From Phycisphaerae bacterium (GTDB lineage: Bacteria; Planctomycetota; Phycisphaerae; WQYP01): 64,000 bases of DNA. The notes beneath the pieces were generated by a model that saw only the letters and a program-made list of their open reading frames with translations, ran no database searches and was not told where the DNA came from. Positions 1 through 64,000 of this stretch are shown piece by piece. The stretch spans positions 9,454-73,453 of the forward strand of contig DASZTO010000096.1 of NCBI GenBank assembly GCA_035548175.1, in the 5' to 3' direction. Made by a program: the position numbers and the translations under genes. Within the stretch, counting starts at the first letter, position 1, and each line of letters starts with the position of its first letter.

Positions 1-331
1 GGTCGGTGGTGCGCGTGATGGCGGTGACGCGGGTGTAGGTGTGGATGTGGAGGTGGAACTGGAGGACGATGGAGCGGAGGTAGGCGAGGTATTCCTCGCG
101 GGAGGCTTTTTCCTGGTGAGGGGTGATGAGGGGTACGCCGGCGATGGAGATGCGTTCGGGGGAGGAGAACCATCGGGTGGCGGGCGCCCACCACTGGATG
201 GTGGCGCCGATTTGGGCGGCGTCGAAGTGGGTGTAGCGGAGCTGCGCCTGTTTGAGCGCGACGGCGATTTCGAGGCCGAGGGGGCCGGCGCCGATGAGTG
301 CGATGTCGGTGGAGTCGGGAGGTGAGATCAT
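1..331 (-). CDS. FAD/NAD(P)-binding oxidoreductase, N-terminal fragment (gene runs off window start)
   Basis: Reverse-strand ATG (complement of 329-331) opens MISPPDSTDIALIGAGPLGLEIAVALKQ... with a GxGxxG Rossmann motif. No stop before position 1, so absent from the ORF track. Divergent from glgB. Confidence 0.5.
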   Translation of the reverse strand, partial: MISPPDSTDIALIGAGPLGLEIAVALKQAQLRYTHFDAAQIGATIQWWAPATRWFSSPERISIAGVPLITPHQEKASREEYLAYLRSIVLQFHLHIHTYTRVTAITRTTD

Positions 332-435
332 GGGAGCATGATAGGTGTGAGGCGTCAGGGAAGGCCAATGGCGTGGTGAGGGAAGCTGGAGAAATCGGAG
401 GCGGTCGCTTGAGGATGGGGACGCGGGGGCAGAGA

Positions 436-2607
436 ATGGAGGGATTGGGTTTCGCGGCGTGCGCGGGAAGTCGGCCTTGGAGTGCCCTCATGACGGACAC
501 CGTATCGAGTGGAGCTGCGGGGACGGGCGCCGGGGGGGCGGGCGGCGGTGGAGCGGCGAGCGGCAAGCCGCCGTTTGGGGGAGATGACGGCACGGGGCTG
601 GTGTTGCTGGATCCGTGGCTGGAGCCTTATGCGGCGCACCTGCGGAACCGGTATCTGCACTACAAGCATTTCCGGGCGGTTCTGGAGCAACATGGCGGGG
701 TGTCGGGGGAGATGACGACGGGGCACAAGTATTTCGGATTGAACCGGGGGGAGCGGGACGGGAAGACGGGGGTGTGGTATCGGGAGTGGGCGCCGGCGGC
801 GAAGGGGATGGCGCTGATCGGGGATTTCAACGGGTGGAACCGGGAGTCGCACAAGCTGGAGCGGGACCAGTGGGGTGTGTGGCAGTTGTTTCTGGCGGAC
901 GATGAGGCGCAGCATCGGCTGGTGCATGGCTCGCGGATCAAGGTACACGTGCATGGTGCGGACGACACGCGGATCGATCGGTTGCCGGCGTATATCAAGC
1001 GGATCGTGCAGGACCCGCCGGACTCGCCGAACTTCACGGGGATTTACTGGAATCCACCGACGCCGTACGTATTCAAGCACCAGCGTGCGGCGCGGAAGGG
1101 GGGGCTGCGGGTGTATGAGGCGCACGTGGGGATGGCGCAGGAGCAGGGGAAGGTGGGGACGTTCAAGGAATTCACGGCGAACGTTCTGCCGCGGATAGCG
1201 AGTCTGCATTACAACGCGATCCAGTTGATGGCGATCCAGGAGCATCCCTATTACGGGAGCTTCGGATACCACGTGTCGAATTTTTTCGCGGTGTCGAGCC
1301 GGTTCGGCACGGCGGAGGAGCTGAAGGAGCTGATCGACACGGCGCATTCGCTGGGGCTGGCGGTGATCATGGATCTGGTGCATTCGCACGCGGTGAAGAA
1401 CATCCATGAGGGGTTGAACCGGTTTGACGGGACGGATCACCAGTATTTCCATGCGGGAGCGCGGGGGCAGCATACGGCGTGGGATTCGCTGGTGTTTGAT
1501 TATTCGAAGTATGAGGTGCAGCGGTTCTTGCTGTCGAATGTGCGGTACTGGCTGGAGGAATTCCGGTTTGACGGGTTCCGGTTCGACGGGGTGACGAGCA
1601 TGCTGTACCTGGATCATGGCATGGGGAAGGGGTTCAGCTCGTATGACGATTATTTCACGCTGAATACGGATGGGGACGCGCTGGCGTATCTGCAGTTGGC
1701 CAATGAAGTGGCGCATGCGGTGCGGCCGGGGGTGATGACGATTGCGGAGGACGTCTCGGGGATGGTGGGGTTGGCGCGGCCGGTGAAGGAGGGGGGGCTG
1801 GGGTTCGACTACCGGCTGGCGATGGGGATACCGGATTACTGGATCAAGCTGCTGAAGGAGAAGTCGGACGATCAGTGGAATCTGAACCAGATCTACCAGA
1901 CGCTGCTGAATCGTCGGGCGCACGAGAAGCACCTGGGGTATGCGGAGTCGCACGATCAGGCGCTGGTGGGGGACAAGACGCTGGCGTTCTGGCTGATGGA
2001 CAAGGAGATGTACTTTTCCATGAGCAAGTTCACGCCGAGCTTGATCGTGGACCGGGGGATCGCGCTGCACAAGCTGATCCGGCTGATCACGTTTGCGCTG
2101 GGTGGGGAGGGGTATCTGAACTTCATGGGCAACGAGTTCGGGCATCCGGAGTGGATCGATTTTCCGCGGGTGGGGAACAACTGGTCGTATCACCATGCGC
2201 GGCGGCAGTGGTCGCTGGTGGACACGGAGCATCTGCGCTATTCGGGGCTGAACAATTTTGATCGTGCGATGCAGGTGTTGGACGAGCAGTTCGGGCTGCT
2301 GGAGGATCCGTTTATCGAGCAGTTGGCGTGTCATGAGGACACGAAGCAGCTGGTGTTCCGTCGCGGGCCGCTGGTGTTTGCGTTTAATTTTCATCCGACG
2401 GAGAGCTACGTGGGGCTGCGGATACCGGTGCCGGACGCGCGGGACTATCGGGTGGTGTTGAATTCGGATTCGCCGCAGTTTGGGGGGCAGGCGCGTGTGC
2501 CGGAGTTCGCGGTGTATCCGAAGCAGGAGGTGGGGATGTATGGCCGGGGGCAGAGCGTGCAGATGTATTTACCGAGCCGGACGGCGCAGGTGTTGGCGCC
2601 GATGTGA
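436..2607 (+). CDS. glgB: 1,4-alpha-glucan branching enzyme (GH13, eukaryote-like GH13_8 type)
   Basis: ORF 298..2607. Conserved LLDPWLEPY...YREWAP..IGDFNGWN and the GH13 catalytic core (FRFDGVTSMLY, HSHA). Start ambiguous: ATG at 415, 436 or 490. Confidence 0.88.
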   Translation: MEGLGFAACAGSRPWSALMTDTVSSGAAGTGAGGAGGGGAASGKPPFGGDDGTGLVLLDPWLEPYAAHLRNRYLHYKHFRAVLEQHGGVSGEMTTGHKYFGLNRGERDGKTGVWYREWAPAAKGMALIGDFNGWNRESHKLERDQWGVWQLFLADDEAQHRLVHGSRIKVHVHGADDTRIDRLPAYIKRIVQDPPDSPNFTGIYWNPPTPYVFKHQRAARKGGLRVYEAHVGMAQEQGKVGTFKEFTANVLPRIASLHYNAIQLMAIQEHPYYGSFGYHVSNFFAVSSRFGTAEELKELIDTAHSLGLAVIMDLVHSHAVKNIHEGLNRFDGTDHQYFHAGARGQHTAWDSLVFDYSKYEVQRFLLSNVRYWLEEFRFDGFRFDGVTSMLYLDHGMGKGFSSYDDYFTLNTDGDALAYLQLANEVAHAVRPGVMTIAEDVSGMVGLARPVKEGGLGFDYRLAMGIPDYWIKLLKEKSDDQWNLNQIYQTLLNRRAHEKHLGYAESHDQALVGDKTLAFWLMDKEMYFSMSKFTPSLIVDRGIALHKLIRLITFALGGEGYLNFMGNEFGHPEWIDFPRVGNNWSYHHARRQWSLVDTEHLRYSGLNNFDRAMQVLDEQFGLLEDPFIEQLACHEDTKQLVFRRGPLVFAFNFHPTESYVGLRIPVPDARDYRVVLNSDSPQFGGQARVPEFAVYPKQEVGMYGRGQSVQMYLPSRTAQVLAPM

Positions 2608-2675
2608 GGGCGGGGGGGGGAATTGGAAGAATTGGTTGAACTGGTCCGATTGGGGTACCGGTTCCACTGGTGAAA

Positions 2676-2705
2676 TTGGGGTGGAGCGGGTGTCGGGGCT
2701 ATAAT
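2676..2705 (+). promoter_or_regulatory. Candidate sigma70-type promoter for the TA operon (-35 TTGGGG, 18-nt spacer, -10 TATAAT)
   Basis: Perfect TATAAT at 2700-2705, 17 nt upstream of the antitoxin ATG (2723). SD-like GAGGTGG lies between them. Confidence 0.35.
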
Positions 2706-2722
2706 GGGCCCAGAGGTGGCGA

Positions 2723-2992
2723 ATGGCGATTGTGGTGGATGTTCCGGAGCCCATAGAGGCGGCGCTGCGTTTGCAGTTGGGGGACTTGTCGCTGGCGGCG
2801 AAGGAGGGGCTTGCAATCGAAGGTTATCGACGGCGGAAGATCAGCATCGGTTTTCTGGCGAAGATGCTGGGGATGGGAGTGGTGGAGGCGGAGGCATGGC
2901 TGCGGGAGCGCGGTATTCCGGCAAACTATTCGGTTGACGATTTGGAACAAGACCGTCGGACGATGGATGAGTTGTTTGGCGAGAGCGCATGA
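2723..2992 (+). CDS. UPF0175-family antitoxin
   Basis: 89 aa. Typical UPF0175 pattern: small, GYRRRKISIGFLAKMLGM..DLEQDRR. Stop overlaps the next ATG as ATGA. Confidence 0.7.
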   Translation: MAIVVDVPEPIEAALRLQLGDLSLAAKEGLAIEGYRRRKISIGFLAKMLGMGVVEAEAWLRERGIPANYSVDDLEQDRRTMDELFGESA

Positions 2993-3475
2993 TTGTTATC
3001 GCCGACACGTCGCCGATTCACTATCTGGTGCTAATTCGTCAAAGTGATGTGCTTTCGGCGCTCTTCAGTCGAATTGTGCTTCCACAAGCGGTGGCGGCAG
3101 AACTGCAGCAGGTCAAGACGCCGCCGACGGTGAGAACCTGGATGGTGTCCCCGCCAGAATGGCTGGAAGTTCGCACACCGCGAGCCGTTCAAGCGATGGG
3201 CGACCTTGGCGCCGGGGAAGCGGAAGCCATTTCCCTGGCGCTTGAGATGCGTGCGGATCTGGTTTTGGCGGACGATGCCGAGGCGCGAGAGATGGCGACA
3301 ACCCTGGGGGCTGCGCGTCATGGGAACCATCGGAGTCCTGGAGCGGGCGGCATTGCGGAATCTGGTTGATTTGGCCGACGCATTCAAAAAGTTGCGGGAC
3401 GAGACGAATTGCTGGGTCGCGCAATCTGTGATGGACGCGGCGTTGGAGCGGGTCGCGCGGCGGAGAAAAGAGTGA
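2989..3475 (+). pseudogene. DUF3368 (PIN-like) toxin, frameshifted at a G5 tract (3306-3310)
   Basis: The N-terminal half is in frame 0 (ORF 2989..3369, MIVIADTSPIHYLVLI...LADDAEAREMATTLG). The C-terminal half (LGLRVMGTIGVLERAALRNLVDLADAFKKLRDE...) continues in the +1 frame (ORF 3206..3475). Deleting one G restores a contiguous DUF3368-like protein. Confidence 0.6.
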
Positions 3476-3476
3476 G

Positions 3477-3749
3477 TCAGTGGGTCGCGGCGGGCTGGGG
3501 CCGGAGGTGGACGACCAGGGGAGCGAGGGATTGGCGCTGGCGGCGGATGCGGGCCTGGAGGGTGGCGGGGCGGGGCATGTTTTCGATGAGGCGGCAGAGG
3601 TCGGGGGTGATGGAGAGCTGGGCGCTGGGGGCATGGAGCCAGGCGTCGTGGGTTTCGATGAGGGGTCGGACGGGATGTCCTTCGGCGGGGGAGGCGTGGG
3701 CGAGCTGGGCGAAGATGTCGGCCGAGCGGGCCAGCAGGGTGTGCATCAT
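3477..3749 (-). CDS. Hypothetical small protein (90 aa)
   Basis: ORF with strong C-ending third-position bias, like other minus-strand genes in this block (prmC, HEAT). Fills the gap between the toxin and smpB. No recognisable domain. Confidence 0.35.
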   Translation of the reverse strand: MMHTLLARSADIFAQLAHASPAEGHPVRPLIETHDAWLHAPSAQLSITPDLCRLIENMPRPATLQARIRRQRQSLAPLVVHLRPQPAATH

Positions 3750-3873
3750 CGGACAGTATCGTATTCACGAAGACAGATGCAAGGAGAAAGTGGTTCGGGG
3801 CGTGGGGCGGCGCGGGGGGTAGGCATTTATGGGCGGTCGTGTCGGATGGAGGGACGGCGTATACTAGGGGCGT

Positions 3874-4410
3874 ATGAGCAAGTCAGCACGATCGCCGCAG
3901 CCATTGTCGCAGCCCGGGGGGGGGAAGGGTCAGGCGGCGGCGCCGAAGAAGCGGAAGGAGCCGGTGACGCCGCGGATACAGAATCGGCGTGCGCATTTTG
4001 ATTATCACATACTGGACCGTGTGGAGTGCGGCGTGGAGCTGGTGGGGTCGGAGGTGAAGAGCGTGCGTCGTGGGCACGTGCAGTTGGCGCAGAGTTTCGC
4101 GCGGATACAGAACGGGCAGGTGTTTTTGTACGGCTGCCACATCGACGAATACGTGGAGGCCAACCAGTTCAACCATGACGCGACGCGCGTGCGGCGGCTG
4201 TTGCTGCACCGGCGTGAAATTCGGCGGCTGACTCAGCGTTTGCAAAAGGAGCAGGGCGCGACGCTGATTCCGCTGGAGATGTACTTCAAACGCGGGTTTG
4301 CGAAGGTGCTTCTGGGGCTGGCGAAGGGGAAGAAAGCGTTCGACAAGCGGCAGGCGATCAAGGAACGGGAGGATCGGCGGAGCATGGACAAGGCGCTGCG
4401 GCGCCGGTAG
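3874..4410 (+). CDS. smpB: SsrA-binding protein SmpB
   Basis: Conserved SmpB core ([32 protein letters not shown]...) with an N-terminal basic extension. TATACT -10 box 8 nt upstream of the ATG (possibly leaderless). Confidence 0.9.
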   Translation: [178 protein letters not shown]

Positions 4411-4426
4411 GACACAAGGAGACACC

Positions 4427-4507
4427 GGAAACAAGAAACAAGAAACAAGAATCAAGGGATCAGGTCCGCGCGTCATCTTGGTTCTGCTTTCTTGCTTCTT
4501 GCTTCTT
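4427..4507. repeat. (GAAACAA)n tandem heptamer repeat plus downstream imperfect inverted arm (TTCTTGC)n in the leader of the MetE-like gene
   Basis: ggaaacaagaaacaagaaacaagaatcaagg ... cttggttctgctttcttgcttcttgcttcttc. The arms can pair (A-U/G-C with periodic A.C mismatches) and the 3' arm abuts the SD AAGGAG. Confidence 0.6.
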
Positions 4508-4530
4508 CACCCATTGCAAGGAGCGAGGAT

Positions 4531-5586
4531 ATGGCACACGACATTCTGACCACGGTGATCGGCAGCTATCCCACGCCCGACTGGCTCATCCACCATCCGA
4601 CGGAAGGGGCGCTGCGGGACGCGATGCTGGTGGTGCTCAAGACGCAGGAGATCGCGGGGATCGACCTGCTGACGGACGGGGAATTGAACCGGTACGACAT
4701 CAACCATCCCGAGACGAACGGGATGATCGATTATTTCATCCGGCCGCTGCAGAACGTGCGGGGGGATGTGACGCGGGCGGAGGAAAAGAAGTACGCGGAG
4801 CTGACGTATCTGCGGTTCCGGCACAAACCGGCGGGGGTGGTGGAGGGGCAGCTGGGCGAGGGGCGGCTGAACCTGGCGCATGATTTCGACAAGGTGCGGG
4901 AGTTGACGGCGCGGCCTCTGAAATTCACGGTGACCAGCCCGTACATGCTGGGGCGGACGCTGCTGGATAGGCATTACAAATCGAAGGAGGCGCTGGTGGC
5001 GGCGCTGGCGGATGTGCTGGCGGCGCAGCTTCGGGAGGTGGATGCGGAGGTGGTGCAGGTGTCGGAGGAGAACCTGACGGGGAATCCCGGGGATGGGCCG
5101 TGGGTTGCCGAGGCGCTGAACCGGATGTTCGCGGTGGTGCCGCGGAAGGCGGCGTTGCATTTGTGCTTTGGGAATTATGCTGGGCAGGTGGTGCAGACGG
5201 GGCATTATTCGCAGCTTGTGGATTTTCTGAATTTGCTGAACGTGGATCACGTGCTGCTGGAGCTGGCGTATCGGGGCCCGGACGAGCTGACGTTTTTGAA
5301 AGACATCAAGCCGGAGATAGGGATCGGGATCGGGGTGATCGACATCAAGTCGACGGTGGTGGAATCGCCGGACGACGTGGCGCGGGCGATCGAGCGTGCG
5401 GACCGGGTGCTGGGAGCGGGGCGTTTGAAATATGTTCACCCGGACTGCGGGTTCTGGATGCACAAGCGGTCGGTGGCGGACGCGAAGATGGCGAACATGG
5501 TGAAGGGGCGGGATTTATTTCTGGGGCAGGCCAACGGTGCGCCGCGTGAAGAGGCGGCTGCGGAGGAGCGGTACGCGGAGGCGTGA
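4531..5586 (+). CDS. MetE-like cobalamin-independent methionine synthase family protein (stand-alone catalytic-domain type)
   Basis: ORF 4492..5586 (TTG). ATG at 4531 preceded by AAGGAG. ILTTVIGSYPTPDWL... resembles the short MetE/UroD-like family (~350 aa). Confidence 0.75.
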   Translation: MAHDILTTVIGSYPTPDWLIHHPTEGALRDAMLVVLKTQEIAGIDLLTDGELNRYDINHPETNGMIDYFIRPLQNVRGDVTRAEEKKYAELTYLRFRHKPAGVVEGQLGEGRLNLAHDFDKVRELTARPLKFTVTSPYMLGRTLLDRHYKSKEALVAALADVLAAQLREVDAEVVQVSEENLTGNPGDGPWVAEALNRMFAVVPRKAALHLCFGNYAGQVVQTGHYSQLVDFLNLLNVDHVLLELAYRGPDELTFLKDIKPEIGIGIGVIDIKSTVVESPDDVARAIERADRVLGAGRLKYVHPDCGFWMHKRSVADAKMANMVKGRDLFLGQANGAPREEAAAEERYAEA

Positions 5587-5627
5587 GGATGGCGGGGCGG
5601 GGGGATGTCGGGCGCGGGCTGGAGGGG

Positions 5628-6551
5628 TCAGGGTTCGCTGGGGCGGAAGGCGATGATGCAGCGGGGGAGCTTGGCGGCGTCTTTGATGATGCGGACTTTT
5701 TCGAGCCAGCCGGCGGCTTCGAGGAGGGCGGTGAGGGCGGGACCCTGGTCGAGCTGCATTTCCATGATGAGGAGGCCTCCGGGATGGAGATGGTGGCGCG
5801 CTCCGGCGACGATGCGGCGGTGGAAGTCGAGGCCGTCGGCGCCGCCGTCGAGGGCGAGGCGTGGCTCATGGTCGCGGATACCGGGGGGCAGGCGCGGGAG
5901 GTCGTCGGAGGGGATGTAGGGGGGATTGGAGGCGATGACGTGGAAGAGGGCGGGGGCGGGCATGTGCTCGATGGCGGCAAAGAGGTCGCCCTGGAAGAAG
6001 GAGACCGGTGCGGGGGGCGTTCCACCGACGGCGTTGGCGTCGGCGTTTTTCCGCGCGAGGTCGAGGGCGGGGGCGGAGATGTCGGTGGCGACGAGTGCGG
6101 CGGTGGGCAGATGTTTGGCGAGGGCGATGGCGATGGCGCCCGAGCCGGTGCAGAGGTCGAGGATGCGCGGGGAGTTTTGGGCGGCCCAATCGGGGCGCTG
6201 GCGGGCGTGCTGGATGACGAACTCGACGAGGGTTTCGGTGTCGGGGCGGGGAATGAGGACGTCGCGGGAGACGGCGAGCTCGAGGGAAAAGAACCAGGCC
6301 TTGCCGATGAGGTAGGCGACGGGGACGTGGCTGGAGCGCTGTTTGACGAGGTCGCGGAAGGCGGCGATCTGGGCGTCGGGGGGCACGCGTTCGTACTGGG
6401 TGTAAAGGGCCATGCGGGAACAATTGAGGACGTGGGCGAGGAGCAGTTCGGCGGAGAGGCGAGGCTCGTCGATATTTTTGCGGGCGAAGAAATCGGTTGT
6501 CCATGTGAGGAGGGAACCGATGGTCCAGACTTGGGCGGGAGGGGTGGCCAT
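5628..6551 (-). CDS. prmC: Release factor glutamine methyltransferase PrmC/HemK
   Basis: C-terminal 308 aa of ORF 5628..7706. DLCTGSGAIAIALA SAM motif and the NPPY substrate motif (IASNPPYIPS). ATG is the complement of 6549-6551. Confidence 0.85.
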   Translation of the reverse strand: MATPPAQVWTIGSLLTWTTDFFARKNIDEPRLSAELLLAHVLNCSRMALYTQYERVPPDAQIAAFRDLVKQRSSHVPVAYLIGKAWFFSLELAVSRDVLIPRPDTETLVEFVIQHARQRPDWAAQNSPRILDLCTGSGAIAIALAKHLPTAALVATDISAPALDLARKNADANAVGGTPPAPVSFFQGDLFAAIEHMPAPALFHVIASNPPYIPSDDLPRLPPGIRDHEPRLALDGGADGLDFHRRIVAGARHHLHPGGLLIMEMQLDQGPALTALLEAAGWLEKVRIIKDAAKLPRCIIAFRPSEP

Positions 6552-6689
6552 GGGGGGGTTGTAACATCCGCAGAGGGAAGGTTCTACTGCGCCGGGGAGC
6601 GGCGCGGGGGAGCGGGCCTGGCGGCGTGGCGGGCGAGGTGCGGGGGAGCGGCGGCGTGGTATGATGGGGCCGATCCGAATGGGAGCGCT

Positions 6690-7451
6690 ATGAGCGACGA
6701 GCGACCGCCGACAGAAGCAGCGGGAGGGGCGGGAGGAGGGCAGCCGGGCGGCCCGGCGGAACGAGCGACGGCCGTGGCTTCGGCGGCTTCGGCGGTGCAG
6801 ACGGTGGGGGCGTCGGCGAGCGCCCCCGCGGCGCAGGCGCAGCGTCCGCCGATGTGGGGGCGGCGTTACGGATTTCTGTGCTCGTACTGTTCGTCGCGGC
6901 TGGAGGCGGTGGAATCGATGGCGGGTCAATCGGGGACATGCCCGACGTGCGGGAACACGATTCTGATACCGATTCTCAATGCGCGTGGGCAGCTGATCGA
7001 TCCGACGTCGGGGAAGATCATCAAGCAGGATCCGCATCCGGTGCACGCGTATGCGGCGGCGGGGCATAAGGCGCCGCAGATCGTTGCGATGCCCAACGGG
7101 GAGCGGCAGATCCGGTGCCCGCGCTGTCAGCGGCTGAATCCGCTGGCGATGAACAACTGCCTGGGGTGCGGGCTGCCGTTCACGATGGAGGGGACGGCGG
7201 GGGATGCGATGTCGGGGACGAACACGTGGGCGGTGGCGTCGCTGGTGCTGGGGATCGTGTCGCTGGTGGGGGGCATGTGCCTGATCGTACCGCCGGTGCT
7301 GGCGATCATTTTTGCGTTCATGGCATTGCGGACGAACACGTCGCCGTCGGGGCAATCGAGCGGGCAGGGGATGGCGATCGCGGGCCTGATCCTGGGGATT
7401 GTGGGAGCCGTGATCGGGTCGTTGATGTGGGTGAAGATGATTTCGTGAGGA
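6690..7451 (+). CDS. Zinc-ribbon (CxxC x4) plus C-terminal transmembrane (DUF4190-like) protein
   Basis: Real C-terminal part of ORF 5583..7448. CSYCSS...CPTCGN and CPRCQR...CLGCG zinc ribbons, then two TM helices. G-ending codon bias as in neighbouring + genes. Confidence 0.6.
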
Positions 7452-7479
7452 GGCGGGCGGGGCCTGGCAGGAGATCGCG

Positions 7480-8031
7480 ATGAGTGGAACGGATCGAGCG
7501 GGGGGAGCGGCGTTTGCGGGCGGAGGGGGTAGCGCGGCGCCGCTGGGTCCGGTGGCGCGCGTCGGGAACACGGCATTTGCGACGTCGGTGGCGTTGCTGC
7601 TGGTGCGGTTGTCGCTGGGGTGGGCGTTTGTGTTCCATGGGGCGCAGAAGCTGTTTGGGGCGTTTGACGGGCCGGGGATCGAGAAATTCTCGAAGTACCT
7701 GCACATGCCGGGGTTTCTGCCGGCGATCGCGTGGGCGTACGTTGCGGCGCTCGCGGAGTTTATGGGCGGCGCGCTGGTGCTGATCGGGCTGCTGACGCGA
7801 CTGGCGACGATTCCGATAATGATTGTGATGTTCGTGGCGATTGCGACGGTGACGGGGGCGAGCGGTTTTTCGGTGCCGCAGGGTTATGAGTACAACGTGG
7901 CGCTGATCGCGATGGCGGGTGCGTTGCTGATAGCGGGTCCGGGGCTGGTGTCAGTGGATGCGTTGGTGTTTCGGCGCGGGCTGTGGGCGCGGGGCGCGCA
8001 GCCGCTGGATCAACCGCTGCGGCGGGTGTGA
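7480..8031 (+). CDS. DoxX-family membrane protein
   Basis: 183 aa, four TM segments, [22 protein letters not shown] DoxX signature. AGGAG SD upstream of the ATG. Confidence 0.75.
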
Positions 8032-8128
8032 GGGGGCGGCGGGGCGGGGGAGGGGCGATTCCGGATGTTCAAACGGCGGCCCTGCCGTTATTCTTCGCAA
8101 ATCACTCCACTCTGCCGAGGACTGTGCC

Positions 8129-9166
8129 ATGAACATGCTCGCTGCCGCACCGCCGGATTCGAACACGCTGGTGTGGATCGGGATACTGATCGTGGGGGCG
8201 ATCGCGCTGGTGGTGGTGATGGTGATCGCGCAGTTTTTCAGCCTGTGGCTGCAGGCGTTCTCGGCGGGGGCGGGGGTGAGCTATTTCCAGCTGATCGGGA
8301 TGCGGTTTCGGAAGGTGGATTCGCGGCAGATCGTGACGTCGCGCATCACGGCGGTTCAGGCGGGGCTGACGGAGCTGACGACGAGCCTGCTGGAATCGCA
8401 CTATCTGGCGGGGGGTCGTGTGCCCAACGTGGTGCGGGCGATGATCGCGGCGCACCGGGCGGACATCGAGCTGCCGTGGAACCGGGCGGCGGCGATCGAT
8501 CTTGCGGGTCGCGACGTGCTGGATGCGGTGCAGACGTCGGTGAATCCGAAGGTGATCGACGTGCCCAACGCGCAGTCGGGTCGGCAGACGATCGACGGGG
8601 TGGCGAAGGACGGGATTCAGCTGAAGGTCAAGGCGCGGGTGACGGTTCGGACGAACATTCAGCAGTTGATCGGCGGCGCGACGGAAGAAACCGTGATCGC
8701 GCGCGTGGGCGAAGGCATTGTGACGTCGATCGGTTCGTCCGACACGTACAAGCATGTGATGGAGAACCCGGATGCGATCTCCAAAACCGTGCTGCACAAA
8801 GGTCTGGATGCGGGGACGGCGTTCGAGATACTGTCGATCGATATCGCGGACGTGGACGTTGGGGACAATGTGGGGGCGAAGCTGCAGGCGGACCAGGCGG
8901 AATCTGACAAGCGGCGATTCCAGGCGGAGGCGGAGAAACGGCGTGCGCTGGCGGTGGCGCAGGAGCAGGAGTTTACGGCGTTGGCGCAGCAGAATCGCGC
9001 GAAGGTGATCGAGGCCGAGGCGCAGATTCCGCTGGCGATGGCGGAAGCGTTTCGCGCGGGGCACCTGGGGATCATGGATTACTACAAGATGCGCAACATT
9101 CAGGCGGACACGGCGATGCGCGACAGCCTTGGCGCCGATCGTCCCGACCAGAGCCCGCGGGCGTGA
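8129..9166 (+). CDS. floA: Flotillin-like protein FloA (UPF0365/YqfA)
   Basis: N-terminal TM, then conserved FloA core ([28 protein letters not shown] ... [18 protein letters not shown]). ATG at 8129 inside ORF 7958..9166. Confidence 0.85.
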
Positions 9167-9235
9167 GCGGGGGAGGAGACAACTTTCTTCGCCTTGCCGC
9201 GTGTGGCCCTGTAGAGGGTTGCCGGAGGGAAGGCG

Positions 9236-10693
9236 ATGGGGCAGACGGCGGCGGCGGGGAGGCGGGTATTTTCGAGCGCGGTTCAGGGGCCGCGGCTGAC
9301 GGCCATGGTGTGGGCGCTGGCGGCGGTGGGGTCGTTCCACGCGGCGTATGCGATGCCGGCGTTTTTTCCGCTGATGGTGATATTTGCTGCGGGGACTGCC
9401 GGCGCGGCGTGGATTGACAGCGCGCGGGGCGCTTTCTGGCTGGGGCTGGGGATTGGTTTTGCGATATACGCTCCGCACCTGTTTTTCTTCGCGCGCATTT
9501 TTCACTTTTTCGCCATCTCGCTGTGGCTGATTCTGGCGGTGTGGGTGGGTTTCTTTGTTCTTCTGGCGCACTACGCGCGGCGGCGCTTTCCGCGCTGGGC
9601 GAGCCTGGTGATCTTTCCGATCCTGTGGATGGGGCTGGAGTATTTCCGGAGCGAACTTTATCCGCTGCGTTTCGCGTGGCTCACGCCGGGCCTGGCGTTT
9701 CCGCCGGAGGGCGCGGCGGGGGTCGTGGGGGTGTATGGCATCGGCGGGTTGCTGATGCTGCTGGCGACGGGGGCGCTGCTGGTTGGGCGCGCGTGGAGAT
9801 TCCCGGCACTGGCGGCGGCCGTGGCGATTGTGGGGTGCGCGCCGCTGCTGGATCGTGGGGGAGAGGGCGGGCGTGCGGGGGCAGGTCGCACCGGGCCGTT
9901 GATCGTGGGGATTCAGTCCGCGGCGGTTCCCGGCTGCCTGGACCGGGCGCTGGCGGCCTATCCGAACGCCGACCTGTTCATCCTGAGCGAATACAGCTTT
10001 CAGACTCCGCCGCCGTCGGCGGTGCGGGCGTGGTGCGCGGCGCATCAGAAATATCTGCTGGCCGGGGGCATTCGCTATCTCGATCCGGGTCCGGGCGTAC
10101 CTCGGGACGCCTTTCGCGACACGGCTTTTGTGGTGGGGCCGGACGGCTCACTCGTTTTCGAGCAGGCCAAATCCGTGCCGATTCAATTCATGTCGGACGG
10201 CCTTCCGGCGGCGGGGCAGCAACTCTGGCATTCGCCGTGGGGCGACATTGGGGTGTGCATCTGCTACGACCTGAGTTACACGCGGGTGACGGATCGGCTG
10301 GTGAAGCTGGGCGCGACGATGCTCATCGTGCCGGCCATGGATGTGACGTCGTGGGGACTGCACGAACACCAACTGCACGCGCGGATCGGACCGATGCGGG
10401 CTGCGGAATATGGCATACCGGTGGTGCGCGTGTGCAGCTCGGGTATTTCGCAGATCATCGATCGGTCGGGGCAGGTCACGGCGAGCGCTCCGTTCCCCGG
10501 GCCGGGCGCGATGCTGGCGGGGAGGGTTGCGATGGGCGCGACGGGGCGGCTTCCGGCGGATCGCGTGGCGGCTCGGTGGTGCGCGTGGGCGGCGATTGGT
10601 GATGGGGTGGTGGAGCTGTCGCTGGCGGCGCGGCGTCGTGTGGCGGATTCCCGGATGGGGCGGCGAAAAGCGCTGGCGGTAACGCCGGGCTGA
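9236..10693 (+). CDS. lnt: Apolipoprotein N-acyltransferase (Lnt), catalytically intact copy
   Basis: Polytopic N-domain with WMGLEYFRSEL plus a CN-hydrolase domain. Candidate E-K-C triad retained by alignment (ILSEYSF, EQAKSVP, VCICYD). Confidence 0.8.
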   Translation: MGQTAAAGRRVFSSAVQGPRLTAMVWALAAVGSFHAAYAMPAFFPLMVIFAAGTAGAAWIDSARGAFWLGLGIGFAIYAPHLFFFARIFHFFAISLWLILAVWVGFFVLLAHYARRRFPRWASLVIFPILWMGLEYFRSELYPLRFAWLTPGLAFPPEGAAGVVGVYGIGGLLMLLATGALLVGRAWRFPALAAAVAIVGCAPLLDRGGEGGRAGAGRTGPLIVGIQSAAVPGCLDRALAAYPNADLFILSEYSFQTPPPSAVRAWCAAHQKYLLAGGIRYLDPGPGVPRDAFRDTAFVVGPDGSLVFEQAKSVPIQFMSDGLPAAGQQLWHSPWGDIGVCICYDLSYTRVTDRLVKLGATMLIVPAMDVTSWGLHEHQLHARIGPMRAAEYGIPVVRVCSSGISQIIDRSGQVTASAPFPGPGAMLAGRVAMGATGRLPADRVAARWCAWAAIGDGVVELSLAARRRVADSRMGRRKALAVTPG

Positions 10694-10755
10694 GGCCACA
10701 ATAGGCGGCGGGGGGAAGTCATATCGACCTGCGTGTGTTCACTTCAGAGGTATCC

Positions 10756-12291
10756 ATGGCGGAATCATCTGTTCCGGTTGTCTCGCCGACGCCCGCATCA
10801 CCCGCTCCGGCAGCGCGGCCGGCGCGGCGGATCAAGCCGGGCTCGATCTCGGTCATTCAGGGGCTGCTGCTGGTGATTGTGGGGTCGGGGAGTTTCGCGG
10901 CGGCGTTTATGGCGCCCAAGGCGGGACCGCTGATTGTGCTGTTCCTTTTCTGCGTGGCGCGATTGTGCCGGCAGGCGACGCCGGCGCGGGCTTTGGTTCT
11001 CGGGCTGCTTCTGGGCATTCTGGCGTATATCCCGCAGGCGTTCTATGCGGCGGGCGGCATGGGCCCGGGGGTGACGCTGACGATGGTCGCGTGGCCGCTC
11101 GGTGTCGCTGTGGTGGCGTGGATCGGGCATCTTGCGTGGCGCCGGGGTGCGGCGGGCCTTGGGCTGCTGATTCTTCCGTTCCTGTGGGTGGGCCTGGAAT
11201 ATGTGCTGACGGAAGTTTGCCCGCCGCAATGGGGCTGGCTGGACGCCGGCGTGGCGATGCCCGCGGAAGCGCTGCATCATCTGGTGGGGGTGTATGGGCT
11301 GGCGTTTATCCTGATGTTGATTGCCGCCATCACCGCGGGCGTGCGGGGGCTGCCGGGATTCATCGCGATGCTGGTGGCGATAGGCGCGTCGTGGGGGTTG
11401 TCGCTGTGGCAACTGCCTGCGTCCGGGGCGGCGGCGGTGGCGGCTTCGGCGGCGGCGAGCGCGCCGGCGGGAGGCGGGTTGCCGACGGTGGTGACTGTGC
11501 CGGGTCATTTCACGGCGCGGACAATCTCCGCCGCGCTGGCGGAAGCCGTCAAGGAGCACCCGGAGAGCGCGATCGTCGTGCTGCCGGATTATTCGCTGTC
11601 GCGCAACGATCCGGTCGTGCGGTGGGCTCAAAATCAGAAGAAATTCGTGGTCACCGCGACGCGTGAAGGTGATCGTCACTCCGGGCGGGCGACGGACATC
11701 CTGGTGGTCACCGATAGCAGGGGCGACACGGCGCTGGTGGTCAATCGGCAACTCGGGGCGGGGCCACCCGAGGACGCCGAGCCTGACCTGGCGGATACGC
11801 CGTGGGGGAAGATCGCGTTGATGCCGTTTCACGATTTGGCGCGTCGCTGGGATACGGACCGGTCGGTGAAAGCAGGGGCCAAGGCGTTCATCGTGCTGAA
11901 CCCTGACGCGGAGCCGGGCAACATTCAGATGCGTGAAGAGCGGACGCATCTGGCGGAGGTTCGCGCGGCCGAGTATGGGGTGCCGGTGGTGCGTGCGAGC
12001 ACGAGCGGGGTGTGCCAGCTCATTACGTCGCGTGGCGTGGTGAAGGAGTCTGTTGAGGCGGGGGCGCCTTTGGCGGGGACGTTGGACATGGCGGGGGATG
12101 CCGGCATACCGCTGGGCGGGCTGCTGGCTCCGGTGTGTCTGGGGATTGCGGTGGTGTATATTCTGGTGGAGCTGGTTCTGATCGCGCTGGCGGATCGCCG
12201 CGCCAAGGCGGTGGGGCGCTCGGGTTCCTCGGCGATGCCTCCTGCGGCCCCGCCTCCCCCGCCGCCGCCTTCTCCGCCGGCCGCAGTGTGA
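10756..12291 (+). CDS. Lnt-like paralogue lacking the catalytic triad (probable pseudoenzyme), with C-terminal TM plus poly-Pro tail
   Basis: Same architecture (LWVGLEYVLTE, C-terminal RAAEYGVPVVRASTSG). Aligned triad positions read VLPDYSL (E to D), VVNRQLG (K lost) and LMPFHD (C to F). Extra C-terminal TM and PPAAPPPPPPPSPPAAV tail. Confidence 0.75.
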   Translation: MAESSVPVVSPTPASPAPAARPARRIKPGSISVIQGLLLVIVGSGSFAAAFMAPKAGPLIVLFLFCVARLCRQATPARALVLGLLLGILAYIPQAFYAAGGMGPGVTLTMVAWPLGVAVVAWIGHLAWRRGAAGLGLLILPFLWVGLEYVLTEVCPPQWGWLDAGVAMPAEALHHLVGVYGLAFILMLIAAITAGVRGLPGFIAMLVAIGASWGLSLWQLPASGAAAVAASAAASAPAGGGLPTVVTVPGHFTARTISAALAEAVKEHPESAIVVLPDYSLSRNDPVVRWAQNQKKFVVTATREGDRHSGRATDILVVTDSRGDTALVVNRQLGAGPPEDAEPDLADTPWGKIALMPFHDLARRWDTDRSVKAGAKAFIVLNPDAEPGNIQMREERTHLAEVRAAEYGVPVVRASTSGVCQLITSRGVVKESVEAGAPLAGTLDMAGDAGIPLGGLLAPVCLGIAVVYILVELVLIALADRRAKAVGRSGSSAMPPAAPPPPPPPSPPAAV

Positions 12292-12321
12292 TGCAGGCAC
12301 GTTTTTTTGGACAGGCGTCCC

Positions 12322-12825
12322 ATGGCCGACATTCCCCGCGATCCCCGGCAGCTGGCGCGAGACATCCTTGCCGGGAAGATTTCTCTGGAAGATGTGGCGC
12401 GCGAGCAGGCGCGCCGCGCGGGCCTGCCGCCGCCGCAGGCGCGTCCGGGGGGCATTCAGCGGCAGAAGCTTCCGGATCGCATTCCGTTGCCGCGGCAACT
12501 ACCGCAGCAGCCGGTGCGTCGTCCGCCGCCGCCTCAACCGGTGCGTCAACCGCAGTCCCGCAAAGCGGCGCCGCCCGCGCCGCAACGTCGGCCAGCATCG
12601 CGGTCGTTTCCCCCCTCCGGGCCGCCGCCGGCGCCTCCGGCCGCGAATTTGCCCGTGCCCGCTCGCCAGGCGCTCGCGCCTCTCGCAGCCGCCGTTCCTC
12701 CGGTATCGCCGATGCGGTCGAGCCGTTCGTCGATCCGGCAGAACCTCCGCACTCCGGCCACGCTTCGCCAGGCGATCCTGCTGGCGGAAATCCTCGGGCC
12801 GCCCGTGGCGCTGCGCGAAAGCTGA
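12322..12825 (+). CDS. Hypothetical proline-rich protein
   Basis: ORF 12307..12825. ATG at 12322. G-ending codon bias matches flanking + genes. Low-complexity PQ/PR-rich sequence, no domain recognised. Confidence 0.35.
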   Translation: MADIPRDPRQLARDILAGKISLEDVAREQARRAGLPPPQARPGGIQRQKLPDRIPLPRQLPQQPVRRPPPPQPVRQPQSRKAAPPAPQRRPASRSFPPSGPPPAPPAANLPVPARQALAPLAAAVPPVSPMRSSRSSIRQNLRTPATLRQAILLAEILGPPVALRES

Positions 12826-12833
12826 CTCGCCGC

Positions 12834-15173
12834 TCACTCGCCCGCCCGCTTCGCCAACTCCGCCTCCATCCGCGCAATCTCCGCATGCATCTGCGCCACA
12901 TGCGCCTTGTACCCTGGCGGTTCCTCCGGCCCGTTCGGCCCCGCTATGTACGGTCCGTGCGGCACTGTTGCCAATGTCTCCATTTGCTCCTGAAGCTTTC
13001 TAATCCCCGCCGCCAGGTCCTGCGTCGACAGGTTCTCGACATCCGCCGGCTGGGTGGCCGCCGCCAGATGCGACGAGAGGGCCCGCAACTGCGCCGCCTG
13101 CTCCGCCAGCATGGACATCTTCGCGGCGCTGACGTCATCCGCGCGCCCCTTCAGTGCTTCCAACTCCCGCTGGAGTTTCTCCAGTTGGTCTCGCGCCCTT
13201 GCCGCCTCGAGCTGCGTCGCCGCCGGCTGCTCGTTCGCACGGGCGGCCGCTCCCGCCGCACCATCCGCCGCCGGCTCCGTCGCGATATGGTCGAAAGTCG
13301 TCCATTCGATCGGGCGGGACTGAAAGCGGAAGGTCTTGATTTCCTTCCGCGTCGCCCCTTCCAGGTACGCACTCACCTGCCACAACGATCCCTGCCGTCC
13401 CGTCGCACCGGTCGTCATCGGATGCTCGCTGCCGTCCACGAACACGGCCACCACGCGCATGTCCGCGTTCGCCATCGTGTAGGCCATCCGTATTTCGATG
13501 TGCGGCTCAACCGCCATCCCCGCGCCGCCCATCCGCCGTCCGCCGCCGCCTCCGCTTCCTTCAAGCGGCGGCGCCGGTTCATAGACCACCGGATCGCCGA
13601 TCACATATGTTCCCGTATCTGTCTTGCCCGATTGTGCATGATCGCCCTCAGCAAACGTCTTCCACGCCGACCGCGCAATGCCCACCAAGACCGCCGTGTT
13701 GCCCGCGGCCGGGTACTTGAACTCGTAATACGCATCCATCGGCCCCGCCGGCATCGTCGAATTCTCCGCCACCCGCGACAAAAGCCTCAGGTCCGACGCA
13801 TCGCGTACCGCGCTGCCCTGCCGCAACTCCACCACGGGGAACGACACGTCCGGACTTTCCTGATGCACCTTCAGGATACACAGCCGGCCCGCGTCATCCG
13901 TCGGTCCCGGATAGATCGACCCCGGCAGCAACGTGGGCTGCCCATCCACGGTCCAGAAGGGCCCGCCGGCATTCGCCCCCACCGCGATGATCGACACCCA
14001 TCCCGCCGGCAACGCCGCTTCACTTACCGCCCCCGCCGCCGGATTACCCGCTTCCTTCTTCGCGGCTGCCCGCGGCGCAGGCTGGTCAGACGATGCCGGC
14101 GGCGCCGCCGTCAAAGTCGCCAGCCCCGCCGTGACCCCCAGCGTCGCCACGGCCAGCGCCACCAGCGCCGACCTCCCAATCGCCCCGCGCCGCCCCTGCG
14201 GTCGAAGCACCGCCCGAATTCGACTCTCCAACGACGACGGCCGGGCCATGGACACGGCTGAATAACGCATGAGCGGTCTCCTTTGATAGGTCAACGCCAT
14301 TTCCAGAAGCGTGTGTGCGTAGCCCGGGGCATCCACTCCGCGGCCAATCACCAGGTCGTCGCACGCTTTTTCCCGTTCGATTTCCATCTGCCGCACGGCC
14401 ACCCACGCCAGCGGGTGAGGCCAATAGACCGCCCGCGCCAAGAGCGCCAGAGCCTGGGTCGGCAAGTCGCGGCGGCGCGCATGGGCCAGTTCGTGCAGCA
14501 AGACGGCGTGCAACTGCTCTTCCGGCCAGTCCGCGGCGCCGAGCGGCAAAACAATCGCGGGCCGCAGCAACCCGACCGCCACCGGCATCTTCCACGCATC
14601 GCTCACCACCACGCGCACACGCCGCGCCATGCCCAGCGCCTGATGAGCCCGGGCCACCGGCCCCTCCTCCAATTCGCAAGCCGGAAGACGGCGTAGCGCC
14701 CGGCGCACGCGCCACGGCGCCATCAGCAGCGGCACGCTGAAAAGAATCACGCCCGCTGCATACACGCACGCTAAAATCAGCAGCCAGTCGATCGATGCCT
14801 TCACCGGGACGAACGACGGCAGCGCTCCGTTCGCGGCAGGCGGCGGATTGACAAGGCTCGGCGCGGCCGGCGCGCCAGTCGCGGCTTCAGGCGTGGGATT
14901 GAGCGGGGACGGATGTAACACGTCGGCAGGCTGAGGCGCCGCCGCCTGCGGCCGTGCATCGTGCCGCACCGGCACAATCCGCACCGCCGGCAGCACCACC
15001 ATCATCGCCGGCAGAAGCAGCAGCCCCGCCATCGCCGACGTCCAGCACGCATGGCGGCTTGCGGCCGTGGCGCGCCGCAGTAGGACCGTCGCCATGCCCG
15101 CCGCCGCCAGCAGGCATGTGGACTTCACCGCGATCTCCGCCAGCGCGCGCACCTGTATGAAATCAATCGCCAT
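12834..15173 (-). CDS. BlaR1/MecR1-family M56 peptidase sensor with long coiled-coil/low-complexity C-terminal domain (no PBP domain)
   Basis: N-terminal TM helices and the HExxH zinc motif LLHELAHARRRD typical of peptidase M56. C-terminal ~450 aa are coiled-coil-rich. ATG is the complement of 15171-15173, overlapping the blaI stop by 11 nt. Confidence 0.8.
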   Translation of the reverse strand: MAIDFIQVRALAEIAVKSTCLLAAAGMATVLLRRATAASRHACWTSAMAGLLLLPAMMVVLPAVRIVPVRHDARPQAAAPQPADVLHPSPLNPTPEAATGAPAAPSLVNPPPAANGALPSFVPVKASIDWLLILACVYAAGVILFSVPLLMAPWRVRRALRRLPACELEEGPVARAHQALGMARRVRVVVSDAWKMPVAVGLLRPAIVLPLGAADWPEEQLHAVLLHELAHARRRDLPTQALALLARAVYWPHPLAWVAVRQMEIEREKACDDLVIGRGVDAPGYAHTLLEMALTYQRRPLMRYSAVSMARPSSLESRIRAVLRPQGRRGAIGRSALVALAVATLGVTAGLATLTAAPPASSDQPAPRAAAKKEAGNPAAGAVSEAALPAGWVSIIAVGANAGGPFWTVDGQPTLLPGSIYPGPTDDAGRLCILKVHQESPDVSFPVVELRQGSAVRDASDLRLLSRVAENSTMPAGPMDAYYEFKYPAAGNTAVLVGIARSAWKTFAEGDHAQSGKTDTGTYVIGDPVVYEPAPPLEGSGGGGGRRMGGAGMAVEPHIEIRMAYTMANADMRVVAVFVDGSEHPMTTGATGRQGSLWQVSAYLEGATRKEIKTFRFQSRPIEWTTFDHIATEPAADGAAGAAARANEQPAATQLEAARARDQLEKLQRELEALKGRADDVSAAKMSMLAEQAAQLRALSSHLAAATQPADVENLSTQDLAAGIRKLQEQMETLATVPHGPYIAGPNGPEEPPGYKAHVAQMHAEIARMEAELAKRAGE

Positions 15174-15570
15174 GAGAACCTCCTCGCATCGGAGCCTGTT
15201 CCCGCGCCTCGGCAATCAGGGCTGCGAGGCGATCGGCTTCTGCGGGTGAAAGTTTGCTCGCGGGGTCTGCGAAATGCGCTGCCAGGGCCTTTTCCACGCT
15301 TCCTCCGAAGAATGTTTCGAGGACCCGCCGGAGTGCCGATTTGCCGACCTTCTCCCGCGCCCGGACGGGCCGATAGACAAACGCCCGCCCGCGTTTTTCG
15401 TGCGTGAGGAGTCCCTTGTCCTCGAGGATGCGCAGGAACGTTCGGACGGCTGTGCGGGTGGGCGCGTCCTTCAGGCCGGCATGAACCTCATCCGCGGTCG
15501 CTTCTTCGCGCGCGTAGACGACATCCATAATCTGCCGTTCCCGGCGAGAGAGCTCAGGAGAATCCGCCAT
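15163..15570 (-). CDS. BlaI/MecI/CopY-family transcriptional repressor
   Basis: 135 aa, winged-helix Penicillinase_R pattern (SRRERQIMDVVYAREEATADEV...TFLRILEDKGLLTHEKRGRAFVYRP). Sits upstream of and overlapping the M56 gene. Confidence 0.85.
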   Translation of the reverse strand: MADSPELSRRERQIMDVVYAREEATADEVHAGLKDAPTRTAVRTFLRILEDKGLLTHEKRGRAFVYRPVRAREKVGKSALRRVLETFFGGSVEKALAAHFADPASKLSPAEADRLAALIAEAREQAPMRGGSHGD

Positions 15571-15598
15571 GCGAGGGCTCCGAATGTAGACGCACAAC

Positions 15599-15653
15599 TG
15601 CCAAAATATTGGCACATCCGCGGCATGTCAAGCAAAATGTCAAAATTTTGGCA
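15599..15653. promoter_or_regulatory. Two near-palindromic 16-bp dyads (TGCCAAAATATTGGCA, TGTCAAAATTTTGGCA), candidate BlaI-family operators
   Basis: Dyads at 15599-15614 and 15638-15653, 39 bp centre to centre, in the AT-rich region just upstream of blaI. Consensus TGNCAAAAT-ATTTTGNCA. Confidence 0.4.
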
Positions 15654-15742
15654 CAAGCGCCTGCGCTTCAGGCACCCTCGCCAGCCGGTGACTGACTGCC
15701 CAAATCGGCAACGGGCAACCGGCAAATCGGCAATGTCCGTGC

Positions 15743-16089
15743 TTACTCCAACGGATCCTTCTCCTGCTCCACCACACCTTCGTCCCCCTCCAACTGCCCG
15801 CCCGCCTCGCTCGATTTCCGCCCCTCACTCCCGCTCGTCTTCTGCGGCCCGTTCGCCAGCGACCCTGTATAACTCGACACTTGCTCCAACTTCTTGTCCG
15901 GACTTTCCACCGCCCGCCGATCCCCCGGCTCCCCGCGCGGCCCCGCATCGATCCCCCGCACCGCCCTGGCCTCCGCACTCCCCGCATCCCGCATCCGATC
16001 CTGCTCTTCCGCCTTTTTTTCTTCCTTCACCCGTCCCTGCATCCCCGCATCATTTTTCAGCTCATCATCACGCCGCGTCACGTCCGCCA
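15743..16089 (-). CDS. Hypothetical small acidic/charged protein (115 aa)
   Basis: ATG (complement of 16087-16089) preceded by GGAGGTG SD. Strong G-ending codon bias on the minus strand. Lys/Glu/Asp/Gly-rich, no domain. Confidence 0.5.
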
Positions 16090-16151
16090 TAAGGCACCTC
16101 CTGTATCCCAGCGTCCAGCAAACCCGCTGCCGCGACGGTACAATCGTTCGC

Positions 16152-17240
16152 ATGAAGGCGCTCCTCCAGCAACTCCTTCGCGGCACGCCGCTGACCTTTG
16201 AGCAGGCAGAGTCCGCCTTTACCGAGATCATGGCCGGGACGGCCGACCCCATTCAGACGGCGTCGCTTCTTACCCTGATGGCCGCCCGGGGCGGTGGGGG
16301 GGGTACGGGAGGCGGCGAATTGACCGTCGAGGAACTGCACGGCGCCGCGACCGTTCTTCGGAGGCACGTCGTCGCGATCGACGCACCGGAAAACGTCATT
16401 GATACCTGCGGCACCGGGGGGGTCGGATCGACGCTCTTCAACATCTCGACAACGGCGGCGATCGTCGCCGCGGCGGCCGGGGCTTTTGTCGCCAAGCATG
16501 GCAATCGTTCGATTACCTCCTGCTCGGGCTCGGCGGACGTTCTTCGGGCGCTGGGGGTCAACATCGACACCAGCCCCGGGCAAGCCGCTCGGTGCCTGCG
16601 GGAAGCGCACATCTGTTTTGCGTTCGCCCCGCGCCATCACCCGGCCATGAAGCATGTCGCGGCCATCCGCCAGGCGCTGGGCTTTTCCACGGTGTTCAAT
16701 CTGCTGGGGCCGCTGACCAACCCTGCGGGTTCGCGCCGGCAGGTTGTCGGCACGCGGCCGGAGTTGGCCGACAAGCTCCTCGATGTCCTGATCCGGCTGG
16801 GCGCGCAGCGGACCCTGGTCGTCGCGGGGTCCGATCCCACGCTGGGGACGCTGTGCGACATCTCGGTGACGGGGCCCACGCGCGTCGCCTCGTTCGATGT
16901 GGCTGACGGCGGGGGGGGAGCCGGGGGGGTGGGCGGGGGGGAACCGCGGCGCTATACCCTCCATCCGGAGGACCTTGGCCTGCCCCGGCATGGCTCATCG
17001 GCAGAGCTGCAAATCCGCTCGGTCGAGGATGCCGCGGCCCGCATGCGCGACATCCTCGGCGGCCACCGCAGCGGCCGGGGAGCCGCCCGCGATATCGTTT
17101 TGGCCAACGCCGCCGCCGCCCTGTGGGTCGCGGGGATAGTCGACAGCCTGCCCGCCGGCGTTCCCCTGGCGGCGGAAGCAATCGACTCAGGTGCCGCGCG
17201 CCAGACCCTTGAGCGCTTCATCGCGCTCAGCCACGCCTGA
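16152..17240 (+). CDS. trpD: Anthranilate phosphoribosyltransferase
   Basis: Conserved TrpD motifs (DTCGTGG, KHGNRS, NPAG). Contains in-frame poly-G tracts coding Gly runs (16286-16300, 16905-16945). Confidence 0.9.
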   Translation: MKALLQQLLRGTPLTFEQAESAFTEIMAGTADPIQTASLLTLMAARGGGGGTGGGELTVEELHGAATVLRRHVVAIDAPENVIDTCGTGGVGSTLFNISTTAAIVAAAAGAFVAKHGNRSITSCSGSADVLRALGVNIDTSPGQAARCLREAHICFAFAPRHHPAMKHVAAIRQALGFSTVFNLLGPLTNPAGSRRQVVGTRPELADKLLDVLIRLGAQRTLVVAGSDPTLGTLCDISVTGPTRVASFDVADGGGGAGGVGGGEPRRYTLHPEDLGLPRHGSSAELQIRSVEDAAARMRDILGGHRSGRGAARDIVLANAAAALWVAGIVDSLPAGVPLAAEAIDSGAARQTLERFIALSHA

Positions 17241-17437
17241 TGGCCGCTCCGTTGAGGGCCTCGCGTGACAGCGTCGCCCGTCCCCCTTTTTTCGGCCTTC
17301 GGGAATTCCCGGCAGGCGGCCTCAAGAACCTTCCATGCACCCGCCGAAAAAAAATCTGAATCTCCTGCAACCTTTCGCCTTGTGCGTACGTTGAGTGGAG
17401 TAAAGCCACACGCTATCGCCGGTGCCGTTTCACCGGC

Positions 17438-17767
17438 ATGAATTTCGGCGCAAGTCCCCTCTGCGCCGCCTGTTTGGAGCATGCTGTGTTTCCATCCAGC
17501 CTGCCGAGTCCCCGTTTCGGGGCTGGCCTTGCCACCGTCCTGGTCCTGACCGCCCTCGCGTTTCTGAGCGTCGCTCCGGTTCCCGCGCGTGCCAGCGCTC
17601 CGGCGTCGGAACCGGCACCCGTTGCGGCCCCGGCCGTGAGGACGCCTCATGCGGCGCGGCCGGTTCAGGTCGCCGACGAAATCGTCCGCCGCCTCCGCCG
17701 GCTGGGGATCAACTTCAGCAAGACGCGCATTCTCAATCCGTACGATCCGGAAGGCGAAGTGTGCTGA
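17438..17767 (+). CDS. Hypothetical small secreted protein
   Basis: ORF with hydrophobic signal-like segment GAGLATVLVLTALAFLSVAPVPARA. Weak evidence, start uncertain. Confidence 0.25.
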   Translation: MNFGASPLCAACLEHAVFPSSLPSPRFGAGLATVLVLTALAFLSVAPVPARASAPASEPAPVAAPAVRTPHAARPVQVADEIVRRLRRLGINFSKTRILNPYDPEGEVC

Positions 17768-18135
17768 CAAACCGGGGCGGGGGGGTGCGGCGGCTTTGCC
17801 GGTGGGGCCGGTCCATGGTGCTTTGGCCCGTGGATGAGGGGAGGCCGGTTGATCGGCACCGCGCCAAGCTGTCATCCTGCCCGCCTGCACTCTGCCGCCT
17901 CCGCGAAAATTCCCGGCCGCGAAACCTGGGGCGGGCGCCTCAGCCGTAACCTGCGGTGATACCCTCGTTTATCGCATTCCGCCAGAATTCTGCCTCATTT
18001 TTGCGACTTTTCGCGCCCTTGATGGGTCCCTCGGGCGGTGGCTGGCATGTGCGCTGCTGTGATCCTGAGCAGCAATTCCCTCACTGTTGAGGGGCCATTT
18101 CTTTGAGTCGCTGACCATTGCTCAGGAGCTATTCC

Positions 18136-18663
18136 ATGAAGTTTTCACGTCCCGCCCTTTTTGTCACCCTCCTCGCCGTCACCGGGCTGGCCGCCTGCTC
18201 CACAGCGCCGCGCAGCGAAGATGTGGCCGCGCCGGATATCAACGTCAACCCCGCTCACAGAACCATGATGTCCGGCGAAACGATTGCCGTGACCGCCAAG
18301 ACGGTTAATCTGGTGGGCACGTCGGCGATTCGCTGGACGGTGACGCCGGACACCGGGAGCATCACCCCGCGGGCCAACAATGGCCTGATCGCCATGTTCA
18401 CGGCGAACCAACCGGGCACGTACCTGATCACGGCGTCTGCCGACGCCGGCAATGGCCGCTGGGTCCAGTCCTCCGCCAATGTGACGGTCAACGGCCTGGG
18501 CATCCCGATGAACGGCAACGCCAACGCGAACTACAACAACAACCCGAATTACAACCCGAACAATCCCAACAATCCGAACAACCCCAACTACAATCCGAAT
18601 AACCCGAATAACCCGAATAACCCGAACTACAACCGCAACAACACCAACGCCAACAACCGCTAA
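18136..18663 (+). CDS. Lipoprotein with Ig-like domain and C-terminal Asn/Pro-rich (NPN) tandem-repeat tail
   Basis: AGGAG SD. MKFSRPALFVTLLAVTGLAAC lipobox. Tail NPNYNPNNPNNPNNPNYNPNNPNNPNNPNYN encoded by 9-nt tandem repeats (18540-18650). Confidence 0.7.
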   Translation: MKFSRPALFVTLLAVTGLAACSTAPRSEDVAAPDINVNPAHRTMMSGETIAVTAKTVNLVGTSAIRWTVTPDTGSITPRANNGLIAMFTANQPGTYLITASADAGNGRWVQSSANVTVNGLGIPMNGNANANYNNNPNYNPNNPNNPNNPNYNPNNPNNPNNPNYNRNNTNANNR

Positions 18664-18668
18664 GCTTT

Positions 18669-18701
18669 CCCGGCAGGCGGGGGCGATGGCCCCCCCTGCC
18701 G
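18669..18701 (+). terminator. GC-rich hairpin after the lipoprotein gene (weak U-tract)
   Basis: CCGGCAGGCGGGGGC-gatg-GCCCCCCCTGCCGG (one mismatch) followed by cgcctttctgg. Confidence 0.35.
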
Positions 18702-18883
18702 GCGCCTTTCTGGAACAAGGGGGGTCTCAACAATTTTGTTCGCCGGTCGCGTGAAGCGCCGGCCCCATCTCTGAGCCGACGTGGGGCGCTCCGAGATCGA
18801 AACACCCGCGCATCAGTCGCGGGTGTTTCACTATGCGCGTCGGCGGAGTGGTTCGTGTGTGGCGGGCGTTGGCTTTTGGTTTG

Positions 18884-19399
18884 TCAGCCGAAGAGCTGCG
18901 CGCGGGCGCCGTCGAGGGCTCCCTTGCCCCATCGGCGGGCGGGGCCGAAGGTGGAACGTGCGGCCCAATCTCCGACGGCCCTGTCGAAGGCGGTGGTGCT
19001 GATCAAGAGGGCCGCGACGGGCGCTCCGGTTGTTCTGGCGACCCAGAGCAGGAGGAGGCGAATCCGCCAGCTTAATCCCGCTGCGCCCAGGAGTTCCCAG
19101 GCGAGTTTTCGATCGCTGTCTGGCGGGCCGGCCTCACGGCGGCGCTGCCGGAGGTGGAGGAGCAGGCCCACGAGCACGACAACGGCGACGACGCCGATCA
19201 GGACGCCGGAGCCGGCGCTGCCGCGGTCCTTGCCGGTGTTGTAATCGCGCAGGCCATTGGTGAAATCGTTGAATGTGAGGGTATGGGCGCCGCCCTGGGC
19301 CGCGGGCGCGGCGGTCGCCGGAGGTGCGCTCGGGGTGTCATCCCAGGGGGGCGGGACTGCCTGTGCGATGATCAGGGTGTGCATGTGAGGGATCTCCAT
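18884..19399 (-). CDS. Hypothetical single-TM membrane protein, translationally coupled to the upstream HEAT-repeat gene (TGATG overlap)
   Basis: ATG (complement of 19397-19399) overlaps the HEAT gene stop. Strong C-ending codon bias consistent with local minus-strand genes. One TM helix (VLIGVVAVVVLVGLLL). Confidence 0.45.
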   Translation of the reverse strand: MEIPHMHTLIIAQAVPPPWDDTPSAPPATAAPAAQGGAHTLTFNDFTNGLRDYNTGKDRGSAGSGVLIGVVAVVVLVGLLLHLRQRRREAGPPDSDRKLAWELLGAAGLSWRIRLLLLWVARTTGAPVAALLISTTAFDRAVGDWAARSTFGPARRWGKGALDGARAQLFG

Positions 19400-21321
19400 C
19401 AGGTCCCCGCCGTCACATGGGTCGCGAGGGTGTCCAGGAGGGTTGCCGCACGTTTGCGGACGCGGACGTTGGGGTCGCGCCGCGCCATGGCGGAGACCTG
19501 GCGCACCATCTCGAGAAGCTGGAGTTCCTGCACGACCCAGAGCGCGGACATGCGATGGATGGGGTTCTGATCCATCAGCATTTTGAGCAGGCATTCGCGG
19601 GCCGTTTCGAAGTTGAACCGGCTGATGGCCTTGATGGCGTTGGCCCGCTCCCGGTTGTGGCGGGAGTTGAGCATGGCAAGGACCTGCTGGCTGCGATCGG
19701 CGATGCGGAGCGCTTCCATGCTTTCGATGGCGTTGGCGCGGACGCGCGCGTCGGTGTGATGCGCGGCATGTTCGAGAAGATCCTTGAGGCGGGGATCCTC
19801 GAGGCGTCCCGCGAGCTTGACCGCGATGGCGGCGACGCGGACGTCGGCATGGCCGCAGAGCGCGATGATCTGGGTGCGGAAACCGGCGACGTTGTCGAGC
19901 GAGGAGAGCATTTTGAGGCCCTGCGCGACCTCGGCCACCTGCGTGGATGCGAGGCGGAGGCGGAGGGCGTCGATGAAGGCGGGATCGGTCGCGGCGGCGC
20001 GAGCGTGCGTGTGGCGCATGGCGGGGGGCACCTGGGAGAAGCGTTCCCAGGCTTTTTCAAAGGCGCCGATGTGACCTGACGCCGCCGATTCGACGGCCGT
20101 CGTCATGACAGAGATTCGCGCCACTCCGACGCCGCCGCGGGCGATTTTGCGGACCGAATCATGGCGGCTGCTGGAAAGCCGCGAGGCGAGTCCGCGGTAA
20201 TCCGTGCCGACGCCGACCATGGAGGTGCGGCGGCCCATGATGGTGCGTGCGGCGATTCGCGCCACGCGTTCGTCGGGATCATCCGCCAGCCGCACCAGCA
20301 GTTCCCCGGCCTCTCCGGCGCACGCCCGCGCCGCGGCCTGCGCGATCGCCAGCCGCCACGCCACGCCTTCGGGTCCGACCGGGGACAACTGGAGCATGCT
20401 CTGGAAGAGGGCGGCCTTCTGGACTGGGGGGATCCCGACCTTTTCGATGATGCGAAGCCACCCGGGCCAGTTGTCTTCATTGACCAGTCCACGTCCGGCG
20501 CCTTTCTTAAAAGCGGTCACGAACTTGGCCTGCGCGACGGTCGCGGCCGTCTGCGCGAGGACCGGATCGAGCAGCCGGTAGGCTTCGCCGCAGAGCGCGT
20601 GGAGCATGGCGGGATCATCCGCCGCCGCGAGGCCGGCCATGGCGGCGGGCTTGAGGGTCGATCCGAGCGCCAGGAGTGTGCCGCGGGCGATCATGGGATC
20701 CCTGGGATTTCGCAGCACGAGGGTGGCGGCGCGGGTGGCTTCGTCGTAGGTGTCGCCGAAGCAGGCCCAGGTGTGACCATCCTGCTTGCGTTCGAGGGCC
20801 AGCGCCGCGGTCACAGCGGCCGTCTGCCGGTGGGTCTTGAAGGTGCGCAGACCATGCTCGACGGCCTTTTCCATCTGCTCGGCCTGGTCGCCTTCGCAGC
20901 AGGTGGTCAGATGCTTGCGCACGGCCTCGAGCAGCGCGCGGCCGGCGAGTTCGCGGACCGCCTGGCGGGCGTCGATGAGGGCTTCGACGAGGAGATAGGT
21001 CAGCTTGGCATCAGCGCATTCGCGGACGATGGTGATCACATTTTCGCGCGAGGGGCCGTCGGAATCCTGCATGGTCTCGGCCAGGGGTCCGAACAATTCG
21101 CGGGGGCGCGCCACCATGTCTCGCCGGACGGTTTCGTCGAGCGAGTTGAAGGCGCGGATGAGCGCCACCCAGCCGCCGCGCTTGTTGCGCTCGAGGAGCA
21201 ACTGGGCCAGTTCGTGCTGCTGGTGGGGGAGCGCGGCAGCGAGGACGCGGTCCGCCATGCGCTCGACCGCGACATTGCGCGATGCGAGCAGCTTCTTCAA
21301 AATCGCCTGCCGTGCCGACAT
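19399..21321 (-). CDS. HEAT/PBS-lyase-type repeat protein
   Basis: Start at MSARQAILKK (complement of 21319-21321) within ORF 19399..21531. Repeated AxxALxxLGDxxAxxxL-type HEAT units throughout. Confidence 0.7.
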   Translation of the reverse strand: MSARQAILKKLLASRNVAVERMADRVLAAALPHQQHELAQLLLERNKRGGWVALIRAFNSLDETVRRDMVARPRELFGPLAETMQDSDGPSRENVITIVRECADAKLTYLLVEALIDARQAVRELAGRALLEAVRKHLTTCCEGDQAEQMEKAVEHGLRTFKTHRQTAAVTAALALERKQDGHTWACFGDTYDEATRAATLVLRNPRDPMIARGTLLALGSTLKPAAMAGLAAADDPAMLHALCGEAYRLLDPVLAQTAATVAQAKFVTAFKKGAGRGLVNEDNWPGWLRIIEKVGIPPVQKAALFQSMLQLSPVGPEGVAWRLAIAQAAARACAGEAGELLVRLADDPDERVARIAARTIMGRRTSMVGVGTDYRGLASRLSSSRHDSVRKIARGGVGVARISVMTTAVESAASGHIGAFEKAWERFSQVPPAMRHTHARAAATDPAFIDALRLRLASTQVAEVAQGLKMLSSLDNVAGFRTQIIALCGHADVRVAAIAVKLAGRLEDPRLKDLLEHAAHHTDARVRANAIESMEALRIADRSQQVLAMLNSRHNRERANAIKAISRFNFETARECLLKMLMDQNPIHRMSALWVVQELQLLEMVRQVSAMARRDPNVRVRKRAATLLDTLATHVTAGT

Positions 21322-21526
21322 ATGTGTCTTCCCGGTGTGGGGGTCCGGGAAAATTATCGGTAGCCCCCGGACGCCCCTTTCGCGCAACTTCACCCCCCAA
21401 ACGAGGAAATTTTTGGCTTTTTCCCGATCGAATAGGGGGGTAGTCGGGCGGCGTGTTCGGCCGATAACAATCCGTGCTGCGCTTCCGCCAGAGGAGTTCT
21501 GCGGGGACGGTTCCGAGAATGGGAGA

Positions 21527-21565
21527 ATCAAAAATCGAAAATCGAAGCGCGCTTTCCCCTATAAT
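21527..21565 (+). promoter_or_regulatory. (AAAATCG)x3 heptamer repeat followed by TATAAT -10 box upstream of the aminotransferase gene
   Basis: atcaaaaatcgaaaatcgaagcgcgctttcccctataat. TATAAT at 21560-21565, 26 nt before the ATG at 21592. Confidence 0.3.
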
Positions 21566-21591
21566 CGGCCGTTTTATCGGAGCCCGCATCC

Positions 21592-22797
21592 ATGCCGCCA
21601 TCCTCCCCGCCTTCTGCATCCTCCCCATCCTCCGCCGCGGCTCCGGCCGCAGCGCGTCCGGTCCCGCTGTTCGAGCTGGCGACCCAGTGGCAGATCATCC
21701 GCAATGACGTGGAAGCGGCGGTGAAAGAGGTGCTGGATTCCCAGCAATACACCTCCGGCGCCTCCTCCGGGCCGTTCGTCGGCCGGTTCGAGGAACATCT
21801 CGGGGCCATTCTCAACGCCCGGGTCGTCGCGCTGTCTTCCGGGACCGACGCCATCCTCGCCGCGATGATGGCCCTGGGCGTCGGTCGCGATGAACAGGAC
21901 CGGCCCCACGAGGTCATCACCACCCCCTTTACGTTTTTCGCGACCGCCGGGTGCATCGTGCGGGCCGGCGCGCGGCCTGTGTTTGTGGATATCGATCCGG
22001 CGACTTTTCTCATGGACCTTCAGCAGACAGCCGCCGCCATCACGCCCCGCACGCGCGCCATCGTCCCGGTGCATCTCTACGGCCAGATGCTGGACACCGC
22101 CGCGCTCGCGGCCATCGCCGGGCCACGGCGTCTGGCGATCATTGAAGACGCCGCCCAGTGCATCGGCGCGCGCGATCAGCACGGCCACCAGATCGCTGAG
22201 AACGCCGCCTGCGCCTGCCTGAGCTTCTATCCGACCAAAAATCTGGGCGCCGCCGGAGACGCCGGCGCGCTGGTCACGCGGGATCCCGCCCTCGCGACGC
22301 GTTTCCTTCAGACCCGCCAGCATGGCGAAACCGAACGCTATCACCATGGATTCGTCGGGGGCAACTTCCGCATGGACGCGCTGCAGGCGGCCGTGCTCAA
22401 CGTCAAACTCAAATGGCTCAACGAGTGGAACAACCGCCGCCGCGCCATCGCCGGGTATTACACCCGGCGTTTCACCAGCGAATCCCGGGGGGCCATCATT
22501 CCTCCCGCGGAAATTCCCGGCGCCTTGCACGTTTACCACCAGTACGTCATCCGCGTTGCAGACGGGAAACGTGATGCGCTGCGCGAACACCTCTCCAAAA
22601 ACGGCGTCGGCTCCAACATCTATTATCCCAAACCCCTCCACCTCCAGGCCTGCTTCGCCAACCTTGGCTATAAAAAGGGCGATTTTCCGGTTACCGAAAA
22701 AGCGTGCGAAGAAGTGCTGGCCCTTCCCATCTTTCCCGAGCTCACCGATTCACAGCTGGAACGCGTGGCCGGGGTTGTCCTGTCGTTCTTCCAATAG
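21592..22797 (+). CDS. DegT/DnrJ/EryC1/StrS-family PLP-dependent sugar aminotransferase
   Basis: 401 aa. Conserved family pattern (TPFTFFATAG, PVHLYGQ, AIIEDAAQCIGA, SFYPTKNLGAAGDAGA). Confidence 0.85.
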   Translation: MPPSSPPSASSPSSAAAPAAARPVPLFELATQWQIIRNDVEAAVKEVLDSQQYTSGASSGPFVGRFEEHLGAILNARVVALSSGTDAILAAMMALGVGRDEQDRPHEVITTPFTFFATAGCIVRAGARPVFVDIDPATFLMDLQQTAAAITPRTRAIVPVHLYGQMLDTAALAAIAGPRRLAIIEDAAQCIGARDQHGHQIAENAACACLSFYPTKNLGAAGDAGALVTRDPALATRFLQTRQHGETERYHHGFVGGNFRMDALQAAVLNVKLKWLNEWNNRRRAIAGYYTRRFTSESRGAIIPPAEIPGALHVYHQYVIRVADGKRDALREHLSKNGVGSNIYYPKPLHLQACFANLGYKKGDFPVTEKACEEVLALPIFPELTDSQLERVAGVVLSFFQ

Positions 22798-22971
22798 GGC
22801 CGCCCAGGCTTGATGGCATGCGATGCCTCTGGGAGCGGGAATGGTCCGAAACAGAGGGGGACAATTAGACGGATCCCGTTCGCTGGGTCGTGAAGTTTGA
22901 ATTGCCGGTCGTTCGCTTGCGGCAGTATCATCCTTCGCGACGCACACCTGCCGCCCGTCAAGGAGCCCTTC

Positions 22972-24036
22972 ATGCCGCGCCCCGTCGTCCTTTTCACCGG
23001 CCAATGGGCCGACCTCCCGCTTGAGCAGCTGTGCCAAAAGGCCAAACGGTTCGGGTATGACGGGCTTGAACTGGCCTGCTGGGGCGATCACTTCAACGTG
23101 CAGGAGGCGCTTGACGACAGAAGCTACGTGAAGAAGAAGTGGGCCACGCTTCAGAAGCACGGGCTTACCTGTTACACGCTGGCCGCCCACCTGGTCGGGC
23201 AGTGCGTGTGCGATCCCATCGACGACCGGCACAAAGCGATCCTGCCGGCGCACGTCTGGGGCGATGGCAAGCCGGAAGGAGTGCGCGCCCGCGCCGCCGC
23301 GGAACTTGCCGACACCGCCCGCGCCTCTCGAAAATTCTTCGACGCCGCCCCGCGCGCCATCCAGAACCAGCTCAAATCGTTTGGCGACGGCAAGCACATG
23401 GAACTCACCGTCCCCGGTTTCACCGGCTCTTCAATCTGGCATTATGTGTACGCGTTCCCGCCCGTCGCTCCCGCGCAAATCGATGCCGGCTACCAGGATT
23501 TCGCCCAGCGTTTCAACCCCATCCTCGATATCTTCGATGAGCACGACGTCAGCTTCGCGCTGGAGGTGCACCCCACCGAAATCGCCTTCGACATCGTCTC
23601 GGCCCACCGCGCTCTAGCGGCCCTCGACAATCGCCGCGCCTTCGGCTTCAACTACGATCCCTCGCACCTCGTGTACCAGGGGGTGGATTACGTCCAGTTC
23701 ATCCGCGAATTCGCCGACCGCATTTACCGGGTCCACATGAAAGACGCCTGGAAGTCGGCCGCCGCGCGCCGCTCCGGGGTCTTCGGCGGGCACCTTCCGT
23801 TTGGCGATCCCGAACGGTACTGGGAATTCCGCTCTCTGGGCCATGGATCGGTTGATTTCGAGGAGGTCATCCGCGGCCTGAACTTCGCCAATTACCGGGG
23901 GCCGTTCGCGGTCGAGTGGGAAGACCAGAACATGGACCGCGAGCATGGCGCAGCCGAAGCCGCCGCCTTCGTCCGGCGCCTGGATTTCGCGGGGAGCGAG
24001 ATCATTTTTGACGCGCAGTTCGAGCGCCGGCGATAA
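22972..24036 (+). CDS. Sugar phosphate isomerase/epimerase (xylose-isomerase-like TIM barrel)
   Basis: ATG at 22972 with AAGGAG SD inside ORF 22897..24036. AP_endonuc_2/TIM-barrel pattern ([14 protein letters not shown]...HPTEIAFD). Confidence 0.8.
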
Positions 24037-24038
24037 CC

Positions 24039-24215
24039 ATGCGCGCCGTCTCCGTCATTTTCATGGTGCTGGCCGTCGCGCTGATCGCTCTGGGGCGCCA
24101 GCAGGTGCGGCTTTCCCGCCGCGCGGCCGCTGGCCGGGCCGGCCAGAACGCCATCGGCTGGATGCTCACGCTCGCCGGTTCCCTTTGCATGGTTGTCGGA
24201 GTGATCCTCTGGTGA
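24039..24215 (+). CDS. Unannotated 58-aa two-TM membrane protein
   Basis: MRAVSVIFMVLAVALIALGRQQVRLSRRAAAGRAGQNAIGWMLTLAGSLCMVVGVILW. Starts 2 nt after the isomerase stop. Its TGA overlaps the GTG start of the downstream pseudouridine synthase (GTGA). Third positions are almost all G/C. Below the ORF-track size cutoff. Confidence 0.45.
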   Translation: MRAVSVIFMVLAVALIALGRQQVRLSRRAAAGRAGQNAIGWMLTLAGSLCMVVGVILW

Positions 24216-25021
24216 AACACCATCCGCGACACCCCCCGGAGCGTCCGCCGGCCCGTGCGGCGGTCACCGCGAATCCCGCGATTCCCGTGGCGATCGTTCA
24301 CGAAGACCCTGACCTGCTCATCGTCGACAAGCCCGCCGGCCTGGTCACGCAGCCCGGCAAAGGCCACGCCTCGGATTCGCTGCTCAACGCGGTTTTCGCG
24401 CTGCGCGAGGGACTCATCGGAAAGCTCCTTCAGAACCTGGGCCAGCGGCGCGATTTCGGTCTGCTTCATCGCCTCGATAAGGAGACCTCCGGGCTGCTCG
24501 TCATCGCCAAAACCCCGAACGCCTACGACCAGCTTCGCCGGGATTTTGAAGCCCGCCGCATCGATAAGGAATACCTCGCCCTGACCGCCGGCATACCGAC
24601 ACCCGCCCAGGGGGTCATCCAGGCCAGGCTCAAGGAAGTGGAAATCCCGAACGCCCGATCCACATACGCTTCCATCAAAAAAGTCGTCATCTCCCGCCAG
24701 GGCCAGGAAGCCCTCACCGCTTACAAGGTCCAATCGCACGGCCAAACCCCGCCCGCCGCCCTCGTCCACCTCACCATCAAGACGGGCCGGCTCCACCAGA
24801 TCCGGGCCCATATGCTTTTTCTGAACTGCCAAGTCCTGGGCGACCCCGTCTACTGCCCGCCGAACATCGACCCGCGGGCGTATCCTCACCCCCCACGGCT
24901 ATGCCTCCATGCCACCCGCCTGGGCTTCAAGCACCCTGCGACGGACAAATGGACGCACTTCACGTCGCCGCTTCCGGCGGACCTCACCGCGTACGCCAGG
25001 AAACTGCATCTCAGTGCGTGA
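24212..25021 (+). CDS. RluA-family pseudouridine synthase
   Basis: HRLDKETSGLLVIAKT catalytic-Asp motif, plus LHLTIKTGRLHQIRAHM. Likely GTG start at 24212, since the only in-frame ATG (23945) lies deep inside the isomerase gene. Confidence 0.8.
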   Translation: MKHHPRHPPERPPARAAVTANPAIPVAIVHEDPDLLIVDKPAGLVTQPGKGHASDSLLNAVFALREGLIGKLLQNLGQRRDFGLLHRLDKETSGLLVIAKTPNAYDQLRRDFEARRIDKEYLALTAGIPTPAQGVIQARLKEVEIPNARSTYASIKKVVISRQGQEALTAYKVQSHGQTPPAALVHLTIKTGRLHQIRAHMLFLNCQVLGDPVYCPPNIDPRAYPHPPRLCLHATRLGFKHPATDKWTHFTSPLPADLTAYARKLHLSA

Positions 25022-25213
25022 CCGGCGCATTGAGGGATTGTGGTCAGCGTGGGTCGAAACCTTCGCCGCGCTGGTATGGCAGTTTGGGAAATTTAGGGCG
25101 CAGTGCAGGGAATGCCGTCGGAAAAGCGAAGCGGCCAATTACATCTTGACCGGGAAGCACGATTTTGTTGCCATTTACTGATAATTGGCGGGGCGATTGA
25201 AGGAGGCGAACAC

Positions 25214-25924
25214 ATGCGTGGGCTTTGGTCGATCGGTGTCGCGTGCGGACTGGCGCTGTGGAGTATGAGTCGGGCGCAGGGCGCGACCGTAAGTTTCGAT
25301 TTTTCGGGCACGGCAGGGGTGTCGTCCAGTGTGACGGTGACGGGGTCGAATCCCGCATTTATGGCGACGGCGACGGGGAAGACTTACGCGGCCAGCGTGC
25401 TGTTTGGATCGGTGACTTCGTTTACGAACCCGCCGGCATATGCGTCGGGGACGCTGGTGGCTGTGAATCGATTTGACAACACCTTGGGGGTGGATTCGGA
25501 CAGCGTGAATACGGAAACGGGGACGAATAATCGGCGGATCAATGTGTACAGCAGCTTTGCCGAGGTGTTGTGGGTGACGATCTCGCCGGCGAGCGGGTAC
25601 ACGATCGATTCGGTGACGCTGACGAATGTGGATGTCGGGGAGGCGGGTGGGTTATTGGATGCATCGGGGCACGACCTGACGTTTACGCCGAGCGCTGACG
25701 GGCAGGATTTGACGTTTACGCCGCCGGTGAATGCCAACATTTTCGGGGTGTACCAGGCCAACAAAGTTTCGGGGGCAAGCGCTCCGGGGATCAAGCTGAG
25801 CGGATTCGACATCACGTTATCCGCGACGGCAGCGCCGTTGCCGAGCGCGGTGTGGGGTGGGGCGGTGCTGGTGGGGTTGCTGGGGGTGCGGGTGCGGCGG
25901 AGGGGGAGAGTGTGCATCGGATGA
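25214..25924 (+). CDS. Secreted protein with C-terminal PEP-CTERM-like sorting signal
   Basis: GAAGGAGG SD. Signal peptide MRGLWSIGVACGLALWSMSRAQG. C-terminus PLPSAVWGGAVLVGLLGVRVRRRGR (P-x-P, TM helix, basic tail). Confidence 0.6.
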   Translation: MRGLWSIGVACGLALWSMSRAQGATVSFDFSGTAGVSSSVTVTGSNPAFMATATGKTYAASVLFGSVTSFTNPPAYASGTLVAVNRFDNTLGVDSDSVNTETGTNNRRINVYSSFAEVLWVTISPASGYTIDSVTLTNVDVGEAGGLLDASGHDLTFTPSADGQDLTFTPPVNANIFGVYQANKVSGASAPGIKLSGFDITLSATAAPLPSAVWGGAVLVGLLGVRVRRRGRVCIG

Positions 25925-26172
25925 CCGGCGGACCGGAGGAGGGGGATCGGGCGCTCAGAGGGGGAAAAATGAGGGCATGGGCGTTGACAGTGCGGGGGGT
26001 GGGGCGTTAGAGTGGCCGATCTTGCTGCTGATTTGGCGTGCTTGTGTGCGTGAGATGGGTGGCAAGAGGCGTCGATTGACGCCGGCATGAACAACTGGAG
26101 TTTCTTCGGATCGCCCAACCAGAGTGATCCCGACCGGGCCTGAAACGGCGAGGTCTCCCCCCTCCCCCGAGG

Positions 26173-26205
26173 AGTCAGAAGTCAGTAGTCAGTAGTCAGA
26201 AGTGA
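26173..26205 (+). repeat. Heptamer tandem repeat (TCAGAAG/TCAGTAG)x4 in the rplC leader
   Basis: gagtcagaagtcagtagtcagtagtcagaagtgac. Confidence 0.7.
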
Positions 26206-26414
26206 CGGCGGACTAGTGGCTGTGACCGAGGGCGAGAGGCGGCTGCGAGATTGAAGATCGCCTAATACGGGTCCTGGTTCTGAGGCTGGTGGCTCCTCCC
26301 GATCCTTTAAGAGGGACGGGTGGCGAGACCAGACGGGATATCGCGGTGAACCTGACACTCTCTTCGCTGGAGAGATACGGGTTCAGATGAGGCAGCCGGA
26401 GAGAGAGGAATGCC

Positions 26415-27113
26415 ATGAGCGAGAATGGTACCGCTACTGCTATTGCCCCGTTAGCCGCCTTGCTGGGACGCAAGGTGGGCATGACCCGGATTTACGACGA
26501 GAAGGGCACGATTGTGCCGGTGACCGTCGTGCAGGCGGGTCCGTGCGTGGTGACGCAGGTCAAGACGGAAGACGGAAAAGACGGGTACAACGCGATTCAG
26601 CTTGGGTACGAGGACGTGAAAGAGCGTCGGTCGACCAAGCCGGTGGTGGGGCACTGCAAGAAGACGGGGCAGACCTCGCCGAAGCGTTTCTTCCGGGAAG
26701 TGCGGCTGAAGGACAAGGCGGGGATTGCTGCGGGGAGCACGCTGGACGTGGCGATTTTCGACACGATCAAGTGGGTGGATGTGACGGGGATTTCGAAGGG
26801 GAAGGGTTTCCAGGGCGTGATGAAGCGGTGGAACTTCGGCGGTCAGCCGGCGTCGCACGGGACGGAACGTAAGCACCGTTCGCCGGGCGGTATCGGTGGC
26901 GGCCAGGGCACTCGTGGTCACGGCCGGGCGATCAAGAAAGGCAAGAAGATGGCGGGGCATCTGGGGAGCGAGCAGGTGACGACGCGGAACCTGCTGCTGG
27001 TGGGTGTGGATAAAGAGAAGCACCTGCTGCTGATCAAAGGGACGGTGCCGGGCGCGAACGGCGAAGTGGTGTTTGTGCGGCAGGCGAAGACGATTTTGAA
27101 CAACACGAAGTGA
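26415..27113 (+). CDS. rplC: 50S ribosomal protein L3
   Basis: Conserved L3 sequence (LLGRKVGMTRIYDEKG..., FKGVMKRWNFGGQPASHG). No rpsJ upstream. Confidence 0.95.
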   Translation: MSENGTATAIAPLAALLGRKVGMTRIYDEKGTIVPVTVVQAGPCVVTQVKTEDGKDGYNAIQLGYEDVKERRSTKPVVGHCKKTGQTSPKRFFREVRLKDKAGIAAGSTLDVAIFDTIKWVDVTGISKGKGFQGVMKRWNFGGQPASHGTERKHRSPGGIGGGQGTRGHGRAIKKGKKMAGHLGSEQVTTRNLLLVGVDKEKHLLLIKGTVPGANGEVVFVRQAKTILNNTK

Positions 27114-27157
27114 GAAGTCAAAGACAGTAGTCAGAAGTCAGTAGACGGAAGACAGAA
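27114..27157 (+). repeat. Heptamer tandem repeat spacer (ACAGTAG, TCAGAAG, TCAGTAG, ACGGAAG, ACAGAAG)
   Basis: gaagtcaaagacagtagtcagaagtcagtagacggaagacagaag between rplC and rplD. Confidence 0.7.
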
Positions 27158-27169
27158 GCGGGTTGAGCC

Positions 27170-27835
27170 ATGATTGATGTGCCAGTGATGAATATCGAGG
27201 GGAAAGAGGTGGGGAAGTTTTCGGTGGACGAGGCGCTGCTGGGGACGACGGTGCGTCCGGCGCTGTTGAAGCAGGCGCTGGTGCGGCATCATGCGAACCA
27301 GCGTCAGGGGACGGTGAAGACCAAGAGCCGGGCGGAAGTTGAGGGCTCGACGAAGAAGCTTTATGCCCAGAAGCACACGGGCAACGCGCGTCGCGGGAAC
27401 ATCCGCACGCCGGTGATGAAGGGCGGCGGCATGGCGTTCGCGAAGGCCCCGCGGGATTTCCGGCAGGAGATGCCGGTGCAGCAGCGGCGGCTGGCGCGGA
27501 ACAACGCCATTTTGTCGAAGATTTTGTCGAACACGCTGGTGCTGCTCGATGGATTGAAGTTGCCGGCGGCGAAGACGAAGGAAGTGGCGAAGGTGCTGGC
27601 GGCGCTGAAGGCGGACCGTTCGGTGCTGATCGCGACGGAAGGGCTGGATCAGCAGTTGTATCGCTCGGCGCGGAACATCCAGAAGACGCTGATCAAGCCG
27701 GCGGCGGAGATCAACGCGTATGATGTGCTCTCGAAGCGAACGATGATCATGACGAAGGCGGCGCTTGAGGGCGTGCTCAAGGGCGCCAAGCCGAGCAAAG
27801 TGAAGACGGCGGAAACGGCCGAAGCGAAGGGATAA
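27170..27835 (+). CDS. rplD: 50S ribosomal protein L4
   Basis: Conserved L4/L1e sequence with a Lys/Ala-rich C-terminal tail. Confidence 0.92.
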   Translation: MIDVPVMNIEGKEVGKFSVDEALLGTTVRPALLKQALVRHHANQRQGTVKTKSRAEVEGSTKKLYAQKHTGNARRGNIRTPVMKGGGMAFAKAPRDFRQEMPVQQRRLARNNAILSKILSNTLVLLDGLKLPAAKTKEVAKVLAALKADRSVLIATEGLDQQLYRSARNIQKTLIKPAAEINAYDVLSKRTMIMTKAALEGVLKGAKPSKVKTAETAEAKG

Positions 27836-27877
27836 AGAGACCGGAGGCTTCGGCCTTCGTGTTTTTGAGGACGAATC

Positions 27878-28162
27878 ATGGAACTGCACGAGACAGAGAT
27901 TATCAAGTCGCCGGTGGTGTCGGAGAAGTCGACGTACCAGGCGGCGGTGCGGAACGCGTACACGTTCGAGGTGGACAAGAAGGCCTCGAAGGAAGAGATT
28001 CGCACGGCGGTGGAGAAGCTGTACAAGGTGAAGGTGGCGACGGTGCGGACGCTGAATGTGGCGGGCAAGCCGCGGCGGACGCGATCGGGCTACAAGACGA
28101 CGCCGGAGTGGAAGAAGGCGTTGGTGACGCTGGAAGCGGATAACAAGATCGATTTGTTTTGA
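27878..28162 (+). CDS. rplW: 50S ribosomal protein L23
   Basis: 94 aa, MELHETEIIKSPVVSEKS... L23 pattern. Confidence 0.9.
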   Translation: MELHETEIIKSPVVSEKSTYQAAVRNAYTFEVDKKASKEEIRTAVEKLYKVKVATVRTLNVAGKPRRTRSGYKTTPEWKKALVTLEADNKIDLF

Positions 28163-28164
28163 GT

Positions 28165-28215
28165 GGTGAGTAGTCAGAAGTCAGAAGTCAGTAGTCAGTA
28201 GACGGAAGACAGTAG
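28165..28215 (+). repeat. Heptamer tandem repeat spacer (TCAGAAGx2, TCAGTAGx2, ACGGAAG, ACAGTAG)
   Basis: gtgagtagtcagaagtcagaagtcagtagtcagtagacggaagacagtagg between rplW and rplB. Confidence 0.7.
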
Positions 28216-28224
28216 GGTTTAGAT

Positions 28225-29091
28225 ATGCCGATTAAGACTTACAAGCCGACATCCGCGGGGCGGCGTTTTTCGAGCGTGAACGCGTACGCGGAGCTGACGA
28301 CGAACGAGCCGGAGAAGAGCCTGCTGGAGCGGCGGAAGAAGACCGGCGGGCGGAACAACCGCGGCTGGATCACGTGCCGGCATATCGGCGGCGGGAACAA
28401 GCAGTTCTACCGCAAGATCGATTTCAAGCGGACGAAGGACGGGGTGAAGGGGAAAGTGGCGACGATCGAATACGATCCGAACCGGTCGGTGTTCATCGCG
28501 CTGGTGCAGTATGAGGATGGGGAGAAGCGGTACATTCTGGCGCCGCAGCAGATCAAGGTGGGGGATGAGATTGAATCGGGGACGAACGCGGACATTGAAA
28601 AGACGGTAGGGAACGCGATGCCGCTGGAGATTCTTCCGGTGGGCATGGAGATTCATAATATTGAGGTAGTGCCTGGGCAGGGCGGCCGTTTGTGCCGGAG
28701 CGCGGGCGGGGTGGCGCGGCTGATCGGCAAGGATGCGGGGTTTGCGACGGTGCAGTTGCCGTCGGGGGAAGTGCGGCAGATTCACTGGAAGTGCCGGGCG
28801 ACGATCGGGCAGTTGGGGAACTCGGATTGGATCAACATTCGGTGGGGCAAGGCGGGACGGACGCGGCATCGTGGGATTCGTCCGACGGTGCGTGGCGTGG
28901 CGCAGAACCCGGTGAGCCACCCCCTGGGCGGTGGTGAAGGGCGTTCCGGCGGCGGGCGGCACCCGGTGAGCAAGTGGGGCGTTCCCGCGAAGGGCGGCAA
29001 GACGCGAAATCCGCGGAAGAACTCGAGCAACAAGATCATTCGGCGCCGGATGACGGTGCGGTATGGCGAGTCGGTGCTGAAGCGGAAGTGA
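28225..29091 (+). CDS. rplB: 50S ribosomal protein L2
   Basis: Conserved L2 (GRNNRGWITCRHIGGGNKQ..., C-terminal GGGEGRSGGGRHPVSKWG). Confidence 0.95.
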   Translation: MPIKTYKPTSAGRRFSSVNAYAELTTNEPEKSLLERRKKTGGRNNRGWITCRHIGGGNKQFYRKIDFKRTKDGVKGKVATIEYDPNRSVFIALVQYEDGEKRYILAPQQIKVGDEIESGTNADIEKTVGNAMPLEILPVGMEIHNIEVVPGQGGRLCRSAGGVARLIGKDAGFATVQLPSGEVRQIHWKCRATIGQLGNSDWINIRWGKAGRTRHRGIRPTVRGVAQNPVSHPLGGGEGRSGGGRHPVSKWGVPAKGGKTRNPRKNSSNKIIRRRMTVRYGESVLKRK

Positions 29092-29094
29092 GCG

Positions 29095-29149
29095 GCGAGT
29101 AGTCAGTAGACAGTAGACAGAAGATGGAAGATAGAGACTAGGAAGACAG
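29095..29149 (+). repeat. Heptamer tandem repeat spacer (TCAGTAG, ACAGTAG, ACAGAAG, ATGGAAG...)
   Basis: gcgagtagtcagtagacagtagacagaagatggaagatagagactaggaagacagag between rplB and rpsS. Confidence 0.7.
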
Positions 29150-29151
29150 AG

Positions 29152-29433
29152 ATGAGTCGGAGCACGAAAAAAGGGCCGTTTGTGGCGGAATACCTTCTGA
29201 AGAAGGTGAACGAGCTGAACGCGCAGCGCGCCAAGACGCCGATCAAGACGTGGTCGCGGTCGAGCACGATCATCCCGGATTTCGTGGGGCACACGTTTGA
29301 GGTTCACAACGGGAAGGACTTCAAGCGGGTGTTCGTGACGGAAGACATGGTGGGCCACAAGCTGGGCGAGTTTTCGTTCACGCGGACGTTCAAGGGCCAC
29401 ACGGCGGTGAAGAAAGAAGAAGCTGCGAAGTGA
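29152..29433 (+). CDS. rpsS: 30S ribosomal protein S19
   Basis: [19 protein letters not shown]... conserved S19. Confidence 0.95.
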
Positions 29434-29503
29434 CGGAAGGCAGTAGTCAGTAGACAGAAGTCAGAAGTCAGTAGACGGAAGACGGAAGACGGAAGCAAAG
29501 ACG
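29434..29503 (+). repeat. Longest heptamer repeat spacer (10 units; ACGGAAGx4, TCAGTAGx2, TCAGAAG, ACAGAAG, GCAGTAG)
   Basis: tgacggaaggcagtagtcagtagacagaagtcagaagtcagtagacggaagacggaagacggaagcaaag between rpsS and rplV. Confidence 0.75.
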
Positions 29504-29517
29504 GTCTGAGGCTGGTT

Positions 29518-29955
29518 ATGGCGTATGTATCGAAATGGCGGTTTGCGAGGATCACGGCGCGGAAGGCGCGGCTGCTCACGGATTTGATCCGGAACAAGCC
29601 GGTGGACGAAGCGCTGGACCTTTTGAAGTTCAACAAGAAGCGCGGCGCGGTGATGGTGGCGAAGGTGCTCAAGAGCGCGATCGCCAACGCGGACGCGAAG
29701 GAAGCGGACACGGAGTCGCTGTTCGTGTCGCGCTCGTTCTGCGATGACGGGCCGATCATGAAGCGGTTCCAGCCCAAGGATCGGGGCAAGAGCTTTTCGA
29801 TTTTCAAGCGGCTGTGCCACATCACGGTGGAAGTGGATGAGGGCACGCCGAAGATGACGAAGGGCAAGCGGCGGAAGCTGGAGATTCGCCGGGACCGCCT
29901 GGCGAAGAAGAAGCCGGCTGGCGAAAAGAAGACGGAAGCGGCAGAGAGCAAGTAA
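29518..29955 (+). CDS. rplV: 50S ribosomal protein L22
   Basis: Conserved L22 core with a basic C-terminal extension. Confidence 0.9.
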   Translation: MAYVSKWRFARITARKARLLTDLIRNKPVDEALDLLKFNKKRGAVMVAKVLKSAIANADAKEADTESLFVSRSFCDDGPIMKRFQPKDRGKSFSIFKRLCHITVEVDEGTPKMTKGKRRKLEIRRDRLAKKKPAGEKKTEAAESK

Positions 29956-30002
29956 TTCGACTGGGCGCGGCAAGGCGGCGTCCGAACTGATAAGAGGTCA
30001 GC

Positions 30003-30701
30003 ATGGGTCAGAAGATACATCCAAATGGGTTCCGGGTTGGCGTGACCGAGGGGTGGAACAGCCGGTGGTTTGCCCCCAAGAAGCTGTTCGGGGAACTGCT
30101 GGTGGAAGACCAGAAGATCCGGGAGTACGTGGACAACAAGCTGAACCGCCAGCCGCCGTACGCGGCGGTGTCGAAGGTGGAAATCGAGCGCACGCGGGAA
30201 GAGCTCAAGGTGCTGTTGCACACGGCCCGTCCGGGCGTGGTGATCGGGCCCAAGGGCGCGGAAGTGGACAAGCTGCGGAACCAGCTTGAGGATTTGACCG
30301 GCCGTAAGGTGAAGGTCGAGATCGCGGAGATCGGCCGGCCCGACCTGAACGGTCAGTTGATGGCCGAGGGGATCGCGGAGCAGTTGAAGAAGCGGTCTGC
30401 GTTCCGGCGGGTGCTGAAGCAGAAGAGCGACGCGGCGCGGAATGCGGGCGCGAAGGGGATCAAGATCCAGCTTTCGGGCCGGATCGGCGGTGCGGAAATC
30501 GCGCGGGTGGAAAAGATGATCAACGGGTCGATCCCGCTGCACACGCTGCAGGCGAACATCAGCTATGGGCAGGTGCACTGCCGCACGCCGTACGGCGTGA
30601 TCGGGATCAAGGTGTGGATTTACCAGGGGACGTATGCGGAGACCGACGCGCAGGCGGCGGTGGCCGGGAGCAATCAGCCGCGGCGTCCGCGTCGCCGGTA
30701 A
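30003..30701 (+). CDS. rpsC: 30S ribosomal protein S3
   Basis: MGQKIHPNGFRVGVTEGWNSRWFA... KH domain plus S3 C-terminal domain. Confidence 0.95.
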   Translation: MGQKIHPNGFRVGVTEGWNSRWFAPKKLFGELLVEDQKIREYVDNKLNRQPPYAAVSKVEIERTREELKVLLHTARPGVVIGPKGAEVDKLRNQLEDLTGRKVKVEIAEIGRPDLNGQLMAEGIAEQLKKRSAFRRVLKQKSDAARNAGAKGIKIQLSGRIGGAEIARVEKMINGSIPLHTLQANISYGQVHCRTPYGVIGIKVWIYQGTYAETDAQAAVAGSNQPRRPRRR

Positions 30702-30758
30702 TGAGGACAGTCAACGATGGGCCGGCAATGAGGCTGGTTCCGAGACGGAGATACAGAC

Positions 30759-31178
30759 ATGGCGATGATGCCATCACGAGTGAAGTGGCGCAAGCAGCAG
30801 CGCGGGATCATGAAGGGGAACGCGACCCGGGGCAACAAGGTGAGCTTCGGAGAGTACGCGATCCAGTCGCTGGAGCCGGGCCGGATCAACGGCCGGCAGA
30901 TCGAAGCGGGGCGCATGGCGTGCTCGCACTATCTGGCGCGTGAAGGCCGGGTGTATATCCGGATCTTCCCGCACAAGAGCTTTTCGAAGAAGCCCCTGGA
31001 AACGCGTATGGGCACGGGCAAGGGCGAGCCGGAGTTCTGGGCGGCGGAAGTGAAGCCCGGGACGATCCTGTTTGAGATCGCCGGCGTGGACGAGACGGTG
31101 GCGCGGCGGGCGTTTGCCCGGGTGGCCTACAAGATGCCGGTGCGGTGCCGGTTCGTGAAACGGCGGCATACGCTGTGA
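30759..31178 (+). CDS. rplP: 50S ribosomal protein L16
   Basis: Conserved L16 (RMGTGKGEPEFWAAEVKPG...). Confidence 0.92.
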   Translation: MAMMPSRVKWRKQQRGIMKGNATRGNKVSFGEYAIQSLEPGRINGRQIEAGRMACSHYLAREGRVYIRIFPHKSFSKKPLETRMGTGKGEPEFWAAEVKPGTILFEIAGVDETVARRAFARVAYKMPVRCRFVKRRHTL

Positions 31179-31222
31179 CGAGAAGTCAGAAGACAGAAGG
31201 CAGTAGTCAGTAGAAGACGAGT
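31179..31222 (+). repeat. Heptamer tandem repeat spacer (TCAGAAG, ACAGAAG, GCAGTAG, TCAGTAG)
   Basis: tgacgagaagtcagaagacagaaggcagtagtcagtagaagacg between rplP and rpmC. Confidence 0.7.
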
Positions 31223-31228
31223 GAGCAT

Positions 31229-31447
31229 ATGGCCAGCGAGACGTTGAAAGAATATCGGGGAATGTCGGGGGAGCAGCTTCACGAGCATGAAGAGGAGCTG
31301 CGAACGAAACTGTTCAAGCTCAGGACCACGGCCTCGAGCGAGAAGGTGAAGGACGTGTCGCAGTTTCAGAAGATCAAAAAGGACATTGCGCGGATCAAAA
31401 CGATCCAGCGCGAGCAGGAATTGAAGAACGCGAAGGCCCAGGCGTAA
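31229..31447 (+). CDS. rpmC: 50S ribosomal protein L29
   Basis: 72 aa, coiled L29 pattern. Confidence 0.88.
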   Translation: MASETLKEYRGMSGEQLHEHEEELRTKLFKLRTTASSEKVKDVSQFQKIKKDIARIKTIQREQELKNAKAQA

Positions 31448-31453
31448 GCAGGA

Positions 31454-31861
31454 TTGAGAGATATGACGACGGCGACCCCAACCCAGAGCTCCGAATCCAG
31501 GCAGAACCGCAAACTGCGGAACCGGCTGATCGGCATGGTGACCAGCGACAAGGTGAACAAGACCCGCAAGGTCGTGTTCGAATACCTGGCGCGGCATGCG
31601 AAGTACAACAAGTACGTGAAGCGGCAGACGGTGCTGCACGTGCACGACGAGAAGAACGAGAGCCGGGTTGGCGACCAGGTGGAAGTGATGAGCTGCCGGC
31701 CCATCTCGAAAACCAAGACGTACCGGCTGGTGCGGATCGTGGTCAAGGGCACGCAGATCGACACGAGCATCCTGGAAGGCGAGGCGTCGAAAATGTTTGA
31801 GAAGAAGCGCGAGGAAGCGCCGGCAGCCACCGGCGGCGAAGCGCAACAGTCGGGTGAATAA
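31454..31861 (+). CDS. rpsQ: 30S ribosomal protein S17 (with N- and C-terminal extensions)
   Basis: Conserved S17 core (RNRLIGMVTSDKVNKTRKVVFEYLARHAKYNKYVKRQTVLHVHDE). Confidence 0.9.
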   Translation: MRDMTTATPTQSSESRQNRKLRNRLIGMVTSDKVNKTRKVVFEYLARHAKYNKYVKRQTVLHVHDEKNESRVGDQVEVMSCRPISKTKTYRLVRIVVKGTQIDTSILEGEASKMFEKKREEAPAATGGEAQQSGE

Positions 31862-31909
31862 TCGGCGGAGGACCGCCCGAAAGCGGCACTCCTTACGAGG
31901 TAACGAGAG

Positions 31910-32296
31910 ATGATTCAGCAGCAGACACGAGTCGACATCGCGGACAACACGGGCGCCAAGACGGCGATGTGCATCAAGGTGCTTGGCGGCTCGACGGCGC
32001 GCGGCAAGTTCACGCGCAAGGTGGCGAGCGTCGGGGACCTCATCGTGGTGGCGGTCAAGACGGCCACCCCCAACGGCGACGTGAAGCTGCATGATGTGGC
32101 CAAGGCGATCATCGTGCGGACGAAGCAGCCGATCCGGCGTTCGGACGGCAGCTACGTGCGGTTCGACCGCAACGCGGCGGTGATCGTGGACGCCGATGGA
32201 AATCCGCGCGGCACGCGTATTTTCGGCGCGGTGGCCCGCGAGCTTCGCGAGAAGAACATGATGAAGATCGTGTCGCTGGCGTCGGAAGTGGTTTGA
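31910..32296 (+). CDS. rplN: 50S ribosomal protein L14
   Basis: [17 protein letters not shown]... conserved L14. Confidence 0.95.
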
Positions 32297-32302
32297 CGAG
32301 TT

Positions 32303-32335
32303 GGTAGTGGTCAGTGGCCAGTGGTCAGTGGCCAG
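32303..32335 (+). repeat. Variant heptamer repeat (GTCAGTG/GCCAGTG)x4
   Basis: gtagtggtcagtggccagtggtcagtggccaga between rplN and rplX. A related copy sits between rpmJ and rpsM (40498-40525). Confidence 0.65.
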
Positions 32336-32355
32336 AACAGATAGGACGTTGAGAT

Positions 32356-32679
32356 ATGGCTGCTCGGATCAAGAAAGATGACATCGTGTTTGTTCGCTCG
32401 GGCGACAACAAGGGGAAGACCGGCAAGGTGCTGCGGATCGTCGGGGACAAGGTGATTGTCGAAGGCGTGAACGTGGTGTGGAAGCACCTGAAGCCGACGC
32501 AGCAGGCGCCCAAGGGCGGCCGGATTCAGAAGGAAGCGCCGATTCACATGTCGAAGGTGCAGCCGGTGGATCCCAAGACGGGCCGTGGGACGCGGGTGAA
32601 GTTCACGGTTGACAACGGTGAGAAGCACCGAGTGGCGGCGAAGACGGGCAACGATCTGGGTCTCGTGGGCAAGGCCTGA
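32356..32679 (+). CDS. rplX: 50S ribosomal protein L24
   Basis: KOW motif (IKKDDIVFVRSGDNKGKTGKVLRI). Confidence 0.92.
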   Translation: MAARIKKDDIVFVRSGDNKGKTGKVLRIVGDKVIVEGVNVVWKHLKPTQQAPKGGRIQKEAPIHMSKVQPVDPKTGRGTRVKFTVDNGEKHRVAAKTGNDLGLVGKA

Positions 32680-32751
32680 GGCATTTTGACGCTGAGGCAA
32701 CCAAGCGGTGAGAGCCGGCTTGGGGCCCGAGAGCGAATAAGGAAATAAGTC

Positions 32752-33573
32752 ATGGCGAAAGAAGAGAAGAAAGAAAAGAAGGCGGCCAAGACGCCCGAGC
32801 AGATCGAAGCCGAGAAGGCGGCGAAAGTCGCGAAGAAGGCGGAGATGGCGGCCAAGGCGAAGGAAGCCGTCGCCGGCGGCACGGCGGCTGCGCCTGCGGA
32901 AGGCGGAGAGGCGCCGAAGCCCGAGGGCAAGCCCGCGAAGGGCGGCAAGGGCGGCGGGAAAAAGAAGGAAGAAGGCGGGGAGGCGCAGGCGTTTCCGAAG
33001 GATTACGTTCCGCGGCTGAAGAAGCGGTACGAGGCGGAGATCGCGCCGGGGCTGATGGGGGAGTTGAAGCTGAAGAACAAGATGGCGTTGCCGCGGATCG
33101 AGAAGATCGTGATCTCGATGGGCCTGGGCAAGGCGATCGCGGAGAAGCCGCGGCTGGAAGCGGCGGTGAAGGAACTGACGGCGATTGCCGGTCAGAAGGC
33201 GGTGGTGTGCAAGGCGAAGAAATCGGTGTCGAACTTCAAGCTGCGTGAAGGCATGGAGATCGGCGCGAAGGTGACGCTGCGTGGCAACCGGATGTGGGAA
33301 TTCCTGGATCGGTTGATCGTGCTGGCGATTCCGCGTGTGAAGGACTTCCGCGGGCTCAATCCCAAGGGATTTGACGGGCGCGGGAACTACAATATGGGGA
33401 TCGCGGAGCAGACGGTATTTCCGGAAGTCGATTCGGCGGCGGTGACGTTCCACCAGGGGATGAACATCACGATCGTGACGACGGCGGGCGACAACGCGCG
33501 GGGCTTCAGCCTGCTCAAGCACCTGGGGATGCCTTTCCGGCAGGATGAAGCGCAGCAGAAGAAAGCCGGCTGA
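32752..33573 (+). CDS. rplE: 50S ribosomal protein L5 with ~90-aa Lys/Ala/Glu-rich N-terminal extension
   Basis: Conserved L5 core from about residue 95 (RLKKRYEAEIAPGLMGELKLKN...). The N-terminal MAKEEKKEKKAAKTPEQIEAEKAAKVAKKAEMAAKAKEA... is histone-H1-like low complexity. Confidence 0.9.
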   Translation: MAKEEKKEKKAAKTPEQIEAEKAAKVAKKAEMAAKAKEAVAGGTAAAPAEGGEAPKPEGKPAKGGKGGGKKKEEGGEAQAFPKDYVPRLKKRYEAEIAPGLMGELKLKNKMALPRIEKIVISMGLGKAIAEKPRLEAAVKELTAIAGQKAVVCKAKKSVSNFKLREGMEIGAKVTLRGNRMWEFLDRLIVLAIPRVKDFRGLNPKGFDGRGNYNMGIAEQTVFPEVDSAAVTFHQGMNITIVTTAGDNARGFSLLKHLGMPFRQDEAQQKKAG

Positions 33574-33623
33574 GAAAAACACGCAGAACGAGAGACGAAA
33601 GACGCAAGGCAAAGGGTAGATAG
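33574..33623 (+). repeat. Purine-rich spacer with GACGAAA-type units
   Basis: gagaaaaacacgcagaacgagagacgaaagacgcaaggcaaagggtagatag between rplE and rpsN. Confidence 0.5.
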
Positions 33624-33893
33624 ATGGCGACGACGGCTTGGAATGTTCGGTATAAGAAGCGGCTGGAGCTGGTGCAGAAGTATGCGGAGCAGCGCCGGAA
33701 GCTGAAGGAAGAGAAGAATTACGCGGCGCTGGCCAAGCTGCCGCGGAATTCGTCGCCGACGCGCCTGGCGCGGCGTTGCGAGCTCACGGGCCGGCGTCGC
33801 GGGTATTACCGCAAGTTCAAGATCTCGCGCATCATGCTGCGGGAGCTGGCGCACGCGGGCCTGATTCCCGGGATGCGCAAGAGCAGCTGGTAA
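33624..33893 (+). CDS. rpsN: 30S ribosomal protein S14 (long, 89-aa type)
   Basis: Conserved S14 ([35 protein letters not shown]). Confidence 0.9.
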
Positions 33894-33948
33894 AAGACGA
33901 ACGACGAAAGACAAAAGAACAAAAGACGAAAGTCGGACGAAATAGGGT
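33894..33948 (+). repeat. Purine-rich heptamer-like spacer (AAAGACG/AAAGACA/AAAGAAC units)
   Basis: aaagacgaacgacgaaagacaaaagaacaaaagacgaaagtcggacgaaataggg between rpsN and rpsH. Confidence 0.55.
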
Positions 33949-33954
33949 TTGATT

Positions 33955-34350
33955 ATGAGCGACACGATCGCGGACATGCTGACACGGCTGCGGAATGCGG
34001 CGGCGGCGAAGCACAAGACGGTGGACGTGAAAAACTCCAAGATTTGCCAGGGCATTGCCCGCGTGCTGAAGGAGGAGGGTTACGTCGACGACTTTTCGGT
34101 GCTGGACGACGGGACCAAGCAGGGGCTGATCCGCCTGACGATCCGGTATACGCCGACGGGCGAGCAGGTGCTGCGGGAAGTGAAGCGCATCTCGAAGCCC
34201 GGCTGCCGGGTGTACCGGTCGGTGAAGGATTTGCCGCGGGTGATCCAGGGATTGGGCGTCGTGGTGTTGTCGACAAGCAAGGGCGTGCTGTCGGATCGGC
34301 AGGCGCGGCAGCAGAACATCGGTGGCGAGTTGCTGGCGACGGTGAGCTAA
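33955..34350 (+). CDS. rpsH: 30S ribosomal protein S8
   Basis: MSDTIADMLTRLRNA... conserved S8. ATG at 33955 inside ORF 33949. Confidence 0.93.
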   Translation: MSDTIADMLTRLRNAAAAKHKTVDVKNSKICQGIARVLKEEGYVDDFSVLDDGTKQGLIRLTIRYTPTGEQVLREVKRISKPGCRVYRSVKDLPRVIQGLGVVVLSTSKGVLSDRQARQQNIGGELLATVS

Positions 34351-34435
34351 AAACCGGAAGACGAAAGACGAATGTTTTTGCCGGATGGCCCGCCGAGGGG
34401 CGGATGAGACCGGACGGCGTTAAAGAGGTGATGTG

Positions 34436-34990
34436 ATGAGTCGCGTTGGAAAGAAGCCTGTGACGATCCCGGAGAAGGTGAAGGTCGCCATCAACGGGCG
34501 GATGTTGTCATTTGAGGGGCCCAAGGGGAAGCTGTCGTTCGAGCATCATCCGAATGCGAAGGTTCGGGTGGAAGGCGGGACGGTGGTGGTGGAGCGGGTG
34601 AACGATGAGAAGATTTCGCGCGCGGTGCACGGGCTGACGCGGGCGCTGGTGCAGAACAACGTGATCGGCGTGTCGACCGGCTACGTCAAAGACCTGGAAA
34701 TCCAGGGCGTCGGATACAAGGCGGAGCTTCAGGGCAAGATGGTGCTTTTGTCGCTGGGCTATGCGAACCAGTTGAAGGTGCCGGTGCCCGATGGGGTCGC
34801 CGTCAAGATCGAAGCGCAGGGCACGCGCATCAACATCAGCGGCGCGGACAAGCAGGTCGTGGGCCAGTTGGCGGCCGAGATTCGCCGTCTGCGGAAGCCC
34901 GAGCCCTACAAGGGCAAGGGCGTGCGGTATGTTGGCGAGCAGGTGAAGAAGAAGCTCGGCAAGCAGTTCGCCGGCGCCGGCGCCAAGTAA
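34436..34990 (+). CDS. rplF: 50S ribosomal protein L6
   Basis: MSRVGKKPVTIPEKVKV... conserved L6. SD AGAGGTGA. Confidence 0.93.
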   Translation: MSRVGKKPVTIPEKVKVAINGRMLSFEGPKGKLSFEHHPNAKVRVEGGTVVVERVNDEKISRAVHGLTRALVQNNVIGVSTGYVKDLEIQGVGYKAELQGKMVLLSLGYANQLKVPVPDGVAVKIEAQGTRINISGADKQVVGQLAAEIRRLRKPEPYKGKGVRYVGEQVKKKLGKQFAGAGAK

Positions 34991-35056
34991 GAGAGATCAT
35001 TGAAGTAGCACTGGAACCCCATTGAGGGCGCACAGGGCGAAAAAAGGAATAGAGAC

Positions 35057-35428
35057 ATGAGCCAGACGATCAACACATTGAAGCTGACGCGGCGGGCGCA
35101 GCGCAAGAGCCGGACCGCGGGATCGGTGCGGGGCACGACGGAGCGTCCGCGGCTGAGCGTGTTCCGGAGCGTGAAGAACATTTACGCCCAGATCATCGAC
35201 GACACGACGGGCAAAACCCTGGCGGCGGCGAGTTCAAGGGATGATGCCAAGGGCGACTTGAAGCACGGCGGCAACAAGAACGCGGCGGCGGCGATCGGCA
35301 AGGCGATTGCAGCCAAGGCGGCGGCCAAAGGAATCACGCAGGTGGCCTTCGATCGCAACGGATATCAGTATCACGGCCGCGTGAAGGCGCTGGCCGATGC
35401 GGCGCGCGAGGCCGGCCTGAAGTTCTGA
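35057..35428 (+). CDS. rplR: 50S ribosomal protein L18
   Basis: Conserved L18 ([20 protein letters not shown]... [22 protein letters not shown]). Confidence 0.93.
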
Positions 35429-35465
35429 CGCAACGACGACAAGACAAATAGACGAAAGACGAAAG
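35429..35465 (+). repeat. Purine-rich spacer with (GACGAAA)x2 units
   Basis: tgacgcaacgacgacaagacaaatagacgaaagacgaaag between rplR and rpsE. Confidence 0.5.
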
Positions 35466-35480
35466 TTTTTTTGGTGACCT

Positions 35481-35975
35481 ATGACAGATCGTGGATTTGA
35501 TAAAGAAGACCGGGGCGTGGAGTCGTCGACCATCGGCGTGTTCCGCTCGGCCAAGGTGGTCAAGGGCGGCAAAAACTTCGCCTTCGAAGCCCTGGTGGCG
35601 GCTGGCGACAAACAGGGGAACATCGGCATCGGCTATGGCAAGGCCAAGGAAGTGCCGGCGGCCGTCGAGAAGGCCACCAAGGACGCGCGTCGCCGGATGG
35701 TGAACGTCTCGCTGGTCGGCGGGACCATCCCCCACGAAGTCACCGGCAAGTTCGGGGCGTCGATGATTCGCCTCGTGCCGGCGCGGCCGGGCACCGGCAT
35801 CAAGGCGGGGCGCTACGTGCGGCCCGTGCTGGAACTGGTGGGAATCCGGGACATCCTGACCAAGGCCTACGGCTCGACCAATAAGAAGAACCTGTCGAAA
35901 GCCGCGCTGGCGGCGCTGCAGTCGCTCCGAACCAAGCAGGCGATTACGGAGCAGCGCGGCGTGGAAGTGGCCTGA
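35481..35975 (+). CDS. rpsE: 30S ribosomal protein S5
   Basis: Conserved S5 (dsRBD plus S5 C-domain). rpmD (L30) does not follow it. Confidence 0.95.
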   Translation: MTDRGFDKEDRGVESSTIGVFRSAKVVKGGKNFAFEALVAAGDKQGNIGIGYGKAKEVPAAVEKATKDARRRMVNVSLVGGTIPHEVTGKFGASMIRLVPARPGTGIKAGRYVRPVLELVGIRDILTKAYGSTNKKNLSKAALAALQSLRTKQAITEQRGVEVA

Positions 35976-35980
35976 CGCAA

Positions 35981-36005
35981 AAGTCAGTAGACAGTAGACA
36001 GAAGT
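35981..36005 (+). repeat. Heptamer repeat (TCAGTAG, ACAGTAG, ACAGAAG)
   Basis: aagtcagtagacagtagacagaagt immediately after rpsE. Confidence 0.65.
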
Positions 36006-36016
36006 TTTAGCGGGTT

Positions 36017-36048
36017 GCGGCTGGCGCGTGTCGGCCGCCCCTTTTTTT
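36017..36048 (+). terminator. Candidate intrinsic terminator/attenuator between rpsE and rplO
   Basis: Stem GCGGCTGG / CCGGCCGC (8 bp including two G-U pairs, 6-nt loop) followed by CCC TTTTTTT, a T7 run that is striking in this GC-rich DNA. It occupies the position where rpmD normally lies. Confidence 0.45.
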
Positions 36049-36143
36049 AGTGAAGAGCGAGGGGAAGCGGACGACGGGACGGATGCGGCAAGCTGCGGCT
36101 TCCCAAACATCGGTCCTTCGCTTCTCCGAAAGGAGTTCAAACC

Positions 36144-36695
36144 ATGATGATTCACGAGATTACGGCGCAGGTGGGAGCGCACAAGAAACGCATGCGGGTG
36201 GGACGCGGGGAATCTTCCGGCCACGGCAAGACCTCCGGCCGGGGTACAAAGGGCTCGGGCGCCCGCGCGGGTGGGGAAATTCACCTGGGTTCGGAAGGCG
36301 GAAACATGCCGCTGTTCCGCCGCCTGCCGAAGCGCGGTTTCAACAACAACGCCTTCGCACAGAAATTTTCGATCATCAACGTCGGCGATCTGGAGCATCA
36401 TTTTGAGAACGGGGCGACCGTTGACGCCTCCGCTTTGATTGCCAAGGGTCTGATCCGCGATGAGAAACACCCGGTGAAGGTGCTCGGAGACGGCGAGCTG
36501 ACCAAGAAGCTCACGATCGTCGCCGGCAAGTTCACCAAGCAGGCGTCGGAGAAAATCGCCAAGGCCGGCGGCACGGTGCAGACGCTGGAACTGGATCGCA
36601 ACAAGAACAAGGTGAACCCCAGGACGGGGCGCTTCAAGAGCCAGAAGCCGGCGGAAACCAGGAAGGACGCGGGCAAGGGCGCCGCATCGAAATGA
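36144..36695 (+). CDS. rplO: 50S ribosomal protein L15 (with C-terminal extension)
   Basis: Conserved L15 (GRGESSGHGKTSGRGTKG...). Confidence 0.93.
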   Translation: MMIHEITAQVGAHKKRMRVGRGESSGHGKTSGRGTKGSGARAGGEIHLGSEGGNMPLFRRLPKRGFNNNAFAQKFSIINVGDLEHHFENGATVDASALIAKGLIRDEKHPVKVLGDGELTKKLTIVAGKFTKQASEKIAKAGGTVQTLELDRNKNKVNPRTGRFKSQKPAETRKDAGKGAASK

Positions 36696-36746
36696 TGCGG
36701 CCGGGGGGGCGGCCCTGGGGATTTTCGGGGAGCGGGAGCGTTTGGG

Positions 36747-38314
<1,568 letters not shown>

Positions 38315-38318
<4 letters not shown>

Positions 38319-38968
38319 GAATTGCCCTCCTGGGGCCGCCCGGTTCCGGCAAGGGTACGCAGGCCCAGCGGATTTGCGAGAACTTCGGTCTGACCCACCT
38401 GGCGTCGGGCGACATCCTTCGGGCGGAGAAGGCCTCCGGTTCCGCGATGGGCAAGCAGATCCGCGACTTCATCGACAACGGATTGCTCGTTCCCGACGAC
38501 CTCATGATCGAGCTCATGAAGCAGAAAATCCTCGGGCTCAAAACCGGCTTCGTCCTCGACGGTTTTCCACGCACGCTGCCCCAGGCCCAATCGCTCAACC
38601 GCATGCTGTTCGATGTCGATCGGCCCCTGATGCTCGTGCTCAACTTCGTCGTCAATCCCAAGATCCTGGCGCGGCGCTTCGAAGGGCGGCGCATCTGCCC
38701 CGTCTGCCTCTCGGTCTATCACATTGATTCCAAGCCCCCCGTCGCCCCCGGAGTCTGCGATCTCGATGGGGCCGAGCTCATCATCCGGGAAGATGACAAG
38801 CCCGAGGTCGTGCAGAAGCGCATCGCCACCTACCAGGAGACGATGGCGCCGCTCATCGCCTACTATGCGCAGCTCGGCAACTTCAAGACCGTCGACACCA
38901 GCGCAACGGTCGACGAGGTCACCTCCCTGGTGCTCGAAAAAATTCGCCGGCACTTTGAGGATGAGTAG
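38315..38968 (+). CDS. adk: Adenylate kinase
   Basis: P-loop GPPGSGKGTQ and a zinc-binding lid (CPVC...C..D). Confidence 0.95.
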
Positions 38969-39038
38969 TTTCACAAAACCTGTAGCCAGTCACTCTGTCG
39001 CCGCTTGCCGGTGATGATCACGCGGTGGAAGGGGGGTT

Positions 39039-39833
39039 TTGAGATGTGGTATGAAGATCACTTTGAAATCGAAGCGGGACCTCGAGCTCATGCGGGCCGC
39101 CGGACGGGTCGTCTATCGCGCCCTGACGCGCGCCAAAGAGATGGCCGCCCCCGGCATGACCACCCTTGAACTGGACCGTATCGTGTACGATACTTATACG
39201 TCCGCCGGCGGTCAGGGCCTGTTCAAGTGGTATCCCACCTATGAGCCGGGCAAGGGCTTTCCGGGCAACACCTGCATCAGCGTGAACGACGAAGTCGTCC
39301 ATGGCATCCCTTCGGAGCGCGTGCTCAAGGATGGCGATATCGTGAGCGTCGATTGCGGAATTCGCCTCGGCGGATTCTGCGGAGATTCCGCCGTCACGCT
39401 GCTTATCGGAAACGTCTCCCCCGAAGCCAGACGCCTCTGCCAGGTCACCCAGGAAACCCTGGCCATCGCCGTCAAGGAAATTCGCCCCGGGCGGCGCTGG
39501 TCGGATGTGGCGTCGAAGATGCAGGAGCACGTGGAATCCAACGGAATGTCCTGCGTGCGGGAATTCGTCGGCCATGGCATCGGCGCCCGCATGCACGAAG
39601 ACCCTAAGGTGCCGAATTTCGTCTCGGGCGATTTCCTCAAGCGCGGTGACTTTTACCTGCAGCCCGGAATGACCCTCGCGGTCGAGCCCATGGTGATTCT
39701 GGGGAGCGCGGATGTGGTCGTGCTCGACGACCGCTGGACCGTGGTCACCAAGGATTCGACGCCCGCGGCGCACTATGAGCACACAATAGCGGTCACGGCA
39801 ACGGGCAGTGACGTGTTGACGGACGGACGATAA
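39039..39833 (+). CDS. map: Type I methionine aminopeptidase
   Basis: Conserved MAP metal ligands pattern (D..D..H..E..E). Start may be 39051 (MKITLKS). Confidence 0.93.
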
Positions 39834-39892
39834 AGTGTCAAGCCCCACGCGCACCCGCGGCAGCACGCGGGAGCGGCGGGCCATACGTAAGG

Positions 39893-40120
39893 ATGAACAT
39901 GCCGAAGGCAGATGCATTAAGGGTGGAAGCGACGGTGTTGGAATCGTTGCCGAACGCCATGTTTCGCGTGAAACTGGAGAATGGCAGCAACCACGTGCTG
40001 ATCGCGCACGTCTCGGGAAAGATGCGCATGAACTTCATCCGCATTTTGCCGGGCGACCGGGTGACCGTCGAGATGAGCCCCTACGACCTGGCCCGCGGCC
40101 GGATCGTGATGCGGAACTAG
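39893..40120 (+). CDS. infA: Translation initiation factor IF-1
   Basis: S1-like OB fold ([28 protein letters not shown]...). Confidence 0.93.
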
Positions 40121-40228
40121 ACGGAGGGGGGCGGCAGGGGGGGTGTATTGGGCGGATCGCGGCGTGTTCCCCCCGGGGGCGGGGGGGGGCGGTCGGGCGG
40201 CGGGCGGCGAAAGTTGGGGCGGCGGGCT

Positions 40229-40258
40229 TTTCATTTTGCGGAACAGTTGGTATAGTAA
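40229..40258 (+). promoter_or_regulatory. AT-rich island with promoter-like hexamers (TTCATT ...15 nt... TATAGT) upstream of rpmJ-rpsM-rpsK-rpoA-rplQ
   Basis: ttcattttgcggaacagttggtatagtaat stands out in GC-rich DNA. Preceded by G6/G7/C6-G5/G9 homopolymer hairpin tracts at 40126-40190. Confidence 0.25.
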
Positions 40259-40364
40259 TTGATTCGCCGCGGCGCACCGAGCTGCTGACGTTAAGAACAG
40301 GCCCAAACCTAATCGGTGTGCCCGGACGGCGGTATCGTCAGCAGATTGGAACAGGGAGCAAATC

Positions 40365-40481
40365 ATGAAAGTTCGGTCCTCCGTCAAGCGGATTTGTGAG
40401 CACTGCGTGATCGTGCGCCGGAACGGCGTATTGCGGGTGGTGTGCAAGGCCGATCCCCGACACAAACAGCGGCAGGGGTAA
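40365..40481 (+). CDS. rpmJ: 50S ribosomal protein L36
   Basis: [38 protein letters not shown] (38 aa, CxxC...C...H zinc ribbon). Below the ORF-track size cutoff. Confidence 0.9.
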
Positions 40482-40497
40482 AGCCCCCGCTCCAGTT

Positions 40498-40525
40498 GTC
40501 AGTGGCCAGGGGTCAGTGGTCAGTG
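40498..40525 (+). repeat. Variant heptamer repeat (GTCAGTG-type)
   Basis: gtcagtggccaggggtcagtggtcagtg between rpmJ and rpsM. Confidence 0.6.
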
Positions 40526-40624
40526 ACGGGCGCGAACACTGGCCTGAACAGACACGTTTACAATTCTGGCTGCGTCGCTCGATGCCGAAGGCTTAGACGA
40601 TAGCGGTCGCCGCAAGGAGTCAGC

Positions 40625-41011
40625 ATGCCCCGTATCGCCGGTATCGACATCCCCCTGGATAAGCAGATTCGCATCAGTCTCCGCTACGTCTATGGCATTG
40701 GCCCCGTCAATGCCATGGCCATCCTCAAGGAGGCCAACATCGACCCCATGAAGCGGGCGCGCGAACTTAACGAAGACGAAGTCGGCCGCATCGTCGGAAT
40801 CATCGACCGCTCCTATCCCGTCGAAGGCGCCCTCCGCCGGCAGATTCAGCAGAACATTCAACGCCTCAAGGACATTCAAAGCTATCGCGGGTCCCGCCAT
40901 CGCCGCAGCCTCCCGGTCCGCGGCCAGCGCACCCGCTCCAACGCGCGCACCCGCAAGGGGCCCCGCAAAACCGTCGCCGGCAAGAAGGGCGTCAAAGAGC
41001 TGCATGGATAA
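40625..41011 (+). CDS. rpsM: 30S ribosomal protein S13
   Basis: [26 protein letters not shown]... conserved S13. Confidence 0.95.
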
Positions 41012-41153
41012 CCGCGTCGGCAGAGGCCTGCGGCCGGCCATCAGGCTGCTCGAGAATCTGCCAACGACAACTGAAAACTATGTTGGGTGAGGACTAGCGG
41101 GGCGCGTCGCCCGGCCGAATCCGTTGGAAGCCCGTCAGATAAGGATTTGCACA

Positions 41154-41534
41154 ATGGCCAAAGCTGGCAAAAAGAAAATTCGGAAAAACGTCGTCAAAGG
41201 AATCGCCCACGTCAAGGCGTCCTTCAACAATACCCAGGTGACCATCACCGACGTCAACGGCGAGACGCTCGCCTGGGATTCCGCCGGAACCGTCGGCTTC
41301 AAGGGCGCCCGCAAGTCCACCCCCTTCGCCGCCACCCGCGCCGCGGAGCAGTGCGCCGCCAAAGCCAAGAAGTATGGCCTGCAGGAAGTCGAAGTGCGCG
41401 TCAAAGGGCCCGGCTCCGGCCGGGAGTCGGCGATCACCGCCCTCCAGAACAGCGGGCTGAAAATCACCGCCATCGAGGACAACACCCCGCTGCCCCACAA
41501 CGGCTGCCGCCCGCCCAAGAAACGGCGCGTCTAA
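41154..41534 (+). CDS. rpsK: 30S ribosomal protein S11
   Basis: Start MAKAGKKK (SD AAGGA) inside ORF 41124..41534. Conserved S11. rpsD does not follow. Confidence 0.93.
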
Positions 41535-41635
41535 CACCTTATCGATACACCATCACCAACCAGCAAGTTAACCGCTACCGTGATAGATGCTCTGATGAGC
41601 GATAATCCGGCGGCGATCATGTGAAAGGGAAATAT

Positions 41636-42658
41636 ATGCGTATTCGTTGGCGCGGCCTGGAATTGCCGACCCGGGTGGAACCCGATGAGCACCTGCTCTC
41701 CGATACTTTCGGTAAATTTGTCGTTGAACCTTTCGAACGCGGTTTCGGCACCACCGTCGGTAATTCGCTGCGGCGCATCCTCCTCTCCTCCCTCGAAGGC
41801 GCCGCCGCGGTGTCCGTGAAAATCGCCGGCGTTGACCATGAGTTCGCCCAGCTCGAAGGCGTGATGGAAGATGTCACCGACATCATCCTCAACATCAAGT
41901 CGCTCGTCATCTCGATGGAAGGCGATCAGCCCAAGGTGCTCTCGGTCACCAAAAAGGGGCCCGGCGTCGTGACCGGCGGCGATCTCACCGGCGATGCGTC
42001 CATCACGGTGCACAACAAGAACCAGGTCATCGCGACGCTCACCAACGAGAACGAGTTCAGCATGGAACTCGAAATCCACAAGGGCCGCGGATTCGTCACC
42101 GCCCTGGAAAACACGCCCGAAGAACAGATCATCGGCGTCATCCCCATCGACTCGGTCTACTCGCCCGTGACGCGCGTCCGCTACAAAACCGAGGACACGC
42201 GCGTCGGCCAGAAAACCAATTACGACCGCCTCATCCTCGAAATCTGGACCAACGGCACGATCACGCCCGAGATGGCCCTCGTCGAGGCCGCCAAGATTCT
42301 CCGCAAGCATCTCAATGCGTTCGTCCAGTATTTCGAGCCCGGCGAATCCATGGATGCCGAGCTGCCGGAACGCGACACCGTCGCCACGCCTCAGATGAAT
42401 GAGGAATTGCAGAACCGCCTCAACCAGCCCATCAGCACAATGGATTTGTCCGTTCGCGCCAGCAACTGCCTCGAATCCGCGAAAATCCACACCATCGGCG
42501 ACCTCGTCAAAATGACCGAGGGCGATCTCCTGAAGGTCCGCTCCTTCGGCAAGACCAGCCTTCGCGAAGTCAAACGGAAATTGCAGGATCTGGGATTGTC
42601 GCTGGGCATGACGCTCGGCGGAAACGCCGCCCCCGAACACGCACAGGCGGGCGCATAG
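41636..42658 (+). CDS. rpoA: DNA-directed RNA polymerase alpha subunit
   Basis: ATG 41636 (SD AAGGGA) inside ORF 41621..42658. N-terminal dimerisation domain plus alpha-CTD (SVRASNCLESAKIHTIGDLV). Confidence 0.95.
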   Translation: MRIRWRGLELPTRVEPDEHLLSDTFGKFVVEPFERGFGTTVGNSLRRILLSSLEGAAAVSVKIAGVDHEFAQLEGVMEDVTDIILNIKSLVISMEGDQPKVLSVTKKGPGVVTGGDLTGDASITVHNKNQVIATLTNENEFSMELEIHKGRGFVTALENTPEEQIIGVIPIDSVYSPVTRVRYKTEDTRVGQKTNYDRLILEIWTNGTITPEMALVEAAKILRKHLNAFVQYFEPGESMDAELPERDTVATPQMNEELQNRLNQPISTMDLSVRASNCLESAKIHTIGDLVKMTEGDLLKVRSFGKTSLREVKRKLQDLGLSLGMTLGGNAAPEHAQAGA

Positions 42659-42709
42659 ATAAGTTGCCACGGGTCGCTGGCCGACGGTCGTCAAAAGATC
42701 GCCGCACGC

Positions 42710-42750
42710 TCTGACTCCTGACTTCTGACTACTGACTTCTGACTACTAAC
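42710..42750 (-). repeat. Heptamer repeat in inverted orientation ((T[CA]CTGAC)x6 on the + strand; reverse complement is GTCAG[A/T]A)
   Basis: ctctgactcctgacttctgactactgacttctgactactaac between rpoA and rplQ. Same family as the forward spacers, but the mRNA copy is pyrimidine-rich. Confidence 0.7.
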
Positions 42751-42759
42751 AGGTGATTT

Positions 42760-43218
42760 ATGCGTCATAGAGTTGTTGGCCGCCGGTTGTCGGTGACGCC
42801 CTCCCATCGCAAGGCGATGCTCCGAAACCTGGCCCAGTCGCTCATCGAGCACGGCGAAATTCGCACCACCCTCCCCAAGGCCAAGGAACTCGTCCGTTTC
42901 GTCGAGCCTCTCATCACACAGGCCAGGAAAGGCACTCTGCACGCCCGGCGGCTGGTGATCTCCCGGCTTCAGGACCGCCTGATGGCCGACCCCAACGATC
43001 CGGAAATGCTCGCCGACGATACCGTCGTGCAGAAGTTGTTCAAGGAAATCGGCCCCGCCATGGCGGATCGCAACGGCGGCTACACGCGCATCGTGAAGAC
43101 CTCCGAATGGCGCATCGGCGACGCCGGCGATATCGTCATCGTCCAGCTGGTGGGCATCGCCAAGGTGCAGCCCAAGCCGCGGTCCAGGAAAAAAGAAAAG
43201 GCTCCGGCCGCGGCCTGA
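42760..43218 (+). CDS. rplQ: 50S ribosomal protein L17
   Basis: MRHRVVGRRLSVTPSHRKAMLRNLAQSLIEHGEIRTT... conserved L17 with a basic C-tail. Confidence 0.95.
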   Translation: MRHRVVGRRLSVTPSHRKAMLRNLAQSLIEHGEIRTTLPKAKELVRFVEPLITQARKGTLHARRLVISRLQDRLMADPNDPEMLADDTVVQKLFKEIGPAMADRNGGYTRIVKTSEWRIGDAGDIVIVQLVGIAKVQPKPRSRKKEKAPAAA

Positions 43219-43239
43219 GCTGAAATACCCACGCAACCC

Positions 43240-43280
43240 AGCCCGCGGCTTCGCAAGAGCCCGCGGGCTTTTGCGTTTTG
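43240..43280 (+). terminator. Rho-independent terminator after rplQ
   Basis: Stem GCCCGCGG (43241-48) / CCGCGGGC (43261-68) with an 11-nt loop, followed by TTTTGCGTTTT. Confidence 0.6.
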
Positions 43281-43322
43281 CGGGCGCGGCGTTTGCCCCC
43301 CACCTGTGCATGGAGGTGCCCT

Positions 43323-43550
43323 ATGGTGCGCAATCCGCAGGAAAAATCCCCCACGCCGCAGGTCCGCGACCAGCGCTATTGCGATCTCTGCCGCCAGCCC
43401 ATCGCGCCTGCCCGGCTCGAGGCGCTCCCCTGGACGCGCATGTGCGTCAAGTGCGCCGAAAAGAATCCGCCGCCCCCCGTTGATCCCGCAACCCTGGATA
43501 TCAGCCAGGCCAGCCCGATCAACAAGAACGGCTTTGCGCCTTCAGACTGA
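43323..43550 (+). CDS. TraR/DksA-family C4 zinc-finger protein
   Basis: CDLC-x17-CVKC motif (QRYCDLCRQPIAPARLEALPWTRMCVKCAEK). ATG 43323 inside ORF 43278..43550. Confidence 0.6.
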   Translation: MVRNPQEKSPTPQVRDQRYCDLCRQPIAPARLEALPWTRMCVKCAEKNPPPPVDPATLDISQASPINKNGFAPSD

Positions 43551-43692
43551 CCGAACCTTCCGCTTGATCCTCCATCAATCAGAGGCCGATGGCGGGGCGC
43601 CGGTTGACCGCTTTTGCCCCTTTCCCTAGCATATTCATTCCTCGGGTGCGCATGCGCGGGCGCGGGGTGTTTGACCGGGAGGAATTCGATTC

Positions 43693-44883
<1,191 letters not shown>

Positions 44884-44958
44884 TCGCCCGCGAAACAGTG
44901 CCGATCCGCCCCGTATGCGGTGTCAATCATTCTACTTTTGTGGATATTTGCATCAAAG

Positions 44959-45648
44959 ATGCCTGAAAATGTATTCAAACGTCCCCCGCATTTGCCCCTG
45001 ATCGCACCCTCGATCCTGGCGGCGGATTTCGCCAGGCTTGGAGCCGAGGCCGCTGACGCTGAAAAAAGCGGCGCCGACCTGCTCCACGTCGACATCATGG
45101 ACGGCCATTTCGTCCCCAACCTCACCATGGGGCCGGACATCGTGATGGCCTTGGCGCGCTCCTGCAACCTCATGCAGGATGTGCACCTGATGGTCCAGAA
45201 TCCCCAGGATTTCATCGAATCCTTCTGCAACGCCGGCGCGCAGAACCTCACCTTTCACATCGAAGTCTGTCCCGCCCAGAAGGCTGTCGACCTGATCAAG
45301 AAAATTCACGACCTTGGCTGCACCGCCGGCGTCAGCCTCAACCCCCAAACCGCCGTCGACGACCTCGCCGACGTCATGACGCTCGCCGACGTGATCCTCG
45401 TCATGTCCGTCCACCCCGGATTCACCGGCCAGTCCTTCATGCCCGAGGTCCTCAATAAAGTCCGCTTCCTGCGCCATGAACTCGGACCCCAGCAGCGCCT
45501 GGAAATCGACGGCGGCATCGGCATCCGCACCGCCCACCAGGCCCTCGAAGCCGGCGCCGATGTCCTCGTCGCAGGCGCTGCCGTCTTCCGTAACCCCGAT
45601 CGGCCCAGCACCATCAAGCTGCTGCGCGGCGACTATCCCAAGATGTAA
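44959..45648 (+). CDS. rpe: Ribulose-phosphate 3-epimerase
   Basis: IAPSILAADFARLG...LHVDIMDGHFVPN, VMSVHPGFTGQSF. Confidence 0.9.
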   Translation: MPENVFKRPPHLPLIAPSILAADFARLGAEAADAEKSGADLLHVDIMDGHFVPNLTMGPDIVMALARSCNLMQDVHLMVQNPQDFIESFCNAGAQNLTFHIEVCPAQKAVDLIKKIHDLGCTAGVSLNPQTAVDDLADVMTLADVILVMSVHPGFTGQSFMPEVLNKVRFLRHELGPQQRLEIDGGIGIRTAHQALEAGADVLVAGAAVFRNPDRPSTIKLLRGDYPKM

Positions 45649-45714
45649 CGGTCCCTCCGGCAGGTGCGGACCCCGGCGTGCCGTGTGTTTCAGATTCCTT
45701 TCGAAGAGAGTGCC

Positions 45715-46497
45715 ATGGAAATTCTGGCGGGAAAAAAAGCGTTTATTTTCGGCGTCCTCAACGAGTATTCCATCGGATATCACATCGCCGAATACCTCCA
45801 CAAAAACGGCTGTGTCCTCGGATTTTCCCACCTCCCGGGCGAGAAAATCGAACGACGCGTCGTCAAGGCCGTTGAAAAGTTCGCTCCAAAGTTTCTTGTC
45901 CCCTGCGATGTCAGCAAAGATGACGACATCGACGCCGCTTTCAAAAAGGCCGGCGACGAGTTCGGCTCCTTCGACATCCTCATTCACTCGCTCGCCTTTG
46001 CTCCCGCCGAAGCCCTCCACAATCCATTCCTCCAAACCACCCGCGACCAGTGGAAAACCGCCCTCGATATTTCCGCTTATTCGCTCCTCGCCATGGCCCG
46101 CGCGGCCCAGCCGGTGATGAATCCGCATGGGTCGATCATCACCATGAGCTACCTCGGCGCCGAAAAATTCATTCCCATGTATAACGTGATGGCTGTCGCC
46201 AAAGCCGCGCTCGAATGCACCGTGCGCTATCTTGCCGCCGAAATGGGCCGGCACGAAAAACACATCCGCGTCAACGCTATCTCCGCCGGCGCCATCAAAA
46301 CCATGGCCGCCCGCGGTATCGGCGACATCGACAAAATGATGGATCACTACACCGAAAAGGCTCCCCTCCCCTGGAACGCCGATGATGCCGCCGAGCATGT
46401 CGGACGCACAGCCCTCTGGCTCGCCTCCGAACTCTCCTCCGGCGTCACCGGAGAAACTGTCTACGTCGATGGCGGATACAACATCGTCGGTTGGTAA
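45715..46497 (+). CDS. fabI: Enoyl-[acyl-carrier-protein] reductase (NADH), FabI
   Basis: Conserved FabI (GVLNEYSIGYHIA, Y-x6-K: MYNVMAVAKAALE). Confidence 0.9.
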   Translation: MEILAGKKAFIFGVLNEYSIGYHIAEYLHKNGCVLGFSHLPGEKIERRVVKAVEKFAPKFLVPCDVSKDDDIDAAFKKAGDEFGSFDILIHSLAFAPAEALHNPFLQTTRDQWKTALDISAYSLLAMARAAQPVMNPHGSIITMSYLGAEKFIPMYNVMAVAKAALECTVRYLAAEMGRHEKHIRVNAISAGAIKTMAARGIGDIDKMMDHYTEKAPLPWNADDAAEHVGRTALWLASELSSGVTGETVYVDGGYNIVGW

Positions 46498-46546
46498 CCC
46501 ACCCTTCGCCGGCGTCTCGGTGAAACCTCTCTCACGGCAGGCGGCA

Positions 46547-47551
46547 ATGCACACGCGGGTCGAGCCGGCGGCAACGGGAATCCTCTTGGCGGCCGAATAC
46601 CTGCGCGCTGGAGAGCCCGTCGCCTTCCCCACAGAAACCGTCTATGGCCTCGGCGCTGATGCTCGCCGCGACAACGCCGTCCGAAAAATCTACGCCGCCA
46701 AGGGACGCCCCAGCGGCAACCCCCTCATCGTCCACATCGCTGACCCCGCCGACGCACGACCGACCGTCGGCTTCACAGCCCATTGGAGCGGCCTCGCCGA
46801 AAAACTCGCCAAACGATTCTGGCCCGGCCCCCTCACGCTTATCGTGCCCCGCGGTCCTCGCCTCTCCGAACTCGTCTCCGGCGGCCGCCACACCGTCGCA
46901 CTCCGCTGCCCCCGACACCCCGTCGCCGACGCCATCCTCCGCACCTTTGCCGGTCCCCTCGCCGCGCCCTCCGCCAACCGCTCCGGCTTCACCAGCCCCA
47001 CCACCGCCGCTCACGTGCGCGCCGAACTCGATGGCCGTATCCCACTCATCATCGACGGCGGCGCCTGCCACATCGGCCTTGAATCCACCGTCGTCGATCT
47101 CTCCGGAGCCGTGCCCACCGTCCTCCGCCCTGGCGCTGTGACCGTCGAAATGCTCCGCGACGCCATCGGCGATGTCCAGCTCGGCATGACCACCGTCCGC
47201 ACCCAGGATTCCGCCGCCAGCCCCGGACAGCATGCCCGCCATTACGCTCCCCACACGCCCGCCTATCGCTTCGCACGCGCCCAATGGGCCGCGGCGCAGA
47301 ATTTCGCGCAGCGCTTCGAACCCGTCGCGCTGCTATCCTTCGCCGATGATCTCCATCTCCCTGCCCCGCACGAAACCTTTCGTCTTTCCGCTGATCAGAC
47401 CGAGTACGCCCGCTCCCTTTACGCCGCCATGCGCGATGCCGACGCCAAAAACCTGCGCGCCATTCTGGTCCTCCTGCCGGATTCCCACGCCGGTCTCTGG
47501 GCCGCGATCGCCGATAGACTCCAACGCGCCACCGAGCCGCTGCCTCCGTAA
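46547..47551 (+). CDS. L-threonylcarbamoyladenylate synthase (Sua5/YrdC type with C-terminal Sua5 domain)
   Basis: YrdC motif (AFPTETVYGLGADA, KGRPSGNPLIVHI) plus ~130-aa C-terminal domain. Confidence 0.8.
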   Translation: MHTRVEPAATGILLAAEYLRAGEPVAFPTETVYGLGADARRDNAVRKIYAAKGRPSGNPLIVHIADPADARPTVGFTAHWSGLAEKLAKRFWPGPLTLIVPRGPRLSELVSGGRHTVALRCPRHPVADAILRTFAGPLAAPSANRSGFTSPTTAAHVRAELDGRIPLIIDGGACHIGLESTVVDLSGAVPTVLRPGAVTVEMLRDAIGDVQLGMTTVRTQDSAASPGQHARHYAPHTPAYRFARAQWAAAQNFAQRFEPVALLSFADDLHLPAPHETFRLSADQTEYARSLYAAMRDADAKNLRAILVLLPDSHAGLWAAIADRLQRATEPLPP

Positions 47552-47569
47552 AATGCCCAATCGTCTGTC

Positions 47570-48718
47570 ATGGATGATCCCATGATTCCCCAACACGGCA
47601 TCCTCGAAATTTCCCGGTCGCGCCTCGCCCACAACGTGCGCGAGATCCGCCGGCAAATCCCCCCCCACGCACAGATTTGCGCCACCATCAAGGCCGACGC
47701 TTATGGTCACAGCGTTCGACACATCGCGCCCCTTCTCTCGGAAGCCGATATCCGCTGGGCCGCCGTATTTACTTTGCAAGAAGCGCTCGATGTCGCGTCG
47801 GCGGCGAACTTCCATATTCTCATGCTCGCGCCCTTGGTCCTCGAAAGTTCCACAGACGAAGCGCTCGCCCCCCTTCTTGCAAACGCTCCCCGCATCCGTC
47901 CGACGCTGATCGATCTCGCCAGCGCGCGCCGCCTGTCCGAAATGGTCTCACATGATCGTCCCGGCTCCGTGCTCCCGGTCCACATTCAGATCGATACCGG
48001 CCTGACGCGCGGCGGCGCCGACCCAGCCGATGCCGCCGACCTCGCCGCCGCAATTCACAACCTCCCGGGTCTGCACCTGGAAGGCGTCTTCGCGCATCTC
48101 TCCCACGGCGATGTCCCACACCACGATGCCAGCTCGCAGCAACTTGCTGACTTTCACGCCCTCGCCGATCCTCTCAAGCGCCAGTGGCCCCGCTTGCTCC
48201 TCCACCTGCAGAATTCCGGCGGCGCGTGGTCGCTCAACGATCCCTCGCTCGATATGGTCCGCACGGGCATCGCGCTCTATGGCCTCCAACCTTCCACCGC
48301 CGCGCCCATCCTTCAGTTGCAGCCCATTGCCCGCGTCACCGCGCCCGTCCTCGCCGTTCACCATCGCCCCGCCGGCACCGGCGTCGGCTATGGCCATTCC
48401 TTTATCGCCGATCGCCCAAGCCATATCGCCGTCGTGCCCGTCGGCTATGCCGATGGATATCCACGCCTCGCCTCCAACCGGGGCCTTATCGCGCAGCTCA
48501 ACGGCCATGCCGCTCCGCTCGTCGGCCGCATCTCCATGGACCAGATGACTATCGACGTCACCGGCATACCCGCTGCCCTCGGCGACCAGGTCACCGTCGT
48601 GTCGTGGAACGTCGGCGACGCCAACAGCCTCGACGCCCTCGCTGATTCCATTGGCACCATCGGTTACGAACTGGCGACCCACTTTGGCCCTCGCCTGAAA
48701 CGAATTGTGGTGGAATGA
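47570..48718 (+). CDS. alr: Alanine racemase
   Basis: PLP-Lys motif (ATIKADAYGH) and the C-terminal beta domain. Start may be 47582. Confidence 0.85.
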   Translation: MDDPMIPQHGILEISRSRLAHNVREIRRQIPPHAQICATIKADAYGHSVRHIAPLLSEADIRWAAVFTLQEALDVASAANFHILMLAPLVLESSTDEALAPLLANAPRIRPTLIDLASARRLSEMVSHDRPGSVLPVHIQIDTGLTRGGADPADAADLAAAIHNLPGLHLEGVFAHLSHGDVPHHDASSQQLADFHALADPLKRQWPRLLLHLQNSGGAWSLNDPSLDMVRTGIALYGLQPSTAAPILQLQPIARVTAPVLAVHHRPAGTGVGYGHSFIADRPSHIAVVPVGYADGYPRLASNRGLIAQLNGHAAPLVGRISMDQMTIDVTGIPAALGDQVTVVSWNVGDANSLDALADSIGTIGYELATHFGPRLKRIVVE

Positions 48719-48773
48719 CGCATGCTTTCACTATGAAATATTCGCCGCCCTTTCTATAACACGGAGTCGCCTG

Positions 48774-49739
48774 ATGGACGTCTTGATCACGCGCCCAATT
48801 CCCCCCGCTGGCCCGCTCGCGCTGGAAGCGGCCGGAATCGCCGTGCGCGTATCTCCCTTCGACCGGCCACTGACCGCCGACGAACTCCTCCTCGCCTCCC
48901 AGGACGTGGATGGCCTCGTCACCATGCTTACCGATAAGATCGATGCGAACTTTCTAGATGCTCGCCCGCGCGTGAAGGCCATTGCCAACTTTGCCGTGGG
49001 GTTTAACAACATCGATGTCGGCACCTGCACGGCGCGCCGTATCGGCGTCTCCAATACGCCCGATGTCCTCACCAACGCCACCGCCGAAATCGCCTGGACG
49101 CTCCTCATGGCCGCCGCACGCCGCGCTGGCGAGGCCGAACGCTCGCTCCGCTCGGGACAATGGGATGGCTGGGGGCCCCTTCAGTTCCTCGGTGTCGACG
49201 TCGTCGGCAGAACCCTCGGCGTCATTGGCGCCGGTCGCATCGGCGCTCGACTTGCCCGAATGGCTGCCGGCTTCGACATGCGGGTCCTCTACACCAACCG
49301 CCGTTCGAGTCCCGCAATGGAAGCGCTCGGCGCCCGGCTCGTCCCCCTTGATGACCTCCTGCGACAGTCAGATTTCGTCTCCCTTCACGTCCCCCTCACC
49401 CCCGAAACCCGCCACCTCATCGGCGGTCCCCAATTCGCCCTGATGAAGAAAAATGCCGTCATTGTCAATACGGCGCGCGGCCCTGTAATCGATGAAGCCG
49501 CCCTCGTCGACGCCCTCCTCCATCGGCGAATATTCGCCGCCGGCCTTGATGTCTTCGAAAACGAGCCCCGGCTTCATCCCGGCCTTGCCGAACTCCCCAA
49601 CGCCGTGCTCCTCCCCCACATCGGTTCTGCCACAGAACTCACCCGCTCCACCATGGCCAAACTCGCTGCCGAAAATCTTGTCGCTATGCTCTCCGGTCGC
49701 CGGCCGCCCACGCCGGTCAACCCGGAACTGTGGTCCTGA
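48774..49739 (+). CDS. D-isomer-specific 2-hydroxyacid dehydrogenase (glyoxylate/hydroxypyruvate reductase-like)
   Basis: NAD-binding GVIGAGRIG and catalytic R/E/H pattern. ATG 48774 with GGAG SD. Confidence 0.8.
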   Translation: MDVLITRPIPPAGPLALEAAGIAVRVSPFDRPLTADELLLASQDVDGLVTMLTDKIDANFLDARPRVKAIANFAVGFNNIDVGTCTARRIGVSNTPDVLTNATAEIAWTLLMAAARRAGEAERSLRSGQWDGWGPLQFLGVDVVGRTLGVIGAGRIGARLARMAAGFDMRVLYTNRRSSPAMEALGARLVPLDDLLRQSDFVSLHVPLTPETRHLIGGPQFALMKKNAVIVNTARGPVIDEAALVDALLHRRIFAAGLDVFENEPRLHPGLAELPNAVLLPHIGSATELTRSTMAKLAAENLVAMLSGRRPPTPVNPELWS

Positions 49740-49762
49740 TCACCTGCGCCTGCCTGCCCCTC

Positions 49763-51637
49763 CTACACCTTCCCACGCAGATGCACCATCAGGATCGTCA
49801 GATCGCTCGGCGTAATGCCCTCCAGCCGACCCGCCTGTCCCACTGTCGCCGGGCGAAACCGCTCCAGCGCCTGCTTCGCCTCATTCCGAAGCTCGCGAAT
49901 CCCTCCAAAATTGAAAGCCTGGGGAATCGCCTTATCCTCAAGTTCACGCAGCCTCTGCGCCGTCTGCTTCTCTCTTTCTATATAACCCGCATACTTCGCC
50001 TCGATCTCAACTTGCCCCCACACCGCATCGCCAAATCGCCCCACTGGCGTGCCCCGCTCCAGTGCGATCTGCCGCACTTCCTGCGCGGAAGTGTCGGGCC
50101 GCCGCAGCAACTCATATGCCGTAATCCCGTTGTGCTCCATCCGTACACGCGTCGATTGCAGGGCTTTCGTCAGCGCCGCCATGTCCGATAGCTTTCGTGA
50201 AAGCCGCTCCGTCCGTGCCGATGACGCAAGCCCTAGCGCCGCGCCCACCGGAGTCAACCGTTGATCCGCATTGTCCGAGCGCAGCGTCAGACGAAATTCC
50301 GCGCGGCTCGTAAACATGCGATAAGGTTCCGTCGGCGTCTTGGTGATCAGATCGTCAATCATCACGCCTATATACGCTTGATCGCGCGCAAGCGTGAATC
50401 GCCCCTCGCCGCGCACACGCCGGGCCGCGTTGATCCCCGCCACGATCCCCTGTCCCGCCGCCTCCTCATAGCCTGAAGTGCCGTTCAATTGCCCCGCGAA
50501 AAACAACCCCGACACCCGCCGCGTCTCCAGCGTGCCGTCCACCTGGTGCGTCGGCGAAAAGTCGTATTCCACCGCATATCCCCATCGCAGCACCTTCGCC
50601 CCCTCCAGCCCCGTGATCGAATGAATCATCTCGATCTGCACATCCTCAGGCAGGCTCGTCGAAATCCCGTTGCAGTAGATCTCGTTGGTCTCCAGACCCT
50701 CAGGCTCCAGAAAGACCTGATGCGCGTCCTTATCGGCAAAGCGAACGACTTTGTCCTCGATCGACGGGCAATACCGCGGTCCGCGCGAATGAATCTGCCC
50801 TGAATACATTGGCGCTCGATGAAGATTCGCGCGAATCATCTCATGCACGCGATTGTTGGTATAAGTGATATGCATCGGCACCTGTTGCAACGCCGGAAAT
50901 GCCCCCGCCGCCGTCAGATCCGAAAATGGCGTCGGCGGATCATCGCCCGGCTGCTCCTGCAATCCCCCAAAATCGATCGACTCCTTCGCCACCCGAGGCG
51001 GGGTCCCCGTCTTCAGCCGCCCGAGTTCAAAACCCATCTCCAGCAGGCTGCCCGACAGGCCTCGCGCTGTCTGCTCGCCCACGCGTCCCCCCTCCGTCTT
51101 GCGCTCGCCTGTATGCATCAGCGCCCGCAAAAATGTCCCCGTCGTCACCACCACCGCCCTCGCGCCCAAACGCCGGCCGTCCTGCAGCACCACGCCCTGA
51201 ATCGTCTTCCGCCCCTCCCCAGCGGCGTCGCCCTCCTCGCACGTTTCAAAGCGATCAACGATGCCGCTAATGATCGACAGATTGCCGCAGTGCTCGCGCA
51301 GCATCTCCTGAACCTTTCGCGCATAGCGATACTTGTCCGCCTGTGCCCGCGGCGACTGCACCGCCGGCCCCTTGGAACGGTTCAACATGCGGAACTGGAT
51401 CCCCGTCGCATCGATCGCCCGTCCCATCAGCCCCCCAAGCGCATCGATCTCGCGGACCATCTGCCCCTTCGCAAGTCCGCCAATCGCCGGATTGCACGAC
51501 ATGCGCCCAATCGCCTCCGGATCCATCGTCACCATCGCCACGCCGCCCCGATCGCCCAGCATGTGCGACGCCGCCCACGCCGCTTCCGCGCCCGCGTGCC
51601 CGCCCCCAATCACGATCACATCAAAAAAATCCGCCAC
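49763..51637 (-). CDS. mnmG: tRNA uridine 5-carboxymethylaminomethyl modification enzyme MnmG (GidA)
   Basis: MADFFDVIVIGGGHAGAEAA... full-length MnmG. Confidence 0.93.
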   Translation of the reverse strand: MADFFDVIVIGGGHAGAEAAWAASHMLGDRGGVAMVTMDPEAIGRMSCNPAIGGLAKGQMVREIDALGGLMGRAIDATGIQFRMLNRSKGPAVQSPRAQADKYRYARKVQEMLREHCGNLSIISGIVDRFETCEEGDAAGEGRKTIQGVVLQDGRRLGARAVVVTTGTFLRALMHTGERKTEGGRVGEQTARGLSGSLLEMGFELGRLKTGTPPRVAKESIDFGGLQEQPGDDPPTPFSDLTAAGAFPALQQVPMHITYTNNRVHEMIRANLHRAPMYSGQIHSRGPRYCPSIEDKVVRFADKDAHQVFLEPEGLETNEIYCNGISTSLPEDVQIEMIHSITGLEGAKVLRWGYAVEYDFSPTHQVDGTLETRRVSGLFFAGQLNGTSGYEEAAGQGIVAGINAARRVRGEGRFTLARDQAYIGVMIDDLITKTPTEPYRMFTSRAEFRLTLRSDNADQRLTPVGAALGLASSARTERLSRKLSDMAALTKALQSTRVRMEHNGITAYELLRRPDTSAQEVRQIALERGTPVGRFGDAVWGQVEIEAKYAGYIEREKQTAQRLRELEDKAIPQAFNFGGIRELRNEAKQALERFRPATVGQAGRLEGITPSDLTILMVHLRGKV

Positions 51638-51646
51638 GCAACACCG

Positions 51647-54601
51647 CTACTCCAGTTCCACCCAGTTCGGACCCACCCCCAGATCCACACGTATCGGCAC
51701 CCGCAACCGCATCGCCTCCTCCATCTCCCGTCGCACCAGCTCCGAAATCTCCCCCGCCGCCGAGGTCCGGCATTCAAACACCAGCTCGTCGTGAATCTGC
51801 ATCAGCATCCGCACCACCTCCGGTTGATTCACAATCCTGCGATGAATCTTCACCATCGCCACCTTGATCAAATCGGCGGCTGATCCCTGAATCACCGAAT
51901 TCAACGCCGCACGCTGCCCGAATTGCCGCCGCGATTGTATCGGCGAGTTGATGTCCGGTATCGCCCGCCGCCGCCCCAGAATCGTCGTCACATACCCGTT
52001 CGTCTGCGCCTCCATGATGCATTCGTGCGTAAACGCTTCAATCGCCGGAAATCGCCGCCGATATGCGGTGATGTACTGATTCGCCTGTTCCTGCGGTATC
52101 TTCAAAACTTGCGAAAGACCAAACCCCGTCTGCCCATAAATGATGCCGAAGTTCACCGTCTTGGCCACCGCGCGCATCTCCGGCGTCACCTCGCTCTCCG
52201 CCACGTTGTTGATCTCCGCGGCCACCATCCGATGCACGTCCTTGTTCGCCGCGAACGCCTCCACCAGCGCCTTCTCCTGGCAATAATGCGCCAGCATCCG
52301 CAGCTCAATCTGCGAATAATCCGCGGAAATCAGCACATTCCCCGGTGCCGCCACAAACGCCCGCCGTATCTCCCGCCCGATCTCCGTCTTCACCGGAATG
52401 TTCTGCAGGTTCGGATCGCTCGACGACAGCCGCCCCGTCTCCGCCACCGTCTGGTTGAAATGCGCATGCACCCGCCCCGTCCGCGCATTGGGCAGACCCG
52501 ACAGCGCGTCCAGGTACGTGTTCTTCAGTTTCGCAAGTGACCGATACTCCACCACCAGCGCCGGCACCGGATGCCGATCTGCCAACTTCTCAAGAACCGT
52601 TATATCCGTGCTCGGTCCGGTCTTCGTCTTCTTGATCACCGGCAGCTTCAACTGCTTGAACAACACGTCCGCAAGCTGCTTCGGCGAATCCTGATTGAAG
52701 TCAATCCCCGCCGCGATCTTGATCCGCCCGCGCAGGTCGATCAGCTTCTTCTCAATCTCCACGCTCAGCCCCTTCAGCAGCGACGCGTCGATCGTGACCC
52801 CGAAGTACTCCATATCCGCCAGCACCTGCACCAGCGGCATTTCCACCTCGTAAAACAGCTTCTCCGCCCCCATCTCCCTCAACTGCGGATACAGCCGTTC
52901 CGCCAGCCGAAGTGTGACGTCCGCATCTTCCGCCGCGTAATGCGCCGCTCGAGACACCGGCACATCGGCGAAGGAAATCTGCTTCGTTCCCCTGCCGATC
53001 AGGTCCGTAATCGGAATCGGCCGCAGCCCCAGATGATCCGCCGCCAGCGCATCCATGCCATGGGACAGCCGCGATGAATCAATCACATATGATGCCACCA
53101 TCGTATCGAAATGCACGCCGTTTAACTGAATCCCGAAGTTACGCAACGAATTGATATCATACTTAAGATTCTGCCCAAGCTTCGGAATCTCAGCATCCGC
53201 AAGCAGCGGCCCAAGACACTCGCGCACCACCATCTCGTCCAGCACCCCGTCGCCCGCTCCTTTCACCGCGACATAGAAGCCCGTTCCCGTCCTCGCGGAA
53301 AGAGAAATCCCGCACAGGTGCGAAGCCATCGATCCCAGCGCATCGGTCTCCGTGTCTACCGCCAGCCACGCCGGCCGATCCCCGCGCGCTTTTACCTCCG
53401 CCAGTTGCCGCCGCAACGTCGCCACCATCCCGTCCAGCAATTCCGGCGTGTTCACCAACTGATAATCGCCGATAACCGGCTGAAGACCCCCCGGCGCCGG
53501 TGGGGGGGCAATGTCCGAATCCGTCTGCAGGGCATGCTCCGGCGCTGCCGTGGCGAGCGTCACCTGGTCCTCCTCCGTCGGCGCGTCATGCGTCGCCGCA
53601 CCCTGGTCAAACAAACCCCCCTCGATCTTCTGCGGCGCCGCCGCCGCACGCGCCGGACCCTGCGAAACTAGCGGTGCCGGCGGCGGAGCCTTGAGCGTCA
53701 CCGGCGCCGCCGGCCCCTCGCCCCCGCGATACATCCCCACCACCTGCTCCAGCATCGTCAGCAATTTCGAAAACCCAAGCTGCTGAAAAATCGGCGCCAG
53801 CTTCGGCAATAACTCCGGATGCACCTCCGCCGCCGCCCACTCAAACGCCGGCACAGGCACATCGAACTGCAGCTCCACCAGCTTGCGCGAATTCTCCAGC
53901 ACGTGCAGGTTGTTCCGAAATACCTCCCCGATCTTCCCCCCGATCTTCTCCTTGTTGGCGATCACCCCATCCAGCGACCCATACGTCGCAATCCACTTCG
54001 CCGCCGTCTTCGGCCCCACCCCCGGAATCCCCGGAATGTTGTCCACCGTGTCCCCCGTGAGCACCAGCACATCCCGCGCCTGCGCCGGCGAATACCCCTT
54101 CTTCTCCATCAGCTTCGCCGCATCGATCTCCTCGCCAAGCTGAATATCGTACATCACAACTTTATCATCAATCAGCTGGTCCAGGTCCTTGTCCTTCGTG
54201 CACATGTATACTTTGCAATCGGGGCACTCAGGATCCGTCCGCAGCCGCCGCACCACGGTGGCAATCGCATCGTCCGCCTCATACCCATCCGCCTTAAACA
54301 GCGGAATCCCCACCGTATCGCAAATCTGCAAAATGCGATCGATCTGCGGCGGCATGTCCTCCGGCATCGGTTTCCGCTGCGCCTTATACGTTTCCGATAC
54401 CGCCTCCCGCCCCGATGTCCCCGCATCCATCGCCAATATCACGTGCGTCGGCTTGCGCATCTGAAACAGCTTCAGCAGCATCGCCACAAAGCCAAACGTC
54501 GCATTCGTCGGCTCCCCCGAAGGCGAACGCAATCCCATCACCGCATAATACGACCGGTATATCTGGGCATGCCCGTCGATGATGTACAAGGTATGCGACA
54601 T
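51647..54601 (-). CDS. polA: DNA polymerase I (5'-3' exo, 3'-5' exo and polymerase domains, with a Pro/Ala-rich linker insertion)
   Basis: Start MSHTLYIIDGHAQIYRSYYA (complement of 54599-54601). Pol A motifs (RRAAKTVNFGIIYG, QIHDELVFE). Confidence 0.93.
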   Translation of the reverse strand: MSHTLYIIDGHAQIYRSYYAVMGLRSPSGEPTNATFGFVAMLLKLFQMRKPTHVILAMDAGTSGREAVSETYKAQRKPMPEDMPPQIDRILQICDTVGIPLFKADGYEADDAIATVVRRLRTDPECPDCKVYMCTKDKDLDQLIDDKVVMYDIQLGEEIDAAKLMEKKGYSPAQARDVLVLTGDTVDNIPGIPGVGPKTAAKWIATYGSLDGVIANKEKIGGKIGEVFRNNLHVLENSRKLVELQFDVPVPAFEWAAAEVHPELLPKLAPIFQQLGFSKLLTMLEQVVGMYRGGEGPAAPVTLKAPPPAPLVSQGPARAAAAPQKIEGGLFDQGAATHDAPTEEDQVTLATAAPEHALQTDSDIAPPPAPGGLQPVIGDYQLVNTPELLDGMVATLRRQLAEVKARGDRPAWLAVDTETDALGSMASHLCGISLSARTGTGFYVAVKGAGDGVLDEMVVRECLGPLLADAEIPKLGQNLKYDINSLRNFGIQLNGVHFDTMVASYVIDSSRLSHGMDALAADHLGLRPIPITDLIGRGTKQISFADVPVSRAAHYAAEDADVTLRLAERLYPQLREMGAEKLFYEVEMPLVQVLADMEYFGVTIDASLLKGLSVEIEKKLIDLRGRIKIAAGIDFNQDSPKQLADVLFKQLKLPVIKKTKTGPSTDITVLEKLADRHPVPALVVEYRSLAKLKNTYLDALSGLPNARTGRVHAHFNQTVAETGRLSSSDPNLQNIPVKTEIGREIRRAFVAAPGNVLISADYSQIELRMLAHYCQEKALVEAFAANKDVHRMVAAEINNVAESEVTPEMRAVAKTVNFGIIYGQTGFGLSQVLKIPQEQANQYITAYRRRFPAIEAFTHECIMEAQTNGYVTTILGRRRAIPDINSPIQSRRQFGQRAALNSVIQGSAADLIKVAMVKIHRRIVNQPEVVRMLMQIHDELVFECRTSAAGEISELVRREMEEAMRLRVPIRVDLGVGPNWVELE

Positions 54602-54700
54602 ATCACCCGCAAACTGCAGACGCGCCGATTCCACAAACAACAGCATCCCCCGCCGCGACGCCCGCGCGGTCAGAAGCCATGCTGACCTTCATTCTAGCCC

Positions 54701-55639
54701 TCAACTCGTCGGAAGTTTCTTCGCAAACCACGCCCACATCTTCCCCCACGCGTCCTTCGCCTTCTCCGCGTTATACGCACCCGTCTTCGCCGCGCTCTTG
54801 CTCGCAAACGCATGCCCCACGCCATCAAACCGGTAAATCGTCACGTTGTCCCCCTGCTTGCCCGCCTGCTTTAGCGCCACCACAAACTTGTTCACATCCG
54901 CCGGCGATGGGGCCTTGTCATCGTTCCCGAAAATCCCCAGCACCGGCCCGTCAATCGGCTTGAGCTTCAGCCAGTCCGTCTCCAGCGGCCCATAGAAAAT
55001 TGCCGTCGCATGAATACGCCCATCGTGCATCGCCAGGTCCAGCGCCTCCGTTCCCCCCATGCACCATCCCACCACCCCCACACGCTGCGGATTCACCACC
55101 CCGTTCCGCGCCTCCTCGCTGATCAAATCCAGCCCCGTCTTCATCGCCGTCATCGCCGCCGCTTCCGTCATCCCCTCCTTCAACTGCGCCGCCTTCGTCG
55201 GATCGTCCGTCGTCTTTCCATAAAACAGATCCGGCGCCACCGCATAGTACCCGTGCTGCGCAAACTCCCGCGTCCGCTCCTGCATGTCCTCATTCACCCC
55301 CCACCATTCCTGCACCAGAATCACCGCCGCCGCCGGATGCGCCTTGTTCAAATTCGCCGGCTCCGCAAAATACAGCCGCACATCCTTCCCATCCTGCGAC
55401 TTCCGCGTAATCCACCCCGCCTTCGCCGCCGCGTTGCTCACCTGCTGCATCTGCTGCTGCTGCGGTTTGGAATCCTGATCCATCTCATCTTCCAACGCCT
55501 GATTGTGCTCCTGCACCGCGTTGTCGATCGAATTATGCACAAAATCCTTCACCCCCACCTGCCCCCGCGCCACCCCCAGCCCAACCCCACCCGCCGCCGC
55601 CAACACCGCCATCACCGCCACTACCATCCCGCGCCGCAT
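54701..55639 (-). CDS. Dienelactone hydrolase-family protein (secreted)
   Basis: Signal peptide. DLH pattern (VILVQEWWGVN, GWCMGG nucleophile elbow, DDKAPSP, GVGHAF). Confidence 0.75.
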   Translation of the reverse strand: MRRGMVVAVMAVLAAAGGVGLGVARGQVGVKDFVHNSIDNAVQEHNQALEDEMDQDSKPQQQQMQQVSNAAAKAGWITRKSQDGKDVRLYFAEPANLNKAHPAAAVILVQEWWGVNEDMQERTREFAQHGYYAVAPDLFYGKTTDDPTKAAQLKEGMTEAAAMTAMKTGLDLISEEARNGVVNPQRVGVVGWCMGGTEALDLAMHDGRIHATAIFYGPLETDWLKLKPIDGPVLGIFGNDDKAPSPADVNKFVVALKQAGKQGDNVTIYRFDGVGHAFASKSAAKTGAYNAEKAKDAWGKMWAWFAKKLPTS

Positions 55640-55678
55640 AAAGCACCTCCAAGCATCGAATCCACTATCATAGCCCCC

Positions 55679-57352
55679 TCACAACGCCTGCTCCGCCAAC
55701 GCCACCGCCTTCAAAAGCGCCGACGCCTTGTTCATGCACTCCTGCCACTCGCTCGCCGGCACCGAATCCGCCACCAGCCCCGCACCCGCCTGCACATACA
55801 CCTTCCACCCCTCCCCCTCTGACCTCTGACCGCCGCCCGCTGGCAACTTCGTAATCACCATCGTCCGCAGCGCAATGCACGTATCCACGTTCCTATTGTA
55901 ATCGATATACCCCACCGCCCCCGCATACGGCCCCCGCTTCGTCGGCTCCAATTCATCAATGATCTGCATCGCCCGAATCTTCGGCGCACCGCTCACCGTT
56001 CCCACCGGCAGCGCCAGCCGCAACGCATCGAACGCCGTCTTGTCCTTCGCCAGCTTCCCCGTCACGTTCGATACAATATGCATCACATGCGAATACCGCT
56101 CCACCGTCATCACATGGTCCACCTTCACCGTCCCCAACTCCGCCGCCCGCCCCACATCGTTCCGCCCCAGGTCCACCAGCATGATATGCTCCGCCCGCTC
56201 CTTCGGATCCGCCAGCAAATCCTCCTCCAGCGCCTTGTCCTCCGCCTCCGTCGCCCCGCGCTTCCGCGTCCCCGCCAGCGGCCGATTCGTGATCACCCCA
56301 TCCTGCACCCGACACATGATCTCCGGGCTGCTCCCCGCCAATATGCACTCCGGACTGCTCAAATAAAACATGAACGGGCTCGGATTGATCACCCGCAACG
56401 CCCGGTAAATGTCGAACGGCCGCGCCTTCGTCACCGCCTCCAGCCGCTGCGACAGCACCACCTGAAATATGTCCCCGCTCTTGATGTACTCCTTCGCCGC
56501 CAGCACCGCCTTCTCGAATTCCTCCTTCGAAAAATTGCTCGTATACGCCGGCCGCCCCTCGCGCGAAAGATCCACGCTCGCCAGCTCAAACGCCATCGGC
56601 GATTCCAGCGCATCCATCATCCCCCCGATCCGTCCCACCGCCTCCCCGTAAATCTCCTTATACGTCCGCCGATCCCCCGGCATGATCCGCGCATTGGCCA
56701 CCACCAGCACCGTCTTCTGCACGTGATCGAATATCACCAGGTCGTCATATATCCCAAACAGCAAGTCCGGCAGCCTCCGATCGTCCCGCGGCATCCCCGT
56801 CAGCTTCTCCGGCTCCAGATACCTCACCGTGTCATACGCCGCATACCCCACCGCCCCGCCCACAAAACTCGGCAACGTCGCTCCGCCCCCCGCTCCCCCC
56901 GCCGCCGCCCCCAACCCCCGAACCCCCTGCACCGGCGCCAGCAGATTCTCCAGCTCCTTCAGCGGATCGCTCGCCGTGAACGTCTTGCTCGCCGCCGCCC
57001 CCCGCCCATTGCCGCCCCCGCCCCCATGCTGCTCGATCGTCACCTCCTGCCCATACGCCCGGATCACCGTCCGCGGCCCCGCCGCCACAAACGAATACCG
57101 CGCGATCCGCTCCCCACCCACCACCGATTCCAGCAGAAACGCATACTCCGACCGCCGCGCCAACCGCTCATACGCCGTCACCGGCGTCAAGTGGTCCCCA
57201 AGCAACGTGCGATACACCGGTATCGCCACGCCCCCGCCCCCGTTGCTTCCATTGACCCCCATGGGCATCGCGGCAATCCGCTGAAAATCCTCAAACGTCG
57301 GCGTGTGAACGGGGGGCACGGCCACGGCAATCTCCGCACGGTAAAACCCCAT
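55679..57352 (-). CDS. trpE: Anthranilate synthase component I
   Basis: Conserved TrpE (LLESVVGGERIARYSF ... GAPKIRAMQIIDELEPTKRGPYAGAVGY). Start ambiguous (57352 or 57379). Confidence 0.88.
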   Translation of the reverse strand: MGFYRAEIAVAVPPVHTPTFEDFQRIAAMPMGVNGSNGGGGVAIPVYRTLLGDHLTPVTAYERLARRSEYAFLLESVVGGERIARYSFVAAGPRTVIRAYGQEVTIEQHGGGGGNGRGAAASKTFTASDPLKELENLLAPVQGVRGLGAAAGGAGGGATLPSFVGGAVGYAAYDTVRYLEPEKLTGMPRDDRRLPDLLFGIYDDLVIFDHVQKTVLVVANARIMPGDRRTYKEIYGEAVGRIGGMMDALESPMAFELASVDLSREGRPAYTSNFSKEEFEKAVLAAKEYIKSGDIFQVVLSQRLEAVTKARPFDIYRALRVINPSPFMFYLSSPECILAGSSPEIMCRVQDGVITNRPLAGTRKRGATEAEDKALEEDLLADPKERAEHIMLVDLGRNDVGRAAELGTVKVDHVMTVERYSHVMHIVSNVTGKLAKDKTAFDALRLALPVGTVSGAPKIRAMQIIDELEPTKRGPYAGAVGYIDYNRNVDTCIALRTMVITKLPAGGGQRSEGEGWKVYVQAGAGLVADSVPASEWQECMNKASALLKAVALAEQAL

Positions 57353-57908
57353 TATACAGAACTTCTCCCCACCCCACATCGCGGCGGCGCGCCCATCTCT
57401 TCTGCTGCTAACGCGCCAATTCATCCCGCCCTGACAGCATTTTCAGCCCACAACTTTCGTGTGTTTCGTACCCTTCGTGGCCACTTTACGTCGTCGTGGG
57501 GGCGAGGGGGGGAACCCGGCATCGTCCCTCCGCGCACTCCCGACCTCCGCGCCCTCCGCGCTGAAAATCCCCGGGACACTCCCCCAAGCACAGCGCCTCC
57601 TCTTTGGTTGCGGTCCCTCGCCCTTGGTTTGCCGACCTCGCCGCGCCATGGTCCTTGCTTCCGTCGTGCCTTCGCGTTTTCGTCTGGACCAGCCACACGG
57701 ACCTTGCCATGCCCATCGCCGGGCCCCACCCGACCCCACATTTCCGGCCGCCGCTCTCCCCCGCTATTATCTTTCCCGGCGCGAAATCGCCTCAGCCACG
57801 CATCTTCCTTTGCAATAATGATTTGCCTCCCCAGTTATAGGACCGGCCGATCGTAAGCGATGGCGGTAAACTATCGGCCCCCCCCAACCGATGTAAAACT
57901 GGGAAACA

Positions 57909-57950
57909 TGAGCAGACCCGGAAAGTCGGGTAAACTTTGAGGCCTGCTCA
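57909..57950 (+). promoter_or_regulatory. Nested inverted repeats upstream of the HTH-REC gene (TGAGCAG-ACCCG-gaaagt-CGGGT-...-CTGCTCA)
   Basis: Perfect 7-bp outer and 5-bp inner inverted repeats. Function unknown. Confidence 0.25.
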
Positions 57951-57995
57951 GCTTTACAGGCCACCTCCGCGCTGGCCCACAACTGGAGCTTCGCC

Positions 57996-58628
57996 GTGAG
58001 CACCAACCCCCCAACACCGCCGAACTCCCAGACGCCCCCCACACCGCCCGCCAACGTCCCCGTCAAGGACGTCTACACCACCGGTGAGGCCGCCGAAATC
58101 TGCAAGGTCTCCCAGCAAACCATCATCCGCTGCTTCGACGCCGGCCGTCTCGGTGGCTTCCGCGTCCCCGGCTCCAAGTTCCGCCGCATCCCACGCGACG
58201 CACTCATCAAGTTCATGAAAGAAAACGGCATCCCCCTCGACAACCTCGAGTCCGGACGCCGCAAAATCCTCGTCGTCGACGATGACGCCGAAATCGTCGA
58301 GCTCTTCGTCGACGTCCTCAATCGCGATGGCCGCTTCGAAGTCCGCACCGCCTCCTCCGGTTACGACGCCGGCGTGCTCACCCAGGAATTCCAGCCCGAC
58401 CTGATGATCCTCGATTACATGCTCCCCGACATCAACGGCAACGTCGTCTGCCAGACCGTCCGCAGCAACCCCAAGTTCGAGCATATGAAAATCATCATCG
58501 TCTCCGGCGTCGTCAATCAGGAAGAAATCAACGACCTCCTCCAGGCCGGCGCCGACGACTTCGTCAAAAAACCCTTCAATATCGAAAAATTGATCGAGCG
58601 CATGGCCGAACTCCTCCAACTCACGTAA
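57996..58628 (+). CDS. Response regulator with N-terminal excisionase/MerR-type HTH and C-terminal receiver domain
   Basis: GTG start. HTH (VYTTGEAAEICKVSQQTIIRCFDAG...RRIPRDALIKFM) followed by REC (KILVVDDD...LMILDYMLPDING...IIIVSG...KKPF). Confidence 0.75.
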   Translation: MSTNPPTPPNSQTPPTPPANVPVKDVYTTGEAAEICKVSQQTIIRCFDAGRLGGFRVPGSKFRRIPRDALIKFMKENGIPLDNLESGRRKILVVDDDAEIVELFVDVLNRDGRFEVRTASSGYDAGVLTQEFQPDLMILDYMLPDINGNVVCQTVRSNPKFEHMKIIIVSGVVNQEEINDLLQAGADDFVKKPFNIEKLIERMAELLQLT

Positions 58629-58700
58629 ATTTCGCATACGCGGCCTGCCCGCATCGCCCTCTCCCCGGTGCAGCGTTTTGTTTTGCTCAGGTAGACCTCT

Positions 58701-61151
58701 ATGCCGCCCACCGCACTCGCACCCTCTCCCGATGACATGAAAGCTCGCAAAGTCGAACTGGTCCTCCAGCAGCTCGATTCCCTGCCCACCCTCCCCGCCA
58801 TCGCACTCCGCCTCCTCGCCCTCACCGGCGATTCCGAATCCAAAATCCACGAGATCGTCAGCCTCGTCTCCGCCGATCTCTCCCTCACCGGAAAACTCCT
58901 CAGCCTCGTCAGCAGCGCCGCCGTCGGCGGTATTCCCGCCGGACGTGCCGGTGGGGGGGTCACCAACCTCCAGCAGGCCGTCGTCCTCCTCGGCTTCGAC
59001 GCCCTCCGCAACCTCATCCTCTCCGTCAAAGTCTTCGAAGTCTTCCAGGAACCCCCCGATGACGATGCCGACGCCGCTCCCGGTAGCGCCGGCGGACCGC
59101 CAAAGCCCCGCGCCTTCAAACGCGACGAATTCTGGAAGCACTCCCTCGCCGTCGCCACCCTCGCCGAACTTCTCGCCCCGCGCTGCAAACCCAAAATCAG
59201 CCACCACGACGCCTTCGTCTGCGGACTCCTCCACGACATCGGCAAAGTCGCTTTCGACACCGCCATGCCCAAGAGCTTCGCACGCGTCGTCGAAGCCGCC
59301 ACCCTCACCCGCGGCGATCTCGCTGACGTCGAACGCCGCATCATCGGCCTCGATCACGCCCTCGCCGGCAAACGCCTCGCCGAAGCCTGGAACCTCCCCC
59401 AGCTCCTCACCGAAACCATCTGGCTTCACGGCGCGCCGCCCCCGCCACCCCAAGCCCCCGCCTCCGGCCCGAATTCCTGGAAAACCCCCGGCCTCGTCAA
59501 TCCTGCCATGGTCCTCCTTATCGGCCTCTGCGACCTCCTCGTCCGCCGCCAGCACATCGGCTTCTCCGGCAATTACCTCTTCCCCTTCGAGCCCGACGCC
59601 TTCCTCCCGCACCTCGGCCTCACCGCCGCCGACGTCACCAGCGCCACCGCTCGCCTCAACGAAGCCGTCGAAGTCCGCGCCCGCGCCATCGGCCTCAATC
59701 CCATCGAGTCACGCGAGCTCTACCTCCAATCCATCGCCAACGCCAACGTCGAACTCGGTCGCGCCAATCAGCAGCTCGCACTCCAGAACCGCAAGCTCGC
59801 CGTCCGCTCCACCTGCTTCGAACTCCTCACCGCCTTCTATTCGCGCATCGTCCCCGCCGCCTCGCCCTCGCAGCTCCTTACCGACATCGGCCACGTCGCC
59901 CACGATTTCCTCGATTCCCAGCGCCTCGTGCTCTTCTCCCAGGACCCCTCCGTCGACGAAACCTTCGCCGTCGAACCCGCCGCCGCCCCCGCTTCCCCCG
60001 CCCCACACACTGGCATCGGCGAGGTCCTCCTCTTCGACAGCGCCTCCGCCATGCACGATTCCTTCCTCATGCCCATGCCCCGATACGCCGGCGATCAACG
60101 CGTCGGAAAACCCAACCAGAATTTCACCCGCCCCGCACTCCCCCAGCTCGAATGGCTCCTCGAACGCGTCCACAATTTCCTCGGCACCCGCACCTGCTGG
60201 TTCATGCCCCTCCTCTGCGGCGCACAGCCCGTCGGCGGCATCCTCTGGGTCGCACGCGATCAAGACGAAAACGCCAACGGCGGCCCCTCCTTCCCCAATT
60301 CCATGGCCCATGTCCCCGACCTTCCCCTCGTCGCCCAATCCTGGGGCATGACCCTCCGCACCGCGCAAATCCGCGAGCAGCAGGCCGTCCTCACCGAATC
60401 CCTCGCCGCCGCCAACCGCGAGCTCGGCGCGCTTCAGCAGCAGCTCGTACGCGCCAAATCCCTCGCCTCCGTCGGTGAAATGGCCGCCGGCGCCGCCCAT
60501 GAAATGAACAATCCCCTCGCCATCATGTGCGGCCGCGCGCAGCTCCTCGCCGCACGCCTCACAGATCCCGCCCTCAAGCAGGATGCCTCCCTCATCGCCA
60601 CCCAGGGCGAACGCCTCTCACAGATCATCACCGACATGATGGAATTCGCCCGGCCCCAATCCCCGCGCCCCGCCGCACTCACCATCGACGCCCTCGTCAA
60701 CGAAGCCGTCGATTCCGCCGCCGAACGCGCCGGCATGACCCCCGCCTCCATTCACGTCGACCTCCCCGCCGGCGGCACCCCCACCGTCCACGCCGATCCC
60801 CGCCAGATCAAAAATGCCCTCGTCGAACTCCTCCTCAACGCACTCCAGGCCACCAAAGCCGTCGAATCCGACAATCGCCACGCCGGCCCAGTCCAGCTCC
60901 AGGTCCGCTTCGATCCCCTCGACCAGCAGCTCCTCTTCCGCGTCACCGACGAAGGCGTCGGCATGACCCCCGATGTCATGAAGAACGCCTTCGCTCCCTT
61001 CTTCTCCGCCAAAGCCGCCGGCCGCAACCGCGGCATGGGCCTCGCCAAGGCCCTCCGCTGGGTCGAAAATCACAACGGCACCATCCGCCTCGACTCCCAA
61101 CCCGACCGCGGCACCACCGCCATCCTCCTCCTCCCCGCCGCCTCGCAGTAA
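58701..61151 (+). CDS. Sensor histidine kinase with N-terminal HDOD domain, GAF-like region, HisKA and HATPase_c domains
   Basis: HDOD signature (LDSLPTLPAIALRLLAL). HisKA H-box (AAHEMNNPLAIMCGRAQLL). N/G1/G2 boxes (NALQAT...DEGVGM...GMGLAKAL). Confidence 0.8.
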   Translation: MPPTALAPSPDDMKARKVELVLQQLDSLPTLPAIALRLLALTGDSESKIHEIVSLVSADLSLTGKLLSLVSSAAVGGIPAGRAGGGVTNLQQAVVLLGFDALRNLILSVKVFEVFQEPPDDDADAAPGSAGGPPKPRAFKRDEFWKHSLAVATLAELLAPRCKPKISHHDAFVCGLLHDIGKVAFDTAMPKSFARVVEAATLTRGDLADVERRIIGLDHALAGKRLAEAWNLPQLLTETIWLHGAPPPPPQAPASGPNSWKTPGLVNPAMVLLIGLCDLLVRRQHIGFSGNYLFPFEPDAFLPHLGLTAADVTSATARLNEAVEVRARAIGLNPIESRELYLQSIANANVELGRANQQLALQNRKLAVRSTCFELLTAFYSRIVPAASPSQLLTDIGHVAHDFLDSQRLVLFSQDPSVDETFAVEPAAAPASPAPHTGIGEVLLFDSASAMHDSFLMPMPRYAGDQRVGKPNQNFTRPALPQLEWLLERVHNFLGTRTCWFMPLLCGAQPVGGILWVARDQDENANGGPSFPNSMAHVPDLPLVAQSWGMTLRTAQIREQQAVLTESLAAANRELGALQQQLVRAKSLASVGEMAAGAAHEMNNPLAIMCGRAQLLAARLTDPALKQDASLIATQGERLSQIITDMMEFARPQSPRPAALTIDALVNEAVDSAAERAGMTPASIHVDLPAGGTPTVHADPRQIKNALVELLLNALQATKAVESDNRHAGPVQLQVRFDPLDQQLLFRVTDEGVGMTPDVMKNAFAPFFSAKAAGRNRGMGLAKALRWVENHNGTIRLDSQPDRGTTAILLLPAASQ

Positions 61152-61461
61152 CACCTGCCCCATTCGAGCCCGCCAGCCCCGCGCCGCGCCTTCTACGCGC
61201 GGCGTTTTCGCTTGCGCATTTCCCGCCGCCAATTCCGCCCCATAGGCGCTTCTTCGTACCCCTTCTAAGCCCCCGCACACGTCCCAGAAAGACCCCTCAC
61301 CCGCCACTGCTTCACGCCGCCATTTTCGGCCCTGATTCGGTGCCTCCCGCCCCCTCTCTAAGTCACGCACTTTCCACTGCCTACCTCCCAAGCCCCACCG
61401 CCCGCCGGACGATAAGAAGCCTGCCTTCCCCAAGGCACCTTCCGCCGTTCAGGAGTCGTTG

Positions 61462-62574
61462 ATGAAGTCCGCCCCCAGCACCGCGACGCCGGCACTCGCC
61501 CAGGACATCCTGGTCGTCGACGCCGACCCCGCCACCCTCGCCGCTTTCAAAAGCCTGCGGCCGACGGGTTCCCTCCGCGGTGCCGCCTCGTCAGACCTCG
61601 CCCTCCTGGCCATGAAACACCGCCCCGCCGAAGCCGTCTTCCTCAATCTCCAGATCGACGACAACCACGGCGCCGAACTCCTCCGCCAGTTCCGCCGCCA
61701 GTTCCCCGCCGTCCCCGTCGTCGCCCTCTCCCGCTCCCGCCGTCACGAAATCACCCTCGAAGCCTTCCGCGCCGGCGCCGCCGACGTCCTCGCCTGCCCC
61801 GCCGATCCCACCGAGCTTCAGCAATCCCTCGCCGCCATCGCCCGCCGCCGCGCCGCCGAGGAACGCGCCGCCTACCGCAGCGCCCGCCTCCGTCGCGTCT
61901 GCAAACAACTCAACAAAGCCCGCCACGAGATCCGCCAACAGGTCGACCTCCTCTGCAACGATCTCGTCCGGGCTTATCAAGACATGGCCGTCCAGCTCAA
62001 CGCCGCGCAAGTCGCCGCCGACTTCGCCGCCGCCGTCGGCCCCGAACTCGAAGTCGAAGGCCTCCTCCGCAAAACCATGGAGTGGATCCTCCGCAAGTTC
62101 GGCCCCGTCAACGCCGCCATCTACCTCCCCGACGCCGACCGCCACTTCGCCCTCGGCGCTTACCTCAATCTCGACACCGATGCCGACGCCCCCCTCATCA
62201 CCGCCATCGGCGACACCCTCGTCAAGCACGCCGACACCGCCGCCCGCCCCATCGCCGCCGACGCCGACCAAACCCTCGACGACCTCTTCGGCGACGACGC
62301 CCGCCGCCTCAAAGGCCGCCTCTGGCTCGCCGCACCCTGCGTCCCCGCCGCCGGCGCACGCGATTCCATGGCCGTCCTCGTCGTCTTTCGCAAACAGACC
62401 GAAGGCCTCCCAGGTTCTTCCGCCGTCGCCAACGACCCCCTCTCCCACGCGCTCGTCGAAACCATCGCACCCGTCCTCGGCGAAAAAATCCAGCAAGCCC
62501 TCGGCATGTACCATCGCCTCCACCCCTACCTCCAGGATGATGCCGACGACGCCGGCGGTTACGAAGCCGCCTGA
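61462..62574 (+). CDS. Atypical receiver (pseudo-receiver?) plus GAF-like domain protein
   Basis: AGGAG SD and ATG 61462. REC-like fold, but the phospho-acceptor position reads N (AVFLNLQIDD) and the conserved Lys position reads C (LACP). The C-terminal region is GAF-like. Confidence 0.55.
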   Translation: MKSAPSTATPALAQDILVVDADPATLAAFKSLRPTGSLRGAASSDLALLAMKHRPAEAVFLNLQIDDNHGAELLRQFRRQFPAVPVVALSRSRRHEITLEAFRAGAADVLACPADPTELQQSLAAIARRRAAEERAAYRSARLRRVCKQLNKARHEIRQQVDLLCNDLVRAYQDMAVQLNAAQVAADFAAAVGPELEVEGLLRKTMEWILRKFGPVNAAIYLPDADRHFALGAYLNLDTDADAPLITAIGDTLVKHADTAARPIAADADQTLDDLFGDDARRLKGRLWLAAPCVPAAGARDSMAVLVVFRKQTEGLPGSSAVANDPLSHALVETIAPVLGEKIQQALGMYHRLHPYLQDDADDAGGYEAA

Positions 62575-62763
62575 ATTCGCCTCGCGCCGCCCTAATCCCT
62601 CCCAAATCACCTCCCCAAAAACGCCGATAACTTTGTCAGGCCCCACCCGTCCGCTATAGTGGCCACAGCAATTGCTTATGGCCGCCGGTAGGGGGGGAAT
62701 GACCGAACGCCCCGCGCCGAAACCCCGCTGGCCACGCGCTTTTTCCTTCGGAACCCACTGCCG

Positions 62764-64000
62764 ATGCTCCACCTCCTCGCACAACTTTCTCCCCCCGCCG
62801 CCTCACCCCCCACCTACAGCGTCTCCGAAATCCTCACCCCCTACATGCCCGTCTTCTACGCCTCCTTCCTCGTCACCCTCATCCTCACACCCATCATGCG
62901 CGCCCTCGCCCACCAGCACGGCGTCGTCGACGATCCCGACGGCAAACGCAAGGTCCACACCCAGCCCATCGCCTACCTCGGCGGCGTGTCGATCTTCCTC
63001 GGCTGGCTCGTCGGCGTCTCCATCTCCGTCCTCCTACGCCCCCATAACGCCGACCAGCTCCTCCTCAACAACGTCCAAATCCCCCCCGGCGTCCTCGCCG
63101 GCGCTGCCGTCGTCGTCCTCTTCGGCCTCATGGACGATGTCTACTCCCTCTCCCCCAAAATCAAGCTCGCCGGCCAGTTCCTCGCCGCCCTCCTCCTGAT
63201 CGTCCCGGGCGCACTCGGCATCGGCAGCGACTTCTTCCTCGGCATCAACAAAGTCAGCACCGGCCCCGCCGCCATGATCATCGACCCCCTCGTCCGCCTC
63301 GGCTATCTCCCCGCCTCCTTCCCCCTCCACGCCATGTATCCCGCCGCCGCCTTCTCCGCACTCGTCGCCGTCTTCATCATCATCGCCACCTGCAACGCCA
63401 CCAACCTCCTCGACGGTCTCGACGGCCTCTGTTCCGGCGTCACCGGCGTCATGTCCATCGGCTACCTCATCCTCGCCGTCTATCTCGCCTCCAAAGGCAT
63501 CTCCTCCGACGGCGGCAGCCCCGTCGACCCCGCCCGCATCACCCTCTCCCTCGCACTCCTCGGCGCCGTCCTCGGGTTCCTCCCCTTTAACTTCAACCCC
63601 GCCTCCATCTTCATGGGCGACACCGGCTCCATGTTCCTCGGCTACATCTGCGGAACCATGATCCTCCTCTTTGGCCAGAACGGCACCGTCCGCTGGTTCC
63701 TCTCGGCCATCATCATGTTCGGCCTGCCCATGATGGACACCTTCCTCGCCATCGTCCGCCGCAAACTCAATGGCAAACCCATCTTCTCCCCCGACTCCAA
63801 CCACTTCCACCACTTCCTCGTCAAACGCGGCTTCACCGTCCGCCGCGCCGTCCTCCTCTCCTACCTCGTCGCCGCCGTCTTCGTCTCCTTCGCACTCGTG
63901 ATCGTCATCGTCCCCACCCGCCTCGCCGTCGGCATCTATCTCGTGCTCTTCGGCTGGATCATCGTCGCCGCCTTCAAGCTGGGAATGATTTCACAGTCTA
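62764..64000 (+). CDS. Glycosyltransferase family 4 (WecA/MraY-like UDP-HexNAc:polyprenol-P HexNAc-1-P transferase), 3'-partial
   Basis: Frame-0 ORF open to the window end. PYMPVFYASFLVTLILTP N-terminus, DD motif (LMDDVYSL), NATNLLDGLDGL, 10+ TM helices. Absent from the ORF track for lack of a stop codon. Confidence 0.7.
   Translation, partial: MLHLLAQLSPPAASPPTYSVSEILTPYMPVFYASFLVTLILTPIMRALAHQHGVVDDPDGKRKVHTQPIAYLGGVSIFLGWLVGVSISVLLRPHNADQLLLNNVQIPPGVLAGAAVVVLFGLMDDVYSLSPKIKLAGQFLAALLLIVPGALGIGSDFFLGINKVSTGPAAMIIDPLVRLGYLPASFPLHAMYPAAAFSALVAVFIIIATCNATNLLDGLDGLCSGVTGVMSIGYLILAVYLASKGISSDGGSPVDPARITLSLALLGAVLGFLPFNFNPASIFMGDTGSMFLGYICGTMILLFGQNGTVRWFLSAIIMFGLPMMDTFLAIVRRKLNGKPIFSPDSNHFHHFLVKRGFTVRRAVLLSYLVAAVFVSFALVIVIVPTRLAVGIYLVLFGWIIVAAFKLGMISQS

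What the first reader, a model, noticed from the sequence alone, without database searches (positions are those of the whole stretch)
9236..12291. Tandem Lnt paralogues, the second apparently a catalytically dead pseudoenzyme with an added TM/poly-proline tail
Both genes share the Lnt architecture (polytopic N-domain plus CN-hydrolase domain) and align along their length. The nitrilase-type E-K-C triad is preserved in the first copy (ILSEYSF, EQAKSVP, VCICYD). In the second copy the aligned positions read D, no K, and F (VLPDYSL, VVNRQLG, LMPFHD). A degenerate Lnt retained next to the active one suggests a regulatory or scaffolding partner, or a substrate-binding decoy, in lipoprotein maturation. 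It sits beside floA, a DoxX-family gene and a BlaR1-like sensor.
Basis: partly seen in the sequence, partly recalled or inferred. Interest (0 to 1): 0.55.

Follow-up and report, generated by a model that had tools for sequence, protein, structure and literature searches.

The report
Active Lnt-like enzyme with dead twin
Two neighbouring genes in an uncultured Phycisphaerae bacterium encode look-alike membrane lipoprotein acyltransferases; the second has lost its catalytic cysteine and most active-site residues yet is kept by selection, so it is most likely a non-catalytic helper of the first.

Summary
Copy 1 (9236-10693) and copy 2 (10756-12291) are full-length paralogues: 29% identity, E=1e-32. 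Both AlphaFold models match solved Lnt over about 510 columns, with eight membrane helices plus a nitrilase domain.

Copy 1 keeps E252, K312 and C343. Copy 2 has D278, R331 and F358 at those positions.

Copy 2 is not a decaying gene. An exhaustive search of 1.84 billion representatives found four more copy-2-type clusters (34-65% identity), and all lack the cysteine (F or L). Each lies directly after an intact copy-1-type gene. dN/dS against an orthologue is 0.23.

Copy 2 kept only 39 of the 109 positions that are ≥90% conserved in the copy-1 family. The paired copy 1 kept 96 of 98.

One detail of the finding is wrong: the C-terminal helix is not added. It is the canonical last Lnt helix, and copy 1 has it too. 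Only the proline-rich tail is specific to copy 2.

The pair sits in floA–copy1–copy2–small proline-rich gene, an arrangement confined to a narrow Phycisphaerae clade. A partner or scaffold role with copy 1 is the best reading, but it is inferred, not shown.

The nearest precedents are the mycobacterial C387S second Lnt homologue and Streptomyces Lnt2. This is a new variant of a known kind, of moderate interest.

The parts
9236..10693 (+). Copy 1: Lnt-like membrane acyltransferase, 485 aa, with an intact E252-K312-C343 triad. It belongs to a large PVC-clade family.
   Evidence: Pfam CN_hydrolase 2e-10. TIGR00546 79 bits, below the 132.9 cut-off. hhalign family profile vs E. coli Lnt: 97% probability, 435 columns. 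AF2 pLDDT 92, and Foldseek top 24 hits are all Lnt with TM 0.68-0.73. More than 2649 homologues, mostly 42-50% identical.
10756..12291 (+). Copy 2: Lnt-fold paralogue without the catalytic triad (D278, R331, F358), 511 aa. It has eight TM helices, a nitrilase-like domain and a proline-rich cytoplasmic tail. The mechanical ORF starts at GTG 10735.
   Evidence: BLASTP vs copy 1: 29% identity, E=1e-32. No Pfam hit, and TIGR00546 31 bits. AF2 pLDDT 86.8, pTM 0.87. Foldseek top 24 hits are all Lnt, E about 2e-14, TM 0.56-0.66. Start site.
9989..9991 (+). Copy 1 Glu252 codon (GAA), equivalent to E. coli Lnt E267.
10169..10171 (+). Copy 1 Lys312 codon (AAA), the presumed catalytic lysine. It aligns to the Lys of the HRK motif of mouse Nit2.
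10262..10264 (+). Copy 1 Cys343 codon (TGC), equivalent to the E. coli Lnt C387 nucleophile.
11587..11589 (+). Copy 2 Asp278 codon (GAT) at the catalytic Glu position.
11746..11748 (+). Copy 2 Arg331 codon (CGG) at the catalytic Lys position.
11827..11835 (+). Copy 2 Phe358-His359-Asp360 (TTT CAC GAT), replacing the Cys-Tyr-Asp/Glu motif. The clade motif is [FL]-[HR]-D.
12199..12291 (+). Copy 2 cytoplasmic tail after TM8, ending in a proline run (PPAAPPPPPPPSPPAAV).
8129..9166 (+). floA (flotillin-like, 345 aa), directly upstream on the same strand. In three related loci its stop overlaps the copy-1 start.
   Evidence: Pfam FloA 1.5e-150. Synteny.
12322..12825 (+). Small proline-rich protein (167 aa, no TM, no Pfam hit), 30 nt after copy 2. 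Its N- and C-terminal helices are conserved. It probably closes the operon.
7480..8031 (+). DoxX-family membrane protein upstream of floA. An ORF of the same length sits at this position in the closest genome (not scanned there); in more distant loci the gene there is HpiC1-like.
12834..15215 (-). BlaR1-type M56 peptidase/sensor, convergent with the operon. The public gene call is 779 aa.
15163..15615 (-). BlaI/MecI-type repressor upstream of the sensor gene. The public gene call is 135 aa.

Best explanation
A tandem duplication in one Phycisphaerae lineage produced two Lnt-type inner-membrane proteins.

Copy 1 kept everything its family conserves. It is the working acyltransferase, presumably N-acylating lipoproteins through a Cys343 thioester, as E. 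coli Lnt does.

Copy 2 kept the eight-helix membrane domain, the nitrilase core and the contact region between them. It lost the nucleophile (Cys->Phe) and the general base (Glu->Asp), changed the Lys to Arg, and lost most active-site loops. It therefore cannot carry out thioester-based acyl transfer.

Copy 2 is still made and maintained. It is probably co-transcribed with floA, copy 1 and a small proline-rich cytoplasmic protein.

I infer that copy 2 works as a non-catalytic membrane partner of copy 1: a scaffold or modulator that sits beside the active enzyme, possibly within a flotillin-organised patch. Its cytoplasmic proline-rich tail could be a docking site.

Shown here: the paralogy, the fold, the loss of the triad, purifying selection, and the conserved adjacency.

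Inferred: physical or functional coupling to copy 1, and that copy 1 is this organism's lipoprotein N-acyltransferase.

Triad and active site:
- The triad is lost in copy 2 and kept in copy 1.
- 232 of 240 family members that cover all three triad columns read E-K-C.
- Copy 2 keeps only 39 of 109 family-conserved columns, while paired copy 1 keeps 96 of 98.
- The low-pLDDT stretches of the copy-2 model fall on the active-site loops (residue blocks 331-340 and 381-400), which are confident in copy 1.

Maintenance by selection:
- dN/dS is 0.23 overall, 0.17 in the membrane domain and 0.20 in the nitrilase domain, against an orthologue at dS 1.1.
- Five copy-2-type clusters at 34-65% identity all lack the Cys.

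Linkage to copy 1:
- Every copy-2-type gene with visible context follows a copy-1-type gene on the same strand, with gaps of 12-62 nt.
- No terminator signal above background lies between the genes.
- Both genes have a purine-rich Shine-Dalgarno-like stretch upstream.

Single origin:
- The copy-2 clade is monophyletic in 40/40 NJ bootstraps and the paired copy-1 clade in 39/40. The two are sisters in the best tree and have similar internal branching.
- They share derived residues, including a Glu inside TM8 where singletons have Leu.

Precedent:
- Second Lnt homologues that do not replace Lnt are known: BCG_2279c (C387S) and S. scabies Lnt2 (PMC3850990).
Against: - Nothing here shows that the two proteins touch each other. 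E. coli Lnt is, to my knowledge, monomeric in its solved structures.
- Adjacency alone is what a tandem duplication leaves behind, so it is weak evidence for joint function. Persistence over this much divergence does strengthen it.
- The sister relationship of the two clades has only 10/40 NJ bootstrap support. A long branch may be distorting the tree.
- Copy 2 evolves faster than copy 1: within-clade distance 0.92 vs 0.57, and dN/dS 0.23 vs 0.085.
- Only about five clusters are known, all from metagenomes.
- Copy 1 is below the NCBIfam Lnt cut-off, and no member of its family has been assayed as far as I could find.
- I could not check whether the genome has another, canonical lnt.
Confidence: 0.5

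Rival explanations
1. Copy 2 has taken on a new function that does not depend on copy 1. It could be a lipid- or lipoprotein-binding membrane protein. It could also be an enzyme with different chemistry built around the clade-conserved [FL]-His-Asp motif and the retained acidic residue at the old Glu position. On this reading the tandem position only records its origin.
For: The stem branch is long and 70 of 109 conserved positions have been replaced. There are new clade-invariant residues: H174, W122, T247, R364 and the His359/Asp360 pair. At least one other Cys-less member of the same PVC family, P0189, stands alone rather than in tandem.
Against: No conserved candidate nucleophile replaces the Cys. 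The Cys in the CPPQW motif is absent in two of the five clusters. The adjacency to copy 1 never breaks in any locus seen. The active-site loops are poorly ordered in the model.
Confidence: 0.25
2. Copy 2 mainly serves the flotillin module. On this reading it is a polytopic membrane anchor whose proline-rich tail and membrane domain tie FloA and the small proline-rich cytoplasmic protein to the site where lipoproteins mature.
For: The order floA-copy1-copy2-small protein is conserved, and the floA stop overlaps the copy-1 start in three loci. In a more distant Phycisphaerales genome, floA is followed directly by the small protein with no Lnt genes. The pair therefore looks inserted into an older floA-small protein unit.
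Against: The small protein also occurs alone, away from floA. Copy-1-type singletons are not next to floA. No interaction data exist. Insertion into an operon can be fortuitous.
Confidence: 0.15
3. Copy 2 is still an acyltransferase and uses another residue as nucleophile.
For: It retains the Asp equivalent to E. coli E389, an acidic residue at the Glu position and a basic residue at the Lys position. According to PMC3850990, an E. coli C387S Lnt mutant still forms an acyl-enzyme but shows no detectable Lnt activity.
Against: The residue at the nucleophile position is Phe or Leu, not Ser. The surrounding conserved loops are gone.
Confidence: 0.05
4. Copy 2 is a gene on its way to being lost and has no function.
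For: It evolves faster than copy 1, and its catalytic residues are gone.
Against: The frame is intact in all five clusters despite divergence to 34% identity. dN/dS is 0.23 at near-saturated dS. The model of a complete fold is confident. The position and the start context are conserved.
Confidence: 0.03

Closest known systems
Apolipoprotein N-acyltransferase Lnt (E. coli b0657, P. aeruginosa; PDB 5N6H, 5XHQ, 5VRG, 6NWR, 8B0K)
   Same: Both copies have an eight-helix membrane domain with a periplasmic nitrilase-type domain between the last two helices. The full-length structural match has TM 0.6-0.7. Copy 1 has the Glu-Lys-Cys triad and the Cys-Tyr-acidic motif.
   Different: Sequence identity is only 13-20%. 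Both score below the TIGR00546 cut-off. Copy 2 has Asp/Arg/Phe at the triad positions and has lost most conserved active-site positions. Lnt is normally a single gene and, to my knowledge, is monomeric in the solved structures.
Mycobacterium bovis BCG_2279c (M. tuberculosis Rv2262c/Rv2261c), a second Lnt homologue with C387S
   Same: It is a second Lnt homologue in a genome that also has a working Lnt. Its catalytic cysteine is replaced, and it cannot substitute for Lnt. The authors proposed a contributory role (PMC3850990).
   Different: It has a single Cys->Ser change and keeps the other two triad residues. Nothing in the passages I read places it next to the active lnt gene. It is split by a frameshift in M. 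tuberculosis. Here the whole active site has degenerated, the replacement is Phe or Leu, and the gene is always adjacent to the active copy.
Streptomyces scabies Lnt1/Lnt2
   Same: There are two Lnt homologues. One is sufficient and required, and the other is subsidiary but needed for efficient N-acylation (as summarised in PMC3850990).
   Different: As summarised in PMC3850990, the S. scabies Lnts are not missing an essential catalytic residue, in contrast to BCG_2279c.
Mycobacterial/corynebacterial Ppm1-Lnt (Ppm2) pairing
   Same: PMC3850990 describes Rv2051c/BCG_2070c as a two-domain protein with an Lnt domain and a Ppm-like domain, the latter homologous to a separate M. smegmatis gene. From my own knowledge, not checked here, the Lnt-type membrane protein also acts as a membrane partner for the Ppm synthase. 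That would be a precedent for a scaffolding role of the Lnt fold.
   Different: The partner there is an unrelated glycosyltransferase, and the Lnt domain remains catalytically active.
AatD, the Lnt-like acyltransferase of the enteroaggregative E. coli Aat system
   Same: From my own knowledge it is an Lnt homologue recruited to a task other than general lipoprotein maturation. The paper itself (10.1101/2020.09.23.310854) was only listed, not read.
   Different: As I recall, AatD keeps the catalytic triad and is an active enzyme. It is not paired with a dead copy.

Membership tests
Lnt (apolipoprotein N-acyltransferase, TIGR00546 / COG0815): copy 1 | Polytopic membrane domain (eight helices) with a nitrilase-type domain between TM7 and TM8 | tested here: met
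   hhalign vs E. coli Lnt: 97% probability over 435 columns. The AF2 model has seven N-terminal helices, an alpha/beta domain and a C-terminal helix. Foldseek top 24 hits are all Lnt, TM 0.68-0.73.
Lnt (apolipoprotein N-acyltransferase, TIGR00546 / COG0815): copy 1 | Glu-Lys-Cys catalytic triad (E. coli E267/K335/C387) | tested here: met
   E252 and C343 fall in the E267 and C387 columns. K312 aligns to the Lys of the HRK motif of mouse Nit2. The direct alignment to K335 failed in both tools.
Lnt (apolipoprotein N-acyltransferase, TIGR00546 / COG0815): copy 1 | Score above the curated equivalog cut-off | tested here: not met
   79.4 bits against a cut-off of 132.9. NCBI names the protein 'nitrilase-related carbon-nitrogen hydrolase'.
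Lnt (apolipoprotein N-acyltransferase, TIGR00546 / COG0815): copy 1 | N-acylation of diacylglyceryl-Cys lipoproteins using a phospholipid donor | not testable with these tools
   This needs complementation or an in vitro assay. I found no paper on PVC Lnt.
Lnt: copy 2 | Lnt architecture and fold | tested here: met
   AF2 pLDDT 86.8, with eight TM helices and an alpha/beta domain. Foldseek top 24 hits are all Lnt, about 510 aligned columns, TM 0.56-0.66.
Lnt: copy 2 | Glu-Lys-Cys catalytic triad | tested here: not met
   D278, R331 and F358. The Cys column reads F/F/F/L/F across the clade.
Lnt: copy 2 | Other residues essential in E. coli (Y388, E389, W237, E343) | tested here: inconclusive
   Y388 -> His or Arg, and E389 -> Asp, which is retained. 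The W237 and E343 columns could not be aligned reliably.
Lnt: copy 2 | Score above the curated equivalog cut-off / Pfam CN_hydrolase hit | tested here: not met
   TIGR00546 31 bits against 132.9. No Pfam family at E<=0.01.
Pseudoenzyme (a retained, catalytically inactive paralogue of an enzyme) | Homology and fold of an enzyme family with the catalytic residues lost | tested here: met
Pseudoenzyme (a retained, catalytically inactive paralogue of an enzyme) | Maintained by purifying selection in several lineages | tested here: met
   dN/dS 0.23. Five clusters at 34-65% identity with intact frames.
Pseudoenzyme (a retained, catalytically inactive paralogue of an enzyme) | Demonstrated lack of activity and a demonstrated non-catalytic role | not testable with these tools
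   This needs biochemistry and genetics.

The most novel reading that the evidence does not exclude
Lipoprotein N-acylation in this Phycisphaerae lineage is carried out by an obligate heteromer of one active and one dead Lnt subunit, encoded in a flotillin operon. That would be the first pseudoenzyme subunit described in the bacterial lipoprotein maturation pathway. It would also show that Lnt, to my knowledge seen only as a monomer in solved structures, can work as a two-subunit machine placed in a flotillin membrane patch.
Probability: 0.25. Interest if true: 0.65.

Novelty: new variant of a known kind. Interest (0 to 1): 0.42.

Why it matters
Lnt catalyses the last step of lipoprotein maturation, and several of the papers found here describe the pathway's enzymes as antibiotic targets.

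Second Lnt homologues with unclear roles are known in actinobacteria, but none has a settled function. Here the dead copy is unmistakable, because the whole active site has gone. It is also always adjacent to the live one and is kept by selection. That makes this a clean natural case for asking what a non-catalytic Lnt fold does: stabilising the enzyme, presenting substrate, or organising the membrane.

The finding also shows that the large PVC-clade Lnt-like family repeatedly gives rise to members without the cysteine.

Its reach is limited for now. The pair is known from about five metagenomic clusters in one uncultured clade, and no member of the parent family has been assayed.

Tried and rejected
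- Direct sequence searches of either copy against PDB chains did not reach Lnt. A 7-sequence profile did, at E about 1e-7.
- hhalign of the five-sequence copy-2 profile against E. coli Lnt gave only a short membrane-domain match at 7.8% probability. The link between copy 2 and Lnt therefore rests on copy 1 and on the structure search.
- Both MAFFT and hhalign misplace the catalytic Lys region relative to E. coli K335. I used the Nit2 alignment instead.
- The word-indexed search with copy 2 found only one orthologue, and the GTDB genome scan found one genome. The exhaustive HMM search was needed to find three more clusters.
- Literature searches for an Lnt pseudoenzyme or for Lnt in Planctomycetes/Verrucomicrobia found nothing relevant.
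- One Pfam call failed on a wrong frame.
- The decaying-pseudogene idea was considered and rejected on selection and conservation.
- The idea that the extra TM is an addition was rejected on the two models.
- No lgt, lspA or lol genes were found among the nine flanking genes scanned.
- I could not test whether the genome has another lnt.
Full report
**What is in the window**

The window comes from a high-GC Phycisphaerae metagenome-assembled genome. The source names the copy-2 product 'MAG TPA: hypothetical protein VH253_19730 [Phycisphaerae bacterium]'.

Two same-strand ORFs fill the reported interval: 9236-10693 (485 aa, copy 1) and 10735-12291. For copy 2 the real start is most likely ATG 10756 (511 aa). 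An AGAGG lies 7 nt upstream, the orthologues begin at the aligned Met, and the public gene call is 511 aa.

- DoxX at 7480-8031.
- FloA at 8129-9166, Pfam E=1.5e-150.
- A BlaR1-type M56 peptidase at 12834-15215 and a BlaI repressor at 15163-15615, both on the minus strand.

A 167-aa proline-rich ORF (12322-12825) follows copy 2 after 30 nt.

**Are the two proteins paralogues with the Lnt architecture? Yes.**

- BLASTP aligns them over 487 residues at 29% identity, E=1e-32.
- Copy 1 hits Pfam CN_hydrolase (2e-10). It hits TIGR00546 (lnt) at 79 bits, below the cut-off of 132.9. Copy 2 hits no Pfam family and reaches 31 bits on TIGR00546.
- A profile of the copy-1-type family aligns to E. coli Lnt over 435 columns at 97% probability.
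- AlphaFold2 models are confident: copy 2 has pLDDT 86.8 and pTM 0.87, and copy 1 has pLDDT 92.1 and pTM 0.90.
- Each model shows seven N-terminal membrane helices, an alpha/beta domain and a long C-terminal helix.
- For both models the top 24 Foldseek hits in the PDB are all Lnt structures aligned over about 510 columns. TM-scores are 0.56-0.66 for copy 2 and 0.68-0.73 for copy 1. Soluble nitrilases follow, matching only the alpha/beta domain.

**The catalytic residues**

I took E. coli lnt (b0657) from MG1655 and confirmed that E267, K335, E343, C387, Y388 and E389 are at those positions. I then added it to a 56-sequence alignment.

| E. coli residue | Copy-1-type proteins | Five copy-2-type proteins |
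|---|---|---|
| E267 | Glu in 51 of 51 | D, N, E, D, D |
| C387 | Cys in 51 of 51 | F, F, F, L, F |
| Y388 | Tyr | H, R, H, H, H |
| E389 | Asp | Asp |

The lysine needed a different route. Both MAFFT and hhalign misplace the region against E. coli K335. However, phmmer aligns copy 1 'LVFEQAK' to mouse Nit2 'LLVKHRK' and 'GVCICYD' to 'GLGICYD'. From my own knowledge this Nit2 Lys is the catalytic one, so K312 is very likely the catalytic lysine. K312 is ≥90% conserved in the family. Copy 2 has Arg there. The other clusters read R, R, K and L in the MAFFT alignment, while hmmalign puts Thr at that column for the fourth cluster.

In window coordinates:
- Copy 1: E252 = 9989-9991, K312 = 10169-10171, C343 = 10262-10264.
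- Copy 2: D278 = 11587-11589, R331 = 11746-11748, F358 = 11827-11829.

**One correction to the finding**

The C-terminal membrane helix of copy 2 is not an addition. It is the last helix (TM8) of the Lnt fold.

Copy 1 has the same helix in its model (residues 442-481). In this genome it is only weakly hydrophobic, because it carries Asp and Glu, which is probably why it was missed by eye.

The proline-rich tail after that helix is specific to copy 2. Other copy-2-type proteins have a tail of similar composition but different sequence.

**Is copy 2 a decaying gene? No.**

*Distribution.* An exhaustive HMM search of 1.84 billion representative proteins with a copy-2 profile found four further clusters that stand clear of the rest. 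They scored 1044, 388, 299 and 275 bits, and the next hit scored 156. They are 65, 42, 35 and 34% identical to copy 2, have intact frames, and all lack the cysteine.

*Selection.* I compared the window with the orthologous contig L001 using my own Nei-Gojobori script.

| Region | dN/dS |
|---|---|
| Copy 2, whole gene (dS 1.14) | 0.23 |
| Copy 2, membrane domain | 0.17 |
| Copy 2, nitrilase domain | 0.20 |
| Copy 1, C-terminal part | 0.085 |
| Small downstream gene | 0.11 |

*Extent of the change.* The loss goes well beyond the triad. Of 109 columns that are ≥90% conserved in the copy-1 family, the copy-2 clade keeps 39. The kept positions are mostly Gly, Pro and Trp core positions, the membrane-domain motif P..W.G.EY...E, and the RA.EY..P..R helix. 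The 70 changed columns include the loops around the active site. Those same loops are the low-confidence stretches of the copy-2 model (residue blocks 331-340 and 381-400) and are confident in copy 1.

*The active partner is intact.* The copy 1 proteins that sit next to a copy 2 keep 96 of the 98 columns conserved in singleton family members. The active partner has lost nothing, so this is not a case of two half-enzymes complementing each other.

**Genomic context in relatives**

Every copy-2-type gene whose surroundings could be read lies directly after a copy-1-type gene on the same strand, with gaps of 12-62 nt.

| Source | What is seen |
|---|---|
| Window and its near-identical contigs L002-L005 | FloA, copy 1, copy 2, small gene |
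| L001 | End of copy 1, then copy 2, then the small gene |
| L006 (GTDB genome SMAG_U6227) | ORFs matching DoxX and FloA in length and position, then copy 1 and copy 2 (the two copies aligned; the other ORFs not scanned) |
| L007 and L008 | Same pair order; L007 also has FloA, the small gene, BlaR1 and BlaI |
| P0128 contig | CN_hydrolase fragment, then copy 2 |
| L009 | Upstream fragment is the C-terminus of a copy-1-type protein |
| L011-L014 | FloA, copy 1, copy 2, small gene |

- In L007, L011, L012, L013 and L014 the order is FloA, copy 1, copy 2, then a small 151-164-aa gene, and the floA stop overlaps the copy-1 start. BlaR1 and BlaI are visible on the other strand in L007, L011 and L012.
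- In the window the gaps between the four genes are 69, 62 and 30 nt. Terminator-like sites in the region are no more frequent than in shuffled sequence.
- The nearest copy-1 homologue outside this group (P0013, 51%) is a singleton with neither FloA nor copy 2 beside it.

**Origin of the pair**

In a neighbour-joining tree the copy-2 clade is monophyletic in 40/40 bootstraps and the paired copy-1 clade in 39/40. They are sisters in the best tree, but with only 10/40 support, as expected for a long branch. Their internal branching is similar.

They share derived residues that are rare in singletons. These include His112/125, Pro143/156 and a Glu inside TM8 (E460 in copy 1, E472 in copy 2), where singletons have Leu.

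Together these point to one tandem duplication at the base of a narrow Phycisphaerae clade, followed by fast change in copy 2. The within-clade distance is 0.92 for copy 2 against 0.57 for copy 1.

**The parent family**

Copy 1 belongs to a large family with more than 2649 hits, mostly 42-50% identical. Those with names come from Verrucomicrobiota and Phycisphaerae. JGI calls them apolipoprotein N-acyltransferase, and NCBI calls them nitrilase-related hydrolase.

Of the family members that cover all three triad columns, 232 of 240 read E-K-C. I found no paper that tests any member. That copy 1 is this organism's Lnt is therefore an inference from fold, triad and family size, not a tested fact. 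I could not check the rest of the genome for another lnt.

**Most likely mechanism**

E. coli Lnt works by a ping-pong mechanism through a thioester on C387 (PMC10313180; PDB 6NWR is described as the thioester acyl-intermediate). With Phe at that position and the surrounding loops gone, copy 2 cannot do this.

Copy 2 is nevertheless retained in both its membrane and periplasmic domains. It is apparently co-expressed with a complete enzyme and has never been separated from it in any locus seen.

I therefore favour a non-catalytic partner role, as a scaffold or modulator beside copy 1, at confidence about 0.5. The pseudoenzyme status itself is much firmer, at about 0.9.

A decoy that binds substrate the way Lnt does seems less likely, given how much of the binding region has changed.

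The rivals are:
- An independent new function, possibly using the new conserved [FL]-His-Asp motif.
- A role centred on the flotillin module.
- Residual acyltransferase activity with another nucleophile.
- Simple decay, which is contradicted by the selection and conservation data.

**Comparison with known cases**

The closest precedents are second Lnt homologues in actinobacteria (PMC3850990):
- BCG_2279c carries C387S and cannot replace the working Lnt. Its authors suggested a contributory role.
- S. scabies Lnt2 is subsidiary to Lnt1.

From my own knowledge, the Lnt domain paired with Ppm synthase in mycobacteria is a precedent for the Lnt fold acting as a membrane partner.

What is different here is the complete degeneration of the active site, the Phe/Leu replacement, the strict tandem arrangement with the live copy across diverged genomes, and the link to floA. 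I found no description of such a pair.

**Verdict**

- The novelty is a new variant of a known kind.
- Interest is moderate. It is limited by the narrow, uncultured distribution and by the lack of any assay on the parent family.

Noticed in passing
window 12322-12825 (+); L017 1124-2791; L016 7001-7561: The 167-aa proline-rich protein after copy 2 has a strongly conserved N-terminal segment (DIPRDPRQLARDILAGKISLEDVAREQARRAG) and C-terminal segment (LRTPATLRQAILLAEIL). It has no Pfam match and 43 relatives; all the named ones are from Phycisphaerae. In a Phycisphaerales genome it follows floA directly with no Lnt genes between, so the Lnt pair looks inserted into an older floA-small protein unit. 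Elsewhere it occurs alone.
   Followed up: partly
L007 2103-3173/3173-4714; L011, L012, L013, L014 likewise: In the more distant paired loci the floA stop codon overlaps the copy-1 start, which suggests translational coupling of a flotillin with an Lnt-like enzyme. In the window the gap is 69 nt.
   Followed up: partly
proteins P0139, P0151, P0141, P0189; loci L018, L019, L020: Four other members of the PVC Lnt-like family lack the cysteine outside the copy-2 clade. Their triads read E-K-G (two proteins), E-K-S and E-A-F. P0189 (E-A-F) stands alone after a prepilin-type N-methylation-domain gene. P0141 (E-K-S) is followed, with overlapping stop and start, by a protein with an NHxxxxD motif, which I recognise as typical of PlsC-type acyltransferases. 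Loss of the nucleophile may therefore be recurrent in this family.
   Followed up: partly
window 10613-10615 (copy 1 E460) and 12169-12171 (copy 2 E472): Both partners carry a Glu in the middle of the last membrane helix (VVELSL / LVELVL), where singleton family members mostly have Leu. It is a shared derived feature and a candidate contact or functional site.
   Followed up: partly
window 10559-10640 (copy 1 residues about 442-468): The last membrane helix of copy 1 in this genome is unusually polar (RWCAWAAIGDGVVELSLAARRR; Kyte-Doolittle below 1.4). AlphaFold models it as a long helix with high confidence. The orthologue in L006 is more hydrophobic.
   Followed up: no
window 12834-15615 (-); L007 6945-9507; L011 6920-9482: A BlaI repressor and BlaR1-type M56 sensor-peptidase pair lies convergent to the operon. 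It stays there in genomes where copy 2 is only about 42% identical. This may be mere synteny or an envelope-stress link. The sensor has a long C-terminal region with no Pfam match.
   Followed up: no
window 1-64000: GC skew is very strong and changes sign in blocks: about +0.2 to +0.34 over 1-12 kb and 26-36 kb, and -0.24 to -0.38 over 46-64 kb. Over 1-16 kb and 26-36 kb it appears to follow the coding strand, but the 57-63 kb block does not fit, because my ORF picks there are on the + strand while the skew is about -0.35.
   Followed up: no
window 5583-7706: Long overlapping ORFs lie on both strands. The minus-strand ORF carries an NPPY methyltransferase motif, which I recognise as typical of PrmC/HemK. 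The plus-strand ORF ends in Cys-rich zinc-ribbon-like motifs followed by two hydrophobic helices. The true gene boundaries were not resolved.
   Followed up: no

Follow-up and report, generated by a model that had tools for sequence, protein, structure and literature searches.

The ribosomal-protein gene spacers of a soil Phycisphaerae (Planctomycetota) genome consist of fast-changing 7-base tandem repeats, which raises the question of how such spacers arise and whether they are built for a purpose. We lean toward the view that they are heptanucleotide SSRs, born by slippage and filtered at the RNA level, that serve in this operon as passive linkers and not as purpose-built stop cassettes.

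In the 64,000-nucleotide stretch of DNA analyzed here (herein referred to as the window; coordinates are on its + strand unless noted), 7 is the only enriched short period, a result on which Tandem Repeats Finder and a separate period scan agree. Segments with at least 18 of 21 matches numbered 65 at period 7 and zero at each of periods 4, 5, 6, 8, 10, and 11, the 17 at period 9 all coming from one coding repeat; in the period scans, period 7 exceeds every other period at least 20-fold. Both methods found the heptamer spacers at the ribosomal-protein junctions and in the rplC leader where a sequence-only reading of this DNA had located them, and the unit families and the reverse-complement copy at rpoA–rplQ match its description. 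The rplC–rplQ cluster, from which rpsJ, rpsD, and rpmD are absent, holds 14 arrays, in the rplC leader and at 13 junctions between rplC and rplQ (one of them, rpsH–rplF, weak). The same reading had found no TCAGTAG family elsewhere in the window, which holds true of that family; however, two heptamer arrays of other unit types do lie outside the cluster. The first (4424..4509) is a hairpin of GAAACAA x4, a loop and TTCTTGC x4 (MFE -31.7 kcal/mol) that separates smpB from a MetE-like gene and recurs unchanged in L205 and L206, and the second (21524..21547, unstranded) is AAATCGA x3 between divergent genes. A GGTAATT-type array also occurs on the same contig, 2.7 kb upstream of the window start. 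The proposed check of enrichment within the operon found arrays in 11 of 26 cluster spacers versus 3 of 31 other spacers of the same genome (p = 0.006).

Related genomes allow each array to be followed across divergence: L202 is 99.8% identical to the window, L001, L203, and L204 share ~95% nucleotide identity with it, and ribosomal-protein identity is mostly ~70–95% for L002 and L003 (78–79% for the ribosomal protein L6). The exact unit numbers that follow may be slightly off, since short-read assembly can shorten or lengthen a tandem repeat. The rplC leader array (26170..26205; AGTCAGW, ~5 units) occupies the variable loop of a conserved structured leader and has an equal copy number in L201. 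The rplC–rplD array (27114..27160; ~6.7 units of GAAGTCA, AAGACAG, TAGTCAG, and TAGACGG) begins right after the TGA stop and has two fewer units in L001 and L203, and the rplW–rplB array (28166..28215; ~7 units, AGTCAGW then AGACRGW) is shorter by one unit in L202. At rplB–rpsS (29097..29130; ~5 units), unit number differs in L001, L203, and L204, and L002 and L003 carry arrays too; the rpsS–rplV array (29434..29497; ~9 units, CAGTAGT/CAGAAGT then GGAAGAC x3) is shorter by ~4 units in L001, and L002 carries a GGTAATT hairpin instead; and rplP–rpmC (31181..31216; ~5 units) shows a different unit mix in L001 and L002. The rplN–rplX array (32303..32336; GTGGTCA/GTGGCCA x4), which has no stop-bearing unit, self-pairs via a TGGCCA palindrome (z = -3.2); this junction has 6 units in L002 and GAAACTC units in L003, and the GTGGTCA family of the window resembles the unit of the cyanobacterial STRR2 repeat, reportedly TTGGTCA. 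The degenerate purine array at rplE–rpsN (33585..33610; GAGACGA/AAGACGC) and the AAGACGA-type array at rpsN–rpsH (33894..33935; ~6 units, beginning at the base after TAA) are both stop-free in every frame, and the former junction carries four different units across the window, L001, L002, and L003. The short, weak rpsH–rplF array (34351..34375; two to three units of GGAAGAC/GAAAGAC) has a conserved hairpin next to it on the 3' side. At rplR–rpsE (35429..35467; ~5.6 units of ACGACGA/CAAGACA/GACGAAA), the L001 array is longer and L002 has C-rich CCACTRA units. The rpsE–rplO array (35979..36005; ~4 units of AGTCAGT/AGACAGT, after the rpsE stop) sits at the stop-proximal end of a 168-nt spacer; its place is taken by 5 units in L001, by a GAAGCAA hairpin in L002 and by GAAGCCA x4 in L003. 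The rpmJ–rpsM array (40496..40527; GTCAGTG/GCCAGGG) is accompanied downstream by a decayed inverted partner, CACTGGCC, and in L002 and L003 the junction carries full hairpins. Finally, the rpoA–rplQ array (42709..42750; CTGACTW x6) is C-rich and reverse-complementary to the main family, and 9 nt separate its end from the ATG of rplQ; C-rich arrays are also present at this position in L001 (CTGACTA) and L002 (GACCCYA).

Across the 12 junctions compared between the window and L202, the sole spacer-length difference is the rplW–rplB array, and L001, L203, and L204 differ from the window in the copy number of most arrays. Whole spacers differ between the window and L001 despite flanking genes that are 93–100% identical, orthologous junctions in L002 and L003 carry different units or long hairpins of two inverted arrays, and some orthologous junctions have no array. 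Unit sequences drift over longer divergence while the same few variants recur along an array, and several are one substitution apart (AAGACGA, AAGACGG, AAGACAG, AAGTCAG, TAGTCAG, TGGTCAG, and TGGCCAG). The proposed comparison of orthologous junctions thus found copy number to differ between near-identical genomes, and the suggestion that the repeats are a microsatellite expanded by DNA-level slippage is borne out by variation in unit number among genomes with near-identical proteins, by drift and replacement of units and by the frequency of the unit beside unrelated genes elsewhere. The arrays occupy the non-conserved segment of each transcribed spacer, which opens 0–19 nt past the upstream stop and does not reach the ribosome-binding region or a conserved leader structure; this stop distance holds even in spacers longer than 100 nt with a conserved downstream part. 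Against the SSR reading, pure neutrality does not predict the cluster enrichment (11/26 vs. 3/31), and arrays are retained at the same junctions even where the proteins have diverged substantially.

The arrays follow a general polarity, in which G-rich, C-poor arrays begin just past a stop codon and C-rich arrays just precede a start codon. Of the 14 arrays in the cluster, 13 are set against the upstream stop in purine-rich orientation; in the clade, 34 of 38 arrays with G>C lie nearer the stop versus 6 of 13 with C>G; in metagenome loci, a same-strand gene ends within 20 nt of the array 5' end in 28/41 cases versus 6/40 at the 3' end; and of the 59 inverted pairs that could be scored, 58 have the G-rich arm first. 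Exceptions exist, such as the C-rich arrays abutting stops at rplR–rpsE in L002 and rplE–rpsN in L001. The “inverted” rpoA–rplQ copy, which had been taken as a sign of indifference to mRNA polarity, was misread, as it obeys this very rule. Spacers with arrays have folding energies of -0.02 to -0.17 kcal/mol per nt, versus -0.27 to -0.47 for most of those without, a weakness explained by composition alone (z about 0 against dinucleotide shuffles); their sense strand is 9–21% C and 23–44% G, and the Shine–Dalgarno sites downstream of them are weak. Judged from these sequence properties, weak structure and weak Shine–Dalgarno sites appear compatible with a passive linker or standby role.

We hypothesize that replication slippage of the 7-nt unit, as put forward by Mrazek et al. 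2007, would create and resize the arrays, and that a filter acting on the RNA would allow only the G-rich, C-poor, purine-rich orientation to survive right after a stop codon and would confine the C-rich orientation to sites directly ahead of a start codon or to the 3' arm of a hairpin. As for function, which we infer from sequence, such filtering of orientation would leave the arrays of this operon as passive, structure-free linkers of ~50–60 nt that may uncouple neighboring cistrons and keep weak Shine–Dalgarno starts accessible. The termination factor Rho loads on C-rich untranslated RNA, and avoiding exposure of this substrate is the reason that we would favor for the polarity.

The repeats, locally enriched in this operon, fall within an established and widespread class of heptanucleotide microsatellites in bacteria (STRR/LSSR, TAACTGA, GGGAATC). 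As summarized in later papers (PMC4679880, PMC4692102), heptamer SSRs are the most abundant class of long SSRs and slippage is their proposed origin (Mrazek, Guo & Shah 2007); the prokaryotic heptanucleotide LSSRs so surveyed are likewise tandem repeats of a 7-nt unit, lie mostly between genes and are over-represented compared with other unit lengths, whereas in these summaries the survey is without Planctomycetota MAGs and a concentration in the ribosomal-protein supercluster is not described. The TAACTGA direct repeats of marine Beggiatoaceae, cyanobacteria and Bacteroidetes (MacGregor 2015, PMC4679880) are also intergenic heptamers, in 2–6 copies in several phyla, that are not predicted to fold, adjoin start codons without a canonical ribosome-binding site and in some cases lie inside ribosomal-protein operons, upstream of L3, S4, and fusA; their reverse complement, TCAGTTA, resembles TCAGTAG of the window. 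However, the unit is different, and a single one dominates the Beggiatoaceae genome, mostly just upstream of starts, whereas the window mixes several unit families, with 13 of 14 arrays placed against the upstream stop in purine-rich orientation. The GGGAATC/GGGGAYT repeats of Xanthomonas and Nostoc (Rehm et al. 2015, PMC4692102) are 89–93% intergenic heptamer SSRs, lie on average 28 nt from the 5' neighboring ORF versus 160 nt from the downstream ORF, form 70–75 convergent inverted pairs per genome, vary strongly in length and sequence among related species and in one case lie within an operon (pecE–pecF). They share the positional asymmetry and G-arm-first pairing of the present arrays, but their G-tracts can form G-quadruplexes, whereas the present units lack G-runs, and no ribosomal operon enrichment is reported for them (PMC4692102). 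The cyanobacterial STRRs of Calothrix and Nostoc (Mazel et al. 1990, mentioned in PMC4692102) similarly comprise several tandem heptanucleotide families dispersed intergenically in one genome, although phylum and GC content differ.

The AGTCAGW unit itself occurs in arrays in at least 120 metagenome contigs (a lower bound) of 33–70% GC, almost never in ribosomal operons: 2 of 120 loci, plus one weak map-only match, include a ribosomal-protein cluster, and in 20 Pfam-checked loci the unit adjoins 19 different non-ribosomal genes. It is found in three phyla, Planctomycetota, Clostridia (L043), and Verrucomicrobiota (L022). This recurrence also counts against the SSR reading and could reflect either a specific trans-acting factor or horizontal spread.

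The first of these would be an RNA-binding protein that reads the 7-nt register (a cold-shock-domain protein, with one CspB molecule per heptamer, or the S1 domains of ribosomal protein S1) and docks on the arrays to regulate or enhance translation of flanking cistrons where Shine–Dalgarno sites are weak. CspB binds heptamer repeats, one protein per heptamer, according to work cited in PMC4679880, and S1, Csp, or CsrA binding has been proposed for TAACTGA repeats (MacGregor 2015, PMC4679880). The strictness of the 7-nt register across very different unit sequences and phyla, the presence of AGTCAGW in many lineages, the weak Shine–Dalgarno sites downstream and the strict polarity relative to start and stop codons all suit such a protein. 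We nevertheless consider it unlikely, given that at least three unrelated unit families occur in one operon, with others at the same junction in sister genomes and no common recognition motif, that unit number varies among near-identical genomes and some orthologous junctions have no array, and that most G-rich arrays abut the upstream stop rather than the downstream start.

REPs are ~35-nt imperfect palindromes with a conserved head, mobilized by RAYT transposases. The REP/BIME elements of enterobacteria resemble the hairpin-type heptamer arrays as transcribed intergenic hairpins after genes and inside operons, and direct plus inverted arrays might similarly form a functional unit that stabilizes or processes mRNA (as an exonuclease barrier or RNase III site), single arrays being half-elements left after arm loss. 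Among the loci examined there are 62 inverted array pairs (median MFE -50 kcal/mol); at rpmJ–rpsM, rpsK–rpoA, rpsE–rplO, and adk–map, full hairpins in L002 and L003 correspond to a single or decayed array in the window; the window itself has a complete hairpin past smpB and, at rpmJ–rpsM, a partner that has decayed; and Xanthomonas has its 70–75 convergent pairs per genome (PMC4692102). However, 12 of the 14 cluster arrays are partnerless and essentially unstructured, single arrays keep the same unit in the window, L001, and L002, and a T-rich tail follows only 8 of 62 hairpins, so that most are not canonical terminators. The present elements, unlike REPs, are tandem 7-nt units of variable sequence, most of them in the window single and unstructured, and we regard this account as improbable too.

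Horizontal spread, in the form of a mobile sequence inserting beside gene boundaries, would account for a unit common to distant phyla and for spacers replaced in their entirety, as seen in the occurrence of AGTCAGW in three phyla at 33–70% GC and in the spacers that differ between the window and L001 beside 93–100% identical genes; horizontal transfer was also argued for TAACTGA repeats (MacGregor 2015). It is very unlikely here: inspection of the surroundings of 60 arrays shows neither conserved terminal sequences nor target duplications nor an associated transposase, the unit families form a single-substitution network consistent with in-place drift, and arrays change by whole units, as slippage predicts.

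The all-frame stop cassette advanced in the sequence-only reading, in which the 7-nt period would put TAG or TGA in every frame and terminate frameshifted or read-through ribosomes between cistrons, is scarcely credible, and the sequence of the arrays already largely refutes it. Three-frame stops do occur in the rplC leader, rplW–rplB, rplB–rpsS, and rpoA–rplQ arrays, and among the 28 metagenome arrays next to a stop, 8 include the stop codon of the gene itself; however, the claimed three-frame coverage is lacking in 10 of 14 arrays, 3 of which are stop-free, and no stop triplet occurs in the AGTCAGA unit or in whole families (GTGGYCA, AAGACGA and, from relatives, GAAGCCA and GAAACTC). Stop-bearing units are not enriched (58.6% vs. 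53 +/- 3.5% in base shuffles; 111 unit types), and three non-array spacers of 66–142 nt have three-frame stops as well.

An assembly artefact at low-complexity sites, raised earlier as a possible refutation, is virtually excluded, as the arrays recur with identity and unit order preserved in two NCBI MAGs, one Logan run, and one JGI metagenome, four assemblies made independently by different pipelines from different samples. One Logan contig matches the window at 100% identity across 14.4 kb.

Few bacterial gene arrays are as conserved or as tightly packed as the ribosomal-protein operons. The S10/spc/alpha supercluster in the window (26.4–43.2 kb, + strand), which runs from rplC to rplQ, also holds secY, adk, map and infA and, in our gene map of the window, is devoid of rpsJ, rpsD and rpmD, contains 14 tandem heptanucleotide arrays of 3.6–9 units each, of which 13 lie at gene junctions and the other in the rplC leader. 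Tandem Repeats Finder and an autocorrelation scan agree that seven is the sole enriched short period: 65 scan windows have at least 18 of 21 matches at period 7 versus none at periods 4, 5, 6, 8, 10 and 11, and the 17 such windows at period 9 all belong to a single coding repeat. Under a relaxed threshold, 14 period-7 arrays are intergenic versus 2 coding, and most arrays of period 5 or 6 lie in coding sequence. The units fall into three families, WAGWCRG (AGTCAGA, AGTCAGT, AGACGGA and similar), GTGGYCA and an A-rich AAGACGA type, and one array 5′ of rplQ is a reverse complement (CTGACTW). The sequence-only reading had described heptamer-built spacers, these unit families with an inverted copy and a TCAGTAG family confined to the cluster, and all three descriptions hold. 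Heptamer arrays of other units do occur outside the cluster, namely a GAAACAA ×4/TTCTTGC ×4 inverted pair 3′ of smpB (4424–4509; hairpin −31.7 kcal/mol), an AAATCGA ×3 array between divergent genes (21524–21547) and a GGTAATT-type array in a non-ribosomal spacer of the same contig, 2.7 kb before the window begins; in total the 64 kb window has 16 arrays, and the 4.9 kb preceding it has one, which is intergenic. The arrays are nonetheless locally concentrated: among spacers of at least 25 nt, scored at a uniform array threshold, 11/26 carry an array in the cluster versus 3/31 elsewhere (Fisher p = 0.006). Two repeats within called reading frames may be recorded here, a tandem repeat of period 9/18/39 at 18538–18648 (AACAACCCGAAC..., Asn/Pro-rich peptide) in a 181-aa ORF (18118–18663), and a CTCAGGA-type array of 4.7 units at 1130–1162 of L205, a contig 100% identical to the window, which lies inside a called 585-aa gene devoid of Pfam annotation and is coding unless that call is mistaken.

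With at least three tandem 7-nt copies above chance, a mainly intergenic location and unit-number polymorphism, the window arrays belong to the heptanucleotide SSRs (LSSR/STRR class). Heptamers are the commonest long SSRs in prokaryotes, and one proposed cause of this abundance is slippage tied to the footprint of the polymerase (Mrazek et al. 2007, as relayed in PMC4679880 and PMC4692102). TAACTGA heptamer repeats are found inside Beggiatoaceae ribosomal operons, beside start codons that lack ribosome-binding sites (PMC4679880), and deletion of heptamer repeats in Nostoc led to a modest change in reporter output (bioRxiv 10.1101/2022.06.06.494920). Presence in ribosomal operons, inverted pairs and positional asymmetry are already known for the class; what is unusual here is density, with half of the junctions in bacteria's most conserved operon set carrying an array, and our literature search returned no earlier report of heptamer arrays in Planctomycetota. 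The window units (WAGWCRG, GTGGYCA, AAGACGA) do not match the TAACTGA family (MacGregor 2015), the nearest, TCAGTAG, agreeing with TCAGTTA at 5/7 positions. Placement gives a mixed picture: the TAACTGA repeats lie a few nucleotides 5′ of starts without Shine-Dalgarno sites; in the window only the rpoA–rplQ array is start-proximal, with a good Shine-Dalgarno site (AGGTGAT) at rplQ, and the other 13 abut stops and are followed by genes with weak sites. G-quadruplex heptamers (Rehm 2015) need a tract of at least three G per unit, unlike the window units, in which GGG is absent apart from one degenerate GGGG in the rpmJ–rpsM array.

The history of the arrays can be read from the junctions of five related genomes, L001–L005 (L6 identity 98, 78, 79, 74 and 71%), and three more distant Planctomycetota (L014, L039 and L075). 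The closest public genome, L001, is a soil Phycisphaerae (Planctomycetota) MAG. The three distant genomes have ordinary short, array-free spacers of 0–35 nt; L001, L002 and L003 carry arrays at most of the junctions where the window has one. In the window, spacers are ~40–85 nt long with or without an array, and tight gene packing has been given up by the clade as a whole. Copy numbers at orthologous junctions differ among the window, L001, L002 and L003, and so do the units themselves, which at rplE–rpsN are AAGACGA, AAACACG, AAGGACT and AAACTGG in four genomes and at rpsE–rplO are AGTCAGT, GAAGCAA and GAAGCCA. The units AAGACGA, AAGACGG, AAGACAG, AAGTCAG, TAGTCAG, TGGTCAG and TGGCCAG form a one-substitution series, the pattern expected from mutation followed by spread within an array. 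Hairpins of direct and inverted arrays occur at rpmJ–rpsM, rpsK–rpoA, rpsE–rplO, adk–map, rpsM–rpsK and rplO–secY in L002 and/or L003, and at rplV–rpsC in L001. Between the window and L001, spacers are wholly replaced at rplV–rpsC, rpsQ–rplN, adk–map and the 5′ part of rpsM–rpsK, and the flanking genes are 93–100% identical.

An assembly artefact is ruled out by the recurrence of the arrays in independent assemblies: an exact S19 protein look-up returned four of these, and a Logan contig matches the first 14.4 kb of the window at 100% identity. Over 6.65 kb, the close-relative contig L202 shares 99.8% identity with the window, and among the 12 junctions compared its sole difference in spacer length is the rplW–rplB array; two others, L203 and L204, have unit numbers of the L001 type, and the window differs from all three of L001, L203 and L204 at most arrays. 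The unit-number polymorphism that the sequence-only reading had proposed looking for is thus present, and such polymorphism across genomes is a hallmark of slippage. The arrays mutate by whole units and turn over fast. Heptamer arrays or hairpins also lie at rplN–rplX and rplF–rplR in genomes of a different class, Gemmataceae/Planctomycetaceae (L021 7857–7887 and 10539–10669; L007 7715–7847; L009 7880–7980), and at rplN–rplX the L021 array (GTGGGCA/GTGGCCA) shares the junction and nearly the unit of the window, through either deep conservation or convergence.

Period 7 is also prominent in other phyla. In 75 control loci, 1.24 Mb in all, that the same L6 query retrieved from them, we count 24 period-7 arrays versus 0–6 for every other period, distributed over Gemmataceae, Opitutae, Chthoniobacterales, Clostridia, Hyphomonadaceae and Gemmatimonadota; a Clostridia MAG, for example, has AGTAGTCAG arrays, and a Chthoniobacterales MAG has an AGAAGTC/AGAAGGC hairpin. 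In an Akkermansiaceae MAG (L066 10480–10581), a (GGGTTAT)×14 array reaches the contig end; either the array is so long that it broke the assembly, or it is an artefact of the assembly end. At least 120 metagenome contigs contain an exact match to the pattern AGTCAGWAGTCAGWAGTCAG, those listed spanning 33–70% GC. Only 2/120 listed contigs contain a ribosomal-protein cluster, together with one weak match by map alone, and AGTCAGW is therefore rejected as a unit specific to ribosomal operons. The 120 listed loci (652 kb) contain 241 period-7 arrays versus 1–11 at other periods, on average about one further array of another unit each, so that genomes with one array usually carry others with other units. 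Among 20 array-flanking genes searched against Pfam, 19 have clear domains and all 19 are ordinary non-ribosomal genes (including RNase E/G, OTCase, DHDPS, biotin carboxylase, TyrRS/TrpRS and MFS transporters). The sequence-only reading had held that equally frequent repeats in ordinary intergenic DNA would mark a generic microsatellite; the repeat class does occur widely in such DNA, and the local enrichment in the operon stays.

The property that unites these arrays is their orientation relative to genes. We oriented the 120 listed metagenome loci to read AGTCAG, filtered ORFs by GC3 > GC1 > GC2 and used Pfam as a check on the outcome. In 28/41 cases a same-strand gene has its end no more than 20 nt from the array 5′ end (median 8 nt), the stop codon lying inside the array in 8 of these 28, versus 6/40 at the 3′ end (median 86 nt; p = 1e-6). 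Opposite-strand genes start beside the array 5′ end, with open frames reaching the array in 29/42 cases versus 6/40 on the other side, and in the six clearest cases N-terminal Pfam domains start 12–43 residues from the boundary. In the mRNA sense, stop codons are followed by G-rich or purine-rich arrays, and C-rich arrays are followed by start codons. The window obeys the same rule: 13 arrays with more G than C on the sense strand (C 9–21%, G 23–44%) abut stops, and the lone array of the reverse composition ends 9 nt 5′ of the rplQ ATG, at a junction that carries a C-rich array also in L001 and, with a different unit, in L002. Within the clade, the array starts 0–19 nt 3′ of the upstream stop codon even in spacers longer than 100 nt with a conserved downstream leader, and 34/38 arrays with G > C are nearer the stop versus 6/13 with C > G (p = 0.003).

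Inverted pairs show a fixed order of their arms. The 5′ arm has more G than C in 58 of 62 pairs and more C than G in one, with three ties (p = 2e-16); when pairs of the searched family are left out the counts are 23 and 1. Since an inverted repeat is identical on both strands, strand-biased mutation cannot explain the order of the arms. In Xanthomonas, GGGAATC repeats lie a mean of 28 nt from the 5′ ORF versus 160 nt from the downstream ORF and form 70–75 convergent pairs per genome (Rehm et al., PMC4692102), and with both asymmetry and convergent pairs found there, the polarity rule appears general across heptamer arrays. The arrays thus occupy the non-conserved, stop-proximal part of transcribed spacers, with a polarity common to several phyla.

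Several functions for the arrays in the cluster can be weighed against these data. Stops in all three frames of a 7-nt array require a stop triplet within the unit. The all-frame stop cassette between cistrons put forward in the sequence-only reading fails on this point: AGTCAGA, GTGGTCA, GTGGCCA and AAGACGA have zero stop triplets in the unit, only 4/14 cluster arrays carry three-frame stops and 3/14 are stop-free, and relatives have the stop-free units GAAGCCA and GAAACTC at orthologous junctions. Three non-array spacers of 66–142 nt likewise have stops in three frames. Across 111 distinct unit types from all loci, the search-pattern family excluded, a stop triplet is present on one strand or the other in 58.6% versus 53 ± 3.5% after base shuffling, and there is no sign of selection acting on stops. 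As mimics or enhancers of Shine-Dalgarno sites the arrays pair too weakly (about −5 to −6 kcal/mol), and the genes 3′ of them have weak Shine-Dalgarno pairing of their own (−4.6 to −7.8 kcal/mol), both figures being computed with a generic anti-SD tail that may not be that of the host. Promoter and terminator scans of the cluster gave counts no higher than shuffles, the only real-looking promoters being at 25984–26013 and 40228–40256, and we reject the arrays as either kind of signal; single arrays are unstructured and do not qualify as intrinsic terminators, and only 8/62 hairpin-type arrays have at least six T in the next 12 nt. An Rfam 15 scan of the whole window returned zero families at the gathering score, so that neither the arrays nor the conserved leaders are known RNA families.

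Array-bearing spacers have 39–52% GC and 62–80% purine in a genome of 62% GC, the exception being the self-pairing GTGGCCA array at 54% GC. Their folding energies are −0.02 to −0.17 kcal/mol per nt versus −0.27 to −0.47 for most non-array spacers, which contain conserved hairpins. This weak folding follows from composition alone (z ~0 versus dinucleotide shuffles), and structure is rejected as an explanation because the repeat arrangement adds nothing to it, except in the self-pairing GTGGCCA array. Sense strands are strongly purine-loaded throughout the window, with a GC skew of about +0.2 to +0.34 at + genes and −0.24 to −0.38 at − genes, and an AT skew of up to +0.27 in the ribosomal cluster.

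Our favoured account is that the arrays are born by slippage and then pass an RNA-level filter, such that only orientations harmless to the transcript would persist; in the cluster they may serve as passive, structure-free linkers that part the termination of one cistron from the initiation of the next. As a hypothesis for the polarity we favour the need to keep C-rich RNA that is untranslated and unstructured from lying exposed, since Rho loads onto such RNA. A G-rich arm, if made first, would offer no such substrate, and a C-rich arm made second would be paired at once or covered by initiating ribosomes. One rival, improbable in our view, is a heptad-register RNA-binding protein that reads the arrays, for which the fixed orientation and the dominance of period 7 would be natural and the fast exchange of units at orthologous junctions less so. 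A second, no more probable, holds that the arrays are REP-like hairpin elements whose single arrays are half-sites. REP/BIME elements are defined by a conserved imperfect palindrome of ~35 nt tied to a RAYT transposase; the direct and inverted array hairpins resemble this in outline, and neither the junction comparison nor 60 inspected loci revealed a conserved palindrome common to the arrays. A mobile element is very unlikely, no conserved flanking ends or target duplications having been seen in the 60 loci.

One reading goes further than slippage followed by a filter, and we consider it improbable: that the near-absolute polarity (58/59 scorable pairs G-rich first) betrays a selected, cross-phylum RNA-level module and not junk microsatellites, and that in this lineage the arrays were recruited as tunable linkers, each setting the output of one ribosomal-protein cistron where strong Shine-Dalgarno sites and translational coupling are both missing. 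Under such selection the polarity could stem from a general constraint on untranslated bacterial RNA, possibly that C-rich single-stranded RNA is never exposed to Rho, or possibly that a heptad-register RNA chaperone is loaded in a fixed direction. About half of the cluster junctions are filled with the most mutable type of bacterial sequence, varying between strains with identical proteins; in this lineage, spacing and spacer sequence are either irrelevant to balanced ribosomal-protein synthesis or under tuning. The wider value lies in the polarity rule, in which many units in many phyla share a fixed orientation to stop and start and a fixed order of hairpin arms. Earlier noted, in part, only for one G-rich Xanthomonas repeat, it gives a concrete point of attack on a phenomenon for which a mechanistic account has been lacking since 1990.

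The arrays adjoin spacer elements that behave in the opposite manner, staying constant while the arrays vary. The rplC leader (~350–390 nt; window 26020–26414, with a heptamer array in its variable loop) follows a promoter-like site, TTGACA-18-TAGAGT (25984–26013), and has homologues in L201 (6930–7273), L002 (1686–1974), L003 (1773–2073), L004 (1460–1777) and L005 (1420–1725), where it is placed between rpsJ and rplC. Its conservation between the window and L201, a close-relative contig, exceeds that of coding sequence; long-range helices are predicted, with compensatory changes in 10/52 pairs across six genomes, and it has zero Rfam matches. We put it forward as a candidate for a new leader RNA of ribosomal-protein genes. 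On the upstream side of the rplC promoter, the gene content of L201 (1–7270; FtsY, a ParA-like gene and a histidine kinase) is wholly different from that of the window (19000–25900; DegT and a xylose-isomerase-like gene) despite 95% identity, and since homology starts exactly at the promoter, a rearrangement breakpoint lies there.

Clade-conserved elements also stand upstream of rplF, rplO, rpmJ, rpsM, rpsK and rpoA and look like cis-regulatory RNAs. The segments conserved among the window and L001–L004 precede rplF (34376–34432; motif GCCGGATGGCCCGCC...GGCGGATG.GACCGGACGG), rpmJ (40270–40364; motif GCTGCTGACG...CGTCAGCAG), rpsM (40540–40624), rpsK (41080–41150) and rpoA (41580–41635); none of these five matches Rfam, and they are probably autoregulatory leader structures. 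The rpsE–rplO spacer (36006–36143) contains a terminator-like hairpin with a T7 run (36017–36047) followed by a block, AGTGAAGAGCGAGGG ... CCGAAAGGAGT, conserved in L001, L002 and L004, which sits at the usual place of rpmD (L30), a gene absent here. At 40228–40256 is a promoter-like site whose −10 element is extended, downstream of a G-rich tract of ~100 nt 3′ of infA (40121–40230) with runs of 6–9 G, which in L001 is G-rich with a different sequence and is absent from L002 and L003. Finally, L5 (rplE, 273 aa) has a Lys/Glu/Ala-rich N-terminal extension of ~90 residues (32752–33020) that is 100% conserved in L001, and the first 30 codons of rplE contain short purine repeats (GAAAGAAAAGAA).
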